Shown here one piece after another: positions 1 to 64,000 of a stretch of 64,000 bases of DNA. The notes under the pieces were generated by a model. The model was not told the origin of the DNA. It saw only the letters and a list, made by a program, of their open reading frames with translations, and did no database searches. Source of the DNA: Rhizaria sp. SCN 62-66. Its lineage: Eukaryota. How positions within the stretch are numbered: position 1 is the stretch's first letter; the number at the start of each line of letters is the position of its first letter. The stretch lies in contig MEDY01000054.1 of assembly GCA_001724265.1 (NCBI GenBank), positions 62,001-126,000 on the forward strand, written 5' to 3'. The translations under genes and the position numbers were made by a program.

Positions 1-3000
1 GCCAAGTCAGACGTCTGGGCTCTGGGCATCGTGATTTACGAACTGTGCACCCTGAAACACCCGTTTGATGCGCAGTCAATCTCGGCGCTCGCGACCAAGA
101 TCCTTAAGGGCGTGTATGAGCCGGTACCGATGGCGTATTCGCGTAATATCAGGCTTTTGGTGAAGAAAATGCTCACGCTGGCGCCCGAGGGACGCCCCAC
201 CATCGGTACGTTTGCCGTATCACTCAAACAATGCCCTAACAAGAGCGACACACTGATTATCTGTTCTACACTACGCATTTCATCGTTCACTATTTCTTTA
301 ACACATATTTTTAAATCGACTTAAGACATGCCAACTCATTTATGATACTTTTCGTCGCTTATTTTTTGTTCTCGCGAAACTTCTCTAGCCGAGTTGCTGC
401 AAGTGCCGTTTGTCCGCGTCAAGGTGAATGACTACGTCACCGTGCTTTGCTACGAGCGTGCCAAGTGCCTCCACACCGCCATCGCCGACTGTCTCCCGCC
501 CGGCGCGCTGCTAGAGCGTGGCTTTGACCCCGACGCGCCCCCTCCGGCCGTCGCTCGTCCGGCCCCCGCCGCCTCATCATCGGACTCTGCTGCCCCAGCT
601 GCTTCGAGCGCGGCCGCGGCTGGAGGGCGTGCGAGTGTACGGGGGGTCGCCGGCCGCGGTGCCGCCGCACCCTCTGGCGCCGCCTCCGCCCGCCCTGCCG
701 CGGCTGCCGCCAACAGTGCCCATGCGGCCCACGCGTCGAACGCGGCAGCGGGCAGTGACGCGAACGGCCCGATCGCGTTCACAGGCGTTGTGAACGAGCA
801 CGAGTGGCTGTCCCTGATGCAGCAAATGCACCGGCTCGGCTTCGCCGACATTCAGAAGAACGCCCGCGCCACCATCGCGACGCACCTCACGACGTTCGCC
901 GCCGCGGCCGCCGCCGTGCAGCCCGCCGCCGCCGCCGCTGGGGCCGCCGCGCCCGTGTCCCCGCAGTACGACGCCGCAGCGCTCGCGGCGGCCGTGACGA
1001 ATCACGATGTGCCGCTGGGGACTGTGGGCGCGATGGTGGCGGCCGCTGGGCAAGCCTGGGCCGAGTCACTTGACCCCAGTGGCCCAACTTACAGTGACGC
1101 TGTGAGGCGAACTGGCGCGCTCCGCTCTGCTGACGTCAGCAATAGTGGCAGCGGCAGCGGGAAGTTGCAGTCGCGATCTCAGTCGCAACAACGGGGATCC
1201 GTTGCGTTTGGCGCTCCTTCTCATAACAGCAACAATGCCGTTGACTATGGGTACAGAGGCGACGCCACGGGCGCACTGGGCGGACATAGTAACGAGACGG
1301 GGGACACCATGACGAGTACGTACGAAGCCACCGTGGTCGCCGGAGTCGGTGTCGGCTTGGCGGCAGCGAGCCTCTTCCAAGGCAACAGCAACAACAACAA
1401 TAACAACGGGAATAATATCAATAATGTGAACAATGGTGGCGCCAGGGCGTCTGGCCCCGCTTTGCCCACCTCTAATGCCAACGTCAATGCTAGTAATGGT
1501 AACGGGGCTCCAGGCGCGTTGCCGCACCGGTCGCGTCTGATGCCTACGTCTTCCTCAGCCGCGTTGCTCCCTGCTGCCAATATCAATAATGGCAATGGCA
1601 ACGGCAACGGCAGTCTTGGGAGCGGGAATGGGGGTGTATTCGACTCCATGGATGACCTACCGGCTCAGCTCAACGGTATGCCATACTCTAACAACAATGG
1701 CGTTCACAACGGCAATGCTGGTAATAGCCCTGCGTATGGTGGTGCTGCTGGCTACGGCGGCGATGACCCTGACTACGGGGCAAACGCCTACAGAGCCGGT
1801 GGTTACGCGGCGTACGACGCCTACAGTCCCGCTGGTGCCAATATCAATATCATAAACAACAACGGCAATGACAACGGTAATGGCAGTGGCAGTGGCAGTG
1901 GTAGCGGTGGTTATGCTGGTTACGGCGGAAACTACGGTATCAACCCCGTGTCCGTCCCCGGAGTCGGCGCCACCGTCACCAGCAGTGACGCTCTGCCCCC
2001 CTCACAGGCACTGGCGGGTACGCCTGGGTCTCAGGGCTCACAGGTACCGAGTGCGTACGCGCGGTACGACAACAAGCCCGCCGCCGCCGGTCTGCGCCGT
2101 GCAGTCACAGGTTCCGCATCCGGCACTAACAATAACAATAACAACGGTGCAGGCGCAGTCAAGGTCGAGCGTCTGTGGCGCCGTTTGGAGGCCACGCTCG
2201 CCCGGCTAGGCGACCCTTCTCTCGCCCCAGACAGCAGCAGTAGCAACGGCAACGGCGATGGTGATGCTGCTGCTGACGCTGAAAACGATGCGAACAGCGG
2301 CAACGGGGACCCCGCGGCCGTCCAAGCCCGCCTCGAGGCCCTGCAAGCGCTGCTGCCTGCGGTTGAGATGGCCATGCAGACGCTCAACGTGCGCGCCGCC
2401 GACCGCAAGCAGGCCCGCGCCGCCGCCGGTCGTAAGGTGTCACACGGTAACGCACAGGCGCGCCGCGGCAGCAATGCCGCTGGCTCCGCCAACGCTGCTG
2501 CTGCTGCTGCTGCGGCGGCGGCGGGGCGGATTGGAGGCTACGACAGGTACGGTGCTGGCCGGCCCGGAGCCGCCGCCGCCGCCGCCATGCGCGCCCGCGG
2601 TGCCCAAAACAACCAGAATCAGAACCAGCAGATTCAAGTGGGTGGAGTTGCCGGCCAGGGTCAGGGGGGTCTGCGGGTCGCTGTGGCAGGCGCCGGTGTC
2701 CCCGGTGGGGGCAAGCCTCCTGTTGCCTCCGCCTCCAGCGGCTCTAATGGCAGCAACGGGGCTGCTCCGGTGAGGCGCCGCCCCGCGCCCGCCGCCGCCG
2801 TCGCCGGTCCCTCGTCCTCGTCAGTGCCCCCCGCCTCTGCCCGCACGCCCTCGTCTAGCAACGGTGCAGTGTTGAGGCGAGGCACCAGCGGTCTCTCTGC
2901 CCGCGGCCCCAGCCCATCCCCCGGCTTAAGCTCTGGCTCTGGCTCGGTGGCCGCCTCTCCTGTCGGAGGGATTGCAGGTGCTGTCATTTCCGGCCGCCCT

Positions 3001-3932
3001 CCCGCCGGCTCTGGCTCTGGCTCTGGTGCTTTGCGCACACCGAAAGCTGTTCGCGCCTCAGGCTCTGCCTCAGGCTCTGGCTCGGGCCCGAACGCGAGCT
3101 ATGGCGTTGTGGCCAAGACGAATGCAGCTTATGAGGCGGATGTTGCCGCTGTCAACGCTCTCTCTGGCGCCGGCAACGGGCGTGATAGCTCGCTCTCAAA
3201 CGACGACGACGACGTTAACGCCGGTGTTGACGACAGCGACGATGACGGCAACGACGGCGATACGAATGCTCAGTATAGCAACAACGGCGATGACAACGCT
3301 GATGCTGATGTCGACGATGACACTGCTGCTGCTGGCGCTGAGGCTGAGGCCGAAGACGAGGAAGATCCAGAGGAATCACTCGACCTTTCAGTCGCGGCCG
3401 ATTTGGATGAGCTATACCGGGAAATCCGCAGTCTTGGCCGCGGGCTTGGCATCGGCGGCGGCGGCAACACCGCAACTGTGACTGGTAATAGCAACAACAA
3501 CAACAACAGCAGCAGCAGCAGCAGCGGTGGCGTGAGCAATGCAGGTGTGCGACGTGCCACGACCAACTCCGTCATCAGAGTGCCCGCCGCAGCCCCCGCC
3601 GCCTCCGCTGCCGCTGCTGCTGCGGGTAATAGTGCTGTGGCGCAGAGAGCTCTGTCGCCGCAGCCGTCACAGTCGCCGCCGGCACAGCCTCTTCAGCAAC
3701 AGCAGCAGCAGCAACTTGAGCTCCTGCGCAAGAACAAGCTCCAGCGACACTCCTCGTCCACAGCATCTGCCGCGGGCGCCGCTGCGTTCTCTGCCGCCCA
3801 GGCCCAGATCCAGGCCCAGCAGCGGCAGCAACAGCAGCTGCAGCAGCAACAGTCTGGCAGCAGCAGTAGAAGCTCTCCGACGCGGACTACATCGCTGCTG
3901 CCACCGGCGCCTGCGCCGCCGCAGCAGCCACA

Positions 3933-3964
<32 letters not shown>

Positions 3965-5352
3965 AAGCCGGCCCCGCGGCGTCCCGTTCGTTGCGCTCTC
4001 CCGCCACACAGCAGGGCGGCGGCGTTCAAAGCAACAACAATGGCAATGCTAACGGCAACGTCGGTGGCTCGTTTAGCAGTCAGTTCTTTGGCAATGGCAA
4101 CGGCAACAACGGTCACAACGGCGCTCTGCGTGGCAGCAGCAGCGAACGCTTGCTGGCCCACTCCGCCCTCGTCTACCCCAGCGGCAGCGACTCTACTGCT
4201 GTCGCCGACGGCAGCGGCAACGGCGGCGGCGGTGGCGGCTACTACAGAGGCTCCTCTGGTGAGGCCAAGGACGGCGACGTCGACGTCAGCCGCGCCACAT
4301 CCCCCCAGAGCGCGCGCCAGCCCAGAAACGGCCCTGCCTCGACCAACGCTACTGCCAATGGTGGCGACGATTTGGCTCAGATTCGCGCCATCGCACAGTT
4401 CCACATCGGTCAGCTGGCGCTCTTGCGGGGCCGGATCGGGACTCAGCGCGCAGGCGCCACCCGCACGCCTCCGCTCTCTGGCGGCCCCGTCCTCGCCACA
4501 TCCTCCGCTCAGCAGGCAGGGCAGCAGCAGCAGCAGGGGGGCGGGTCTGGCGCTGTGGCATCGCTGCCCGGTGTCCGGGGCGCGGTCAGCTCGCAGCCCG
4601 GCTCGCAAGCCGGCTCGCAGTCGCACTCGCCCGCGCAGACGCAGGGAGGACTGCCGGCGCCTGCGCCCGTCAGCAAGTCGCAGGCGCAGCAGCCAGAGGG
4701 GGCACTGCTGCCCGCCCTTGCCGTGTATTCCTCCCAGTCCCAGTCTCAGGTGCAGTCGCTGTCCGTGTCGATCACTGCCCCGCCCGTCGTCATGGCCTTT
4801 GGCGGCAGCGCTGGCAGAAGCCATAACAACTCCCCACCTCTTGGCGCATCAGGCTCCGTCGCTGGCGGGTCTGGCGCTGGCGGCGGTGTCGCGTCGCCGT
4901 TCCCACTCTCAGACTACCACAAATTCCTCTACCACCGCTGCCTGTCGCTGCTCGGGAAGAAGACGTTCCTGTCTGCCTACACGTTCATCAAGCACGCGCG
5001 CCGGGGCCAGCCATCGGCCGCAGCGGCGGACTTGGTGATGCAGTCGCCGGCGGTCCAGGAGCATTTGACCGCGCTGATGGGGGCGGAGAACGCGACACTG
5101 TGGGGAGATGTTGAGGCACTCGTCCTCGCTGAGTTGCAACATGAGACCGAGCAACAACACCAGCAGCAACAGCAGCAGCAGTTGAGTCCCGACGATCACC
5201 AGCAGCAACAACAGGGTCAGGGACAACAGGGGGTTGCGACCCCGAGCGCGCCCAGCGGCCCGCCCGCTGCCAGCCGAACGGGGGCGCTCAGGGGGCTGCG
5301 GGAGCGGATGCTGCTGCAACAACAGCAAGCGCAGAAGCAACAAGTCGGCTAA
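1..5352 (+). CDS. NIMA-related (NEK family) Ser/Thr kinase, 5'-truncated; exons <1..205 and 389..5352
   Basis: Frame 1 from base 1 reads AKSDVWALGIVIYELCTLKHPFDAQSISALATKILKGVYEPVPMAYSRNIRLLVKKMLTLAPEGRPTI (kinase subdomains IX-XI, NEK-type). Splicing 206..388 restores RPTIAELLQVPFV. A long low-complexity tail follows, with a C-terminal island CLSLLGKKTFLSAYTFIK like that of some NEKs. Ends TAA 5350-5352, then AT-rich sequence. Confidence 0.9.
206..388 (+). other. Spliceosomal intron of NEK gene (183 nt, phase 1)
   Basis: GTACGT...TTCTCTAG, AT-rich; removal restores kinase subdomain XI in frame. Confidence 0.92.
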
Positions 5353-5728
5353 AGCGAGAGCTGAGACACAGAGACTATGCATTTGTTGTTATGTGCCGTC
5401 GCTCTCACAATTTTCGTGCAATATGTATACCGTGAACGCAATACACACATGATTTAAATTGGCTTACTTTCATTTGAATAAATATCATTTTGTGCGACAG
5501 TGAATTGATTGTTTGTTTTGTATTGATTTCGTCGTAGATTCAAGAACTTTAATAATAATAGAGTGTCCTTGACTTCGAAAGACGTTCATAAAACAAAACC
5601 TTTCTCTTTCATCTCGAATAAAAATAGATAACTACACGTTAAAATAAAGACGACTACTATAGTAATAATATTACAACCCACACTGCACTCTCACCATGAC
5701 GCGATTGACTGATATACTGTCAATATAT

Positions 5729-6607
5729 TTACTTGTCAGCAACAGGAGCAGCGGTGGCAGCGGCAGGAGCAGCAGCAGCGGCAGCGGCCGTGGCGGCGGC
5801 GGCGGCGGCGTCAGCGTTGACAGGGGGCCAAACGAGCGCCGACGGGTCATTGGGCGAGGGCATATACGGCATCATGTTGTCAAGCGGCGACGGGGGCATG
5901 ATGTCAGTGAGTCGGTCGGCCAGCTCTGGCACCGCGAGTTGGAGCGAGATAATCTCCCACTCCTGCGTCGACGGCAAGTACAGCGCCTGCGCGTGGAGCA
6001 CGCCGCTGCCCTTGCTGCCCTTGACCGGAATGCGCACCTTGGCCGAGTGGCGGTTGACTGTGCCGGTCCAGGGGCGGTAAAACACGCGGTCCAAGTCGGC
6101 ACCCACGTGTTCCTGCGCGAAGTCGGTCCGGCGCGCGGCCTCCACAACCTGGGGGTTCGGGGCAGGATAGTGGGTCACCCAGGAGTAGGCCTCGGATGCG
6201 ACAAAGCCGAGGAACGTGCCGATGATGATGTCGCCGATAAGCACGGCGCGAGGGCGCGTCTTAGACTCGGACTCGGAAGCACCAGCGCCAGCGCCGGCGC
6301 CCTCGTTGGACTTGGACTCGGACTTGGAGTCGTCCTTAGTCTTGGAAGACGCCTCCTCGGAGGACGAATCAGAGGCAGAGGCAGAGGCAGAGGCGGAGGC
6401 GGGCTTGGAGGCGGCAGTAAGCGGCACGGTTAGCGGCGTCAAGTCAGGGGTGGCCGGCAGAGCCTGTGCGGTTTGCATCGAGAAAACGCACTGGGGAGCA
6501 ATGAAGACGGCGGGGACGCGCTGTGTAGCGGTGAAGGAAGGAACCGCGGAGAGAAGGCCTGTGGCGCGGGGAACGCGGGCAGCTGCCTTGCTGAAAGCAC
6601 GAAGCAT
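5729..6607 (-). CDS. Mitochondrial inner-membrane protein, Coa1/Tim21-like (cytochrome c oxidase assembly factor)
   Basis: 292 aa. Arg/Ala-rich, acid-free N-terminus (MLRAFSKAAARVPRATG) like a mitochondrial presequence; one hydrophobic segment (AVLIGDIIIGTFLGFVA); then WTGTVNRHSAKVRIPVKGSKGSGVLHAQA...EWEIISLQLAV matching the Coa1/Tim21 pattern. Ends TAA. Confidence 0.7.
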   Translation of the reverse strand: MLRAFSKAAARVPRATGLLSAVPSFTATQRVPAVFIAPQCVFSMQTAQALPATPDLTPLTVPLTAASKPASASASASASDSSSEEASSKTKDDSKSESKSNEGAGAGAGASESESKTRPRAVLIGDIIIGTFLGFVASEAYSWVTHYPAPNPQVVEAARRTDFAQEHVGADLDRVFYRPWTGTVNRHSAKVRIPVKGSKGSGVLHAQALYLPSTQEWEIISLQLAVPELADRLTDIMPPSPLDNMMPYMPSPNDPSALVWPPVNADAAAAAATAAAAAAAPAAATAAPVADK

Positions 6608-7281
6608 TGCGGTTCTGCGGAAGTGGGTGTGGAGAGAAAGCGAACGGTGGGGTCAGCAGGGTTATGGTGAGACATGTAGATATTCTAATTTCATACGAGT
6701 AAATCATGTGCGTGTGTAATCTTGGTTATGCATGTGGCTCGGTTGTTGACGATCAGGTGACGACGATATAGTGTCATTTAATCCACGGTAAGGCCGGTCC
6801 GCTAGTTGGCCAAGGATGAGGGTGCTTGTCAGCGGCAACCTAAAGCATACTCTATCTGGGTCAAATGATCGTCAATAGACGCATGCTTGAAATATGTTGG
6901 TTTAAATACTGGTAACGATTGGAAAATTGTATCTACGTTGCACAGATGACGGTTCAATGCATATAACCCGTTTCTGGCTCGATCCAACGGGTGGCTTCGG
7001 AAGGGGTGATCTCACATCTGCATGTTTTTACCTGCAACACAAGATATTAAGATATTATGAAGTGCCCCATTTGATATACGGTAATTCACGCCACGCAAAA
7101 CATATTTAATCTGTATTTGCCTTCGTTTTTCTTAACACAGTGTGTTATTCCCTGCCTAGGGGTTTGCTCGCGCCTCGTTCGTCTCAGATACACCGTTCTG
7201 TGTGGCTGAGCGCTGCGAGTGCCCATAGCAGGTTCCACGACTGTCACTTGTTGCATGGCGTGCCGTACACATTGCGGGAAT

Positions 7282-10200
7282 ATGGCGAAGCTGTTATTGT
7301 TGGTTGCATTTGTTGTGTGCTTCATTGCGCAGGTCGTATCTGCGTACCCCTCCACGACCGCAGGAGCCTCGATTTCTGTCTCTGATGATGCGACGTCGTC
7401 ATCACAATACGCGGAGATCCGCCTGATTCACGCCAGTTCTCTCACCACTAAGCCTATCTGGCTTGAACTTGACGGCATCCGCCTGTTTGAGCCAACTGAA
7501 CTGCTCACAGTCACTTCTTTCCACCGCCTCACATGCACGCCTCATACTAGCGCAGCATCAAGTGTTGACGTTAACCGTCTGACCAGTGCCACCGCGGACC
7601 CCGCGGTCTGTGTTGAGATCAAGGCGCTGACTGTGTCTGGTGCCACATTGCCTGCAGAGCGTGCGCTCACCGTGTTTGTTGGCGGCCGATACACTGTTGT
7701 CCTTTACGATGCCATCGATAGCACAGATAAAAGCAATAATGTCACTACCGCTACCACTGGTGCGGCTGAGGCTGCGGCCGCAAGTGTGGGCGCAGTGCGC
7801 GTGCTGGCCGAGCTGCCTGGCGAGGATGGTGGGACTGAAAACACTCTCACGCCCGCTGGAGGTACCGTCGCTGCTTCGGGGCCACATGATACCGATTTAG
7901 TGCGATATGTACCCGCTAGTCCGTCGCCGTCGCAGCTTGCTATGAACAAGGCTACGCTCACAGTCATCACTCTCCCGGCTTTCGCACGCGATGAACTCAC
8001 TGTCACCACTGCAAGTGTGAGCACACGCGTCCATTCGATGAAGGCGCACAACGTCGATGCTTCTGCTACTGCTCCTGTGGCGATGACCGCCACCGCTGCT
8101 GCTGCTGCTGCTGCTGCTGCTGCAACTGTGAATGCTGCGGTTACGAGCAATGTGGGTGTGTATGTCGGCTCAGCTGACTGCGGCGGCGACTGCGCACTGC
8201 CCCTCTGGACGCCTCAGACCCTGATCACAGAGCTTTTTCCCAACGCGATCACACCTAAAATCACCGGCGCCAACACTCTCCACAAGAGCGTTCATCAGAA
8301 CACAAACATTGTATCGGACCCTGCTTTGTTCCCTGCGCCTCTGGCTCCAGGATCTTGGGCGCGCGGCGCTGTAGCGGCGTCGCGTGTCATCGGGCTCACT
8401 CTAGCCATTGCGCCCGCCGCTGTTTCTACCCCTGAGTCCGCAAAGGCTACCACTAGCGACCATGATGCTAGAAGTGCGGCGGCGGACAATGCGGAATCAT
8501 TCTCGTTCCTCCGTCCCTTTGCGCTCAACGCTCCCCGACTGGCCTCTGATGCGACCCTAGCTCCAGTTGTGAATGCCGGCGCCGCGCACTATTGGGCGCC
8601 CCGCAGCGCCCACACCGTCTTTGTTTTCGCACCACACACTGCCTCCTCTAAATTGCACATAGTCGACGGTGTGAGCGGCGTGAGCGCTTCAGTTGCAGAT
8701 GCGGCGGAAGAGGATCAAAGCAGCACGTGGGTGGTTACTGCTGACTCTGCAGGCGACTCTACAGCGGAAGAGTTCTCTCCCCTGTTGATTCCTATGCTCA
8801 CGGTAACTCTCCTCATCTTCCTCACCTGGCTACTCGAGCCCGCCGCCGCCAACGCCGCGACCGCCGCCGCCACCACAGCGCCTGTGAAAGAGCGTCTGCT
8901 CTCGCTGGACGTGTTGCGTGGTATCACACTTGCCGTGATGGTGTTTGTCAACGCCGGCGCCGCGGGATACGAGTGGCTTGAGCACGCACCGTGGTACGGA
9001 ACGCGCTTTGCGGACTATGTGTTCCCGTTCTTTGTCATGATGATGGGCGCGGCCGCTGCGCTAGGCACGTACCGTCCCGCCCGCGCTCCGACGCAAAGCG
9101 CTGCCGCTGATGCTGCCGCCGTGACCGACCCATCACAGCCTGCGCCTGCACCCGCGGCCACAGTCACCGTTACACTCGGCACAGCGCTATCGCTCCCGCG
9201 GCCCGCGCCGTCGGCCGCAACTGCATTCTCCTGCGCTGCGCTGCTCCCGCTGCTGCGCCGAGGACTTACACTGCTGCTCATCGGTCTTTTCCTCGCGAAT
9301 CCAGCCAAGTACCGCACGTTTCGGTTTGCAGGCGTGCTGCAGCGCTTTGCGATCGCGTACGTCGCGCTCGCAGTGATGCTCAAGTGGGTTGCGCCGGGGC
9401 CCATCCCGGCGCCGCCGCCACTGCCCGCAGCGACGCATCGCGCGCGGCCGCCGCGCGGGGACTGCGGTTGCGGATGTGAGTGCGACTGTGAGCACGATTT
9501 GTCCGCATTCTTCCCTCATGCGGCCCCATCTACTTCTGCTTCTACTTCTGCGTCTGTGTCGGGAGTCGTTGGTGGCACGACGGTGAGCGCAACAGTGCCT
9601 GCCGCTGCCACTGTTGCTGCCACTGCGCCTGCTGCTGCTGCTGCCGCTGCTGCTGCAGTGTGGGCGAGCATTGACGATGCACCGTTATGTCTCCCGCTGC
9701 CGATGCCTATGCTTGATCTGCTGGGAGGTAAGCCGCTTTCACTCTCACGTGGCCCTCCGCCACCAGATGCACTGCGCAATAACGAGGACGGTGGCGATGA
9801 GGAGTCAGGAGCTGTGAACGCTACCAAGGCTGCAAGGTTGCCTGCCGCCTCTGGTACTGGGTCACTCAACGACCCTCTGCTTCAATCACCGGCGGACTCA
9901 TCGTTCGCTGCCAAGGGTAGCGGCATCAGCGGTGCCGTCACGGTCACATTGCTTGACAGCGCTGGTGCAAAGCCCATTCGCGTGCTCACAGTCACCCGCT
10001 CAGACTGTCCGCACTGCAGCGCTCTCTCCGCTGGCACATCCTCATCCTCTTGCTGCACCGCTCTCACACGTGCAGCGCGGCTCTGCGCGCGTGCAGTCGC
10101 CCGCTCTTGCGCAGCGCTCCTGGCCGAGCTCTGGGCCTTCCGCTGGCAAGTCTTCGTCGCGCTAATCGTGCTCCCGTGCCTCTGGCTCGCACTGGCTTAC

Positions 10201-11046
10201 GTTGCCGCGCCCGCGCCCTGCCCGCGCGGCTACCTCGGCCCCGGCGGGCTGTGGGCCCATCGCGGCCGCTTCTACCCGCCGCTGCTCGCGAACCCCGCCA
10301 CGCCCGCCGCCGCCGCCGCCTCGGCGCCGCTGGTGGCGATGGACGCGGTGAGCCCCGCCGCACTGTGCACTGGCGGCGCTGTGAAGGCGATTGACGTTGC
10401 CGTTTTCACTGAGCAACACATCTTCCAGCACCCGACGTCCGAGGTTGTTTACGGCAGCCCGTCATTTGAGCCGGAGGGCGTGATGGGCTCGCTCACCACT
10501 GTCTCGAGCGCCTACATCGGCGTTATGCTCGGCCGCGTCGCCGTGTTCGCGCGCTCACACCGGGCCCGCATCGTGCGCTGGGCTGTCTACACCGTCGCGC
10601 TGCTGCTGCTCACCGCGCTTCTGCTTGTCGGTGGACGTGACGGCGCGCCCAGCGGCGCTGCGACGCGCGCCGGCGACGCAGAGCTCCTGCTCTGGGGCTG
10701 GCTCGACACGGCCGCCGGTGTGCTGGGCGGAGTCAGCAAGAACACCTGGTCCCCCGCGTTTGTCACGCTTGCTGGCGCGGTGTGCGCGGCGGCGCTGGCA
10801 TTGTGCTACGTCGTCGTCGACGCGGCGCGCGCGCTGTCGGGAAAGCCGTTCGTGTTTCTGGGAATGAACTCGATCGTGGTGTTTGTCGCGCACGGACTGC
10901 TGGCGTCGCGGTTTCCCTTTGCGTGGACGCTGTATGACTCACCGACGTCGAGGGTGGAGGTGGCGGCGCAGAATACACTTGCGGTGACGGCGATGGTTGC
11001 GCTCACGTGGGTGCTGTACAGGAAGAAGGTCTTTATCTCGGTGTGA
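7282..11046 (+). CDS. HGSNAT: Heparan-alpha-glucosaminide N-acetyltransferase-like membrane protein, single exon
   Basis: Signal peptide MAKLLLLVAFVVCFIAQVVSA from ATG 7282 (alternative ATG 7255). Motifs RLLSLDVLRG, MVFVN, HAPWYGTRFADYVFPFF (catalytic His retained), GVLQR, CPRGYLGPGG, FEPEG, SKNTWS, GMNSIVVFVAH, and C-terminal LYRKKVF. Ends TGA at the expected position. Confidence 0.92.
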   Translation: MAKLLLLVAFVVCFIAQVVSAYPSTTAGASISVSDDATSSSQYAEIRLIHASSLTTKPIWLELDGIRLFEPTELLTVTSFHRLTCTPHTSAASSVDVNRLTSATADPAVCVEIKALTVSGATLPAERALTVFVGGRYTVVLYDAIDSTDKSNNVTTATTGAAEAAAASVGAVRVLAELPGEDGGTENTLTPAGGTVAASGPHDTDLVRYVPASPSPSQLAMNKATLTVITLPAFARDELTVTTASVSTRVHSMKAHNVDASATAPVAMTATAAAAAAAAAATVNAAVTSNVGVYVGSADCGGDCALPLWTPQTLITELFPNAITPKITGANTLHKSVHQNTNIVSDPALFPAPLAPGSWARGAVAASRVIGLTLAIAPAAVSTPESAKATTSDHDARSAAADNAESFSFLRPFALNAPRLASDATLAPVVNAGAAHYWAPRSAHTVFVFAPHTASSKLHIVDGVSGVSASVADAAEEDQSSTWVVTADSAGDSTAEEFSPLLIPMLTVTLLIFLTWLLEPAAANAATAAATTAPVKERLLSLDVLRGITLAVMVFVNAGAAGYEWLEHAPWYGTRFADYVFPFFVMMMGAAAALGTYRPARAPTQSAAADAAAVTDPSQPAPAPAATVTVTLGTALSLPRPAPSAATAFSCAALLPLLRRGLTLLLIGLFLANPAKYRTFRFAGVLQRFAIAYVALAVMLKWVAPGPIPAPPPLPAATHRARPPRGDCGCGCECDCEHDLSAFFPHAAPSTSASTSASVSGVVGGTTVSATVPAAATVAATAPAAAAAAAAAVWASIDDAPLCLPLPMPMLDLLGGKPLSLSRGPPPPDALRNNEDGGDEESGAVNATKAARLPAASGTGSLNDPLLQSPADSSFAAKGSGISGAVTVTLLDSAGAKPIRVLTVTRSDCPHCSALSAGTSSSSCCTALTRAARLCARAVARSCAALLAELWAFRWQVFVALIVLPCLWLALAYVAAPAPCPRGYLGPGGLWAHRGRFYPPLLANPATPAAAAASAPLVAMDAVSPAALCTGGAVKAIDVAVFTEQHIFQHPTSEVVYGSPSFEPEGVMGSLTTVSSAYIGVMLGRVAVFARSHRARIVRWAVYTVALLLLTALLLVGGRDGAPSGAATRAGDAELLLWGWLDTAAGVLGGVSKNTWSPAFVTLAGAVCAAALALCYVVVDAARALSGKPFVFLGMNSIVVFVAHGLLASRFPFAWTLYDSPTSRVEVAAQNTLAVTAMVALTWVLYRKKVFISV

Positions 11047-11482
11047 GCAGATGTGAATATGATGTGAGCGGCAATGCAAGTATGTGTGAAGATGACCGAA
11101 GTCGAGTGTGCGTGGCCGTGGATGCGACTGTAGCTCTAATGAAGGTGGCCATACCTAAGAAGAAACATGCAACTGCTCCAATCGTTGTGACTACTGTTGC
11201 TCTTGCTGCGTGGGGGGTCAAAGAGAGAAACGGGGCTAAGTTGCAGGCTACTTAAGGTACTCTCGGCAGAATATGAGTCATTCATCAGCGTGGTCAAATT
11301 GCGAGAGCGTTCGTAGAATAATAAATATATTGTTTTATTACTGTCGAAATCGCATATTAACATGACATTTGAATGAAATCAGACATAAATTAGTGTCAAT
11401 TTGGCCCTGCACACACAAAGCAAGCACCGCAACATGTTCAGCTCAATAAAATAAGTTTCCTCAAATCACTCTGGCGTTTCGC

Positions 11483-14400
11483 TCACTTGAAGCGGCGCGA
11501 GATCTCCTCCTCCTCAGCGCTCTCCGGTCCGTACACATAGTCACCGGTCACCTCCTTGAACATCGTGTTGACGTCGACCACGGCGCCGAGGCGGCGCAGC
11601 GTGAGGAACGCGCCGGACAGCTTGCGGTGCAGAGTGTAGGCTTCCATGGGCGGCGCCGCGAGGCGCGACTGCACCATCTTGCCAGCCAGCGGGCCGACGC
11701 GGCCGGCGATGTTGCCCTTAACGAAATCGTACGGGCCGGCGGTGCCAAAGGGCTCGCCGACAATGACGGCGGTGGCGACGTGGAGATCCATCATCTCGGT
11801 CGTCTCGTCGCCGGTCAAAAAGCCCATCTTGAGCGAGGCGTCGATGATGCCCGCGCGGTCCCCGGCGCCGCACGCGCGCACCATGCGGAGATACTCGTCC
11901 ACAAACGCCTTCTTGTAGCGGCGTGAGGCGCCGAAGTCGATGAGGTTGACGCGCTTGGTGGCGGGGTCGTAGAGGAAGTTGCTCCAGTTGGGGTCGGTCT
12001 GCATGAAGCGCCACGTGAAGAGTTCGCGTAGCGTCACGCGCATTAGCAGCGCGCCGAGCGCGTTGCGGTCGTCCTGGCTAAGGTTGAGGTGGCCGGCCGA
12101 GCCCGCTGCGGCGGCATCCGTGCGCGCCTGCGCAGCGGGGTCGCGGAACCCGGAGCCGGAGAGGCCGGACTCGGCGGCCACGGCGGGCGGGAGGGCGCCG
12201 TCCGCGCCCGGGAGCGCGATTTTGTCGATGGGGACGCCGCGGACGAGCTCGGTCGTGAGGACGCGCTGCGATGACGCTGAGGGGAAGACGGCGGGGACGT
12301 AGACCTTGCCGCGCAGCGCGGGCTCGGCGTCGATGATGTCCTTGAAGTGGGACTGCGCAGCGGCTTCGTAGGCGTAGTCGCACTCGAGAGTGAGCTCCAT
12401 CTTGCCAGAGGACATCGCCTGGTCAAGATATAAGCCGCGCGGGGTGAGATTGACCATGGTGAGCAGCTTGGTCAGGTTGTCGATGTCGCTGTTGATAGAG
12501 CGCGCGACGCCAGGGTACTGGACCTTGACTGCGACGAGCTCGCCGGAGTGCAGCGCGGCGCGGTGCACCTAGATAAGAGTTCAGAATATCAACAGCAAGA
12601 ATATAAAGAGATATACATGTGAGTTTTTTGAATCGAGAATGATCATTCAGAATATTACGTATTAAAATAAAATGAAATTTACGAAGACCATGTCAGAGCT
12701 GCGCTATATTGTTGCGAAAGTTTGCGATCCGTACCTGGCCGATCGACGCGGCCGCGATGGGCGCGTCCTCAAACTCCGCGAAACGGGCGGTACGCCAGTC
12801 AGCGCCCAGCTCACCGGCCATCGCGGCCTCGAGCTGAGCGCGCGGCATGACGTCGGCTCCCTGACGCACGCGCGCCATCACGGCGGCGAGCTCGGGCGAC
12901 AGCAGAGACTCATCCTGTATGAATGATTGCAGCAACGCAGCAAAGACGATGAGGAACATAAGGGAGTAGAAATCGCGAAAATTAGCTTAGTTTAGAGATC
13001 AAGCAGTACATCTAGAAACAAATTAGATTACATCGCTAAGATGTTTCCCAGGCAAAGTTCAGCTCGGACATATCTATTATGCAAATCCGAATAATATGAA
13101 TCCCACGTACCTGGATCGAGAGCATCTGGCCGATCTTGAGCGCGGCGCCACGCATGCGACACAGCCCCTCGACGAGCCGCTCCATGTTCCGGGGCGTCAG
13201 CAGCGCACTGCCCGCAGAACTACCGTTGTTGTCACTGCTGGAGAAGACGCTGGACGCCTTGTCGGCGACGGTGCCGGCAGCGAGGCGCGCGGCGAGGGAG
13301 CCGAAGCCCATGAAGCGGGCCAGCGGGGATGCCGGAACCGCGCGTTCCGTGCCCTTGAAGTGCGGGTTCGCGCGCGCCACGGCCGCCAGACGCGGGCGGC
13401 CCTCCGCGGGGGCGGCGGTCTCGACGGGAGAGGTAGCAGCGGCCGCAGCGGCAGCGGGCGCGGCAGCGGCAGAGGCGGTGGAGGCAGTGGGAGCGGTAGT
13501 GGTAGCGGGAGCAGCAGTGGTGGCAACGGGGGAGGCGCGGGCCTGGGCCTGGTTGTGCTGGGCCTGAGCGCGCGCCTTGATCTGGTCAACGATCGAACCC
13601 TCCTTAGCGGCGGCGGCGGCAACAACAGGCGCAGCAGCAACAGCAGCGGCGACGGGAGCAGCGACGGGAGCAGCAGCAGCGGCTTGCTGTGAGAGGAGCT
13701 GGGCCTCCATAGTAGCCAGGCGGGCGCGCAGAGCAGCGATCTCAGCCGCAGCGTCGTTCTGCTGCACAGGAGCAGCGCCCGGAGTCGCAGCGGGAGTGAA
13801 CACAGGCTCAGCGTCGGCTACAGCAGCAGCGTCAGCAGCGGCGGCGTTGGCAGCAGCAGCCGCGGCGGCGGCGGCGGTGTCAGAGTCGCGTTGGCGAGAG
13901 AACCCGCTTGCCGCACCCGTAGTCAACGACATGGCCGCGTCCGCAGCGGAGGCCGCAGCGGCCCCGAGCGCGGCAGCGGCGCTGGTCGCAGCCGTGGCCG
14001 CCGCCGCCGCCGCGTCGGCCGGGGACGGCACAGAAGCAGCGGCGCGCGCGGCCGTGTCCGCCGCGGCGGCGAGGGGGGCTTGCACGAACTGCGTAGCCAT
14101 CGCGAGTGACGCCTCGGCGGCCTCACGCAGCGCCGCGGGGGTCGTAGCGGCCAGCGGCGCGGCCACAGTCTCCAGCAGTGCGGAGACGGCGGCCGGGGAC
14201 GAGGCGGAGGCCAGCGCGGCGCCGAGATGCTGGCCCAGGCGGCCCGCGGTCGCCGCGGCGGTGTCGGGAGCATACACCGATTGCGCGGACGAGGACGACG
14301 CGGAGCTGCCACCAGCGGCGGCCGCGGCGGCGCCGGACGCGGTGTCGGCGTTGGTGGAGGACGTGCCGCCTTCGACGCCGAGCGCGAGGAGCTTGGCGTT

Positions 14401-14688
14401 AACGGCCACGAAGTCGCCGAGGCGGGCCGAGCAGGCGGCGGCCTCGTGCGCGGTGAGCTGGGAGAGCACGTCAAGCGCGCCCAGCGCCACGCGCGTGGCG
14501 TCCTCGAGGTACTGAGTCGGCGAGGGGGGCGCCGCGGCGGCAGCGAACGCGCGGCGGGGCGCGGGGGATGCGCAGGGCGGCAGGGCGGTCGCGGCGGTGG
14601 AGGTGGCGGCTGAGAGAGCGACGGCGGAGGCAGTGCTGGCGGTGCGCACGAGGGTGCGGCGCGCACACCAGCGAGAGGCGTGCAACAT
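11483..14688 (-). CDS. COQ8: COQ8/ADCK3 (ABC1/UbiB family atypical kinase); exons 14688..13111, 12914..12735, 12568..11483
   Basis: Spliced product contains LCRMRGAALKIGQMLSIQD (KxGQ), FEDAPIAAASIGQVHRA (A-rich loop), VAVKVQYPGV, MQTDPNWSNF, LIDFGA, LHRKLSG. N-terminus resembles a mitochondrial presequence. Ends TGA. Confidence 0.95.
12569..12734 (-). other. Spliceosomal intron 2 of COQ8 (166 nt, phase 0)
   Basis: GTACGG...ATCTAG on the minus strand; joins SIGQ to VHRA. Confidence 0.93.
12915..13110 (-). other. Spliceosomal intron 1 of COQ8 (196 nt, phase 0)
   Basis: GTACGT...ATACAG on the minus strand; joins MLSIQ to DESLL. Confidence 0.93.
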
Positions 14689-15097
14689 TATCCTGCGGCG
14701 CAAAGAGAGACTGCAGGCACGAGCAGGCGTGGATAGAAAACTGAGCGCGAGCTAGACACGGGCGCAGAAGAGATTCGGGAGGGTGAGGATGAGTGGGTAG
14801 GTCAAAGACCGAGTGGTGTGTGCGGAGGAGTTCGTGAGGCGCGGTAAAGTAATTAAAATAGTTCCTCAATGCAAAATTAATAAATTCATCTGGACAAAAT
14901 GATGCTGCGTGGATCGCGCGATCATACAGTGTGAAAGACATGCTTTTTGTTGTGCATCCACACGTGATTTCTGTGCGCTTCACTGCGCGGACCGAAAAAA
15001 GTCGTGGTGAAGTCAGGAGCGGTTACCCAATCATGAATTTTGTTTGGTCATTTGCACGTGAAATCCATCGTCAACATTGACACGGACACTGTGACAA

Positions 15098-15786
15098 ATG
15101 GACGATATCACGGACTCCGAGAAGGTACGTTGCATTTTCAATTCAGACTTCTGTAACCCCACGAACCAGACACTGGCTCTTCGACTAGTGTCCGTTTGCC
15201 TCTTCATTGCACCACTTCCGCTCACGCCACCATTCTTCCATCATATGACCATTCTTTTATCAATCTGTTGTTGCCCCCGCCTTGCCTTATTACGCGTAGT
15301 TTGCCTTCCAAGATGAGGCCGTGCGCAAGCGCATCCGCGAGATCATCGAGGAGAAGCTTAAGGGCAAGGACTACGACGAGGACATGGTGCCCCAATGGAT
15401 GAACGACATCTCAGAGACGTGCGTCGAGGAGCTTTTTTCTGCGCGCAAGCCCTTCAAATACGTTGTCACGTGCGCTATTATGCAGCGCACCGGGTCCGCG
15501 GTGCATTCTGCGACAGCGTGTCACTGGGACACCGTCAGCGATGGTACGTTATCGCTCACGTTCAACACTTTCTTGCTCTCTCCTCGCCATGTGCACTTCA
15601 TTAGATCCAAACACAAATCCTGACCGTCTGTCTCTTTCCCCTTTTTGTGCGTGTGTTGTGCCTTTCTGTGTGTGTACAGACACGATCTTTGTTTGCTGGC
15701 CTAAGCGCACGTCACGCGACCCGCTGAACCGCTCGATGGTGTGTATCGTGACCGTGTTCGCCGTCTCGTTCGTGCATGGCATGTAA
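15098..15786 (+). CDS. Tctex-1 family dynein light chain; exons 15098..15124, 15300..15543, 15680..15786
   Basis: Spliced protein MDDITDSEK-FAFQDEAVRKRIREIIEEKLKGKDYDEDMVPQWMNDISETCVEELFSARKPFKYVVTCAIMQRTGSAVHSATACHWDTVSD-DTIFVCW...NRSMVCIVTVFAV. The KPFKYVVTC, WD..SD and CIVTVF motifs are typical of Tctex-1. Ends TAA. Confidence 0.92.
15125..15299 (+). other. Spliceosomal intron 1 of Tctex-1 gene (175 nt)
   Basis: GTACGT...GCGTAG; joins the ATG-containing micro-exon in frame. Confidence 0.82.
15544..15679 (+). other. Spliceosomal intron 2 of Tctex-1 gene (136 nt)
   Basis: GTACGT...GTACAG with pyrimidine tract; brings the conserved C-terminus into frame. Confidence 0.9.
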
Positions 15787-16597
15787 TGCTCTGTGCACGA
15801 TTCACATCCACAGCAGCAATGCTCTCTTTTTGATCTTATAGCTCGTGCTCAGCGAATGCCTTCGCTGGCCGACAGCCTGTTCAAACATCGCTGAAACACG
15901 ATGATCTCGTCGCGTTTTCGCATGTCTGTTTTGAGTTGCGACCCTTCTTTGAAGAGGCTGATTTTGTGTTGTACTGTGCTAAGGTTGCTCAAGTGGCAGA
16001 CATCAGGCGACGCGTACATCATGCTGCTGCTGCAACAATGTTACATAGTCTTTTGAGGACCAGTTCCTCGCGATAGATATCATTTTTCATATTGAACCTC
16101 ATTGTGTGTCGATAATACACAATCAACTCATTATTCGAGTCACTTCCAATTTCAACGCAAATTATCACGTGCGCATTCAGATTCTGTGACTCCGCCGCGC
16201 AACAAATGAGCTTGCGTTTTTCTGAGACGCATGACTTACTTTAACTTAGATTATATTGTGTGCTGTGAAAGTAGGGTTTTTACTTGTATTATAAGAACAA
16301 AGATTCGAATTAATAATGGAAAAGTTGAATGATTGTACTGTAAATTGTCTTAATACGACCCTACGTGCTAAATAATGAGTCTTTGACTTTTGATGAACTA
16401 GAAGAGAATTGCAAACAGTAATTATTGGACAGCATCTAACCTGTCCGGATCGAAATTAAAGGCATGGTTAAACATGAATTATCGTGCATACACAAACAAT
16501 ATAGAAATCGGGACGCTCGCTGTAGTTTGCTGCTACTGAGCATATAATGATAAGATTACAGATGTTGAAGTTCGGCCACCGTTGAACGGGTCAAGGC

Positions 16598-18343
16598 TTA
16601 CGATGCAGCCTCGCGGCTGCTGGCAGATAGCTCACGCTCAGCTTCCGGTGGCACGAGCATCTGTTGTTCAGTGCCGACTCCACTGCGCTTGCTGTTGCTA
16701 GAGGCCGTGCTCTCGCCACCGCTCGAGTGGTACGGCACTGACGCCTATCCGGCTGACGCCGCAGTCGCGCGTTCAAGCTCGCCCTCCTTCGCCGCCGCAA
16801 CGGAGGCCGTTGTCGCAGCTGTTGCCGTTGCGGTAGTGGTGACAACAAGGGCGGCGATCGCGTCCTAAGCCGCTGCCGCAGAGGCGGAGGACTGTTCGTA
16901 GGCGTCACAGCGCGTGACAAAGTCCCAGAACTCGCCGAAGTTAAGCCGGCCGCCACTGCAGACACACCGCGTCACGTTTGCGCATGTGCAGACTTTACCG
17001 AGAGCTGCGAAGACAGCGGCAGTCTCGGACTCGGTCATAGAAACGCCGAGTTTGTCGCACACTCTACGCAGCTGCTGCTGGGTCAGCTTCTCAGTCACGT
17101 TGGGCTCACACGCAGCGAACGTGTCGTCTGCCTCAAATGTCACCATCTCAGCACTGGGCTGAGTGGGCACAGACGCGTCGTAACCGTGGTTATGAACACT
17201 GTCATCAGAGCATGCGTGCGTGTTCTGCTCCGGATGGAGGTGCGCAAAGTGACCGTGAGCAGACATCGCGGCGGTGGTGCTCTGATGTGCGTGCGCCAGA
17301 GCAGCGGAAGCCGCGCTCTGCGCAGTCTCGAGCGGGCTGGCGTCGCTGCTCGTGGCGTTCCAGCAGTAGTTCACGGACAAGCTACGGTACTTGTACTCAG
17401 CAGTGTGCGGAGGGTACGTCGCAAAAGCACCGGCATAGGCCGCTGTCGTGTTCTTGCTGTCGTGCTGAGTATGCAGCTGCAGATAAGCAGGGGCCGGAGC
17501 TGATGCAAGTGCAGGCGCAGATGCAAACGCCGGACTGCGTTCGTGCTGCGTACAGCTGAAGCTGCCGCGACTGCTGCTCGCGCCATACTGCGACTGCGCG
17601 TAGTGCAGCGCAGTTCCAATGTGGATTGCGTCAGCGTCGAGCTCAACTTCGTCCTCATCGTCGTTGTCGGCGTTGTCCGTGACATCGCTGTACGAGACGT
17701 TGTAGCGCGCCGGCAGCCCCGTTGCGGCAACAGCGACAGCGAAACTGCCTCCATTGCTAGCGCCTCCATTGATAGCGCCAGCGTTGTCGCGGTGCTGAGA
17801 CTGCGGCGCTCCCAGTGGCGGAAGCAGCACGCCGTGTACAGCGCCGCAGCCGTTGCTGCCCTGAGCAAAGTCTCCGGCAGCGCCATAGCTGAGGCTGCGG
17901 CTCACGACACTGCTCTTCAGGATTTCGCCATTATGGGTATTGACACCGTTGCCAAACAGAGTAGAGCTAGAGAAGAACGGGTGCGCTACAGGCTAGCCCG
18001 CACCCACATCTACACCGGAGTCGATGTTGTGCGCGTGAATCGCGTTAACATCAGCAGCAGTGGCGGGGAGCGAGTAAGTGTTGTATGCGGGGACTGTGTG
18101 GTGGTGAGGCTGGTAGTCAGTCTTCGCTGTCACACCGGCAATCGCGGGCAGGTGAGCCGGAGCGCCTGAGCCCTGGACTGAGGCGGGGAAGCGCTGCCGG
18201 GGCTGCGCAGCTGACATCTGCAAGTGCGACTGTGAGTATGGCTGGGGCTGGGGCTGGGGCAAGCGGAACGAGGTGGGTGTCAGCTGGGAGGCGCCAGGGG
18301 CTGAGGAGTGCAGGGAGACAACATTTCCGAAAGCGCCATTCAT
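16598..18343 (-). CDS. Hypothetical protein (~581 aa) with a degenerate EF-hand-like region; three in-frame TAG codons
   Basis: One frame runs from ATG 18343 to TAA 16598-16600, interrupted only by TAG at 17993-17995, 16865-16867 and 16745-16747. Includes KLTQQQLRRVCDKLGVSMTESETAAVFAAL...GRLNFGEFWDF (calmodulin-like helix-loop-helix). GC-rich coding-like composition lasts to about the TAA. Full length depends on TAG being read as sense. Confidence 0.6.
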
Positions 18344-19137
18344 TCGCTATTAACCAAACAGGGGGCCTCAGTTTGGCGTAACTATTGGATTAAGTTCCGA
18401 CAGGTATCACAGCAGAACCAAACGGAAGATGGTTGTGATACAAAGCGGTCTGCGGATGCAGGAGGAAGCCAGCGAGCAAGGGCCGTGATTATGAAGTTAA
18501 ACGGTTTCATAAGAGATTAATAACCAAAGGAACAAATTTTCAATGGGCTAAGACCCACAAATCAAAAGGTGCATTGCGAGTACAATCTATCCTCACGGCT
18601 GGATATACTTTCACAGAGCGGACAACTAAGGTTCCACCACGAACCAATTTGGGTGCTGAGCTCACAAGTTGTTTGGTGGCAAAATCATCAATCCGCGCAA
18701 AATGGTTTTAAAAACAAATTAAAAAGTATAACGTTGAACGATATCATGAAGCTTCATATCGAACAACAATGTTTGCACTGAGATATAGCGTGAATCAACA
18801 GCGGTTGTGAGGGCCGCGAACAATAAAAACGATTGTGGTGGAAGCGACCGACTGGCGAACGGACTCAGTCAGTCAGAAAAGGAATACTGTATCAAAAGAC
18901 AGTCAAACTGGGACTGGAGGCAGAAGGAGCAACATAGCCTTGATTCTACTGGAGTGCGATCGTCAGTTTATGGGTCAACGCAATTAACTAAGTTTTCTTT
19001 TTATTTCACACTCATTTTTCTTTTTATGCGACTACACGCCTTCATTTCATTGCTGTAGACCGTTTGGCAAGTCTCACTTCCCGACTAAGATACCCTCCGG
19101 TCTAGCACGCGCCCCAGCCAAGTCTCTGGGGTCACAA

Positions 19138-19163
19138 CCCCCCCCCCCCCCCCCCCCCCCCCC
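19138..19163 (+). repeat. C26 homopolymer tract
   Basis: 26 consecutive C, ending 40 nt upstream of the ATG at 19204. Confidence 0.9.
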
Positions 19164-19203
19164 GCTTTCCACAGAACGCCAGCGCGGGCCCCGTTCTGCT
19201 GCT

Positions 19204-21929
19204 ATGTTGCGCAAACTCGCGCTTCTGTCACTGCTCAGCTGCCTCCTCTGCTGCGCGCTGGTATCCAGAGCCGAAGCAGCCAGTGCATCTGACATGCCTC
19301 CTCGCTACCCCTCCGACTACGTGACCGTCATGCGCCCCGTCTCCCGCGCGCCCCACGACCCGTCCTCCTACACCGAGGGCCTGTGCCTGCACCGCGGGCT
19401 TCTGTTCGAAAGCTCCGGGCTGCTCGGTGCGTCGGCGCTGTCGACGACTCCGCTGGCATCGCTCTTCACCGCCGCGGCCAGCGAGGCCACGCACGCCGAC
19501 GCTGCCGCAGCAGCCGCTTTCGCCGCGCAACAACAACAACAACAGCAGCAGCGGCAGAGTCGTGGAGTGCTGCCCCAGGACCCAGCGTCCGCCGCGGAGG
19601 CCGCGCTGCTCGCATCTCGATTCCCGGCTCTTTTCCCTTTCTCTCCCCCATCCCCCTCATCAGCCGCCGCGCCGTCCTTTGCTGGCAGTACGTTCGTGCC
19701 GCCGACCGCGCAGCCGCAGTCGTTCCGGCTTCCGTCCCCGTCACCGAATGTTTTCGCTGAGGGACTGGCGGCGTCGGATGGATTACTCTTCCAGCTCACT
19801 CTGTCGCAAAACACACTCCTCGTGTTCAACGCGCAGGAGGTTTCCCGCCGCGCCGCCGAAGCCTCCGCCTCTTCCGCTAGTGCGAGGACGCGGCCCGCTG
19901 CGTCAACTTCGACATCGCACGGCCCGCAGTCGTGGCTCTGGTGCACCGTGCCGCTGCCCGCCGTGTGGCAGGACCCGCGGTTCCCACGCTCACAGCAATG
20001 GTGGGGGCTCGGCGCGTGGGACCCGCTGGACACGGACGCCACGGCCGAGGCGCTGGGGATCGACGTGCGCGCGCAGAGCCACATCATCGACACCGACGAT
20101 GACGACTATACCGACAACCGGAGCCGCAAAAGCAACAAAAACATCAAAAAGCACAGTGCGAGTGCAAGTGCGACGAGCCCGTATGCGTCCGCGTTCGAGC
20201 GCGCGTGGGCCCGCGGGGGCGCCACTGCGCGCGTGTTTTCCCTCTGGGTGAGCGACGGCTCCGCCGCGCTGAGGCTGATGCGCGTCTCACTGGACGACAC
20301 GGACGGGCTTCACGGCGCCGACGGCCCCGCGGGCGGCGCGGCCGGCGACGGCGCGCGGTGCGGCGCCGCGGACTGGGTGGCCGTGGGGCGCGATGCGGCG
20401 GCGGGGCGCAGTGACGCCGAGCAGCGGCAGCGGCAGCACTACGACCCGCAGTCCGCGTACGGCCGGCAGCAGGCGCAGGAGCAATGGGAACGCGCGAAGA
20501 GCCGCGCGCTGCGGGTGGTGACGCCGGCGGGCGCCGAGGTGCGCGGGCTCAATGAGCTGGAGGTCGTGCGGGTCCGCAGGGGCAGCGGCGAGGTTGTCTC
20601 GGAGATTTGGGCCAATGTCCTACAGGTACGTGTGTGGTGTTGATGAACCTGTTCTTTAACAAATTCGATGTATTGCTTGTATTTAGCCTTGTGTCAATTC
20701 TTATGGCTCCCGCTTGTTCAAATGCTGTGTATTTGATTCATTTATGTTGTTTACTGTGTTTTGTTTTAATGTTTCTTAGTCGCCGTGCATTGTGCGCGTG
20801 AACCCCACCACTGGCGTCGTGGCTGGCTGGGTCTTCATGGGCAACCTTGACGAGTACGTCTCAAGTCTCATTCTCAAAGCAAAATGAATATGCCATATAT
20901 CCGTAAATTGTGAGAATGTTTATTTATTGATTGACATCTCTGATGCACAAACTCATATTGCACTGATTATGACACTTTTTGACGTTCGTCTTTCTTGATT
21001 TTCGCAGTGGTGAACACCGGTCCGTGCGCGTGCCCAACGGCATCGCCGCAGTCCACACCACAGCTTCCCCCGGCCCCGACGCGCCGCCCTTCCCATCGCT
21101 GCTTCTGACGGGCAAGCTCTGGCCCTGGCTCTACGAAGCCACCGTCGAACCACTCGCCTCCATCTTCACCGGTCGCAGCAGCAGCGCTTTCCCCTCTGCT
21201 TCACACAGCGCAAACACGGATCACGATCGTGGTTCCTCGTTTGCAGCCTTCGCGGCGCGCCACAGCGCTGAGATGCGTGACGCACTGGCCGCGTCCGCCG
21301 CCGCTGACGCACAGTCCCTCTTCTCTCTTTCCCCATCACCGCCACCACAGTCTCCGTCTCAGCAGCAGTCGCGATTCCAGCTGCGCTCGCAGTCGCTGGT
21401 CGAGGCCGTGCGCAGCCGCAACAGCGCGCGCGACGCGAGCCGTGCGGGCAAGTGGGTCGGCTGGACCTCGGCCGACGCCGACAGCGCCACGGGCGGCGGC
21501 GCACTCACCGGCGACGACGCCGGCGACAACTCTGACACCAATAGTGACTACGCGCGCAGCAACACGGGGCACCGTGGGTTCAGCGGCGCGCAGTCGCTCC
21601 GCAATGCGCTGATCCACGGCCGCCGTGGTGTCGCTGGCCGCGGCGGCGGGCCTGTCGGTGGAGCCGCTGGCGTTGATGCTGCTGTCGGTACGGGTGCGCT
21701 GTCGGCGTCGCCAGCTGTGCCCACGGTGGCAGAGCTCGTGGAGACGCGGTCAGGTGTTCCGCGTGTGTGCCGTCCCGGCCCGCGCAACGGGCTTGAGACG
21801 ACGCCGGAGGACGTGGCGTACCAGCACGCCGTCGTGGCCGCGGCAGCTGACGGCAGGTCTGTCGCCAGCGTCGGGATGAACGGGGGCGGCGACGGCAACA
21901 ATCGTGGCAGCCCCGATGGGCCCTGGTGA
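19204..21929 (+). CDS. Glutaminyl-peptide cyclotransferase, plant/bacterial beta-propeller type; exons 19204..20625, 20780..20853, 21008..21929
   Basis: Signal peptide MLRKLALLSLLSCLLCCALVSRAEA; ordered motifs PHDPSSYTEGL, LFESSG, FAEGL, QLT, WGL, VSDGS, LNELE, IWANV, IVRVNPTTGVVAGW, VPNGIA, LTGKLWP. Ends TGA. Confidence 0.88.
20626..20779 (+). other. Spliceosomal intron 1 of glutaminyl cyclase gene (154 nt)
   Basis: GTACGT...TTCTTAG, T-rich; joins WANVLQ to SPCIVRVNP. Confidence 0.9.
20854..21007 (+). other. Spliceosomal intron 2 of glutaminyl cyclase gene (154 nt)
   Basis: GTACGT...TTCGCAG, AT-rich; phase 2 join restores the frame to the NGIA and TGKLWP motifs. Confidence 0.9.
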
Positions 21930-22308
21930 GTTCCTATGAGGAAACAAAAAGGGAATTCCGTGCTGTGATTTGATTATTTAGTTTTGCTTTTTAAACGCGA
22001 GGTATTTTAAGAATCATGATGATGACAGCTATCTAGTGAAATTAATCATGTTATCACGACCCGAAATAAAGCGCATCATGCTTTGTATGTCTTCGATAAC
22101 AAACGCATTGTTTTAATAATCGTTGTCGTCTTCTCAAACGGTGGTATTTAGCCATAGATGTCCTGATGCACCCAAGACAAGATTCGCTAGATAAGAAGAA
22201 AATGTATTGTCCTAGTACTACATAACTTATGAGTATAATGCATCATCATATCAGACATTATTCACATAGATAGCTTACACAAGCATAATTTCGTGTTTGG
22301 AACCTTAA

Positions 22309-25300
22309 TTACAGCCGGAGCTTCCCGCTATGAAGATCATCGTAGAGTTCTTGTGTCAGCACAACATACCGCTTCGCGGCATCATCACGCACCCACACTG
22401 TATCGCCAACTGCCATTGCCACATCACCACTACCAGCGCTCTTGCTACCGTTAAACAGCTCAAAGCCAGCACGTTGCAGAGCCGTCTTGTTGTGCTTAAA
22501 CGTCGCAGTGACCGTGAGCAGCGACGCCGCCGTCCCGGTGCCGGTGCCAGCGCCATGAGCCGCGCTCGCAGTCGCGGGCGCGGCCCCAGTCACTGCAGCC
22601 ATGGCAGCAGAGTTGTTGTGAGCTGCTGCAGCAGGAGCGGGCGTGCGGAGGAAAACCGGCATTTGCCACGACGCCAGCTGCTTCGACAGCCTGTTGTACA
22701 GCAGCGCGGTGTCAATGCCAGCTCCGACGCCGCTCGCCTGCTGTGATGACGGCTGAATCGCGCCCGCGCTCGCGCCCGCGTGGGCGGCCGTGGCGTTGCT
22801 TGCGTGTGGGATCAAGAAGGCCATTCCAGCGCGGCCGTCGCAGCCTGGCACAGTGACGCCGTACACAACCGCGTCCTCGACAAGTCCCGTCGCCATGACC
22901 ACTTCCTCAACCTGCGAGCACGCACAGTTCTCTCCTTTCCACCGGAACGTGTCTCCGAGCCTGTCGACGAACGTGATGAACCCATCGGCGTCCTTGACCA
23001 TGAGATCCCCGGAGCGGAACCACTCATCGCCGTGCGCAAACACGTCCGTGAGCACCTTGCGGCGCGTCTCCTCCTCGGTGCTGTAGCCCGACCACTGTCG
23101 CAGCGGGTCCGAGCGCACGATCTTGCCCACCAGCTCGCCGGGCTCGCCGGGCAGGCACTCGACGCAGAGCCCGTCGGCGTCGCGCACGGGCTCCATCGCG
23201 CTGTCCACAGAGCTCGCGTCGCGTACCCCGCTCTCCAACGCGTCGCTGCTAACACTGTTGGTACTCGTGCTCGCAGGTGTGGGCGAGCCCGGCGCGCCGT
23301 GCAGGCGGACGATGTGGACGGGGTAAACGAGGGTCGTGACCCATGGGAGGTAGCCACACGCGCCGACTTTGTTCATGGTGTTGACCAGAGTCGCGTTGCC
23401 CTCAGTCGAGCCGTAGAACTCGCCCACGTAGCCCACACCGAAGCGCGCCTAAATAGAAGATGTAAAACAAAATGATGAAACATCACGCATTTGAGGCGAA
23501 GTACAATATCAATCAAGGATTATGAAAAATTGCGTATAGGTAAAGTGATGGACAAATTCGTCGGAGATATAAGCGATACGATCGATCGATAAGTAACATG
23601 TGGTGAATACGCGAACAAAGTTCACTTGCGTACCTGAAAGCGCGCCCAAACCTCTGCACGCATGCCGTTGCCGATGGCCTTCTTGACCCTGTGCGCACGG
23701 TCACTCTGCGCGGGCGGCGCTGCGAGCAAATAGCGTGCCAGCTGCCCGATATACTGCACCACAGTGACTCCGTAGCGCGCACAGTCGGGGAAAAACGCCG
23801 ACGCGGAGAACTTGCGTCGCAGCACGAGCCCGGCGCCGAGCCACCAGGACATGCCGACGCCGAGTAGGCCACCCGATGAGTGGTAGAGCGGCAGCGGGCA
23901 GTACACGCGGTCGCCGGGCGACAGCCGGTGCATCGTGGAGAAGGACACGCCCGCCATGAAGAAGCGCGCGTGGCTGACCGTGGCCGCCTTGGGCAGACCG
24001 GTTGTGCCGGAGGTGTAAATCAGGAACAGGGTCGAGTGCGGGCCGGTCGCAGGCGTCAACGGCGCCACTGCAGCGCCGGCGCCGGTGGAAGTTAAGCCGC
24101 CGCCGGCGCTCAGTGAGATACTGTGGGGCGAGGCGGGGGCGCGCGGGTACATGCACCGCAGAGGCACGCGTGCGCTCGCAACTTCACTCTCGGCACGCTC
24201 TGCACTCGCGAACATACAGCTAGCGCTCGCGCCAGCGCCCACAGCAACGGCGGCAGCTTCAGTCCTAGACGTGAGTGCTGCAATCGCGCCTGCCGCGGCG
24301 AAGTCGCTCGCGTCATCCTCGTCGTGGTCGCGTTCAGTCAACCGCGCAAACCCACCGCGTGCAGTGTGAGATGAAGACGCTGCAGCTGCGACGCCGCAGT
24401 GCTCACAGTTGCAGTCGCTCTCGGCACATGCGCGCTCACAGTCGCCCGCACCCTCGCCCCCGCCCCCGCCCCCGCTGCGGCTCGTGGGTGTGTAGCCAGG
24501 CAGCGGCTGCAGGTGCCAGAGCGCCTCGACGGGACACGCGCCGCACAGACGGCCGCTGCGGAGCGCGCCGGCGTTGGCTAGCACGGTCACGGCCGCCGCC
24601 AGAGGGGCCGTGGCGCGGCTGCCGGCGAGCACGGACAGCGCAAGGCCGCGCGCGACGCTGTAAAGGGCGCCTGTCACAAAGGCGCAAGGGCCGCCACGGG
24701 CGCGGGTGTGAGTGCGGGCGCAGGCGTGGGACGCTGCTACAGAGCCCCACGCGGTCGTGTGTGGTGCCGTGACGCCTCTCGCAGCGGGGGAGAGCGGGCT
24801 AAGACTGAAGCTGTCGACGCGGCCGCGGCTGGAGGCGAGCGCAGGGCTGCTTGTGCTGTTGCTGCTGCTGCTGCTGATGCGGGTGCGGCTGGAGTCGCGG
24901 CTGCCGCTGTCGGGGCCGTGGTGTGCGAGGTGGTTCCGCGACTGCGGCTACGGCTGAGACTGCGATCGCAAGTCGACTGACGCAGCACCAGCAGCAGACG
25001 CAGAGGCAGCAGCAATAGGGGCACAGTGACGCCGATGCGGCTGCTGTTGCGATGCAGTCGCGCTGGCGCAGCCAACGCACCGCCCCAGCACCATGGTGGC
25101 GTCGTGTAACACAAAGCCGACCTCGACGAGAGCGTCCGCCCAGTGGCTGTTAACCATGGCAGCAGTCAAACTGTCCTCGATCCTGCCCATCACCCCAGCA
25201 CACGCACTCGCGCTCGCGCTCGAACTGGCGCTCGCGCTCGAACTGGCGCTCGAACTGGGGCTCGCGTTGGAGCTGTTGCTATGGTTGGATCTGTTGCTAT

Positions 25301-26150
25301 CGTTGTTGGCGGCATTGCAGTGCGTCGCAGCAGCGGCCGCGCGCGCCGTATGAACGCAGATATCAAGCCCGTCGACGGGGCAGCGAACAAGCCACTGCGG
25401 TGCGGACAAAGCTCCAGTGCCAGATGATGACGCAGCAGCAGCAGCAGCAGCAGCAGTGCCATTGTTATGCGTAGCAGACGCAGCAGCGACAGCGGCTGCG
25501 CGCGCGGCGGCGACGGCAACTGCGGCGGGTGACTCGCCCCACAACGCAACGTGCGCAGCCGTTACACTGGTGTCCGCAGTTGCGGTGGACGCAGCGGTTT
25601 CATCAGGGCACTCCCAGAGCTCCGTTTCCGTAGCGAGCGCTGGCGCGATTTCGGCCGCCAGCGCAGCACACTCGGCGCCGTACACAAGCACGGCCGCGCC
25701 GGACTCGCGGATGGCGTGTAGTAGCGGTGCGCCGCGCATAGTAGCGTTGAGTAGCGCGATTCGGCAGCCAGCGCGCGCGAGGCCGAGCCAGAGTGCCACA
25801 AATGCGGGGCGAGAGTCCATCAGCAGCGCGACGCACGCGCCCGGCTGCAGCGACACGCGCGGGGACGTCGCCCAGACGCGCACGGCGGCGCTGGCGCCGT
25901 CGAGCGTGGCGAACGAGAGCAGGTGCGCGCCGGAGAGCAGCGCGGGCGCGTGCGGGCGCAGGCGGAGCTGGCGGGCGAAGACGTCGGGCGCCAGACCGCC
26001 CGCGCGCACGAAAAGCAGGGTGCGGACTTTGACGTAGAGGAAGCGCGCGATGTAAGCGCAGAGGGCGAGCTGGCGGGAGAGGTAGGCGCGGGAGCGAGCC
26101 GGGAGCAGCGCGGAGAGCAGGAAACCCACCACGATCAGGAAGATGATCAT
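22309..26150 (-). CDS. Fatty acid transport protein / very-long-chain acyl-CoA synthetase (FATP/SLC27-like); exons 26150..23634 and 23448..22309; one in-frame TAG at 24948-24950
   Basis: N-terminal hydrophobic anchor; VALLMDSRPAFVALWLGLARAG...ALLN; IYTSGTTGLPKAA (AMP-binding); YCPLPLYHSSG; RRKFSAS; QYIGQLARYL; EFYGSTEGN; WFRSGDL; FVDRLGDTFRWKGEN; GRAGMA; TATFKHNK; terminal GKLRL then TAA. The ORF-track pieces 24948..26165 and 23622..24677 share one frame and are separated only by a TAG. Confidence 0.92.
23449..23633 (-). other. Spliceosomal intron of FATP gene (185 nt, phase 0)
   Basis: GTACGC...ATTTAG on the minus strand, AT-rich; joins VWARFQ to ARFGVGYVGEFYG. Confidence 0.93.
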
Positions 26151-26838
26151 TGTTATCTGTGGCAAGGAAACAAGGTTGAGACTGCAGTTGACGCGTGCGA
26201 CGCGGTATTAGTGAGCCGCAGATGCGCGGTATAACCAAGAGGCTTCCGATAAGCTATCCGTGTGTCTACCTTCCTGGTGTTGCTTTAGTCCACTTCTGTG
26301 CCGCAGTCTTGGCGCAATTTAGCAAAGCATTGAAGGGGTTCAACATGGAGGGGTGAGCCTACTTCGACAAGGTCGTTTGTTGTGAAGAGATCGTCAGTGG
26401 ATGTACTATTGAAACGGCAAATATGAAAAATTGTTTTCAATAATAATCCTTAATAATACTTTGGAGTCGAAGTGTTATATCAAGATGTGCGTTCCTGACG
26501 CTCCCACGACGCCCGTTCGTCCGCGCACAGTCCAGTCACCGGCGAAGGTGATTGTAGTGTAACCATGCATTGGTAACTGGTGTGACTGTAGCGAATTATC
26601 GTCCTTGACCACATTACTCTAGTTGAACAGCATACATCCCCAAACCTTGTCTTTTGACCGTTGTCTTGTTTGTTATGACTGAATGAGAGTGTTATTCATG
26701 AAATATTATATTGGTGTATGGTGGTGACGCTGTTGCAGCGAAAAAGACGAAAGATACAAAACAAACTATTATAACCCGGGCAAATCCATCACAAACCAGG
26801 CAGTATACTGTGCTACGTGGAGATCTCACGGCAGTCCT

Positions 26839-28151
26839 TTACAAATCAAGCGCAGGCTTCTTGGTGCGCGCCTTAGTGACGGGGTCGGCGGTGAACTCCT
26901 GGGTCATGGCCAGAATTTCGTTGATCTAAAAGGGAAAAGAGACACAGTGAGAGTGAAAACAATAGCGCGAAACAAGTGAGCAATCAGAATATAATGGAGA
27001 AACTAAGAACATTGTCACAAATCGGCATGACATGTGTTCAAACTATCATCATCGCACAAGCATATGATTGAACGTGGTCAATAAGAACGTACAGTGTGCT
27101 GAAGGTCGCGCAGATCGTTGTTGAACATGATGCGCAGCGCCGCGCTCGCCGCGTCCACCTCGGCGTCCCCCGTCTTAACGGCGGCGTCGGCCAGCGCGGC
27201 AAGCTCCTTGCGCGCGCCTTCCACGGTCACCACGGCGGCGACAGCGGCCTCGGCGCGGCGGCGGCGGCGCTGCGCGGTGGCTTCTGCGTGCGCGCCCAGG
27301 TCGCGGGGCTTGATCGCGGTGCCGGACTCGTAGACCGAGGACAGACTGCGGATCTGGCTCGGCGTGAAGACGCCCTGCTCGGCCGCCACGGCTGCGTTGG
27401 TCTGCGCGGCGGCCGCGGCGGAGGCGGCCGAAGAAGACACGGAGGGCGAGGCCACAGTCACTGCGGCTGCGGCCGCGACGTGGAGGTAATCGCTCTGCAC
27501 GCGGCGGCGCGCCTCGCGCAGCAGCGACAGCAGCGCGTCGTCGGAGGCGTCGGTCGCGGGGGCGGGCAAGCGCAGCACGGCGCACAGAGGGGCCATCGCG
27601 GCCGCAAGCGCGGGGCGGTCCGCGAACGCTGTCATCGGGTCCCCACCAGCGTTGCCAGCGATGCAAGCACCGACAGAGCTGCTCTCTGCGTCAGCAGAGG
27701 CAGTCGCGGGCGTGGCAGGGACCGCTGCGGAGGCGTGCGCGGCCGGGGGCGCGGGCAGCGGGAACTGGGCAGGGAAGTGCGCCTCGGCGGCGGCAGGCGC
27801 GAAGTACTGGGCGGAGGAGGAGTAGAACGAGGCGCGGTCGGCGTACTCGAGGCCCACGGCGCGCGCGGCGAGCCAGTCAGCGAGCGGGGCGCGGTCAGGT
27901 GCGGAGAACGGGTCGCGGGTGAGAATGTCCTTGGGCGCGTCGAGAGTGCCGAGGTACTCACGCCAGAGAGCGAGCCAGTCGTCGCTGAACTCGAGGGAGC
28001 GGAACGGAGCGCGGTCTTCCTGGTCCAGCTCGCGGATCTTCTCCTCCTCGAGCCACAGCACCAGAGTCGCGAAGGACGTCCAGTCGGAGAGATCAAGTGT
28101 TGATGCCGACGGATACTCAAGCGCGAAAAGCTTACGCTTGATCGAAGCCAT
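26839..28151 (-). CDS. RTRAF: RTRAF / C14orf166 (CLE, tRNA ligase complex subunit) homologue; exons 28151..27093 and 26925..26839
   Basis: N-terminus IKRKLFALEYP...FATLVLWLEEEKIRELDQEDRAPFR and spliced C-terminus ALRIMFNNDLRDLQHT-INEILAMTQEFTADP match the family pattern. Ends TAA. Confidence 0.85.
26926..27092 (-). other. Spliceosomal intron of RTRAF gene (167 nt, phase 0)
   Basis: GTACGT...CTTTTAG on the minus strand; restores LRDLQHT-INE. Confidence 0.9.
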
Positions 28152-28890
28152 CTAAGTCTGGCGTGAATGCGAAGGGGAATGGAAGGAAAGGGAGGTGAGA
28201 GGAAGTCATGAATCTGAACATGCGTTTTGAGAAGTAAGATATATATTGAGCGTAGTGTGGCAAATTGAGTCAATATAATATAGCACGTTACAGCGAACTC
28301 AACGTGTGTTGGGTGATGTTGTGATCTCATTGCCTCTGTATATCACTTTGATTTGCGGCGCACGTCGGAGACAAGATGCGATTTTTCGTTTGTGGTGGAA
28401 ACGAGATTTCCACCGCAACGAGATTTTGCATTTCTGGTCAGGTGCGACTTGTCGTATTTGTGGTGATTGGTTGATAAACTAAAGTGTATTCAGGTGAATT
28501 AGAGGGGGGTCACAGAGCAGGGATATGTTTCAAAACAGCAAATCAGTGTCGTCATATCTCACGTTGAGAAGACGGAACTTGATACTCTGCTCAAATCACG
28601 AGCAGCGAAGAAGCTATTGTAGTCACGTTAATCAAACACAAAATCCAAACGACTTGCGTGCGGCCAGAAAAAGAACACGATTAATGCTCTGTCAGAAGTA
28701 GTGTTGACAGAGGGCTTTCAAAGTAAGATGGTAGTAATCATATCATATGCAGTTTGTTGGCTGGTGTGTCACACCCTTTCTGAATGACAAACACGAGGAT
28801 TGAGCAATAATAAAGATAAGCAACAGAAAAAATAATATCTTAACACGAAATAATCGTCTAATAGGAAGTGTTTTTCACTGAACTATGGTG

Positions 28891-31800
28891 TCACATGTTG
28901 TTGTTGATGTAATTGTTTGGTAAAGCGAAGACATCACGTTTCTTCTTCGCCTTGGACTCTGACGCCATAGACTCGGACTCCGTCGCCGCGGCAGTCGCCA
29001 CGGGCAGAGACGAGAAGGTCTTGGGCCCCGCCGCACCCGCCGCCACCGTGGGCGCAGCAGGCGCCGGCGACGGGGTGGGTGCTGGCGTCGACGCGGGCGA
29101 CGCCGCGGGCGCGAGGATCTGGGTGAGACCGGCTAGAGACGCAGTCCCCACCTTGTCAGCGCCGGAGACGAGGGGCGAGCTTGCGCCCGCGCTCGCGCTC
29201 TGCCTGCGCTGGCTCGCCTCCGCCTCAGCCGCCCGCTGCTGGTTCGCCAGGATCGCCCCTGTCCGCGCGCGCAGCCCGTCGTATAGTGCCTTGAGCGCTG
29301 CGGCCACGCCTACAGGCCCGGCGCGACGCGCGGGGTCGAAATTCAGCAGGAAGTCGAGCGTCTCGATGAGCCGCTTGCTGTGGCCCGCAAACTCGCACGC
29401 CTGCGGAGGCAGGTAGTCGCGTTCGTTGACGCGCTTACCGCTCGCCAGGCTCTGTGCGACAATCATCACGGTGAAGAAGTTGGACAGGTCGTAGAGCGGG
29501 CGGCCCAGCCACAGCTCGGCCGCGGCGAGCGTGAGCGACCAGGAGTCGCTTGACTGCGTGATGAGGTTCAGACGGCGCCGGTCGTATCTGTTCTGGTGCG
29601 GGTCCGTGGTCTGCGACAGCAGCAGCTGCTCGGGCGACTGGTAGATCTCCGTGCCGCGCGCCACGCGCGTTGCCACCAGCAGCGGCAGCGACTGCTGCGT
29701 TGCGATGCCCGCGCCCGCGCCCGCGCCCGCCGCCGCCGCCGCGTCGGTCGCGCCGGAGAGCCGCGGGTGGTGCCATGTGGCCACCAGCGCGGCGGCACGC
29801 AGACTGGCCGGCGGCAGGATCACCGCGGTGCCGAAGTCGCCCAGTGCAACGCGCGGCGGCCCCTGCTCGCGCGGGCAGGCGGCGCTGGCGGCGGCCGCCT
29901 CCGCCAACGCGATGGCCTCCGTGGCCGCGACGGCGACGTCGCCGGCGCCGTGCACGTTGGCGCGCACGGGGACGCGGACAGGGACGACCCAGTCAGACTG
30001 CAGCAGCGTGCGCGCCTTGCTCTGAATCAGGATGTTGTGCAGCTTGATGTCGAAGTGCGCGACGCCCAACGCGTGCATGCGCGCGCTCGCGTACGCCGCG
30101 CGCGCCGCGAGGGCCAGGACAGCCTTGCGGTGCTCCAAGCAAAGCACGGTGCCGCGGAAAAGGTCTTGCGCAACCGCCGCTGGAGAAGGCCGCTCATCGT
30201 TGCAAACAGTGCATCGGAGGGCGCCGTCGAAATCATCTTCGATCAACGCGGTGCTCATCGCGGTGGCCTGCTTCGTGGTCATCGCCGGCCCTGCCGACGA
30301 CAGCGGGCTGGCGGCCGAGAAGACCCCCGCCGCGCTGCTCACCACCGAGGCTGTCGGCGACGCGCCGGGCAGGGATGTGGTGACGGCGGTGACGGTGGCG
30401 GCGGCGGCGGCGGCCACGCGGCGGTCTTCGCTGCGCTGAGAGGAGACCTTCAGGCTCTTGCGCCACGAGTTGGCGTCTGAGTCGAAAAGCTCCATGATGA
30501 TGGCAACGGCGCCGAAGACGTTCACGTCGTCGGGCTCGGCCGTGTCGCGCCCGCTCGCCACGGAGCCATCGTCGCGGCTGCGGCCGTAGAGGTCGCGGCT
30601 GTGCGCCGTCTCGGCCTGCGCGTCGCGCCCGTACCCCGTGCCCGCATCGGAGCTGGTGCGGAGCGACTGCGCGGGCGCAGAGGCGTCGTCAGCAAACTCG
30701 CTGGAAGTGGCGCGTGGCGCTAGAGCCTTGATGGAGCGCACGAAGCCGAAGTCGATGATCTGACCAACACCTTCGCCCGCGCGCGCGAGGCGCTGCATCG
30801 CGGTGATTTCGTTGAAGATGTTGGGCAGCGTGTTGTACTCCCACGTGCCCTTGGGCACTTCGAGCAGCTTCACGGCGACCCTGCGCGTCGTGTAGGGCCG
30901 CAGCGGGCAGCGGCGGTGGCACGGCACGACGCACGACGCCGAGACCTCGCGCGCGGTGAGGTCCTTGGCGGCGCGGGGACAGAAGTGCGCGTGCTTGGCG
31001 TAGTTCGCCCACCGCGGCATCGCGGGCGTGTACGTGGCCGAGATTACCTTGCCGAACTGACCGCGGCCGAGCATGCGGTCGATGCGGACCGAGCCGTGCA
31101 CCATGTCGACCTCGGCCCACGCGCCGGCGGCGGCAGAGAGCTATGCGGGCGGTGGCGGCAGCAGCAGCGGGAGAAGCGCCGGGTTTGGGGTCAGCGTCGG
31201 CGCCGCAGCAAACGAGAAACCGAAGCCAGACGCGCCTGCGAACCCCGAGGCCGGAACACTGGAACTGAGGCCCCACTGCGCGCCCCCGCCGCGGACGGGC
31301 ACAGACGGGTTGAACGCGCCAGCGGGCCGCGAGTCCGTGCCATCAAATGAGACCGGGATCGCGCCGGCGATGTCGACCAGCGGCTGCGGCGACTGGAACG
31401 TAAGCGCGGCGTGCGCCGCAGTGACAGCGCCGTAGAGCGGGCTGTGCGACGGCGACTGGAACAGACTGGGCAGCTCCGGCCCCGTGCCCGGCGTGCGCGA
31501 GGGCGAGATGAGCGGGGTCGAACCCTGCGGCCCCGTGCCCGGCGTGCGCGAGGGCGAGATGAGCGGGGTCGAACCCTGCAGCGGCAGCGGCACGGGCCCG
31601 TCCAACTCCTGGTGGTCGAGCAGACGCGACACGCGCGCCGCGCCTGCGCCTGCAGGCAGCGGGGCGCGCACCATCGCCGCGCCGGCCGCCGCGTTCGCCG
31701 ACACGAATCTCAGAGTTTGCGTCGGGGTTGGGATCATCGCCGCGGTGCTGCCCAGCGCAGTGTTCTGGCCGAACATCAGCGGGGATGGCGGCGGCGGCGG

Positions 31801-34800
31801 GAGAACCGCGTCGCGGGCAAGGTTGGGGAAGCACAGCGGCCAGGCAAACGGCGTGATGAGACGCAGAAAGCGCAGCGCGGGGACGACTGGCGTGCTCGCG
31901 GCCAGGTGGTGACGCGGGATGTCCGTCTCGTGTGCGCGCACTGAGTTGAGCAAGCACGGAAGCATCCTCTGCAGGTCGTCAGGATCAGACTTCGTGCCGT
32001 CCTCACCGTCTTTGCGAGCGTCCGAGCCTTTCGGCTCAGATGTCAAACTGCGGCACGCACGGGCGCGAGCGCGCTCGACGTCGGCCCACAGCGCATCGAG
32101 CGCCTGCTCCTGTCGCGCGGTGTCCTTGGCGACTGCGGCATTGTCCTTGAGCTCCAAGTGGCCGACGAGGTGGACGAGCATGGACCGGCCGACGAGCTGC
32201 AGCGAGGCCGCAACAATGCCGCAAGACATGCCGACTTCGGCGCGCCACGGCTCCACCACGGGCGCAGGCGCCATCGCGCGCGACATCGCCATCGCCAACG
32301 CCATGCCCGCGCGGGACTGCGCGCTCTGCACCGCGCGGGACGCCGCTATAGTCGTTGGGGCATCGTTGTGGCCGTTGCCGTTGCCGCTGCCGTTGCCGGA
32401 GCCATTGCCAGAGACGCGTGCGATGGTGTATCGGTTGAAGCCAGTGTGGCGAAGACCACCGCAGCGCGCGAAAGCGGCGTCGACGATGCTGTCGATGTTG
32501 GCGCGAATGTTTGTCACGTCGTTCTCGCCTGACGCGGCCGCGGCGTCGGTCTCAGCGGCGCCCGACACGCTCGCGAAGTGCGACTTATGCAGGCGCATCG
32601 CGGTCACCGTCGCAGACATCAGCGCTGTATGCGCAGTGGAGCCTTCGTTACCGGCGGCGCGCGCGGCAGCTGACATCGCGGGGACAGACAGAGAGGCGGC
32701 GCGCACAATGTCATCGAATGCATCGGCAACGTCGCCAACGAGGTACTCGTTAGCGAGCTCCTGTGCGCGCACAGTGAAGTCGCTCAGCGGACCCAGTTCC
32801 ATCACCGGTGGCTTGTACAGATCCAGCTTGGCGGCGTCGCGGGGAGAGCGCTTTGCCGCGCCGCTCGAGCCCTTCGGCTTGCGCCGCTTGTCACCGCTAA
32901 CGCTCTCGTCATCCTCGCCGTCGTCGCGCTTGCTGTCCCCGTCCATGCGCTCGTTGAACGGGTCATTGTTGTGCCCGTTGTCATCTCTGCGGTCTCCGCC
33001 GGCCTCCGCGTCGCGCATCTTGGAGATGATCATCGGGTTGAGCCCCACACCACTAGGCGACACGCACAGGCGCAGCAGCAGCCGCATAGCGGCCGTATGC
33101 GCGGCCGTCGACAGCGCAAGCGGCATCGTGAGTTGCGTCGCGTGCACCACGCGCTCGAGTGCACGCGCTTGCCGGTTCGACGTCTCCTGCGTCAGACTCT
33201 GCACCGACTGAGAGCCGGCGCCGCCGAACGCGGGCGGCGAGGCGAGCGCAGAAGTCGGCGACAGCGCGCTGGCCGCCGGCGCCGCGGCGGCGGCGGGGGA
33301 GAGCAACGCCACGCGCAGCGTCTCAGAGCGCTCGCTCATGTGACCCGCGCCGTCGATGAAGATACTCGGCGTCACGTCGTTATTTTGCACCTTAGCACCA
33401 GCCGCGCCAGACGCCGCGGCAGCGGCAGCGGCAGCAGCAGCAGCAGCAGCGGCAGCAGCAGCAGCAGCAGACGCTGCGGGCGCGGCTGAAGAAGAGCCGG
33501 CGTCGACAGAGGCCCCGGGCGAAGGCGATAGCGACAGATCCTGCGGCCACTGCGGCGCCGAGACCGCGCGCGTGACTAAGGGCGGGATCGACAGCGCGTG
33601 GGGCTCGGGGTACGAGCTGCTGACCGAGTCGAGCGCCGCGTCCGAGTCTTCCGCGGTGCCGTCGCTGGCCTGCTGGTACCCATGCGCGCGCGCGGTGCCC
33701 GTCGGCTGTCTCCCGTGCAGCGGCGACGGTGGGTGGACGACGACGGTCGCACTTCTTGTCATATTCTGACCACCGGTCCCTTTGGGCTGATTGGGCTGAC
33801 GCGCCAGGGCGTTAGCGCTAGCGGCCAAGACGCCTGCGCCCTCGCCCGCGGCGTTGAACAGTGCCAGCGGCGGAAGGTTGTTTGGCGAGCGCGAGTCCGG
33901 GCCGGAGCCCGCCACCGCGGCTTCGGGGCTGGCCGCTGTGGGCGACGTGCTTACGGGCGGCTGCACGCGCAGTGTGCTCGGCCGCATCGCCGTCGCGCTT
34001 GCGCTCGCACTCGTCGAGCTCGAACTAGAGCCAGAGCTGGAGCTGGAGCTCGCGCTTGAGGCTGGCACCAGCGCGAATGACTCTGCCGAGCGCGCCGTGT
34101 CGGTCGTGGTGGACCCGTGCGTACCGGGCGCGAGGCCGCGCGCGGGCGCAGGTGCGGGCGGCGCGGCGGCCTGCCAGGCGTTGCTGACGGGGTGCACGTG
34201 CAGAAACATTCCGCACGCGTCCACGACTGGACCGATAGCTGGCGCGGCGATCGGCGGCGACGGCGACCGGGGCGAGTCGAATCCACACTCCCAGAGGTCG
34301 ACAAGGTCGTCGGCAGCGGCGGCAGCAGCAGCGGCGGCAGCTGAAGCCGCGGCGTCTGCAGCGGCACTCGCGGCGGCCGCAGTCAGGGCCGCCGTCTCCA
34401 TCGCCGCCGTCGCGTTGGCCGCGGACACGCGCGCGGGCAGCATGCTAACGGGGCCGGTCTCGTGAAACGCGTGGGGCGACTTCATCACGGGCAGGGCCCA
34501 GTCGTCGATGAGCGCGGCCACGCCCGCCGCGAAGGGCTCCTCGGCGGCCTCGGCCAGCACCTCCGAGTAGGCCAGGTCTTGCGCGCACTGCGATGACGCC
34601 GCGCTCGCGCCCGCAGATGGGTCCAGCCAGCCCAGCGGCAGGCGCAGCAGCGGCTGGGCGGCGATCGCGGCGCCCGCGGCGCCCAACCACGGAGCGCGCG
34701 CGTCCGTGATGCTGTGCGGCGGCTCCAAGGAGTCGTGCGAGTCGCGCATGCGCCGCAGGTTCTGCTGGAACAGCGCCGCGCGCGCTGCGCGCACCGCAGC

Positions 34801-37800
34801 CGGGCTCGCGTTCGCGCCCGGGCCAGCGGCGCTCATGCTGGCAGCGGTGCTAAGGCCGGCGGATTGCCCCGGCGACTGCGCGGCGGTGGGCGAGACGGCT
34901 CCGGCTGTGGCGGCGGCCGAGGTGGAGACCGGGACGGCAAGCCCGGCAGCGGCAGTGCTGCTGGGGATCGCCACGTTCTCCGTCGCCTGCATGGCCGCCA
35001 GCGCCGCGGCCGCGGGCGTCACAGTCACGAACAAGGGGGCAGCGGGCAGTCCGGCGCTGACGGACGCGATCATGGCGCCGCCGCGGGCCGCGGGCGAGGC
35101 TGGCGCGATGCGCGCGCCGCCCGCCGCCGTCGCCGCCGTAGAGGACGGCGAGGGCTGACGCACGGGCGGCAGCAGCGAGGCGCTGGTGACCGCGAGCGTG
35201 CCGGACAGCACCGCGCTGCGCGAGCGCTGCGACTGGCGCAGGCCCGGGGCGCCCGCCGCGCCCTGTTGGGCGGCGGCCGCAACGCGCAGGGCGGGGACTG
35301 AAGCGGTGGAGGCGGCGGCGGAGACGGGGCGCGTCGGGTGCTGCTGCAGCGCAATCGCACCCGCGGCGGCGAGCGTCGAGTGCGTCCCCGACATAGGGCC
35401 CGATGAGGGGCGCGGCGGCCGGTCGGGGGACGCGAAGGGCTCGGGAACACGCGAATGCGACGATGCCGGCGGCGGTGGCGGCGGCGGAAGCGGTGTGCGA
35501 CGGGGCGTGTCAGAGTCGGACGGCGGTGCAGCAGCAATGCGAACAGGCGAACTGTCACGTGAGCCGTCATCGTCCGAAGCGTCCGAACAGTTTGCGTTCA
35601 TAAAAGCCGCGCACGATGACGCCACACTAGACTGGGGACTACTGGCGCGCACAGGCGCTGCGGTGACAAACGCAGAGACACTCTGATCAACTGCTGTAGA
35701 CATCGAGCGCAAGTGAGTGCGCGCGTGCGCCCGGCAACGGGTGCGCATCGGCGGAGAGCGTGGCACGGGCGGCGCAGGCAAGGGCGGCGAGTGACTGCGC
35801 CCTTTGTCCGGCAGACTGGCGGGTCGCGGGCTATCGCGGCGCGAGTCAGAGCCCTGCCAACTACTGTCATAGAAATAACCGGGGACAAGGCCTCCGTATT
35901 GTTCGTCGACCCAGTCCATGGAATCAAGCCCGTCGTCAGAGTTGGAGCGCGCCTCGTACTCCTCAAGCCGGGAGTTCCAATACGCCCGTTCTTCGCCGCC
36001 ATCGTCATACTCGTTGCCGAAGCGAATCGGCATCTCAGGTAGTGGATTCGCCGCGGGGTTTTCCACAAAGCGTTCAAACGCGGCGTCGTCTGGCAGCCAT
36101 ATGTATCGATTCTCAACCATGCGCTCGATAATTGCCTCCTCCGTGATACCTGGGTTCTCCACCGCAAGAGCTGATCGGAACTTCGTAAGAAGTTTGTCGG
36201 CCACAGCACGGACAACAGGGCCCGCCAGCGGCACGCCGCCCATAGTCTGTCGCAGGCTGCTGAGCTGGATAATGAGCTGGAAGCGCATCGCCGCAACATC
36301 AGGCACGTAGGCGCTGCTCATCACACTGGGATCCAGTGACGAGTCGCCCCAGCCGTCGATCAGCAAGTTGTCGTCCTCGGGGTTGTCAGACGCGCAGACG
36401 GAGACGGACCTCACGCTGTTGCTCTGGCTCAGCAGACTCGCAGTGCCGCTGCGGAACGTCGGGCGAGGACTCTTGATGCCCTTGCCGAGTACAAGCTTGC
36501 TGAGAGTCCCGCTTGTCAGCTGAGATGTGGCGGGCGAGTTACGCTTGAGCGCATTCTGGTTGCGCCGCGCCGAAGCCTGAGGCGTGGCGTCGCCGGCACT
36601 TTGGACGCCAGCTGCGGGGGCGCCACTGGAGGTTGCTGCTGGCGGGCTGCTTTCGGCCTGGGTCGGCGTCGGAGCGCTAGAGCTGCCGGACGTGATGCCA
36701 CCGCCGGTGAACGGGCCGAACGACGCGTTCGGCGTGGCACCGACAAGCATGACCTTGTCTTTTGCTTCCTCCTCGTCCTCCGCGCCGTCGTCGTCGCCGT
36801 GGCTGGTGTGGCCCTGCGTCGGCGGCGGCTGCTGCGCGTCAGCTTCGCCAGTGTCAGTAGAGCCCTGAGTCGTTTTGGCATAGTTGGCAGGCAACGACGC
36901 CGAGCTAGACAGCGCTGTGCGTGTTAGCTTTGCTGTGGGCTCTGTAGACGGTGCCTCGGCCGGCGGCACAGCAGAAACCGCCTTGTCAGCGGGAACGTTA
37001 TCCGCCGTAGGGGTGTCGCTCACAGCCATGGAGTCTTCGGTGATGCTTGCGTTGGCGCCCACAACGTCGCCGTCGTCTTCCGACCACATTCCTGACGACA
37101 CATCGCTCGCTGCGGCAGCAGCATCAGCAGCCTCCGCAGCGGGAGCAACGGGTCTGTCATCGTCGGGCTGCACCACAGCCGTGGCTCCGACCATGGGCGG
37201 GGATACGTCGGTTGGCGCGCCTGTGGTGGCGTCAGACGGCGTGTCGCGGGCGGGCTCAGTGCTAAGAAGCCCGCTCTGCTGCAGCATCGCGAGCGCGTGG
37301 GAGCCGCTGACGCCCGAGCTCAACGCCGCCGAGGGCAGCGGCGAGCCCCGGCCCTCGGCAGCGGCAGCGACCGTAGCCGCGCTGGTGGCGGCCGCGCTCA
37401 AGGTCTGCATCGCGCGCGGGGCGATGATGGAGCTCACCGTCGAGGTCGGCGACGTCGGCACGACGCGGTGGCTGGTGAACCCGCTTGAGGACGTCGAGAG
37501 CACGATGTTGAGGTGCTCGCGCGAGTCGCTGAACCGCGTGCGCGCGCTGTTACTGCCACTCTCCGCGCTGGCGCCGAGGCCGAGCGCGCCGCCCTGGAGC
37601 ACGAACGACGGGCCGCGGCTGCGCAGACCGGTGCCGGCCTTGGGGCTGCCGCGCGCGCTCAGCGGCGCCGCCGTGGGCGCGTGCAAGGGACTGAAGGTCG
37701 CGCTGAACGTCGGTGTCGTGACAGTGGAAGACGTATTAGTGGTGGTCATCGAGACAGACGCGCCGACGGGGGTGGGCCCGCTCATGCTGCTGTTGAGCGG

Positions 37801-38410
37801 GTTGTTCGGAAGCCCGCCAGCAGCGTTGCCAGAGAGGGACAAAGACTGCGAGTTGTTGGTGTTGTTGTTGCTGCCGCTGCTGTTGTTCGGGAACACGTGG
37901 TGCAGTGCGTATGCTCCGCCAAAGCCGTGCGCGCTGGACGGCGGCGAGGCGTGCGGACTCGTGAGCGCGGGCGCCTGTAGCGTCGACGTTCCTATCGTCG
38001 GCGACGCCGTGTTGGAGCCGGGACGGCTCGAAATCGGGTGGCCGACGCGGAACGAGTGGGGCGGCGAGCGGTGGCGCAACTTCATCACCGGGGACGAGTT
38101 CTGCGACGACTCGCCGCCCGTGGAGTCGGGGCCCGACCAGGGCGCGGACTTGATCTGCTCCTGGCCCTCGGCGATCGTACTCAGGTCGTTCGAGTTGTGG
38201 CCCGACGTCTGCTGCCACTGGGCCAAAGGGGAGCCCGTATCGACGACGTCGCCGTCTTCGCCGGGGACGTGGTGGCTCACGGTCGCGTACGGCAGGCGGG
38301 ACGACGACAAGGACGAACCGTTCAGGCCAGGCTGCACACGGACAAGCTCCGGCGTATCTTCGTCGGCGACGGCGTTGTCGGCTTCGTTGTTGACAAGATC
38401 ATCATGTCCA

Positions 38411-38441
<31 letters not shown>

Positions 38442-41400
38442 CGTCGATGTTGTCATCGTCGTCGTCAAAGTCTTCGTCAAACATCGAACCGTCGTCATCG
38501 TCGTCTAAGTTCTGATCATCGTCGGGATCCAAGAGCCTGGACGCGAGTGCCTGAGCAGCCGCATCCTGTGCCGCCGACACCGCCTGCGGCCGCGCGGGCG
38601 AGTGGAAGAACCCTAGAGCCACGGCTGGTGACACCGCGACCGGGGAGTCCTTCTGCGTCGACTCGTCGGCCAACGGGTTGCGCTGGCGGTCCGTGCTGTG
38701 ACCCGTGCCGCCTGACGTCATCGAAGACAGCAGCTGCGGCGTGCCGCGGCCGGAGCCCGTGGCGGCACCCCCCAAGTCGTCGCTGAAGCCCGACATGGCC
38801 GAGTACATCGGGCTCACGGTGGGGCCGACGGCGAAGCGCCCGCTGTTGCTGCCGCCCGCGGTGTGCGGCGGCGCGGCCATGGGCGGCAACAACTCGTTCG
38901 AGCCGCCCTGACCGGCGTCGCGGCGCTCGTTGAGGACGAGCCCGGGCATCGCCGCATCCGCGCCGGCGCGGCCGCTGGGGCCGACGCCAGGGGAAGAGAT
39001 GCGCGATGTCGAGGACTCGGGGCGCATGCTGGTGCGGCTCGTCGACTGTCCGCCGCGGCGCGACCAGTCGCCGCCGTACTGGTCGCCGCCGCCAGTCACC
39101 GGGTCGTCGAGCCCGCGCGGGGACATACCGGGCATGAGCGAGATGAACCGCGGCGAGATGAACCGCGGCGGGTTGGCGAGGCTGCCGGGGGTGTACGTCC
39201 CCCCACCAGCTGCGGACGGCATGATGCCCATGTACGGCGCTGGGCTCACACCGCGCGAGCCCGGGAAGGCCTTGGTGGAGCGCGCAGTGCTGATAGTGGA
39301 CATGGTGGACAGCGGTTGGTTGCTCAGTCCGCTGCCGCCCGCAGTGGCGTGCATCGGAGACTCTCTGCTGGACACCTGCGAGCCGGTGCCGCCTGCCGCG
39401 GCCGCGACGCCGGTCAGCGCGAGGTGCAGCGGCGACTGATTGACGCCGTAAAAGCCCAGGTTGGTGTGCGTAGACGCCGGCGACGGCGACGGTGTGGTGT
39501 GCGCGCGCGCGCTGAGCAGCCACGACACGCCCTTGCCCGCGGCCGCGCCCGAGGACGGCGACTGCAGACCGGGGGTCGCGGTAGACCGGCGGCTGAAGTT
39601 GTGCAGGAACATGCGCGCAGCAGGGGACGCCGGCAGCGCGCGCGCGGCGCTCGTCATAGCCGCCGTGGGGCCGCCAGCGGCGCCGCCGGTGCCGCCGGGC
39701 GTGTTCGTGTACATCGACATCGGCATCCCGGGCGAGGCGTTGGGGCCGGAGCCGCCTGCGTTCATTGCGGCCATCGACGGGCTCATCGACCCTGGGCCAC
39801 CGCCGCCGCGCGCGCTCGTGCTGGCGTTGACTGTGATGACAGAGCGGCGCCTCGTACCCGGCGTGTTGAGGCGCGGCGGCGACAGCAAGGCGTTGTTGCT
39901 GGGATGATATGGCGACGCTGAGCGGCCGTTGCGGCTCGACGGCGGCGACACGGGGTGCGAGGCGTGCATGTCCTGAGTCAGCGAGGGCTTGCTGTCGCCG
40001 TCTTCGTGCTGCACAACCAACTCCAGCGAGGGCGGCGGCAGTGACAGCGAGATCGCGTGCGACGCCATAATTTTGTAATCGATGAGATTGTTGCTGTCCC
40101 GAGTGTTGCTCTTGGCGGACGCCGGTCTAGGTTCAGAAGAGGACTGCGACGCGTCGATGTCGCCCACGCAGAGATTCTCCAGCGAGGGCAGCTTCTCGCG
40201 CGCCTGCGCACCCCCGGTGCTGTCCGCAAGCAACTTGGGCATCTGATAGGGAGTCGCTCGGGGAATAGGCGACACGCGAAGACTCGGGGCCGTGGTCGTG
40301 TCAGCATTGATGTGAATGTTCGTGTTGTTGACCGAGTCAAACACGCTACCGTTGTTTCTCTCGGCAACATTGCCTGACTGACCACTGGCGCCAGGCACGC
40401 TCTCGCCGCTCGTCCGGCGACCCACGCGCGCAGTCGTGTTCCCGCTGTGCTGCTGGCTCCCCGCCGGGCTGCCCGGGAACGCCGCCGTCGCCGCCGCGGT
40501 GGTGTTGACCGTGTTGACGTAGGCAGCGACCGAGACCTGCATCGCATGCATGTACGCCTGCACCAGATCTGCGTCCGGCACGCCCGCGGGGCCCTGCGAC
40601 ACCGCGGCGACCAGGTCAACCGTGGCGCCTGCGCGCTGCATGGCGGCGAGGATCGCGATGTCCTTGACGGCGCATGCCAGCCGCAGCGCGCTCGCGCCGC
40701 CGGGGCGGTCCACCGCCGCGACATCTGCGCGGTCGACGATGAGGCGCTCCACGGTGTCGGCGTTGCGCAGCAGCACGGCCATGTGCAGCAGCGGCAGCAT
40801 TTGCGGCATGCGCACCGCGGGCGGCGCCGACGGCGTCATGACCGGCAACGTGGGCGCGGTGTTGACCATCGCACTCGCGCTCGGCGCGGCAGGGGACATG
40901 CGGGGTCCGCTGTACAGCGGCGGCTGCGCGTGCATCGACAGCGGGCTCGGCAGCGCGAAAGGCATGGCGCTGCCGCCCACAGGCGACTGCGCGGCCGTGC
41001 CCGCCGCGGTGGCCGGCAGCGAAAAGGCGAGCCCCAGCGCGGGCGAGTGCGCGTGGATGTGCGGGTGCGAGAGCGAGTGCTGGTCGGTCGACATCTCCGA
41101 GTCCGGCATCGTGCGCGACGCAGACGCCAGATCCGACGTCGAGTTGCCGACGGAGCCCGGCACCGCGAGCGTCCCCATGGCGGGGACGAGGCCGCCGGCG
41201 GTGAAACCGGTCGGGGACGCGCCGCCGATGACGTGGGCAGAGCCACCCGGTTGCAGCATCAGTGGCGGCGACGCGCGCATAGTGAACACCGGGTGCGACT
41301 GCGGCGGCGAAGCAGTGGCCGCGCTGCTGCTGCCACTGCCACTGGCGCTGCCGCTGTTGCTGTTGATGCTGCGGATGCTGCTGCTGTTGCTTGCGTTGAC

Positions 41401-44400
41401 CATGTGCATCAACGCGTGCACCGGCAGCCACACGGCGCCAGGCGCGGGCAGCGGGGACACAGCGCCTGAGCTTCCGCTGCTGCCAGTCGAGTTGTTCTGC
41501 TGCTGTTGCTGTTGCTGATGATGAAGTTGTTGCTGCTGTTGCTGGTGATGCTGAAGCATTGCTGCGGTGTGTAACGGCGAGCTAAAGTGATTGTGGTGTT
41601 GCAGCAAAGTCGCCATCGTCGCCGGCGTCAGTGGCGCATACCCCGGCAACGCCATCGGGCTCTGCATCGGCGGTGGCGAACCCCCGGGCGAGCCGCCGGG
41701 AGAGGCGATCTGCAGCAGGTGGTGCTGCGTCGGCGCCGAGTGCGGGTGAGTCATGTTGTCGCGTGGCGCGCCGCTTGGTGCGGGACCGCCGGCCGCAGGG
41801 CCGCCCTCGCGCGGGGTCGGCGAGGCCGTCTGCGCGGCCGTCGTCGCAGCGGACATCGCGGCGGGTACCGCGGGCATCGTCGCAAGATTATGGTAGGGCC
41901 CCAGCGGCGACGGCAGGAACATGGAGCTCACCAAGTTCGGCGCGCCCGGATTGGGAGGGTTCGCGGGCGACGGCATCTGCGCCGCGCCGCTGGCCGAGGC
42001 AAGCGTCGCCGTTGTCGTGGACTGCGTGGGCGTGAGCGGAACGCCAGCGCGCCGCAGGAGCCCGCTGAGCGGCGGGCGCACGGGGGAGCCGGCGCCGAGC
42101 GGGGGCGTGGTCATCGACGACATCGACAACGACAGCGACGAAGAGGACTGCGTGGGTGAAAAGGGCGAGACGGGCCCGCCCATTGTCGGTGAGAAAGCGT
42201 TCGCCGGGACTACAGCGCCTGTGGTGAGTTGCGAGACCATCGGTGCGACTGTGGCCGAGCCCGCAACGGCGCTCGAGGGCAGCGCCACACGGCGCGTCAT
42301 CGGCGCGTCCGACGCACTTTTGTTGTTGTTGCTGTTGTTGTTGTTGTTGTTGCTAATGCTGGGCATGTGGATGCGCGACGTCCCCACGGCCGGCGCGCCG
42401 CCGGGTGCGGTGTTGATAAACGGCGCGGCGGCCGAGACGGGCAGCGGAGGCACCGTGGGCGCGGCGGTGGTGCTCGTGAGCGATGAGCCGCGCGAGACCT
42501 GCGGACGCGGCGTCGACGCATCGCTGAATGGGGCGGGCATAGCGGCCGTGGGCGAGTGCACGGTGCTCGAGCTGTAGTCTGTCACGGAGAGCGTCGAAGA
42601 CTGTGTACTGTCCTCCTGGGTCGACAGCGACACGTGCTGGGGCGAACGGGCCGGTGATGCACGCGAGTCCCTGCCGGGGACTCCGGAAACGACGCCTGAG
42701 CCAGCCGATGCAGACCGGGGATCCAGGCCAGACGCCGCGCTTGCCATGCGCCCGTTGGAACGCATCGGCATCGGCGAAGGAGTGGGTCCGACGCCGACAG
42801 ACGTCACCAGACTCAGCGGGTCGCCGGATTCGACTCTGACGATACCCGTGGGGGCCTCCAGTGTTGAGACGACTGGGTGCGGTGCCGGGTGAGCGCTAAG
42901 CCCGGTATCGGCACAGTCTTCCGTGTTTGCCTCTGTATCCGCCGCAGACACGTACGCGCCGGGGCGCGTCTGGGAGTTCATCAAGGGCACTGCAAGCGTC
43001 TTGGTCTGGACATTGCCGACGCTCTTGGTGGCGGTGATCACGTCCCCGGGCGAGCCGGAGCTGTCGGACCGCACAGCGTGGACGCCAATGTTGCGCATCG
43101 TGGTGGCCGTAGTGGGCGGCGTCGCAACAGCGGACGAGTGGCCAGCCGTGTTGGCCGACGATGATGTGCCGGACACGTTTGTACGTGCACTGCTCATCCC
43201 AGCATTAGCCGCGTTCTTACCCGAAGGCGCTTGCGTTGATGCATTGCCAATGACTATGTTTGAGCGAGTGGCTTCTTGGCCACCCGTCCCCTTCGCGTAC
43301 GCGACCATCGGCGCGTTTCTTGGGCTCGGTGAGTTGAACACAGAGTTGCTGTCGCTTGGCACGACAATAGCCAACAGCTGTGTGTTTGCGTGCGCGGGTG
43401 CGGACCTGGGTGCACGGGCATTGGTCTCGGCAGCCTCAGTCACGACAGCATCATTCTGCATCAACACAGCAAGCGATGGAGTCATTGACTCTGTGGGGGA
43501 CTCGACCGGTGGGATCACGATGTTGGCCATATTGAGCGGCCGCGTATGCCTCGCTTGCTGCTGCTGCTGGCCGTACAGCTGTTGTGAAGCTGATGGTGGG
43601 CGCGGGTTCGACGGCGAGTCTGAGTGCGTGCGCTGCGTGTGCGAGCGCTGGGCTGACGACGTGGTCGACATCGCGCTGTTCAGCTGGTCGTGCACAGCGA
43701 CATCGCCCGCCGTCTGCGCCGGCGACGTCAGCGCCGGCGACAGCGCCAGGTCGTGCCGCGTGTCGGCCAGCGTCGCCAGCGCGAAGTGGCGCGACGCGGC
43801 GGGCGCGATCTCGGCCGCGTGGGGGTCCGTGTCGTCGGGTGACGAGCCACGCCGCAACAGCATCGTGTCGTGCGGGTCCCGCCGCCTGTGGTATGAGCCC
43901 AGACTGCTCTCTTCGGTGCGCGACCGCGCGTGCCCGGGGGTAGGATCCTCGTTGGGCGTGTCTGGTGGCGCCACTGCCACTGAAGGGGTCTCCGCGTCGG
44001 CATTTGGCGGCACGCCGGGCTCTGCGTCGGGGAACTCGCGGTCACGCGAGCAGCGCCGCCCGTAGCGGTCCCGCGGCAACGCTCTCTGAGCGCCCTCGCG
44101 GGGGTTGTACGAGAACCCGTGGCGTGCAGCGGCATCGACCGCGTGGCGGTCCTCTGACTCCGGGTCTGATTCGAGGCCGGCGCGCACGTACAGGTTGTCT
44201 GACGCGGTGCCGACAGCGTTTTCGTCGTTCAATCTGAGTGACGCTGACTGCAGGTTAGACCCGAGCGGCGCCGCAAGAGTCACCGACGTCGCGACGGACG
44301 CTGATGCGGACAGCATTGGTGATGCCATCTTATCCGCTCGAGCAGCCTCCGCCGCAGCCGCGCGCGCGCTCTCCGCGGTCGGGATGTGCTTGAGGCGCCC

Positions 44401-47400
44401 CGGAGCGAAGCGCGGCGACGTGTTGGCACTGGCTCCGGGTGAGCCTGTGGACGCTGAGGCCGACGCTGTGGCGGACGCAGAGGCGGACGCAGAGGCGGAC
44501 GCTGTGGCGGAGACTGTGGCGGACGCTGAAGTTGAGCCGGCCACCGCTGTCGCGACTGCAGCAACGCGCTTGGGATGCGATGGGCTGCCGGGGGACGTCA
44601 TAATCCTATTGATCACACCCAAACTCTGCTCCGGATGGGACTGTTGGGACGGCCCAACCTGCGACCGGCTCGGCGGAGGACGCGCAGAGCTGGCCGGGCC
44701 CATGGGCGGCGACTGGAGCGGCAAGAGCAGGCGCTTGTTGAAACCGTCGTTCGGTGAAGCAGCGAAATTGTTCTCCCCATCGTCGCAATCAGCAAGCATG
44801 CGGATCGCCTGAGGCAGCGACTGTGACGCGTCCCTTTCACTTTCCACCTTGCGCATCACGGAGTTAAGCGGAAAGTTCTCGGCATCTCTCGGGTTCTCCT
44901 TTGTTATTGACGCCACAGTCATGCTGGAGCGCATAGCGTTGCGATCCAGCAGCATGCGGGCACTGACGGGGTCGCGGCTCTTATCGCCAGCCTCCGCAGC
45001 GCCGCCCTTAGCCACGCGCGCACTGTCGTCATCGGCCTCCGCGACGCTGTTGAGCACCGCGTGCGCCATCATCGGCGGCGTCTGCGCCGACGTTCCTCGG
45101 CTTGTGTCGGACGTGTCGTCCGCGGGGCCCGCGCGCCAGCTGCTCGGCGCAGACAGCAGCGGGCCCTGGCCGAGCGCAGAGTCAGAGCTGCCGGACGCGC
45201 CGGCGCTGCCGCTGGCGCCCGTGCCAGAGCCAGAGCCAGAGCCCGCGACAGCGCTGACGGATGGCGCGAGCGCGGGGCCGCTGACGGCGACGTTTGTGCT
45301 CGCGCCGCTGTCGATGCTAATCGCGCTGATGGTGCTGGCCAGCCGCTGGTTCGCGGGCGGAGATCCCGACGGTAAGCTCGAGTTCATGACCGAGCGCGGG
45401 AGCCCGCCGCTGGCGGTGAGCAGAATGCTGCCGTCTTGCGGGATGGCAGATCCGCGTCCGACGAATGACACAACGCGTGACGTTGTGGGGATCGTTGGCG
45501 ACATCTCCATGGACGGCGTCGACGTGTGCAGGCTCACTGGCGACGTGTTCGGTCCGTGAGTTGACGTCATATGTCCACTCAGCGGCCTCTTAGCGTCTGC
45601 CGCATTGGCCATGGGCTGCGGCACTGGTGCCGGGCGCGTCGTGGCTGGAGCAGGCGCAGCAGCGGCGCTCGTGGGCAGGGCGTTTGGCGTGAACTGGTCG
45701 CGAGCAGAAGATGGAAGGCCTTGGCTGGTCCGCGCATGCTGATGCAAGTGCTGCGCAACGACCGTCGGCAGCGGTGACGGCACCGCGGGATCTGCGTTTG
45801 CGGCCACAATAAGCATGTTCATTGACAGCGTTGGCGACTGCGCACGCCCAGACATGCCACTCAGAGCAGACATGCCGTTGAGCGAGGGCGCAAAGCCGCC
45901 GGCCTCGGTGGGGCTGCCGAGCCCGGTCTCGTTCGAGTCGGGCGCGACGTCGATGCCACTCGCTGTCGCGTGGTACAGTCCGAGCTTGCCGCCGGGGGCG
46001 TGCAGGTGATGATGCAGATACGAGCTGCGCGGCTGCCGCGACGCGTGGCCCGGCGCCAGGACACGCGCGTCGGTCAGCGGCGTCGAGTTGCTGCTCTTGG
46101 GGTCCGCCGCAGACCGATCTGCCGCGGACGGGTCCGCCGCGGACGAGCTTGACGAAGACTGTGCGAGACTACCGCGGGCGGTTTGCGCAACCAGCACGAC
46201 GCTGACGGGGGCCGTAGGCGACGGCACGTCGATCGTGAGGTTCGACAGCTTAGACTGCGACAACTGCACAGGAGACGGGTCTGATGACAGAGATCCGGAG
46301 CTGCCGCCGGTGGTGCTGGTGCTGACGCTGCTGTTGACGCTGCTGCGCGCCCCCGTGCCTGCCGCGAGGACGAGCTGGCCGCGCGTGGCGGCGACGGGTG
46401 TGAGGTGCACGATCACAGGAGAGGGCCGGAAGCCAATAGCGGGAGAGTCAGAAAATGTGGCAAGTTGCGCGCCGCCCGAGCCCGTGGACACTGTGCGCGC
46501 GAGCCCGTTGGAGGACACGGGCGTGCCCGCGGCCGGGGCGTTGGACGGCGAGAGCGGGGGCGAGCCGGACGACAGCTGCTTTGGCAGCGGCGGCCGCTCG
46601 CCGGGGGCCATGCTCACGCTCGTGGCGCGGCTGCGGGGGCCCGCGGTCGGCGACGTGTCGTCCGGCGTCGACCGTGGTTTGCGCCGACTGTCGTTGGGCG
46701 CCACTGATGGCTGCGGACCTTGCGCCGTCGCCCACCACGTCTGCGATGCGCTCAAACGCTTCGCTCCACCGGCACCAACGCCGGCGCCAGCGCCAGACGC
46801 TGAAGTTGGTGAGAGGCGAGAGGGCGCCCCGCCACGCCCAAAGCCGAGCTGCTGCCCCTGCTGCTGTTGCTGCTGATTCGAGGGAGACACTGGAGCTGCA
46901 AGCCCCGGTGGCAGCGGCAACGGGTCGAGCAGGGCTCCGATTGCGGGCGAGTCGTGCGAGCCCAGGAAAACGCTGACGGGCTCGCCTGTGCGGAGCATAG
47001 TGCTGTCATGAGACAGCCGCTTCGCGTTGCCGCCCGACCCGTCCTCGGACGGGGACGTCAACAACAGCGGATCGATAGGCGCTTGCCAGTGCGAGTCGCC
47101 CGTGCTCTGCGGGGCGGCAACCTTGACAGAGTCCCTGCCTGGGAACACGTCATCGTTATCAGAGTCGCCAACCTCGTTCTGCTGGTGCAGAAGCAGTGGC
47201 ACGGAGCCGCTCGCACTGCGGAAGTCGCCACTGCTGTGACGGCGGTGCGTGGGCCTCTGTCCGCTCGCCGTCGTCGGGGGCCCAGGTGCGACATCGCTCG
47301 GATCGTCACGCTCAGATGACGCAGAGTGTTGAGCGGCCGCGGAGCCATTGAGCGATAAGCCCGAGACCAGCGATGCAAGCGCTGCTGCCTGAGCCGTCGC

Positions 47401-50400
47401 TCTCGGACTGGGCGGTGCGAACGCGCTGACGGGACGGCCAATAGCAGTGTGTTGCATCGCGCTCTTGGTACCCACAGCGCTTGCAGCGGTGCCCAGTAAG
47501 ACCACGTTCATGCTCGCGTCCGACACAGCGGTGCTGGAGCGGTGCGGGCCCTTGTGCTTGAGGTGCGCGAGCCCTGGCGCGACGTTCGCGAGCGCGCCCG
47601 TGGTGTCCGCGCCGTGGGCCTGCGGGACCGAGGGCTGCATGGAGGGTGAGCCGGCGCTCTTGTTGGTGCTCGTGCTGTTGCTGTGGTTGCGCGGCGGCGC
47701 CACGCTGCCCTCCAGGGCCGAGAACGTCGTCTCGAAGTCCGACGGCGCGAACTGTGGCGACGGCAGCAGCGTGAGGTCGCGCGTCGCGTCCCACTCGCTG
47801 TGGTCGCGCTCGCCATCGCCCGGCGCGCCCGGCGTGCTGCGGCTGCCCTGTGAGCCCTGGCGGCTGCCCTGCGAGTCCTGTTGGCTGCCCGTGGTCGCGT
47901 CGTGCGCCGGGGAGCGGCTGTGCAGGCGCGCGGGGCGCGGCACGTCGGTCGGGGACAGCGTTTGTTGCGACGAAGGGGACAACGGCTGCATCCCCGCGGC
48001 AGCCATCGCGGTCGCCGTCATCGTCACGTCCGGCGCCGGCGCGTGCGGCAGGTTGAAGGCCCCGGTGGGCGGGCCGCGCGACGTTTGCGGAGGTACGCGC
48101 ACAAAGAGGCTCTCGATCCGAGGCGAGGTCGCACGCATGTTACTCGCCATCACCGCGGACGCGGGGGGCAACGGGGCGACTGTTGCAGCGGTCGGGTTGA
48201 CTTGGAAAGCCAGCTGGTGTTGTAATTGTTGTTGCAGCGCTTGGGAGACAAGATCTGACAAGATCGACGCCGTAGACGAGTTATTGGCAGTCTGCGGCGT
48301 GCCGAGCTGCGACTGCGAACGCTGTTGCACGACGCGGGCAGCAGACGCGTCTTGCGGGCTCGACGCGACGCTGCTGCTGGCAACGCTCGCGGTGCCAGGC
48401 GTCCGCACGGGCGGCGAGCCGCGTTGGCGCACCGCGTTATGCGGTGAATTCGGTTCCAAACGACGGCGCTCCATCATAGCAGCGATGCGTGGAGCGTTCT
48501 GGGCGTCGACAAACGTGACGCTGCCTGCGGACCGCTGGCGGTTGTGTCTTCCGCGACCTGAGCCGATGCTCTGCGACGGGCGGCTCGCCTGCTGCAGCCC
48601 GAGCGCGAGGGCCGGTGTGCCTGGAGCAGGCGACTCGGAGAAGTTGCTGCTGCGGCGGCCCAGGAGCCGCACCATCGTACTGAGGTCGGGCGTGGTAGTC
48701 TGCACGCTGTTGCGCAACGCGGGAGCCGTGGGCGGTGCCGGGGGTGCATTCCCTTCCACTCCAAGGCCGGTCGGCGCAGACACACGGGAGTCCTGGTCTG
48801 GAACGGGCGGGGCGGACGGTGTGCTAGCGCCCGCAGGCTGAGACTGCGGCTGCGGCACTGGGGCGGCGGACTTGGCGGCGGTCTTGGCCTGCTCGCTGTC
48901 TTCCGGCAGCCACGCCATGGTAGCCTCCGAGTCTGGCGCGATAAAGGCCAGCACGCCGTGCGAGATGCGCAGCTGGTGCAAGCGCCAGAGCGCCACCGAC
49001 GCACCCTCGCTGAGCAGCCGCGCCCACACGGCCTCGGTCGCCAGCGCGACGACGCTGAGAGCGGGGCGCGCGGCCGTCGCGGCTGCGGCCACGGACGCGG
49101 CGGCCGCGGCGGCGAAGGGGCTGGCGTGCGGCGCAAGTGGGGACGCCGCCTTGGCCGCCGCGGCCGCCGCGGAGACCTGCGGACTTGGAGAGAGCGCGGG
49201 GTGCACCGCGAGGTGGCTGTGCGAGTCGACGGCGATGGCGAGCGCGAGGATGACCGAGAGGTGCGTCTTCAGTTCGTCCGCAGAAGCCGTGGCCTCGCAC
49301 AGAACGCACCCGCGGAAGGGCTTGTATGGCCCGCTGTGGAGGGCGTCCTGCGTCGCGGTCGGCAAGCGGCTGTGCACGGGATTGGAGCACAACAGCGCGA
49401 CGCCCGGCGGCACACGGGCCAGCGCACGTGTCGAAATGGCGTGCAGCTGCGTCACGTGGGCCCACGCCGCGTCGGCCATGATTGCCACAGCGCGCGCGCT
49501 CAGCAGCACGGCGGAGCAGGCGCCCACCGTCGCGGTGATGGGCTCGTTTTCGCCGTCAGAATCGTCATCGCTGCTGCTGTCGTTGAAGTCGTCCCATGCG
49601 AGCTTGTCCAGTCTCGAGTTGTGTTCGTGCATCGGGCTCGGCGCATCCTTCATCTCGTCGGCAGCGACGTTACGATCGCGATAAGAGGAGGAGAAATCCG
49701 TCCTTGTGGATCTCTGCGGAGCCGCAGCTGTTGTGTTGTAGGAGCGCGACACAGCGCGGGGCTCCATGGCGGCCAGATGCACACGCAGGAGCTCTGCGAG
49801 GGCGCCAGCGCTTACCATAACGGGGGCCCACGCGCCGTCGTGCGATCGGCTCGCGGCCACGGCGGCAGCGGTCATGTCTGGCTGATTCGTGTTGTCGTCG
49901 TCCTCCGCAGCCGGGCCGGCAGTGGGCAATGCGCCGCGCGGCAACACATCGCCCGTGGCCGCGGGCACGGACTTGGAGCCCTCCGCGGACCACGTCGGCG
50001 ACTCGCGGTGCGCCTGAGGGCGAGAGTCGGCCGCCGTGGGGAGCTTGCGCGGGTGCACGTGTGCGCGCGCGAGGCGCTGGGACCACAGGGGAATCTCAAG
50101 GCGCGCAATCTCCGCGTAGGCCGCAGCCAGTGTCTCGACGGCGCCACTGCCCGCGAGCAGGCGATGCCACGCGCCAGGCGAACTGGTTGCGAGCTGGGGC
50201 GGTGACGCCTCCAGCGCCGCGGCCGCGGCGGCAACGGCAGCAATGGCGTCCGCAGGCGTAACTGGCACACCAGCGCACGCGGCCTTGGCGTCGCAGCCGC
50301 AGGCGAAAGCGCAGGTCGCGCACGCCTGCGACGCCGCGGCCGCGGTGGCACCGGTCGCGACCGCCGGGTGCGGGCCCACGGCGTCGGCGTCGCCGGTCGC

Positions 50401-53400
50401 GGCCGCGGTCGCCATGAGGTGCAGCACGTCGAATAAGTCTTGCAGCACGCGTGTGCGCATCTGCCACTCTGTCGCGGCCACATACGCGCCAGTGTAGCGC
50501 AGCGACGCGTCGAGCATGTTCTTGGGCACGGCGGCGGCGGCGGACGCGGCGACGACGGCCGCGACGTGGCGCGCGCGTGTGCGCTGCAGCCAGCGCAGTG
50601 GGCCTGCGCACTGCGACACCGCGCGCACGGGAACACGCGGCACCAGCGCGACGGCGTCCTCGGCGCTCCCGCCGGCGGCGGCCGCGGGCAGTGCTGCGGG
50701 CGTGAACACGGACTCGGTGGCGAAGACGGGACAGGGGATGACGCGGATAGGGCGAGCGGCGACGTCCGCGCCGGAGACCTTTAGCGGAACACCGCTGGGC
50801 GGCACGAAGGGCAGGTGAGAAAAGGCCTCGGCAGGATGGACGTCGCGGCCGTAGAGCGCGCGGGACGCGGCAGCGTTTGCGCCGGCGACCCCGAGCACGG
50901 CCGTGGCCGTTACTGAAGGAAGAACACCAGTGGCGACAGATGCAGCGGCCGCAGAGGCCGCAGTCTCCTGTGTGTGGATGATGTCGGAAGAGTGCAAAGT
51001 TGCATCGCCCTCGCTTTCATTGCCACCGTCAGCGCCCAAGGTCGAGGTTGCCTTGCCATCACTCTTCCCATGTCCTTTCTCGCCATCTTCGTCAGATTCG
51101 TCGTCGGAAGAAGGCGTGTCGCGCAGAATGCCGGCCTCGACTGACGCAGCCACAGGCAAGTCGGCGTCAAACTCTGACATATCAGTATCAATTTCATCGT
51201 CGTTAAAGGTAGCAAACGCGACAGCGGCCTCCGCAGCGAGAACAACATCACTGGAGTCCGTCGCAGTCGCCAGCGCGCCGGCGCATAGCCAGCCAGCCTG
51301 TGCAGCGGCCTCGGCTGCCAGCGTAGTCAGCGCACCGCGCGCCGTTGCTGTGGCGAAGGCGCGCGCAGCGTTGGCTTGTAGCGTGGCGCAGTCCTGTGCG
51401 AAGGCCGTCGTCGCAGCGAGACCGGCGGCGGCCACAGTCGCCCAGTCCGGCGCAGCGGCGCCGAGAGTCGCCTCGAGCGCGGCCAGATGCGTGTGCGCGC
51501 GCGTGAAAGCGGGGGTGGCGCTGACGGACGCAGCCGATGCCGCGGCGTCGACCGTTGTGCGCACGGGAGTCCCGTCGTTGAGAACGACCACAAGATTCGC
51601 CGGCGGCGGCACACACGGACCACGCTGGCCACTGCGGCTGGCAGCAGCAACGCTGCCCGGAGACGCAATCCCGGCGGTGTCGTTGTGCGCGTGCGTGAGC
51701 CAGAGCCGCGCTGTGGTGGAGAGCGCCTCGACAAACACGCAGTGCGCGTCGGCGAAGGCCGGTGGCCAGTTCCACACGTCGCGCCACGACAGCGCGTCGG
51801 GCGTCGGCACGCACACTAGCGTGCAGCTCGGCGCGCTCGCAGAGGGCGGGGGCGCCGGGGGCGGGAACAACGAGGCGTTGGCGGGCCTGGGAGCGGGTGC
51901 GGGCACCGGTGCGGGCGTCGGGGGGAGCGTTGCCATGCGGACAGTAATGCGCGCGTTGGCGACGGCACGCGCGGCCATGCCGACGGCGAGACGCAGCGAG
52001 CACAGAGCGTCGCGCACGGTGGTGGCGATGAGCCGCAACACAGCGCGCGTGGCGGTGCACGGCGGGGTGATGATGCCGGTCGTCGCCAACACGACTTCTT
52101 GCCGCAGCAGCACAACCACAGAGGCGAAGAACGGCAACGGCGTGTGGCAGACGCCGTCCTTGGTCAGGCAGTCGGCGAGCGAGAACGTGCTGCCCGCATG
52201 CGCCGCGGCCGTGAGCGCCTTGCGAGGTCGGAACGTGCGCAAGATCTCAACTGCGCACTGGAGCGCGCGCGCGCCGCCCGCAGTGTCGTTCCCATCGGGG
52301 GTGCCCGCAGAAAAGTAGGGGTAAGCATCAACATCAGGTGTGAGCGGCGTGATGAGAGGGTCGACGGTGCTCTCGCGGTGATTTGGCAGCGCCGTCGCCG
52401 CGGGCGAGGCTGCGGTGGGGGACACGCGGGCGCTCGTGGGGTGGTTTGAAAACAGCGAGCGCGAAGCGGCCGCGGGCGACGCAGCCGCAGAGTCAACGGG
52501 CAGCGGTGGATACTCATGGTAGTCGAGTCCGGACACGGACGACAGGTACGCACTCGCTGCAGCGGCGGATTCGGAGTCGGGATCGGGGAAGCCCAGCTGC
52601 AGCGGCGTGATCGGCACGTAGGAGAAGTGATGCATCGAAGCATCGGGTGCCGTAGACGCAGGGTCGGCGTCCTGGTCGTCCTTCGTCTCTTGCGGCTGAG
52701 AGTCAGTCCTCTGTTCGTTGTTGGAATCGGACGGCTGCTTCGATCCATCAGCGTTATTTTCCTGATCAGCAACAGGCACAGGATCACGAGTCGCGCCGTG
52801 TGAGCGCTTTCGGGTGTGCATGCGGTAGTCGTTCAGCGCAAAGTGCGCGCGCTGGCGCGATGCAAAGAGCCACGCGATAGTGTTACGCGCGGCGGCCTGC
52901 ATGTTGGCTGCCAGCGTTGCAGCGCGTTTGGCCAGCACGCGCGTGCGCGCCGCGGCGGACATGACGGGCACCCCGAGCATGCGGCCGTTGGTGACCGAGT
53001 GTGTGACTTCCGCGGCGCGCATCAGGGTGAAGCTGCGGTGCAGCAGCAGGACTTGCGCGTGTGTTTCTGGCATCGACGACATGTCGGAGATGCCACGCAG
53101 CATCAAATCGCTGACAGTGAACCGAAGCTGGCGCAGCGCCTCAATGTCCTTCCCGGCCGCCGCGGTCTCCGCCGTCGCCGAGTCCGCCGCGGTGGCTCCC
53201 GCGCGGACCGCGGACAGCACCGTCGGCTCGACCAGCGATGCCGTCGCCAGACTCGCCGACGAGGCTGCAATGATGGCCTGTTCCGCGCGCGCCGTGAGCA
53301 GAGCCGCGGCGGTGCAGTCGAGCACCACGCGCGCGCACCACGCGCGCCCGCCCTCCACGAGGTCGCGCTCGCGCACGGCCCGCGAGAAGTTGTCTGCTAG

Positions 53401-54016
53401 TACGAGCGACGACGGGCCGGATGATGAGGTCGTCGCCGCAGTGGGGTTGACGGCCGCCCGCGACTGCGCCTGCACCGGCGCCTGGGAAAACCTGTCGTCC
53501 GCCTGTGCAGCGTGTGGCGCCGGGTTGACAGGCCCGATGTCGGGCAGCACGGACGCGATCGCAGTGAACGCCGCGCGGTGGTGCAGCGGCAGCCGCGTCT
53601 TCCCTTTCTGGTGAACGTAGACGCGCGCACGCTCCTGCGCGGCGAGGTGACGTTTCCACACTGTCGAGAGCGTCGACACCAGCGCGACGGACTTGAGCCT
53701 GTTCATCGGCATGTACGTGTGGTCTTTGGCGTCCTCTCCGCGTGAAGACACGATCTCGTCCATGGAGTACGCACCCATGTGCGCGTACGTCGACGCCGCA
53801 TGCGCCGCCACGGCGCCCGCCGCGCGCTCGACCGACGCGCGCGACTCGGCCGGCTGGCGTCGCACGTTGATCACCCGGCGCAACGTCGCGTCCATGCTCG
53901 CCAGGCCCGCCGGCGCCGGCAGCCGCGCGGCAGAACCTCCCATAGAAGGTTTCGTATCCGCTACATGGGCCTTGACGGCGGGCATGCGCTTGTGGCGGCG
54001 GCGCTTGTTCCTGCTC

Positions 54017-54054
<38 letters not shown>

Positions 54055-56975
54055 GTCCCTTTGGGCCGCGCCGGAGAGCACCATAGCGCCGGGGCCGATG
54101 CGGGGCTCGTCTCCGTCCCCGACAGAGGAGTTGCGGCTCGAGTTCGGCGTCGCGATCTTCTTGTGGTCGGCCTTGCCGTGAGCGGCCTTGCGCGGGCGCC
54201 GGCCGTGGCGCGAGACGGGGCTGCTCAGCGCCGCGGGCTGGTCCTGGTACGAGCTGTCGTCGCGGGCAAACGCCTGTTTGGTCGCTGGCGAGCGCACGTC
54301 AACAGCCAAAGCGTCCTTCTGCTCGCGCTCCGCACCATTCCCGCCGTCGCCGTCGTCTGAGCCGTCGCCGCTGTCGTCGTCGATCAGCTCCAGCGTGACC
54401 CGACTGGGTGGCAGCGCGCGGGGCGCCGCGCGCAGCTTGAAGGCAGCGCTCTCGGCCGACTTGCTATGCTTCTTCTGCAGCTGGTGCTTCAAGCGATAGT
54501 CGTGCTTTTTCGCGTGTGTCGAATTGGGACACGCGTCATACGCAACAGCCATGCAGTTGAGCGCGCTGTTGCGCGGAGACTCAGGGTCCCACAACCGGCG
54601 CTGCATGCTCTCGAACAACAGCGGCGGCAGCTCGAACTTGGGCGCGCTCACATGCCGCGCGAGGCCATGACGCGGCCCCGGCTCTCCGCCGCCGCCGCGC
54701 GCAGCCTGCCGCTGCCGTGCGCGCTCGTTGCGTCTCTCGGCGCGGCGCTGCTGGCGGCGGCGGCGGCGGGCCAGTCGCTCGACGCGCCTCTGTAGCAGCC
54801 GCAGACGCTGAGCAATCACCCTCTGGCGCTCAGCGTCCGTGGCGTTGCGCTGGTTGACGTGCTCGCGGCGGCCGGCCTCGAGCGTCGCGCGCAGCTGCGC
54901 CGTGAGCGCCAGGTCGTTGACCATGAGCCCATGTGGCGGCAGCGGGCCCGTGCGGTGCACACCCAGCGTGCCGCTCAGAGAAGCCGCAAGCGCGCTGCCT
55001 ACGCTGCGCGCCCACTGCAGCGCGTCGGCGGGCACCAGCGCTGACGCAGACAGCGCCGCGGCCGACATGGCCGTCGCGGACGTCACCGCGGCAGCGTTGG
55101 TCGCCGCGAGCACGGGGTCTTCGTCCTCCTCGGCCGCGGCGCCTGCTGTGGCAGCAGCGGACTTGGCAGACCGCGCACGCGCTGTCTTGGCGGCCGTCTC
55201 GGCAGCCTCGTAGGCGACCGCCGCGGCAGCCTTGCGGCGCGCGATGATCGCGTCGACGGCCGCAAAGATCTTGGTCTCTGCCTCGGCGTCGGCGTCCGCG
55301 GCGCGCGACGCCGCAAGCGCGGCCGTCATGCTGGCCGGCTGGGTGATGACCGCGGCGGGCTTTGCGACGGCCATGTGCGCAGCGAGCGGCAGCGCCAGCA
55401 CGCGCGACCACTCGGCCAGCGTCGCGGCGTCCGACAGCCACAGCGGCTGGTGCACATCGAGCGCGAAGCCAAACGCGCCCGCGGCGGCCAGCGCAGCCGC
55501 GTCGGTGGGGCGCTCCGAGGCCGTCAGCGTGGTGTGCGCGTCAGCGTCGACCGTCTGCGGCGTGCGCAGCGCGCTGTGGCGCAGTACGGGCACGAGCGCA
55601 AGCATGCCGACGGCGACGAGCGACGACGGGCGCTTGGGTGAGTAACGGCAGATCGGTGGCATCAGCAAAGAGGCCGGGTGGTCGATCTCGGCCTCGTCAA
55701 CGTCACCGTCAATACCGCCGCCGCCGTTGCCGCCGCTGGCGACGCTCGTCGAAGAGCCCGGCCCGCCGCCGCTCGCGCTCGCGATCGGCGCCTCGGCGCG
55801 CATGTCGGTGGCGGAGCCGGGGAGCGACGAGTTGGTGTTGGTGGCAGTCGCGAAGTCGACGCTCTCGTTCGAGGCCGGGGAGGCGAGCACACGGGCGGAG
55901 TCACTGCTGGGGCCTGAAGACAGGCCGAAGGCACTCCTCCCGCTGTCGATGCGGCTGCCGCTACGGCTGTCGGTCTGGCTCGTGTTGCGCTGCTGCGCCT
56001 TGACCGCGAAGCCAACGGCGCTGTTGATCATCGCGGCAACCGTGGCCGTGGCGCCGGGAGGCTCAGGCGCGGTGGGGACCGCGTCGCCGACGTTGAGCGT
56101 GCCGTCGGGCGCAGCCACTGAGGCGCGCAACAGCGCACGGGAGACGTCGCCCCCCGCGCGCTTGCCGCCCTCGGTCTCGAGCTCGCTCGACGGTGGGAAA
56201 GTCGCATGTGCGTCATGTGATGTGGCAGACCCGCCGTATGAGTGCGCACCTGCGGCGCGTACAGCTTGCGCCGCGGACGAGTTGGCCGCAGTGACCGCGG
56301 ACAGCGTAGCGCGGTTCACGGCCAGCAGGAAAGCGAGCGTGGGCATGCGCGTAAGCAGCAGCAGGCGGTTGATGCGACGCATCGCGTGCACGCTGCTGTA
56401 GCCGTTGCGCGCGCCGACTGCGAAGCCGGCGCTGATGAAAAACGCGCGGATACGTGCGAGCGAGTACTCGGATCCCGGACCGATGTGCGTGGCGGCAGCG
56501 GCTGAGGGTGCGAGGTTCGGAGTGTACAGATCGAGTCCGATGCCGGCGCGCGCGGCCCGCAGCGCCAAGGCCGACTTGCTCTTGCTCTGCGTCGAGTTGA
56601 GGTCGTCGCCGCCAAACATGACGTGCACGGCCGTCGTGATGGCCTTGATCGCCACGGCGGCCGACACGGGGGCGCCCACGGTCAGCGGCCCGCCCTGCGC
56701 CACGGCGGGCGGCATGATGGCGCGCGCGGCGGCAAGCGCGGCGCGCGCGGCGGGCTCCGTAGACGGGATCATCGCAGCAGCCGCGGCGCCCGTGGAAGAC
56801 ATTGCAGACAGCGCCTGGGCAGCTGCTCGGGCGCTCGGGTCGGTAGCGTCAGCGCCAGGACCTGCACGAGTGCCAGCGGTGCCAGTGCCAGTGCCAGTGC
56901 CAGCGCCGGTGCCGGCGCCGGTGCGGGCTCTGCCCCTAGTGTAAGTGTGAGCCCCGGTCTGTCTTGCAGCATGAT

Positions 56976-57014
<39 letters not shown>

Positions 57015-60000
57015 CAGCGTTAGAAGTCACAGACTCGCCCCCGCTGAGGTCGCCGAGCACCGAGGCGTAGGGCGCGCGCCACGCGGCGTCGAGCCAGACG
57101 GGCGTCATCGGGTCTCGGGTCAGCGCCGTGGACGCGACCGCGAGGGTGGGCAGCAGCGGCGAAAAGCACCCGGGCGCGGGCGTCGGCGCGCACGGGGCGG
57201 CAATGAGCCCCGTGGTCGTGGTGCACGAGCGCAACTGCGGCGACATCAGCGGGTTCGCCGCCGAGACGAGCAGCGAGTGGCCCATGCGCAGCGCGGCGCG
57301 GGCGCGGATCAGAGCGACGGTTTCGTCGCACGGCATCGCGTCGCCCCATACTAGCGAGGCGGGGGCGGCCGAGATGGCTTCGTTGGTGTCGCCCGCGCCG
57401 GCGCAGAGCGTCGCGACGGTGACCGCGGCCGGAACGGCGACACGCGCGGCGGCCGAGGACGCCAGCTCGGCGAGTGCCCATGCGGGTAGGCCCTTGCTCA
57501 GCAGCGCCGTCTCGGCCTCGAGGTCTCGCAACAGCATCGCCTCGGAGCGCGGGGAGCCGATCAGACAGTGCTGCAGACACATGCTGAGCGGCGCCAGCGC
57601 GGGGTGCGCGTCGGCCGCCTCCCAGCCGCCGTTGAGATGGTCGTTGGGCTCGCCCTCGCACACGCGCGCGTCCTCGCGCGCCGACATCTGCGCGTCGGCC
57701 AGGCCGTTGAGCAGCGCCGCCGCGGGCGCGGTGCCGTGCGCGCCAAGCGGGTAGCCGGCGGCGGCCAACTCCGCGCCGCGCGCGGGAGCCGAGCCCTGGG
57801 CGGCGCGGGCGCGCGCGCGCTTTATCGACGCGGGCGCCACAGACGCGTACACGCGCTCGGTCGGCAGGCGGAGTTTATAGTCGAGCGCGAGGTTGATGCG
57901 TAGCAGCAGCAGCACGGCCGCGAGCGCACGGTGGCCCGAAGACTGCACAAACAGGTCCACCTCGGTGTTGCTGCGCGTGCACGACAGCTGCGTCACGGCC
58001 TCGGCGGCCCACAAGTCGCCCTTGTCGGCTGCAGCGCGCTCGGCCGCGGCCGCAGCAGCTGTCGCGCCGCCGGCCGCCGCGCCGGAAGCGGAGGGCGCCG
58101 TCGGAGCGCTGGCCTCGCTGCCGAGCGAGCGTGTGGCGCTGTTGGGCGTGGGCTGACCTCCGCCGCCGACGCCGCCGCCGGGCGCGTAGCCCGTGGCGGC
58201 GTCACTGGCGCTGAGGTTGGCGGCGTCCTCGCGACTGGTGCCGCCGTCCGCGCGGCGGTCCTCACCCAGCCCGGCGGCCCAGCTCTCGGCGGCCGACTGG
58301 CGCGCGCTCTGGCTGCCTGTGGCGCTCTGCTGCGGCGCCGCGCGCGGGCCGACGCGCGCGCGCGTGCGGAGCGACGGTGACGCGTAGGGGTTGATGCCCG
58401 AGAGCAGCGCGAGCGTGGCGCAGGCCGTGGCCAGCACTCCCTCGGCGCAGTCGGAGCGCATGATGCGTGCCACGCTGCGCATCGCGCACTCGGGGCGGAT
58501 GCGCAGGCGGCCGGTCTCGGGGTCCACGTCGACGGGCGACAGACACGGGGGCAGGTTACTCTTCGCGCTCGCGCCCGCGAGCTCGGCCGCGGCGATACCC
58601 GCGCCCGCGGCAGTCAGCGCGATGGCTGCCGCGGGCGTACCGGTGAAGCCCTCCTTAGACTCCGCAGCCCCGGAGGCTCCGGCGGTAGCGGCGGCGGCAC
58701 TCGCAGTTGTAGCCGGCGACGGGGCGGGCGCGCGCGCGTCGGGGCGCGGCAGCAGCGGCGCGGAGAGCCCCAGTGTGGCGTGCACGAGCAGCGCCGGCTG
58801 CGTCACCAGCGCACGGATGCGCGCGCGCAGCGGCTGTTCGAGCGCCTTGAGCTGCGCAAGCACTAGTGAGACGCGGTGGCGTGCGACGACCTGGTGCACC
58901 CACACGCGCACGCCCAACGGGTTCGGCCGCAGCATCGGCGCCGGCGTCGGCACGGGCACGGGCGGCGGGAGCCCGTTTGCGGCCAAAAAGGGCGACTCGG
59001 GCGTGGGGACGCCGCGGGCGCTGCGGGGCGCGCGCGGGGTCGCGTTGGCGCTGCTGCTGATCATGTCAGGCGCGGCGAGCGTGAGCATCGCGGGCAGCGC
59101 GCCCCCCTGGGCCTGCGTCTGCGCCGGCGCGCCCGGGATGGCGAAGATGTCACCCACTGGGAACAGCCACGGGTGCGGCGCGTCGGCGAGCGTGGGCAGC
59201 GGCAACCCGCTGCTGAGTAAGCTGGCGAGCATCTTGCTGGGCGACTGTTTGAGCATGCGGTAGCCGCCAGGGTACGCGCGCGCGAGGGCGACGGGGTACA
59301 CAAAGCGCATCGGGGACAGCAGCACCACGGGCGAGCGCAGATGGTTGTGGAGGACGACGTTAAGCAGCGGACTCAGCGCAGGCTCGGCGGGCAGTGGCAG
59401 CCCGGGTGGCGTCGCCGTGGTGGGCGCAGGCGCCGAGTGCGAGGCGGCGTCGGCAAGCGCGAGTAGCGCCGTGAGCGCGAACTGCGCGCAGTGCGCGATG
59501 GACTTGACGGCCTGGTCGGCGCACAGCGCGGCCGCGCCCTGGCCCGCCGACGGGGCCGCTGAAGCGCAGCTCGCGGTCGGCGGCGGCGGGGGCGGCGGCA
59601 GCGCCAGCGACAGGCCCTGCCACGGCAGCGCCGCCGCGGCCGCGGGGGGCAACGAGCCAGCGGCGGGAGCGCCTGGCGGCGGCGGCGGGACGGGGAGGCC
59701 GCCGATGGACATGCGGCCCGTGTCGATGTCGCCCTTGAAGCGCGCCTGGATGAATCCAAACGTGGGGCAGTGTGCGGCGAGCGCGTTGAGCACGGCGTTG
59801 GCCACGCGCGCGGGGCCCTGGCTCGCGGCTGCGCGGACCGACGCGGCCACAATCCCGGCGGCGCGCGCACAGCTCGCCGACGTCGCGGACTGCTGCTGCG
59901 CGGCCGCGGCGGCGTTGACGGCCGCCGTCGCCGCGGCCGTCGCCGTGCCGAACACGGCGCTCGACAGCGGGGCGCGCGCGGGCATCGCGGCGGCCGCGGC

Positions 60001-61211
60001 TTCCTCGGCCGACACCGTGCACTGCAGCGGGGCCGAGGTGAAGAGCACGTCGGCGAGCGCGGCGATGAAGGGCTCGAAGTGCTCCTGCGTCAACCACGGC
60101 AGCAGCCGCTGCGCCGACGCCCGCATCAGCGCGCCCATCGCGCGCGGACACGTGGGATCGTCGCGCAGCCACTCGAGCTCGTCGTCGAGCGCGATGCCCG
60201 CGGCAGACTCCGTTGCGGCGGCCTCGGCCGCTGTGCGAGCGGCGGCCGCTGCGGCGGTGGCGGCGGCAGCCTGCTGCGCGGGGGGCTTACCCGCCACGCG
60301 CGCGGCGGCGCCCGCGGCGATAGCGGCGGCGGTGGGCGTCCGTGTGGCGGGCAGCGCGGGCAGCGCGGCGCGGAGGAAGGCCCGCAGGTCGCTGTAGCGG
60401 CGGTGCGCGGGGCTCTGCAGCATGAGGATGCGGGAGCGCGCGACGGTGTTGACGCCAGGGGCCGTGGTGAGCCCCGCAGCGCCAAGCACGACGGCTGAGG
60501 GTGAGTAGAAGACGAGCGCGGCCGCGGCGAGGTGGCCATAGCAAGCCATCGACGCCAGCGACGCCGCCGCCAGCGCGGTCCGCGGGGGCAGCGTCGCCCA
60601 CGGTGCGGCCGCCGCGAAGCCCAGCCAGCCCGCCAGCGTCGGCGGCGCGCCGGGGGGCGACAGCGGCGCGGGGGCCGCCACGGAGGCCAGCGCGGTGGCC
60701 GCGGCCGCGGGCGCGGGCGTCGTCGGCAGCAGCGGCGCAGGGAACGAGTGCGCGAAGGCCGTCGAGAGCTCGTGCTGCGGCGTCAGGAAGCGCGTCGTGG
60801 GCAGCGGCGGCTTGGAGACAGCCAGCGCGCTCTTGGCCACGCTGGCAAGGGCCGCGGCGGGCGCGTCGGGCAAATACGGGTTGTAGCGCGGCAGGGCGAA
60901 GAGCGAGCCCTCAACGACTTGTGAAAACAGGTCGGGCGCGCGCGGCGCCACCAGCTGCGGCAGCGGCGCGTGGGCCTTGTTGTGTGAAGACGCTGACGCG
61001 GCGGACGCGTGTGTTGCCGAAGCGTGCGTTGCCGAAGCGTGTGCTGCGGAAGCGAGCGCAGCGGCGGCCGCGGCGGGCGCGGGCGGCAGCGTGTGTGCCG
61101 GATCGTCCGTGGCCATCGCCAGCAGCATCGTGAGCAGAGTGCCAGCGTCCATGACGCGGCCCGCGTACACGACGGCGAGCCGCCGCCCGCGCGCCACGGT
61201 GCCCGTCGCTG

Positions 61212-61250
<39 letters not shown>

Positions 61251-63999
61251 AGCCTGTTGCTGCTGCGGCGGCGGTGGCGGCGGGCAGCGCGGGCGTGGGC
61301 TTGATGACCCGCGTGACGACGAGCGAGAAGGGCCGGTGCACAAGCGCATCTGCCGCCAGCTCGCGCGGCAGCGTGCGCGGCAACACCGCCGCAAGCGCCC
61401 CGCGGGCCACCGCGATGGCCGCCGAGGCGGAGGCGACCTCGGCGTCAAACCACGACGCGGGCGGCGCGGGCACAAACGGAGCGGAGTCGTCAGCGGCCAG
61501 GGCGGCGGCCGCAGCAGCGCCTGCGCTCGTGCTGGCACTGGCGCTCGCACTCGCGCTGGCGTTGTTGGAGTGAGCGTTTGTGTGAGTGGGCGTGGGCGTG
61601 TATGGGTAGAGCAGTGCGCGCTGCCGCAGCAGCCACTGCTGATATTGGTGCAGACGGCGCAAGTGCTCGTAAGACGATAGAGCCGTCACAGGCCCCGCCG
61701 CTGCGGCAGCCCCGCTCGCGGCGCCGGCCACGTGCGCGTTGGTGGGCGCGGGTGCGGGCGCGAGGTCGGGGGACGCCGGCGAGGAGCTGAGGCCGCCCTG
61801 TGCATTCGGAGCGCCGGGTGAGGCGCCGGGCGCGGTGCTGGGCGCCAGGGGCGGCGACAGGGACTGCGACGGCGCGGCCGAGAAGGAGGGCGCCAAGGGT
61901 GGCGTGTGCGTCTGCGAATGCGAATGCGACGGCGACGACGCGGCGAGCGCGGCGGGCGGCGGTGGCGCGAAGGAGGCCACGATCGCGCAGCGGAACCACA
62001 CGACACTGCGCGTCTTCTCATGCTCCGCCGCCGCGCGCGCGCCGTGGGAGCCGGAGGGAGAACCTGCGCCTGCATTAGCGTGCGCGGGGTCCGACGACGC
62101 GCTGTATGCGGCGTGTGCGGGCGGCGCGCAGATGATGCACCAGAACGCCGCGAGTTCCTGTGCCGGCATGCGCGCGCCCGGGATGATGGCGAAGCGCATG
62201 GCGTGCAGAGCCGCACGGATGCGCAGCATGTTATCCGGCGCCGGGAGCTCGGCCGCGGCGCGCGATACGTCGTCGCCGGGGCCCGTACCGGTGGGATACA
62301 GCATCCGCAGCGCCGCCGCCGCCGCGTCTGCCGACTGCAAGTGGGCCTGCGAGTGCTGGGACTGCAGCTGCGGGGGCGGGGCGGTGAGCGCGGCGTAGTC
62401 TGCCATGACAAGCTTGTGCAGCGCCAGTGACGCCGACAGCGCCGGCAGCGCGCCCGTGAGCGCGTTGGGTCCGGCCGCAACGGCGGCAGCGGCGGCCGCG
62501 GCGGCCGTGGCCGCAGCCGCAGCGGCCGTGGCGGCCTCTGCCGTGTGACCGGCGGCCGCGGCGGTCTTGGGCGAGAGCGCGCGGATGGGCCGCGGGACCG
62601 TCTCGGTGAGGATAGCGTCGATCTCTGGCAGCGGCGGCACGGTGACGTAGGCGGGCAGGCGGTGCGAGAGCCGCACTGGCGGCACGGGAAGCACGGGCGG
62701 GCGGAAGAAGCCGCGCTCGACCTCAAGCCGCGACACTGCGGACGCCACGTGGGCCGCGTACTCAAAGCCACCGCTGCCGCCACCATTGAGACCAGTACCA
62801 GCGCCCGTGCCAGGGCCAGGGCCAGGGCCAGTATTGCTGTCTGCGGTGCTGGTGTGGCCGCCGGTCACTGCGCTGTTGAGAGTAGCGCTACTGTTGCTGC
62901 TGTTGCTGGCAGAGGCGCCGCCTCTGCCGCGGGCGGCGGGCGGGAGCAGCGCGTCTTTGCTCGACGACATCACCACCTGCCCGGGGTACTGCGCCGCGTG
63001 CGCTGCATGTGCAGATTGGAGGCGGGACGGTGGCGGCGCAGGCCCGTGCATAGGCCCCTGACCGTAGCCATGACCACTGTGGCCGCTGTGCATAGCGGGC
63101 GGAGTGGCGGCCTCGGACGCGGCGGCGATGGCGGGGGGCAAGTCGGCGTCCGAGCTGATGGCCTGGACCTCGGGCCGTGAGAGAAAGAACGGCGAGTAGG
63201 CCATCGCGGTGAAGAGCAGGTGCAGGCGCGGCACGCGCAGCAGCCACGCCGTGAGGGTCTCGAACACGGCGGGAGACACGCGCACACCCAGCAGCGTGCG
63301 CGCGCGAGACAACGGCTGTGACGATGACGATGACGATGACGATGATGATGACGATGATGATGGTGGTGATGAGAAGCCGACGCCGCTGCAGCTGCCGCCG
63401 GGGCTGCCGTCGGCGGCGGCGCAGCCGAGGCGGGCGCTGGCGGGGGTGGACAACAAGGCCGAGGTCGGGCCTGCTGAGGAAAACGCGGACGCCGAAGCAG
63501 AGGCGGAGGCGGAGGCGGAGGTAGAGGTAGAGGTAGAGGCAGGCGTTGCGGTGTCCCAGAGAGGCTCACAGCGGCAGGGGAGCTGGACGCCGCGGGCCGC
63601 GCCATGCGAGCTCAGGCGGTAGCACCAGTAGAGTGGGATCACCTCGGGCGGCGTGGGCGCACCGGCAGCGCTGTTGCCGAAGCCGTTACTGTTGGTGTTG
63701 GTGTTGCTGTTGACGCTGTGGCTGGGGCTGGGGGGGAAGTCGCCGTTGTGGGAGCCGGTCTGCGAGCTGGGGCGCGTGAGCCCCGGCAGCGAGTAGGCTT
63801 CGTCAACGCACGCAAGCAGCACAAATGCGGGCGTGGGTAGCGTGTTGAGCGCGGCCAGGGCGCTCGTGAGCGTGGGCGCGCCAGTCAGCACGAGGATGCG
63901 GACGACTTGGGCGTTCACTTGGGCGTGCACAAACGCGGCGCGGAACGTGGAAAACATCACGGGTCCCTCGTTCGGGGTAAGAAACGTCATGTCGGACAC
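28891..63999 (-). CDS. Giant low-complexity protein (>=11,700 aa, 5' end outside window) with an ankyrin-like island and C-terminal Ser/Thr kinase domain; one in-frame TAG at 31141-31143
   Basis: A single frame is open from 63999 to TGA 28891-28893 except for the TAG at 31141. Only 12 sense codons (LSAAAGAWAEVD) separate the TAG from the Met at 31104. No AT-rich intron or intergenic spacer was seen in 35 kb. If TAG terminates, this would instead be two genes (31141..63999 and 28891..31104) 36 nt apart. Confidence 0.75.
29260..31090 (-). other. Protein kinase catalytic domain split by low-complexity insertions (approximate bounds)
   Basis: LGRGQFGKV, VAVK, IFNEI (alphaC Glu), IIMELF, AHFDIKLHNILI, LGDFG, RGTEIYQSPE, SDSWSL, LLNFDPARR; all catalytic motifs present. 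Confidence 0.92.
31477..31579. repeat. Perfect 51-bp tandem duplication within coding sequence
   Basis: cggccccgtgcccggcgtgcgcgagggcgagatgagcggggtcgaaccctg occurs twice (from 31477 and 31528); encodes QGSTPLISPSRTPGTGP twice on the minus strand. Confidence 0.95.
40615..40795 (-). other. Ankyrin-repeat-like segment (about two repeats) in the giant protein
   Basis: PLLHMAVLLRNADTVERLIVDRADVAAVDRPGGASALRLACAVKDIAILAAMQRAGA fits the ankyrin consensus LH.A......V..L....ADV...D..G.S/TAL..A. Confidence 0.7.
54017..54052. repeat. (GCA)12 coding microsatellite (poly-Ala)
   Basis: Perfect trinucleotide run read directly; in frame in the giant ORF. Confidence 0.9.
56976..57011. repeat. (CAG)12 coding microsatellite (poly-Ala on minus strand)
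   Basis: Perfect trinucleotide run read directly. Confidence 0.9.
61214..61249. repeat. (GCC)12 coding microsatellite (poly-Ala on minus strand)
   Basis: Perfect trinucleotide run read directly. Confidence 0.9.
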
Positions 64000-64000
64000 G

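Follow-up and report, generated by a model that had tools for sequence, protein, structure and literature searches.

Five in-frame TAG codons, distributed over three minus-strand genes, were found in the 64-kb window (the whole stretch of DNA analysed here). These codons are genuine and lie within coding-type sequence, and we tentatively favour the reading that UAG is a sense codon in this organism, most likely for Gln, with UAA and UGA ending all genes. The main competing explanation is that the organism uses the standard code and the TAGs are nonsense alleles of the strain. The window alone cannot separate a reassignment of UAG from broken gene copies, so the evidence bearing on each reading is given below together with the observation that it concerns.

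Coding sequence continues across the TAG codons

The TAGs and genes had been reported in a first-pass annotation made from the sequence, and all five codons were present at the positions and in the peptide contexts given there (Table 1). Codon usage was scored as log-odds in three frames around each TAG, with the giant ORF as the training set. The score was above zero in frame 0 on either side of all five (+0.21 to +0.51 per codon) and below zero in the other two frames, which bears out the earlier claim that GC-rich coding sequence keeps its frame past each TAG. The 120 nt downstream had a GC content of 0.56-0.72 after the five TAGs versus 0.30-0.50 after the 10 real terminators, with no overlap between the two classes (one-sided chance of 1 in 3003, calculated by hand). 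The stop labelled QC TGA is intronic and was left out of this comparison.

Table 1. Coordinates of TAG codons, genes, intron and terminators (an asterisk in a peptide marks the TAG)
Feature	Position	Strand	Context or description
In-frame TAG	31143-31141	-	PPPPA*LSAAAG; between giant ORF and C-terminal protein-kinase domain
In-frame TAG	24950-24948	-	SQSQP*PQSRN; low-complexity insert (~490 aa) of FATP-like acyl-CoA synthetase gene
In-frame TAG no. 1 of orphan gene	17995-17993	-	DVGAG*PVAHP
In-frame TAG no. 2 of orphan gene	16867-16865	-	SAAAA*DAIAAL
In-frame TAG no. 3 of orphan gene	16747-16745	-	TAASAG*ASVPY
Orphan gene	16598..18343	-	581 codons, ATG 18343 to TAA 16598 if TAG is read through
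FATP-like AMP-binding gene	22309..26150	-	two exons; terminator TAA 22311-22309
Intron of FATP-like gene	23449-23633	-	GTACGC...TTTAG
Giant low-complexity ORF + kinase	28891..63999	-	open at window edge; ends TGA 28893-28891
Ten terminators	5350, 5731, 11044, 11485, 15784, 16600, 21927, 22311, 26841, 28893	+, -, +, -, +, -, +, -, -, -	
TAA of orf346 (example terminator)	5350..5352	+	

In the FATP-like gene the TAG falls between positions 1-127 of the AMP-binding profile, encoded upstream, and positions 129-308, encoded downstream in the same frame; that the two halves are consecutive parts of one domain counts for the favoured reading. The low-complexity insert contains no other stop in frame 0 versus 3-9 in the off-frames. 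More than 10,952 codons of the giant ORF (35 kb) precede the TAG at 31143-31141, and in 10,952 of them there is no in-frame TAG and no match to a Pfam family, whereas stops of each type number 7-221 in the off-frames. The kinase G-loop LGRGQFGKV begins 25 codons downstream of this TAG, where the Pkinase match lies. The codon is flanked by coding scores of +0.41 on its upstream side and +0.51 on its downstream side, and neither an AT-rich spacer nor a promoter-type AT block is present at the TAG before the kinase. The orphan gene, for which no Pfam family was found, coincides from ATG to TAA with a GC-rich block (16605-18335) that stops at the TAA and runs on past all three TAGs. The GC content is 0.68 in the 120 nt following its second TAG, and between the third and that TAA lie 48 coding-scoring codons. 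In public gene calls (P0121, P0122 and P0137) the kinase and the orphan gene are broken up at the TAGs. The genes of the window have 60-77% GC and include mitochondrial-type genes (COQ8/ABC1, Coa1).

Introns, RNA and independent contigs

The eight introns defined in the window, about 150-200 nt long, are all AT-rich with a GTACG donor. None of them overlaps a TAG, and neither does any of the 31 AT-rich blocks (GC below 0.45) listed for the window, so the statement that no GTACG-type AT-rich intron spans these codons holds. Contigs of run X3, from a different study, showed no differences over 16300-16964, 17003-19124 and 29753-31254 and reproduced four of the five TAGs exactly; the remaining one, at 24948, lies outside all the independent contigs listed. 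Two polyA-RNA contigs of X7 cross TAGs: 30947-31399 is colinear across the codon at 31143-31141, and 16728-17033 spans that at 16867-16865 without a gap. Since the polyA-RNA run had zero depth in five intergenic bins it behaves as RNA, and the sites at 16865 and 31141 are not spliced out. We consider it extremely unlikely that the TAGs are assembly artefacts or lie inside unrecognised introns: the position of site 24948 outside the independent contigs listed would allow it, but the identity of the X3 contigs at the other four sites, the uniform composition and placement of the introns, the colinear RNA and the preservation of frame across all five sites argue against it.

The strain represented by the window was seen in three samples of wastewater type, from two studies dated 2015-2017. 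In a strain that diverges by about 1%, the plus-strand position 17995 reads A>G (X4, depth 6.7; X6, depth 5.04); the minus-strand codon is therefore TAG in the window and in X3 and CAG (Gln) in the divergent strain. Genomic confirmation of the TAGs was thus obtained at the four sites identical in X3, with the qualification that one of these is CAG in another strain. This variant also bears on RNA editing, in which the TAGs would be corrected in the mRNA as in the restorative A-to-I change of UAG to UGG in filamentous ascomycetes. Excerpts of the published accounts describe that system as strongly UAG-specific and as rescuing annotated pseudogenes, kinases among them (PMC4817773, PMC11156358, PMC10776026), and the genomic in-frame TAGs in otherwise intact genes and the TAG bias are likenesses to the present case (PMC4817773, PMC10776026). 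However, the ascomycete product as described there is UGG (Trp), stage-specific and confined to a small share of genes (71 reported pseudogenes in a whole genome, versus three of ten genes here), the strain variant is CAG and not TGG, and nothing puts the organism of the window among the ascomycetes. Among the variants listed for the RNA runs no A>G change at a TAG was seen; 149 further rows, with the RNA letters at the TAG sites among them, lie outside that listing. Editing is very unlikely, and even editing or an artefact, taken as one alternative, would be a quite improbable explanation.

Terminators and other interruptions

TAG accounts for none of the terminal codons of the 10 complete genes (TAA 6, TGA 4), in agreement with the first-pass annotation, and each of the ten terminators sits where GC-rich sequence switches to AT-rich sequence. 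If TAG normally makes up 20-25% of gene ends, its absence from ten terminators has a probability of about 0.06-0.11 in this small sample. The 18,911 modelled codons contain five TAGs, no internal TAA or TGA and no frameshift or other frame break, so TAG is indeed the only internal interruption, as had been noted for about 19,000 codons. An unbiased census, in which a stop had to be flanked on each side by 40 codons that were stop-free and coding-scoring, passed six of 361 candidates. Two of these were the sense-strand TAGs at 17995 and 31143, and no sense-strand TGA or TAA interruption was found among the 361. The other four (three TAG, one TGA) lie on the strand opposite to a modelled gene and were rejected as antisense shadows, one (10808) after a check and the remaining three on the assumption that they are alike.

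That every interruption is TAG had been put forward as support for reassignment, and this argument lost most of its force. With the GC3-rich codon usage of the window, 62-71% of single-base nonsense mutations would produce TAG anyway, so that five TAGs out of five by random nonsense mutation have a probability of about 0.12 (hand calculation) and the all-TAG pattern is weak evidence. If the TAGs are nonsense alleles they look TAG-specific because CAG, GAG, TCG and AAG are abundant in GC3-rich genes.

Rarity of TAG and the neutral orphan gene

With 5 occurrences, TAG amounts to 0.03% of codons; CAA (114) outnumbers it more than 20-fold and CAG (544) about 100-fold. The use of TAG is neither appreciable nor spread over many genes, conserved ones included: three of the ten genes are affected and three TAGs fall in 581 codons of the orphan gene versus two in about 18,300 codons elsewhere. 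None of the five lies within a Pfam-matched stretch or at a conserved alignment column, and sequence searches found no orthologue covering any TAG site. The orphan gene differs from the X4 strain at 10 of 994 nt (17350-18343), with eight nonsynonymous changes, one synonymous and the TAG/CAG variant; this divergence of 1.0% equals that of the flanking non-coding DNA. There is no protein-level constraint on the gene between strains and it evolves about neutrally. Such relaxed constraint was seen for the orphan gene only; exon 2 of the FATP-like gene, for its part, shows two nonsynonymous and two synonymous changes between strains (0.55%).

The scarcity of TAG and the neutrality of the orphan gene are what the nonsense-allele explanation would lead one to expect, and we regard it as a serious, though somewhat doubtful, alternative. 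The orphan gene would be recently dead or dispensable, with three hits, and the FATP-like gene and the kinase tail would carry single knock-outs, a version of events that we hold in the same doubt. A near-neutral gene with clumped TAGs is where the first nonsense hits are expected, and the TAG/CAG polymorphism is what a young nonsense allele would show; both count against the favoured reading. So does a selection effect, the window having been picked for its TAGs from a very large scan. In addition, conserved domains are free of TAG, the codon is extremely rare overall, and its share of the nonsense spectrum is high. The orphan gene, the strain-specific TAG and a spectrum fitting the codon usage are features in common with a young pseudogene or with nonsense alleles of the ordinary kind.

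Several points speak against this explanation. Three neutral nonsense hits in the orphan gene need about 130 substitutions (7.5%, by hand calculation), which should bring frameshifts and other stops with them, yet none was seen and the divergence between strains is only 1%. At that divergence the gene should carry only about 0.4 nonsense changes (hand calculation). Mixed lesions are expected of decaying genes in general, but no frameshift, TAA or TGA accompanies the five TAGs and the coding score persists, with the full coding signature kept downstream of the FATP and kinase TAGs. Furthermore, this explanation requires knock-outs of three of the ten genes in a strain recovered in three samples from two studies, and the absence of TAG from the terminators departs from what ordinary nonsense alleles would give.

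UAG as a possible sense codon or leaky stop

Under the favoured reading the nuclear code would have changed from stop to sense at UAG only, leaving UAG ineffective as a terminator. It would be decoded by a tRNA-Gln whose anticodon, CUA, lies one base from CUG, and eRF1 would no longer recognise it; translation of UAG, its residue and the changes in tRNA and eRF1 are what we infer, with Gln as the most likely residue. No tRNA genes and no Rfam matches were found in the 64-kb window, which does not contain the eRF1 gene either. The codon would be used sparingly (5 in 18,911) and only in unconserved, low-complexity stretches, which fits either a recent reassignment or a poorly decoded codon that is selected against. 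Of the proposal that UAG is uncoupled from UAA, the internal position of the TAGs and their absence from the ten terminators stand in its favour, while their rarity, their clumping and the polymorphism of one of them weaken it. The compatibility with Gln gains from the CAG at 17995-17993 in the divergent strain, although no TAG occupies a conserved column.

A further but unlikely possibility is that termination at UAG is weak and the codon leaky or ambiguous, being read for example by a near-cognate tRNA-Gln(CUG), with no dedicated change of code. UAG would then be avoided at gene ends and be mildly harmful inside weakly constrained sequence, a picture that we likewise think improbable. The TAGs are few, apparently young and placed only in low-complexity or unconstrained regions, and none of the ten terminators is TAG. 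C after the stop is the weakest termination context, and the next base is C after three of the five TAGs versus one of ten real stops (the row for the partial gene 1 and the intronic QC TGA left out; the Tctex stop is followed by T). On the other side, the sequence after the TAGs contains no known read-through motif, and making full-length FATP by partial read-through alone seems costly. With the present data a leaky UAG cannot be told apart from full reassignment.

Comparison with known systems

The closest parallels to a UAG-only code come from two lineages. In Iotanema spirale (Fornicata), as excerpts of the report describe it, nuclear UAG encodes Gln and UAA and UGA are stops, with 204 in-frame UAGs spread over 126 genes, many of which fall at conserved Gln columns, and a tRNA-Gln(CUA) derived from CUG as the proposed mechanism (PMC5304391). 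To judge from that account, the window agrees in having only UAG in frame and only UAA or UGA at the termini, in the suggestion of Gln and in the tRNA-Gln(CUA) proposed; it differs in that its ten genes have five TAGs, of which three share one unconstrained gene and none occupies a conserved column. Unlike Iotanema, the organism of the window is GC-rich, has mitochondrial-type genes and comes from wastewater-type samples. In the rhizarian exLh, the same excerpts give nuclear UAG as Leu, with 384 in-frame UAGs in 71 genes, conserved Leu positions, and termini of UAA (56) and UGA (15) only (PMC5304391). The uncoupling of UAG from UAA and the termini are alike in exLh, so described, and in the window, whereas the sole comparative hint in the window is CAG (Gln) and its TAG use is far lower. 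The documented UAG-only codes cited there have 1.6-5.4 in-frame UAGs per gene (PMC5304391).

UAG-only codes or split meanings of UAA and UAG also occur, according to the passages concerned, in phyllopharyngean and other ciliates (PMC11687900, PMC10553269), which resemble the window in that UAG is reassigned independently of UAA. Differences from the ciliates lie in the GC content of the window genes, the length and GTACG donors of the introns and the 35-kb ORF, and nothing in the window suggests a ciliate affinity. Ciliate genomes are AT-rich.

Implications

To our knowledge, UAG-only nuclear reassignment occurs in very few lineages, and intermediate stages of a change from stop to sense have hardly been observed. 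It is possible, on balance tentatively so, that the window records a very early or low-usage stage in the capture of a stop codon, in which UAG means Gln, makes up 0.03% of codons, has already gone from the terminators and still segregates against CAG. With the same reserve, its bearer may be an unplaced eukaryote, GC-rich and poor in introns, found repeatedly in wastewater and bioreactor communities. If nonsense alleles were the explanation instead, the case would be a warning that the mostly-TAG nonsense mutations of GC3-rich genomes mimic reassignment of UAG. If UAG is translated, gene calling with the standard code truncates the proteins of this organism, and the near-absence of the codon, its use in unconstrained sequence only and the TAG/CAG polymorphism would be the first steps of codon capture. 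The finding, if true, may be a further case of the UAG-only code type known from Iotanema and exLh, and would offer a natural snapshot of stop-codon capture under way outside the ciliates.

Gene content and nucleotide composition

The DNA of the window is nuclear and eukaryotic. GC-rich blocks (55-77% GC per 2 kb) alternate with AT-rich spacers at 36-49% GC, and the contrast between exons (60-77% GC) and introns plus spacers is sharp throughout. Whatever its nature, the factor that keeps exons GC-rich is inactive on introns or UTRs. Ten complete genes were modelled, together with one 35-kb minus-strand ORF that leaves the window and shows GC contents of 0.68, 0.62 and 0.82 at its three codon positions. 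Eight spliceosomal introns could be defined, all of them AT-rich and with a GTACG donor. The plus-strand ORFs 18988-20643 and 20973-21929 belong to one three-exon glutaminyl cyclase gene (Glu_cyclase_2), and a 'TGA TGA' at 20641 does not count as its terminator since it lies inside the first intron of this gene. Several large ORFs, 346-5352 and 7210-11046 among them, had no Pfam family, and neither tRNA genes nor Rfam matches were found in the window. Sequencing runs containing the same DNA carry the labels bioreactor, wastewater, microbial fuel cell and activated sludge; runs X1-X3 contain 0.93-0.99 of the words sampled from it.

Introns, TAA gene ends and in-frame TAG codons identified in the window
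Feature	Positions	Strand	Signal
ABC1/COQ8 introns (2)	13110-12915; 12734-12569		GTACG donor
Tctex1 dynein light chain introns (2)	15125-15299; 15544-15679		GTACG donor
Glutaminyl cyclase introns (2)	20626-20779; 20854-21007	+	GTACG donor
FATP-like gene intron	23633-23449	-	GTACG donor
RLL/RTRAF-like gene intron	27092-26926		GTACG donor
Gene ends	5350, 5731, 15784, 16600, 22311, 26841		TAA
Orphan gene, in-frame codons (3)	16745-16747; 16865-16867; 17993-17995	-	TAG
FATP-like gene, in-frame codon	24948-24950	-	TAG
Giant ORF with kinase, in-frame codon	31141-31143	-	TAG

In-frame TAG codons within coding-type sequence

The first-pass annotation had proposed that UAG alone is read as sense, possibly as Gln, UAA and UGA remaining stops. 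Its five minus-strand TAG codons were all found at the positions and in the contexts claimed. A codon-usage log-odds score, with the giant ORF as its training set, was above zero in frame 0 to either side of every TAG and below zero in the two other frames; this pattern persisted even in the 39- and 48-codon pieces running from the last orphan-gene TAGs to the TAA. No AT-rich block touched any of the five codons, in agreement with the claim that no GTACG-type intron spans them. The GC content of the next 120 nt was 0.56-0.72 after the TAGs and 0.30-0.50 after the ten real terminators, a complete separation with a chance of 1 in 3003 (calculated by hand) in a comparison that leaves out the intronic glutaminyl cyclase TGA. 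The 18,911 modelled codons held five internal TAGs, no TAA, no TGA and no frameshift, so that every interruption was indeed a TAG.

A census independent of gene models gave 361 candidate stops flanked on each side by 40 stop-free codons, of which only six had coding scores on both sides. Two of the six, at 17995 and 31143, were TAGs on the sense strand, and the window census recorded no sense strand interrupted by TGA or TAA. The remaining four (three TAG, one TGA) lie opposite a modelled gene. One of them, the minus-strand TAG at 10808, was rejected as a sixth interruption because it is an antisense shadow, the real gene there encoding a membrane protein on the plus strand; the other three are presumably shadows of the same kind.

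As annotated, all ten genes end in TAA (six) or TGA (four) and none in TAG. TAA was the commonest terminator despite a third-position GC content of about 0.66-0.90. If TAG normally ended 20-25% of genes, its absence from ten genes, which are a small sample, would have a p value of about 0.06-0.11.

Confirmation of four TAG codons in independent reads

Contigs from X3, a DNA run of another study than the one from which the window probably comes, showed no differences from the window over 16300-16964, 17003-19124 and 29753-31254, which rules out assembly error at four of the five TAGs; the TAG at 24948 lay outside the X3 pieces listed. X7, a polyA library, had zero depth in five intergenic bins and thus behaves as RNA. 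Its contigs 16728-17033 and 30947-31399 (the latter at 93% identity) were colinear across the TAGs at 16865 and 31141, respectively, so these two codons are not spliced out. That the TAGs represent an artefact or unrecognised splicing is accordingly extremely improbable. The joints listed for the contigs had short sides (20-28 nt) within GC-repeat sequence and were treated as spurious.

Among the contig differences listed (40 of 189), those of runs X4 and X6, which contain a strain about 1% divergent, include a G at plus-strand position 17995 instead of the A of the window, so that the coding-strand codon 17995-17993 is CAG (Gln) there and TAG here. This CAG is a hint for Gln as the UAG residue but no proof, because the orphan gene tolerates amino-acid changes. 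A further alternative is restorative RNA editing, which is UAG-specific in filamentous ascomycetes; its product there, however, is UGG whereas the allelic state here is CAG, and we regard editing as very unlikely.

Genes carrying the TAG codons

The GC-rich block 16605-18335 coincides with the orphan gene from its ATG at 18343 to its TAA at 16598, and with none of its three TAGs. All 18 differences between the X4 contig and the window in this region were readable. Ten fell in 994 nt of orphan coding sequence (eight nonsynonymous, one synonymous and the TAG/CAG change) and eight in the non-coding flanks (784 nt), a divergence of 1.0% in each. Since coding sequence diverges at the non-coding rate with eight nonsynonymous changes to one synonymous, the gene is without visible protein-level constraint, and it is a place where nonsense alleles are expected first. 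Its 581-codon frame is unbroken and keeps coding-type codon usage despite that rate. Either it became a pseudogene very recently or its protein evolves fast; protein searches with TAG translated as Q returned only the fragment P0121, which is the window's own.

In the FATP-like gene, the TAG is inside an insert of ~490 aa that separates consecutive parts of one AMP-binding domain in a single frame. The insert, which lies within 23634-26150 (minus strand), is of low complexity and interrupts the AMP-binding profile after position 127, the match resuming at 129. Inserts likewise enlarge the RLL, glutaminyl cyclase and kinase proteins.

The giant ORF (28891-63999, minus strand) is intron-less, Ala/Ser/Pro-rich, at least 11,700 codons long and open at the window edge. 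Its 10,952 codons upstream of the TAG contained no Pfam family and no in-frame TAG. The C-terminal end is a protein-kinase domain heavily laden with inserts, and the TAG precedes the kinase G-loop by 25 codons with no spacer. A search with the giant ORF/kinase junction among representatives returned P0122, from a public 2,287-nt contig, and otherwise weak kinase matches. P0122 begins at the first Met past the TAG and has 686 aa identical to the kinase. Its C-terminal tail departs from window 28894-31140 (minus strand) as if frameshifted; either an indel variant or faulty assembly around 28,950-29,000 could account for this.

Relatives and taxonomic placement

With FATP exon 2 as query, metagenome contigs yielded five loci at 30-41% identity, none of them from this organism. 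Genome contigs gave no match to ABC1 or to an exact 50-base stretch beside the giant-gene TAG. The sole relative found was the ABC1 protein P0002, from an 11.4-kb contig (78% identity). Other ABC1 matches were about 45-50% identical and carried mostly green-plant names, which may be an effect of database composition; Tctex exon 2 matched generic dynein light chains, an Atlas query with the RLL protein was uninformative, and placement from these proteins was unsuccessful. The best foreign match of the kinase among 1.84 billion representatives had E = 8e-22 and 38% identity. Judging from sequence matches, the lineage is almost unsampled. Our literature search, which did not extend to supplementary files, found no report that a GC-rich eukaryote of wastewater has reassigned UAG.

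Is UAG a sense codon?

The proposal of a UAG-only change survives in part. The TAGs are real, internal and never terminators; on the other side, they are rare and clumped, and none of the five is in a Pfam-matched column. The UAG-only codes of Iotanema (204 in-frame UAG in 126 genes) and of the rhizarian exLh (384 in 71 genes) use the codon far more than this window, with its five in 18,911 codons, and many of their UAGs stand at conserved columns (PMC5304391). We hold only tentatively that UAG has changed from stop to sense, probably Gln.

A rather doubtful but serious alternative is the standard code, the TAGs being nonsense alleles plus a young pseudogene. Under the codon usage of the window, 62-71% of single-base nonsense mutations produce TAG, so that finding only TAG interruptions is weak evidence (p about 0.12 for five of five, by hand). 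TAG is very rare (5 against 114 CAA and 544 CAG), three of the five are in one gene without visible constraint, the 17995 TAG is CAG in the sister strain, like a young nonsense mutation, and the window was chosen for its TAGs from a very large scan. However, this alternative needs three of ten genes broken in a strain seen in three samples of two studies in 2015-2017, with lesions that include no frameshift, TGA or TAA. As 2.3% of orphan-gene substitutions give stops, three neutral nonsense hits imply about 130 substitutions (7.5%, by hand) in an intact 581-codon frame, compared with a strain divergence of 1%. Moreover, the FATP and kinase sequences keep their full coding signature past the TAGs, and TAG ends none of the genes in the small sample of ten.

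Returning to UAG as sense, the low usage and polymorphism of TAG would fit a recent reassignment; alternatively, they could mark a poorly decoded codon tolerated only in unconstrained sequence. That UAG is leaky or ambiguous, with no dedicated code change behind it, appears unlikely. The intact frames, coding signatures, TAG-only lesions and absence of TAG terminators together suggest that the organism suffers no more than mild harm from a TAG in frame, the outcome that complete or partial translation of UAG would produce.

Follow-up and report, generated by a model that had tools for sequence, protein, structure and literature searches.

In-frame TAG codons in three genes of a GC-rich eukaryotic contig suggest that UAG is read as an amino acid

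The window, the whole 64-kb stretch of DNA analysed here, derives from low-depth metagenome assemblies. Its host, a GC-rich eukaryote whose genes carry introns, is uncultured and comes from bioreactor/wastewater metagenomes. The minus strand of the window encodes a fatty acid transport protein (FATP)/acyl-CoA synthetase in which codon 401 of 1218 is TAG. The gene is made up of the following parts.

22309-23448, minus strand: FATP exon 2, 379 codons (coding part 23448-22312), containing FRSGDL and DRLGDTFRWKGEN; terminal TAA at 22311-22309
23449-23633, minus strand: FATP intron, 185 nt, GT..AG (GTACGC...TTTAG), AT-rich, phase 0
23634-26150, minus strand: FATP exon 1, 839 codons including the TAG, ATG at 26150-26148; YTSGTTGLPK lies downstream of the TAG
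24096-25667, minus strand: Ala/Ser-rich lineage-specific insert of 524 codons, open in frame except for the TAG
24948-24950, minus strand: in-frame TAG at codon 401, as read from the sequence

A sequence-only reading of this stretch had proposed that an otherwise intact FATP gene is interrupted by this TAG. Reading the minus strand bears this out: the codon links two stop-to-stop ORFs of 419 and 441 codons in one frame, which stays open, as had been claimed, up to the intron at 23633-23449. The encoded protein starts with a hydrophobic stretch (MIIFLIVVGFLLSALL), a candidate membrane anchor, matches the Pfam AMP-binding family (PF00501) at 1.1e-33, and contains both YTSGTTGLPK, which we take to be the ATP/AMP motif, and DRLGDTFRWKGEN, presumably the FATP signature motif. 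All catalytic motifs lie 3' of the TAG (YTSGTTGLPK in exon 1, FRSGDL and DRLGDTFRWKGEN in exon 2), so that termination at codon 401 would strip the protein of them. The earlier argument that a stop at this position would ruin an enzyme that otherwise looks intact therefore holds. Over this catalytic half, identity to the metagenomic ortholog P0005 amounts to 56-58%.

The TAG itself falls within an insert that P0005 does not have; 524 codons in the window stand against about 81 residues in P0005/L001. The coding frame of this insert contains a single stop compared with 7-16 in each of the five other frames, and 5000 shuffles held 10.5 stops on average, none of them with one or fewer. The frame of the insert is kept open beyond chance. 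The protein resembles the FATP/SLC27 very-long-chain acyl-CoA synthetases (about 30-33% identity to animal FATP1/4) in its AMP-binding domain and in YTSGTTGLPK, FRSGDL and DRLGDTFRWKGEN. It differs from them by the 524-codon insert, which separates the first conserved block from the P-loop-like motif, by a second insert in exon 2, and by a total of 1218 codons versus about 650-880 in relatives. The metagenome scan with FATP yielded a single, distant relative, L001 (56% identity, 50% GC), with no intron and no internal TAG, in which two of seven long ORFs appear to end in TAG; L001 and the window have no gene order in common beyond FATP, and L001 is uninformative about the TAG sites. In a tree made by a quick method from 31 rows chosen from 120 listed matches, only the pairing of the window FATP with L001 was resolved, and atlas searches returned broad eukaryote families only.

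On the minus strand, the surroundings of the TAG (24950-24948) read TCG CAG TCT CAG CCG TAG CCG CAG TCG. The period-6 pattern that had been described here, with CAG at every second codon, is present as read, but it comprises only four units and was not called by Tandem Repeats Finder at a score of 30 or above. A relaxed four-unit pattern, which was picked after viewing the site, is unique in the window and was matched by 0 of 100 shuffles. Since the introns of the window (GT-AG, 168-196 nt) are AT-rich and the TAG lies in a GC-rich open frame, a cryptic intron removing this codon is unlikely. The 32-mer adjoining the TAG gave no exact match in genome_contigs or in viral_contigs, and a protein fragment of 160 aa centred on the TAG had no match with an E-value of 0.001 or lower in the lengths that were searched. 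No contig among those listed from four runs spans 24948-24950; the base call comes from the assembly of the window.

Two other loci on the same strand hold four further TAGs in frame.

16598-18343, minus strand: gene 6, unannotated, ATG at 18343-18341 and TAA at 16600-16598; its bounds are the edges of a GC-rich block
16745-16747, minus strand: TAG 3 of gene 6, in frame
16865-16867, minus strand: TAG 2 of gene 6, crossed by a colinear polyA-RNA contig (run X6, 16728-17033)
17993-17995, minus strand: TAG 1 of gene 6, CAG in runs X4 and X8
28891-31140, minus strand: kinase ORF, 749 codons in the frame of the giant ORF, with a protein-kinase domain; TGA at 28893-28891
31141-31143, minus strand: second in-frame TAG, joining the giant to the kinase ORF
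31144-63999, minus strand: giant ORF, 10,952 codons, leaving the window; GC3 about 0.82

The GRGQFGKV motif of the kinase domain lies 20 codons 3' of the TAG at 31141, and GC3 is unchanged at about 0.88 on both sides of this codon. No Pfam domain was found in the giant ORF, and genome_contigs, scanned with the kinase protein, yielded no relative. A 121-aa protein fragment centred on this TAG likewise had no match with an E-value of 0.001 or lower in the lengths covered by the search.

Across the whole window, about 18,930 coding-frame codons contain five in-frame TAGs, distributed over three of about ten genes, and no in-frame TAA or TGA. Nine genes end in TAA (five) or TGA (four) and none in TAG; the end of the RLL gene is uncertain. 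If TAG is assumed to make up 25-30% of stops, this outcome has a probability of about 0.05-0.08, which from so small a sample is weak evidence. At 13036 and 12569, genes seemed to end in TAG, but both codons proved to be intronic, and the TAGs that closely precede the start codons of the COQ8-like gene and of RLL belong to introns or 5' leaders. The five in-frame TAGs are followed by open frames of 39-749 codons with a GC content of 0.52-0.75 and codon scores of +0.19 to +0.41 bits per codon in frame, negative in the other frames. In contrast, the nine true terminators directly adjoin AT-rich UTR (GC 0.30-0.47), with negative scores and the next stop within 2-20 codons. The two groups are completely separated by their downstream sequence (Mann-Whitney p = 0.0016). 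The TAGs are in frame, have coding-like sequence on both sides and lie outside recognisable introns. They suggest that UAG serves as a sense codon in this organism. With a probability that we put at roughly 55%, it stands for an amino acid, probably glutamine, and only UAA and UGA terminate translation.

The same TAGs could be artefacts of base errors, GC-rich introns, editing or mis-modelled genes; in particular, the TAG at 31141 may separate two genes, the second starting at a Met 12 codons downstream. The low depth of the underlying assemblies speaks for such errors. Two gene callers (P0123 and P0144) do start the kinase at that Met, which leaves a plausible kinase N-terminus, and the shared frame of the two ORFs would arise by chance in one of three cases. 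However, contigs from run X3, which belongs to a different study, cover 16745, 16865, 17993 and 31141, that is four of the five TAGs, with no differences over 0.8-2.1 kb, and contigs from polyA-RNA (X6) are colinear with the window, without gaps, over 16865 and 31141. What these RNA contigs show is colinearity: their strain differs from the window by 2-7% (at 7 of 306 and 31 of 453 positions) and may not carry TAG. X6 looks like real RNA, since its depth falls to zero in three bins between genes at which X4, a DNA run, reaches 5.7-7.7. Many further contig "joints" were treated as spurious, their sides being 20-28 letters long and placed within GC-rich repeats. The AT-rich introns of the window are unlike the TAG sites, which argues against GC-rich introns. 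The two-gene model would have to accept a GC-rich spacer of 36 nt, whereas intergenic regions elsewhere in the window are AT-rich and several hundred bases long, and it would leave the TAGs in FATP and gene 6 unexplained. We therefore regard artefacts and mis-modelled genes as very unlikely.

A second alternative is that the TAGs are true nonsense alleles, and that FATP, the giant/kinase gene and gene 6 have been broken by recent point mutations, mostly from CAG to TAG. TAG is the stop codon most easily reached by mutation: in a random-nonsense model it accounts for 63-66% of new stops, and five TAGs out of five would occur with a probability of 0.10-0.12. A very low density of in-frame TAG (5 in 18.9k codons) and a FATP TAG known from the assembly of the window alone would also be in keeping with broken alleles, as would the CAG that takes the place of the TAG at 17993-17995 in a sister strain (runs X4 and X8). 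Gene 6 looks weakly constrained: nine of the ten strain differences listed for it are nonsynonymous and seven of the ten fall on codon position 1. For this reason we downgraded the TAG/CAG difference, which is not clean evidence of synonymy. Strain differences were taken from those listed, and a TAG site with no listed difference is not evidence of identity. A plus-strand frame that would make the differences in gene 6 mostly silent was rejected, as it contains nine stops, has a negative codon score and gives a junk-like translation. On the other hand, nonsense alleles would require that three of about ten adjacent genes were knocked out in a population that recurs with no differences across two studies. 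None of these genes shows a frameshift or an in-frame TAA or TGA, the coding signal is undiminished 3' of every TAG, and the frame of gene 6, despite its three TAGs, extends exactly to the TAA that marks where the GC-rich block ends. Masked heterozygous alleles are disfavoured by the X3 contigs (0.8-2.1 kb), which are free of differences. In sum, we consider true nonsense alleles unlikely, although a recent C-to-T change, named as a rival by the sequence-only reading, could account for the FATP TAG.

Alternatively, the organism may use the standard code and produce some full-length protein by leaky or site-specific readthrough of UAG by a near-cognate tRNA-Gln. A stop codon followed by C is a weak termination context, and three of the five TAGs are followed by C. 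The scarcity of in-frame TAG would suit tolerated leaky sites. Near-cognate readthrough by tRNA-Gln is reported for standard-code organisms (PMC13192750). Against this explanation, the five sites have no common context: positions +4 to +9 read CCGCAG, CTCTCT, CCTGTA, GACGCG and GCGTCA, with no common hexamer, and RNA structure downstream of the five TAGs is not beyond that of shuffles (z from -1.54 to +0.84). It is also hard to justify why the entire catalytic half of an enzyme should be supplied at a low level, and TAG terminates none of nine genes. Readthrough under the standard code thus appears quite unlikely.

We therefore return to UAG as a sense codon. If this assignment is correct, the FATP mRNA would be translated past codon 401 to give a full-length enzyme of 1218 residues, the giant ORF and the C-terminal kinase would form one protein, and gene 6 would be translated from its ATG to its TAA through all three TAGs. 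Ribosomes would insert an amino acid at UAG, presumably glutamine. The decoder may be a tRNA with the anticodon CUA or a strong near-cognate tRNA-Gln, presumably accompanied by an eRF1 with poor recognition of UAG. Scans for tRNA genes and Rfam families found none in the 64-kb window. None of the five TAGs occupies a conserved Gln column, as all of them lie in unconserved, low-complexity sequence. With no TAG at a conserved residue, both translation through UAG and the identity of the amino acid are putative. The proposal of the sequence-only reading that UAG encodes glutamine has fared accordingly: its first half, UAG as sense, is strengthened by four additional in-frame TAGs, by the lack of TAA and TGA in frame and by nine gene ends without TAG, but for glutamine there are only hints, namely the short (S/P)-Q repeat, a single strain difference of TAG versus CAG in a weakly constrained gene, and precedent.

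In-frame TAG is about 25 times rarer than expected for a neutral synonym of CAG (5 versus about 125, with TTG:CTG as a yardstick). Such rarity as a sense codon fits a young reassignment or inefficient decoding. We tentatively propose a nascent reassignment in a GC-rich non-ciliate, in which UAG was lost as a terminator and is re-emerging as a glutamine codon by transitions from CAG to TAG. Co-occurring strains would still differ (TAG/CAG) at one site or more, and UAG would so far have reached about 4% of the frequency expected at equilibrium. This more specific scenario is possible, though on balance doubtful.

The closest precedent is the nuclear code of Iotanema spirale, where UAG encodes Gln and UAA and UGA are stops; 126 of its genes together contain 204 UAGs in frame, and many of these stand at conserved Gln columns (Panek et al. 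2017, PMC5304391). As in that code, only UAG occurs in frame in the window, only UAA and UGA are seen as terminators, and the hints point to glutamine. Unlike those genes, the window contains five TAGs in three of about ten genes, none at a conserved column, and the host is GC-rich. The same paper describes the rhizarian "exLh" code, in which UAG encodes Leu and UAA and UGA are stops (PMC5304391). This code is also a UAG-only reassignment in a non-ciliate, but the window gives no hint of Leu, and the one strain difference is TAG/CAG. UAG-only reassignments are also described for phyllopharyngean ciliates (PMC11687900), where the meaning of UAG likewise shifts independently of UAA. With its long GC-rich genes, GT-AG introns and AT-rich spacers, however, we judged the window not to be ciliate-like. 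Finally, ambiguous stop/sense codes are described for Condylostoma, karyorelicts and Blastocrithidia (PMC4967479, 10.1101/2022.04.12.488043, PMC12153298), in which a stop codon also stands as sense inside genes. UAG may have such a dual use in this organism too. The ambiguous codes described there use two or three stops as sense at high density, whereas here only UAG is used, very sparsely, and none of nine genes ends with it. Among the papers listed by full-text literature searches, none described rare sense UAG in a GC-rich non-ciliate.

To our knowledge, nuclear reassignments of UAG alone are restricted to a few lineages, and in nearly all variant codes described so far the change is old and the reassigned codon has already become common. 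If UAG is indeed a sense codon in this organism, its code would represent an early stage of reassignment, in which UAG never serves as a terminator, occurs about 25 times less often than a neutral glutamine synonym would, and varies between strains. Such a stage would allow a direct comparison of the "codon capture" and the "ambiguous intermediate" routes. Public protein sets (P0123 and P0144) already contain these genes split at the TAGs by prokaryote-style gene calling, and unless the correct code is chosen, proteomes of the host would suffer systematic truncation.

The fatty-acid transport protein/acyl-CoA synthetase (FATP) gene carries a TAG at 24950..24948 on the minus strand, within TCG CAG TCT CAG CCG TAG CCG CAG TCG. 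This TAG, codon 401 of 1218, links stop-to-stop ORFs of 419 and 441 codons that share one frame. The joined translation across it matches Pfam AMP-binding (1.1e-33), and the next ORF downstream encodes the C-terminal part of the enzyme. The gene consists of the following parts.

26150-26148, minus: start codon ATG
from the ATG down to 23634, minus: exon 1
23633-23449, minus: intron of 185 nt, GTACGC...TTTAG, phase 0
23448-22312, minus: exon 2
22311-22309, minus: terminator TAA

Three motifs, YTSGTTGLPK, FRSGDL and DRLGDTFRWKGEN, are encoded downstream of the TAG. The sequence-only reading had described this codon context, an intron from 23633 and motifs beyond the TAG, and the sequence bears out all of this.

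The closest relative of the FATP protein, P0005 from the metagenomic locus L001, is 56-58% identical in conserved blocks; in the FATP tree only this pairing is resolved. In P0005, ~81 residues separate the first conserved block from TSGTTGLPK; the corresponding stretch of the window gene is 524 codons long (25667-24096). The TAG therefore lies in a lineage-specific Ala/Ser-rich insert. The coding frame of this insert contains one stop, the TAG itself, versus 7-16 in each of the other five frames; shuffling the insert 5000 times gave a mean of 10.5 stops and no shuffle with one or fewer. Using a codon-usage model trained on confident genes, we scored the coding frame at +0.20 upstream and +0.14 downstream of the TAG, the top of six frames in each segment. 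The insert is unlikely to be an intron, given its open frame, its positive codon score and its unlikeness to the definable introns of the window, which are AT-rich, 168-196 nt long and have GTACG-type 5' sites (two in the COQ8-like ABC1 kinase gene, one in FATP). The L001 FATP gene (8354-11323), from a 50% GC genome, lacks both intron and insert, so that GC enrichment, the intron and large low-complexity inserts were either gained on the branch of the window organism or lost on the other.

By searching for lone stops that separate long ORFs, interpreted with codon-position GC, we found a TAG at 31143..31141 (minus) that bridges, within one frame, a giant ORF of 10,952 codons, which leaves the window, and an ORF of 749 codons. 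GC3 is ~0.88 either side of the TAG, which is followed after 20 codons by the glycine loop of a protein kinase (GRGQFGKV). Two public gene calls (P0123 and P0144) begin the kinase at the first Met past the TAG, which indicates that the callers split the gene there.

The single frame spans at least 11,702 codons (28891-63999, minus, leaving the window), with the C-terminal kinase as its only recognisable domain. The giant ORF contains no Pfam domain and is composed of 19% Ala, 12% Ser and 10% Pro, with a strong coding signal (GC3 ~0.82). Summed contig depth of the polyA-RNA run X6 reaches ~3000 in two bins at 29800-30999, compared with 1-7 elsewhere, probably because a short GC-rich stretch there is matched, at 90% likeness, by some other organism's abundant RNA.

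The remaining in-frame TAGs lie in an unannotated gene (gene 6).

17993, 16865 and 16745, minus: in-frame TAGs of gene 6

Bounded by ATG 18343-18341 and TAA 16600-16598 (minus), gene 6 fills its GC-rich block exactly. Of the six frames only its own scores positive on codon usage (+0.24), and this frame contains no stops besides the three TAGs; the other frames contain 9-27. A competing plus-strand frame was rejected as an Arg/Cys/Val-rich junk translation without a family match. In runs X4 and X8, G replaces A at 17995, which turns this TAG into CAG on the coding strand. Of the 10 listed differences from this strain, 9 are nonsynonymous and 7 are on codon position 1; the TAG/CAG difference at 17993 belongs to a larger set of changes in a protein under weak constraint. 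The difference pattern (16601-18343) is odd in a gene that codes for protein; fast evolution, diversifying selection or chance may lie behind it.

Across ~18,930 codons of coding frames we counted five TAG and no TAA or TGA. Other suspicious TAGs were dismissed as intronic (13036 and 12569) or as part of 5' leaders (14752 and 28152). The nine gene ends comprise five TAA, four TGA and no TAG, the end of the RLL-family gene being uncertain. Judged by the sequence that follows, the terminators and the in-frame TAGs form groups without overlap (Mann-Whitney p = 0.0016).

After the 9 terminators: GC of next 60 nt 0.30-0.47; in-frame codon score negative; next in-frame stop 2-20 codons
After the 5 in-frame TAGs: GC of next 60 nt 0.52-0.75; codon score +0.19 to +0.41 bits per codon; next in-frame stop 39-749 codons

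Whatever the TAGs do, all five are embedded in sequence that is coding-like on both sides.

The metagenome behind the window was taken from a bioreactor or wastewater. In run X3, which belongs to another study, contigs show no differences over 16745, 16865, 17993 and 31141, so these four TAGs are not errors of one assembly; because the contigs are unbroken over 0.8-2.1 kb, hidden heterozygosity is also argued against. The FATP TAG lies outside the listed pieces of every run, and its base rests on the window's own assembly. Contigs of X6 are colinear without gaps over 16865 and 31141, which speaks to colinearity and not to base identity at the TAG (7/306 and 31/453 positions differ). X6 behaves as RNA, since its depth is zero in three intergenic bins that a DNA run of its study, X4, covers at 5.7-7.7. 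It is improbable that the TAGs are artefacts, lie in a hidden intron or are edited, or that 31141 separates two genes, since independent contigs, colinear RNA and the properties of the introns speak against this; two genes would, moreover, leave the FATP and gene 6 TAGs unexplained.

Our best reading, with a probability of roughly 0.55, is that this organism translates UAG as an amino acid, probably Gln. The sequence-only reading had proposed UAG = Gln from the FATP codon, an interpretation that is partly supported and now wider. Four more in-frame TAGs and the lack of TAG gene ends strengthen the case for a sense codon, but Gln is only hinted at: no conserved column holds any of the five TAGs, and which residue they encode is not readable from them. 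Also counted against a sense UAG are the weak constraint on gene 6, the nonsense spectrum, TAG rarity and the L001 gene ends. Random nonsense changes at this codon composition would yield 63-66% TAG, which makes five TAGs out of five only a P of 0.10-0.12; were TAG a neutral CAG synonym at the TTG:CTG ratio (0.23), ~125 would be expected instead of five. At L001, two of seven long ORFs appear to end in TAG, so any code change is not common to both organisms at that distance. True nonsense alleles, the rival already named for FATP as a recent C-to-T mutation, nevertheless seem unlikely: three of ~10 neighbouring genes would be broken in a recurring population by TAGs only and no frameshifts, and the coding signal is undiminished downstream. 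Slightly less likely still is a standard code with leaky readthrough of UAG, as the sites share no context, lack downstream structure (z from -1.54 to +0.84) and contrast with nine examined gene ends devoid of TAG terminators.

Composition is two-state throughout the window, with exons at 60-80% GC and introns, UTRs and spacers at 30-50% (for example 22000-22300, 26250-27050 and 23449-23633), a contrast sharp enough to read gene boundaries from GC alone. The other genes are as follows.

11483-14751, minus: COQ8/ADCK-like ABC1 atypical kinase (PF03109, 1.1e-44), with a long N-terminal extension without any domain
13110-12915 and 12736-12569, minus: its AT-rich introns, with GTACGT and GTACGG 5' sites
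27081-28151, minus: RLL/RTRAF family gene (PF10036, 5.8e-28); a GTACGT splice site, instead of its TGA, may close its ORF
5732-6652, minus: small gene with a Coa1 domain (PF08695, 1.1e-05)
106-345, plus: translation resembling a protein-kinase domain end (…RLLVKKMLTLAPEGRPTI), followed by an AT-rich stretch
346-5349: 1668-codon ORF; gene 1 may be a kinase with its first exon before the window

The organism is identified as a eukaryote by its GT-AG introns and by families restricted to eukaryotes, among them RLL and Coa1. Its pattern resembles that of Iotanema spirale: UAG occurs within genes, the terminators seen are confined to UAA and UGA, and there are hints of Gln. In I. spirale, UAG = Gln was established from 126 genes that together hold 204 in-frame UAGs, from the lack of UAG terminators and by analysis of conserved columns; a rhizarian UAG = Leu code is described there as another UAG-only change (PMC5304391). 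Phyllopharyngean ciliates are likewise reported to show UAG-only changes (PMC11687900). The window shares with I. spirale the absence of UAG terminators (among the nine gene ends examined) and of in-frame UAA or UGA, and its five TAGs do not fall on conserved Gln columns. If UAG is sense, this organism would be a further case in the known UAG-only class; what sets it apart is a GC-rich genome and a use of the codon that is very low and may be nascent.

Follow-up and report, generated by a model that had tools for sequence, protein, structure and literature searches.

In the genome studied here, the codon UAG is very probably decoded as sense. Taken as a whole, the explanation that we favour, at a probability of roughly 60%, is that UAG is read by a tRNA of tRNA-Glu origin whose anticodon is CUA, and that a giant kinase, whose gene is crossed by one such codon, is made at full length. 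The evidence comprises a giant coding frame, lone in-frame TAGs in this and other genes, a predicted tRNA gene with a CUA anticodon, a TAG inside the sole eRF1 gene, and the absence of TAG from the sampled gene ends. The window, by which we mean the whole stretch of 64,000 nt that was analysed, spans positions 62,001-126,000 of one contig (G000:C54) in an assembly of 34.9 Mb and 714 contigs. The sequencing runs that contain this DNA are bioreactor and wastewater metagenomes, and the best named match for one of the kinases, Plasmodiophora brassicae at 58%, suggests from this single gene that the genome is rhizarian; the matches of eRF1 gave no information on lineage. An insertion between the monomers of polyubiquitin is a rhizarian marker; the ubiquitin genes seen here are monomeric or fused to L40, with no polyubiquitin junction among them.

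The giant frame had been described in the initial annotation as 11,703 open codons between 28,891 and 63,999. Its length stands, but codon 10,953 is a TAG, overlooked at the time, which precedes the TGA at codon 11,703, and the frame is therefore neither unbroken nor open. Under the standard code it would be split into 10,952 and 749 codons, with the entire kinase on the 3′ side of the TAG. Extension into the adjacent sequence, which had been proposed as a check, shows that the frame begins 26 codons past the window edge, at an ATG at 64,077, upstream of which lies an AT-rich spacer preceded by an intron-containing gene; with the TAG decoded, the product would comprise 11,728 aa and 1.185 MDa, in agreement with the mass of more than 1 MDa claimed for it. 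We regard the frame as coding because its GC3 is 0.82 and because each of the other five frames contains between 125 and 339 stops, and the flanks of the gene are AT-rich (44% and 41% GC). The view that it is intronless agrees with its composition, T content being at most 29% in every 90-nt window of the gene and 30–40% in five introns taken from conserved genes (37–52% GC), and with contigs from an RNA library, which cover its last 4.6 kb only. As regards misassembly, the check by contigs covers 24,400-33,500 only.

The TAG at 31,141 is no local error, because X3, a run belonging to another study, has a contig that shows 0 differences over 29,753-31,254, and because X6, a polyA library, has one (30,947-31,399) that continues through the TAG ungapped. 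The X6 contig represents another strain, with 31 differences in 453 nt, and attests continuity across the TAG, not the base at the TAG itself. In three intergenic bins the depth of X6 is zero and that of X5 is 5.5–6.1; DNA carry-over in the X6 polyA library is possible.

Table 1. Features of the window, with positions counted from its first nucleotide.
Feature	Position	Strand	Remarks
Second in-frame TAG of the window	24948..24950	minus	in an insertion splitting an AMP-binding domain (profile 1-126 and 129-308)
Giant single-exon coding frame	28891..63999	minus	true start ATG 64,077, outside the window; TGA 28,891-28,893
Protein kinase domain, interrupted by insertions	29260..31090	minus	Pfam, ESM Atlas, family HMM
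Lone in-frame TAG, codon 10,953	31141..31143	minus	25 codons ahead of the kinase glycine loop
Possible pre-kinase block B3	31837..31878	minus	shares the top score (16.0), under the 18.0 of the reversed control; not significant
Pre-kinase block B1	33049..33111	minus	some 650 codons 5′ of the TAG; aa 10,323
Ser/Pro/Gly/Thr/Gln/Asn-rich linker, about 5,200 aa	33180..48900	minus	richest in SP/TP, 3.2 per 100 aa
Asp-rich acidic tract	38365..38523	minus	read from the translation
Weak ankyrin-like island	40708..40788	minus	under the Pfam cut-off
Poly-Q/H tract	41497..41553	minus	read from the translation
Ala/Leu-rich mosaic, about 5,000 aa	48900..63999	minus	without Pfam or NCBIfam match

Most of what had been read from the composition of the protein was borne out. 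It is rich in Ala, Ser, Pro and Gly (19.4%, 11.9%, 9.5% and 7.2%, respectively), it is non-repetitive in that self-BLAST returned no internal repeat at E<1e-6, and SP and TP dipeptides are more numerous than expected (184 versus 132 and 93 versus 75, respectively). With neither internal repeats nor repeated folded domains, it is indeed not a PKS/NRPS, an adhesin or a titin-like protein, and the poly-Q/poly-H stretch and the acidic tract lie where they had been noted (Table 1). The ankyrin-like island gave some signal, albeit a weak one: its match to Pfam Ank has an E of 0.026 and reaches 15.3 bits where the cut-off is 21.1. That the protein is mostly disordered holds best for its middle, since FoldIndex takes negative values over 27% of the region aa 5,061-10,300 and over 14% of aa 1-5,060; the index under-calls disorder in this protein, because it scores Ala as ordered. 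The 10,952 aa ahead of the TAG returned zero matches in Pfam or NCBIfam, an ESM Atlas search with the N-terminal region gave ARM-like leads only, and mapping of the helical N-part of the homologues onto the giant by HMM and BLAST gave no significant match.

Downstream of the TAG, the terminal kinase previously noted was recovered by Pfam (Pkinase, E 1.5e-9). Its motifs GRGQFG, VAVK, an alphaC Glu, HFDIKLHN, DFG and RGTEIYQSPE supply the glycine loop, VAVK Lys, alphaC Glu, catalytic Asp/Asn and DFG of the kinase superfamily, and its HFD catalytic loop marks it as non-RD. As all catalytic motifs are kept, the giant is likely, judging from its sequence, to work as a Ser/Thr-type kinase that is catalytically active and tethered by a long linker rich in SP/TP; that this linker might act as a phospho-regulated scaffold is suggested with low confidence. 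A search of 1.84 billion representatives yielded 11 matches, one of them this kinase itself, which databases hold as a separate protein of 719-737 aa (P0241, P0258); standard gene callers thus truncate proteins of this organism, this kinase fragment being an example. The giant belongs to an unnamed family of eukaryotic kinases, that of P0250, P0257, P0244 and P0249, whose members share the HFD catalytic loop and the pattern RGT..SPE..YDRR, and whose kinase motifs and pre-kinase block B1 occur in the same order as in the giant. Their architecture runs from a helical N-part through the pre-kinase block and the HFD kinase to a C-terminal DSPc-like domain. The DSPc-like domain of P0250 has no Pfam match in the tail of the giant, and as it is unmatched in P0254 and P0243 too, it may not define the family.

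The block B1 ties the kinase to the frame upstream of the TAG. In the homologues it is on one chain with the kinase; in the giant it scores 33.4, the best position in the whole protein (the next reaches 20.9 and the maximum of the reversed control 10.0), and the region gives E 1e-4 in a pairwise comparison with P0244. Since this family block lies upstream of the TAG and the kinase downstream, the two would belong to a single chain. A second pre-kinase block, B2, was searched for in the giant and not found, and a third, B3, is listed in Table 1 as a possible feature. Four homologues have 85-86 aa between B1 and the glycine loop, the closer relative P0243 has 399 and the giant 674; between the glycine loop and the catalytic loop, the homologues have 118-123 aa and the giant 337. 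Because both distances are stretched, the gene appears to have been inflated by insertions, in line with the earlier proposal of an inflated normal-sized kinase gene; the longest homologue, P0257, has 2,198 aa versus 11,728 aa in the giant, an about five-fold difference. That proposal requires the TAG at 31,141, unnoticed when it was made, to be decoded. A literature search on giant low-complexity protist kinases returned nothing relevant.

The length of the frame had been called exceptional, which for this genome it is not: others of 8,416, 7,932 and 5,662 codons lie within 502 kb, and further ones of 10,115 (on contig C34) and 7,102 codons occur elsewhere. Since such giants are common here, size is the lesser finding, and the inflation of proteins by low-complexity insertions is genome-wide.

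The strongest argument for decoding comes from eRF1. A domain search of the genome gave three matches, one of them eRF1 and the other two reading as pelota exons, and the sole eRF1 gene carries an in-frame TAG at the position of human E107, in an ungapped alignment that leaves no room for an intron. As eRF1 is essential and single-copy, the gene would be unexpressible unless UAG is decoded. At this column, 117 homologues have E (108), D (8) or V (1), and none has Q; the V belongs to the nearest relative, P0004 (84%). By chance, about 0.035 TAGs would be expected within eRF1 at the measured rate, a figure to be read in the knowledge that this TAG was noticed post hoc. A metagenome scan for the eRF1 of relatives gave two loci, of which L174 seems identical to this genome and is not independent. 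The second locus has other in-frame stops and was left unused. Viral and prokaryotic collections gave no match.

In-frame TAGs are rare, amounting to 13–15 in 169,668 codons (about 1 in 12,000), and recur in other genes. The second one in the window lies in an acyl-CoA-synthetase-like gene, where an X3 contig (24,903-25,419) is identical, and a neighbouring frame is also cut by a lone TAG into 2,782 and 5,633 codons. Among the 142 kinase matches in the genome, nine have a lone TAG and one (L095) a lone TAA; five of the nine TAGs are exonic and the other four, splice acceptors, were dropped. In eRF1 and in three kinases (CaMK-like, NEK-like and the one at locus L090), the TAG sits in a conserved domain without room for an intron, and in MetRS it lies at the edge of a conserved block. 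Lone TAGs in DEAD (1/43) and kinesin (1/54) matches both proved to be intron acceptors, and none was present in 20 ABC or 149 WD40 matches. A Pfam scan of 26 segments, 24 of them around TAGs, added no new informative column.

Gene ends were sampled in a census of 139 frames that do not overlap and have 250 codons or more, covering 612 kb of the 34.9 Mb; an earlier, looser scan had been overwhelmed by antisense frames. Of 68 gene-end-like frames, 33 end in TAA, 33 in TGA and two in TAG, and both of the latter read as frames entering an intron. The frame stays open for at least 100 codons past the TAG in 13 of 21 cases, and when only coding-like tails are counted, it continues past TAG in 10/14 cases, past TGA in 1/39 and past TAA in 0/33. 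By eye, the six TAGs that the strict census had scored as 'noncoding after' belong to introns, to frames that continue or to an antisense frame. The code of this genome is thus probably one in which UAG alone is reassigned.

Contig G000:C84 (L050:1489-1561, minus strand) carries a predicted tRNA gene whose anticodon is CUA; a T-run lies directly after it, and it is bordered by GC-rich coding frames that resemble the rest of the genome. It was the one CUA tRNA in a pattern search that gave 28 matches at 26 places, all 26 of which were scanned; a first consensus pattern had produced four matches, under the control count and none of them a tRNA, and a tRNA-Glu pattern found no match. Compared with 28 other anticodon types of the genome, a set without tRNA-Glu(TTC) and with tRNA-Glu(CTC) and tRNA-Asp obtained through Rfam matches, the tRNA matches tRNA-Glu(CTC) best, at 47/73 positions, followed by Asp (39), Gln(CTG) (36) and Gln(TTG) (32). 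With tRNA-Glu(CTC) it has in common the T stem and, in the acceptor stem, the first five pairs. The overall likeness to tRNA-Glu is 64%, and the discriminator is G versus A in tRNA-Glu. The minimum-energy fold shows no clean cloverleaf (z -1.5), a measure that is uninformative for tRNAs.

From these elements we propose that the tRNA(CUA) arose from tRNA-Glu and reads the few UAGs that occur in frame, with glutamate as the most likely residue. Ribosomes would then pass the TAG at 31,141 and yield one chain of 11,728 aa, in which an Ala/Leu-rich N-part would be followed by a low-complexity linker of 5,000 aa, the block B1 and the C-terminal Ser/Thr-type kinase, and the length would arise from the low-complexity insertions that swell many proteins of this genome.

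As to the residue, we lean towards glutamate. With the same gene and the same read-through, UAG might instead stand for glutamine, either because a Glu-derived tRNA(CUA) was taken over by GlnRS or because a Gln-type tRNA is missing from the assembly, which we consider possible but clearly less likely. Summed over five sites, Pfam scores amount to 384.3 bits for E, 382.8 for Q, 382.0 for K, 380.2 for D and 378.4 for S, so that glutamate exceeds glutamine by 1.5 bits; Y (373.7), L (371.9) and W (369.5) follow. Leucine, tryptophan (by A-to-I editing) and tyrosine, 10–15 bits under glutamate, were rejected. Individual sites point in both directions. The nearest orthologue of the CaMK-like kinase (81% identical) has Q at the site, in a column of Q16, K14 and E3 among 49, the best PDB match of the NEK-like site, NEK1, has Q, two TAGs on contig C681, in a stretch that looks virus-like, pair with CAG in paralogues, and some TAGs lie inside Q/H-rich runs; glutamine is moreover the commonest outcome of UAR reassignment in the parts of PMC11687900 drawn on here. 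Against it stand the complete lack of Q among the 117 eRF1 homologues, the D of all three paralogues at the L090 site, and the fact that the sole CUA tRNA found is Glu-like, even though the pattern would have caught one derived from tRNA-Gln(CTG).

The contexts of 27 exonic TAGs, hand-picked to exclude acceptors, doubtful frames and C681, fall between those of true Glu and true Gln codons, rejecting pure Gln (P 0.006, being more Glu-like) as well as pure Glu (P 0.0006). Gln decoding would lead one to expect nearly pure Gln contexts, whereas mixed contexts could result under Glu decoding if many TAGs derive from CAG by transition, a step that we infer. CAG may turn into TAG by a C-to-T transition under either code, and between strain X5 and the window, transitions account for 96/132 changes.

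A more elaborate possibility, which we regard as speculative and rather unlikely, is a code at an intermediate stage, in which the tRNA-Glu(CUA) and an eRF1 with residual recognition of UAG compete for this codon. The eRF1 carries T32S, G57S and L124M, each seen in none of the 117 homologues, and T58K, seen in one, the nearest relative; it keeps E55, L69, S70, Y125 and the YxCxxxF motif. In the parts of these reports drawn on here, T32 is the residue that closes off the pocket at the third base of the stop codon (PMC4605324), it is altered in the eRF1 of Iotanema (PMC5304391), and the T32S change leaves human eRF1 largely unaffected (PMC3632111). Because T32S is near-neutral in human eRF1 and E55, S70 and Y125 are retained, the eRF1 of this genome may still partly recognize UAG as a stop, and such residual termination would account for the rarity of UAG both as sense and as stop. 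If so, competition would keep UAG rare in both roles, the UAG in the N domain of eRF1 could exert negative feedback on termination strength, and the UAG ahead of the kinase might set how much of a 1.1-MDa scaffold lacking the kinase is made relative to full-length enzyme. Bacterial prfB has an in-frame stop through which the release factor regulates itself. The plant eRF1-1 readthrough/NMD circuit likewise has, in the part of PMC5397192 drawn on, a release-factor message with a termination-sensitive signal; here, the signal would be the in-frame UAG in the N domain of eRF1, with a feedback that is hypothetical, unlike that of the plant circuit.

It is improbable that the TAG at 31,141 serves as acceptor site for an intron of 156 nt, GC-rich and in phase, whose removal would still join the kinase in frame to the giant exon and would leave the code change to be supported by the other sites alone. 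A phase-0 donor-like hexamer (GTCCGC at 31,296) fits such an intron, as does a CTGAC that precedes the TAG, the stretch diverges by 6–7% between strains against about 2% elsewhere, and several other genomic TAG matches were true acceptors. However, with 72% GC and 20% T the stretch is unlike the five real introns, the donor-like hexamer recurs 4.7 times per kb of the gene, and the X6 contig spans the stretch unspliced. The standard code, under which the TAG would be a real stop (a nonsense allele, pseudogene or assembly error) leaving a 10,978-aa product without kinase or the kinase as a separate gene, is already disfavoured and highly improbable: TAG is rare and databases list the kinase as its own protein, but the sole eRF1 gene would be unexpressible, identical TAGs occur in the run of another study, the sequence ahead of the kinase offers neither an AT-rich spacer nor space for a promoter, B1 lies upstream of the TAG, and a CUA tRNA exists.

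UAA and UAG are nearly always reassigned together, and UAG-only codes are few. Going by the parts of the published accounts drawn on here, the closest parallels are the rhizarian exLh (UAG as Leu) and Iotanema spirale (UAG as Gln), in which, as here, UAG is sense and UAA and UGA are stops (PMC5304391). For these, a CUA tRNA was predicted; here the gene was found, and it is Glu-like. In the same partly consulted account, the eRF1 of I. spirale has T32G, compared with T32S and a retained L69 here, UAG makes up about 8% of the Gln codons of I. spirale, compared with about 0.25% of Glu codons here, and the Leu of exLh differs from this genome, in which Leu lies 12 bits under Glu. Phyllopharyngean ciliates also have a UAG-only code, with Leu or Gln and UAA kept, although UAG is widely used there, and the UAG-only codes listed in the parts of PMC11687900 considered comprise Leu, Gln and Ser (Scotinosphaera), not Glu. 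Decoding of UAG as glutamate by tRNA-Glu-derived CUA tRNAs has precedents in the sections considered on Oligohymenophorea sp. PL0344 (UAG as Glu, UAA as Lys; PMC10553269) and Blastocrithidia (UAR as Glu, UAA thus also reassigned; PMC12153298). PL0344 has 10 CUA tRNA genes, 69–93% like tRNA-Glu, according to the same part of PMC10553269, as against one, at 64%, here. Our literature search, mostly of open-access articles, the supplements of which could list more, found UAG as Glu only where UAA is reassigned too, and no case of UAG as Gln in Rhizaria, so that Gln would likewise be a case not met with there.

The single-exon kinase of 11,728 aa is a curiosity amid genome-wide protein inflation. 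If UAG indeed encodes glutamate with UAA kept, this would constitute a new code table. Moreover, this genome provides what was lacking in earlier cases, namely genes for both the tRNA and eRF1, together with a very rare codon. So rare a codon may show a reassignment in progress, and it bears on the question of codon capture versus an ambiguous intermediate.

The 8,416-codon frame on the contig carrying the giant minus-strand kinase gene is strongly alanine-rich in composition; roughly 2 kb separate it from that gene's start, and it is oriented away from the gene (see table for coordinates). Within the window, a low-complexity insertion several hundred residues long splits the AMP-binding domain of the acyl-CoA-synthetase-like gene and contains a TAG. 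Past the TAG that follows the EF-hand-like segment, the frame continues for 39 more codons that are coding-like. Immediately upstream of the kinase-gene TAG, at 31,157-31,479, strains diverge by 6-7%; outside this stretch, divergence is about 2%, counting intergenic DNA.

Features discussed here, with positions in the window or in the named contig or locus of the Rhizaria sp. assembly (G000)
Feature	Location	Strand	Remark
Second giant frame, 8,416 codons	L009-L012 (G000:C54, about 127,950-153,190)	plus	one TAG inside
Stop-free frame, 10,115 codons	G000:C34 about 14,200-16,400	minus	WD40
Stop-free frame, 7,102 codons	G000:C53 about 73,500		kinase
Acyl-CoA-synthetase-like gene	window 22,312-26,207	minus	
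TAG downstream of EF-hand-like segment	window 16,865-16,867	minus	label assigned by eye
In-frame TAG, sole eRF1 gene of the genome	L105:1594-1596 (G000:C63)	minus	
tRNA, CUA anticodon	L050:1489-1561 (G000:C84)	minus	one gene only; Glu-like body
Virus-like island	G000:C681:1-5,400 (L179, L150, L157)		AT-richer; three in-frame TAGs

The tRNA gene with the CUA anticodon has G as its discriminator and is followed by a T-run, and the eRF1 gene carries the unusual substitutions T32S, G57S, T58K and L124M (human numbering). An AT-rich eRF1-like sequence on another metagenome contig (L175) has K at position 58 and carries both TGA and TAA in frame; it is either a pseudogene or derived from an unrelated organism.

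The virus-like island, which has a weak V20-like major capsid match, encodes a repeat protein joined to both a ubiquitin-like domain and an S74 chaperone; a relative of an island gene stands at the beginning of contig C9. Ubiquitin itself is divergent in this genome, and the standalone copies observed are monomeric: ahead of MQIF they carry an MS extension, and their tail is short (HPQ/HSQ). None of the ubiquitin loci (L148, L149, L151, L152) showed a polyubiquitin junction.

Several in-frame TAGs also occur in an expanded, AT-richer kinase family (L089, L090, L091, L057), which may reflect decay or merely heavier use of TAG.
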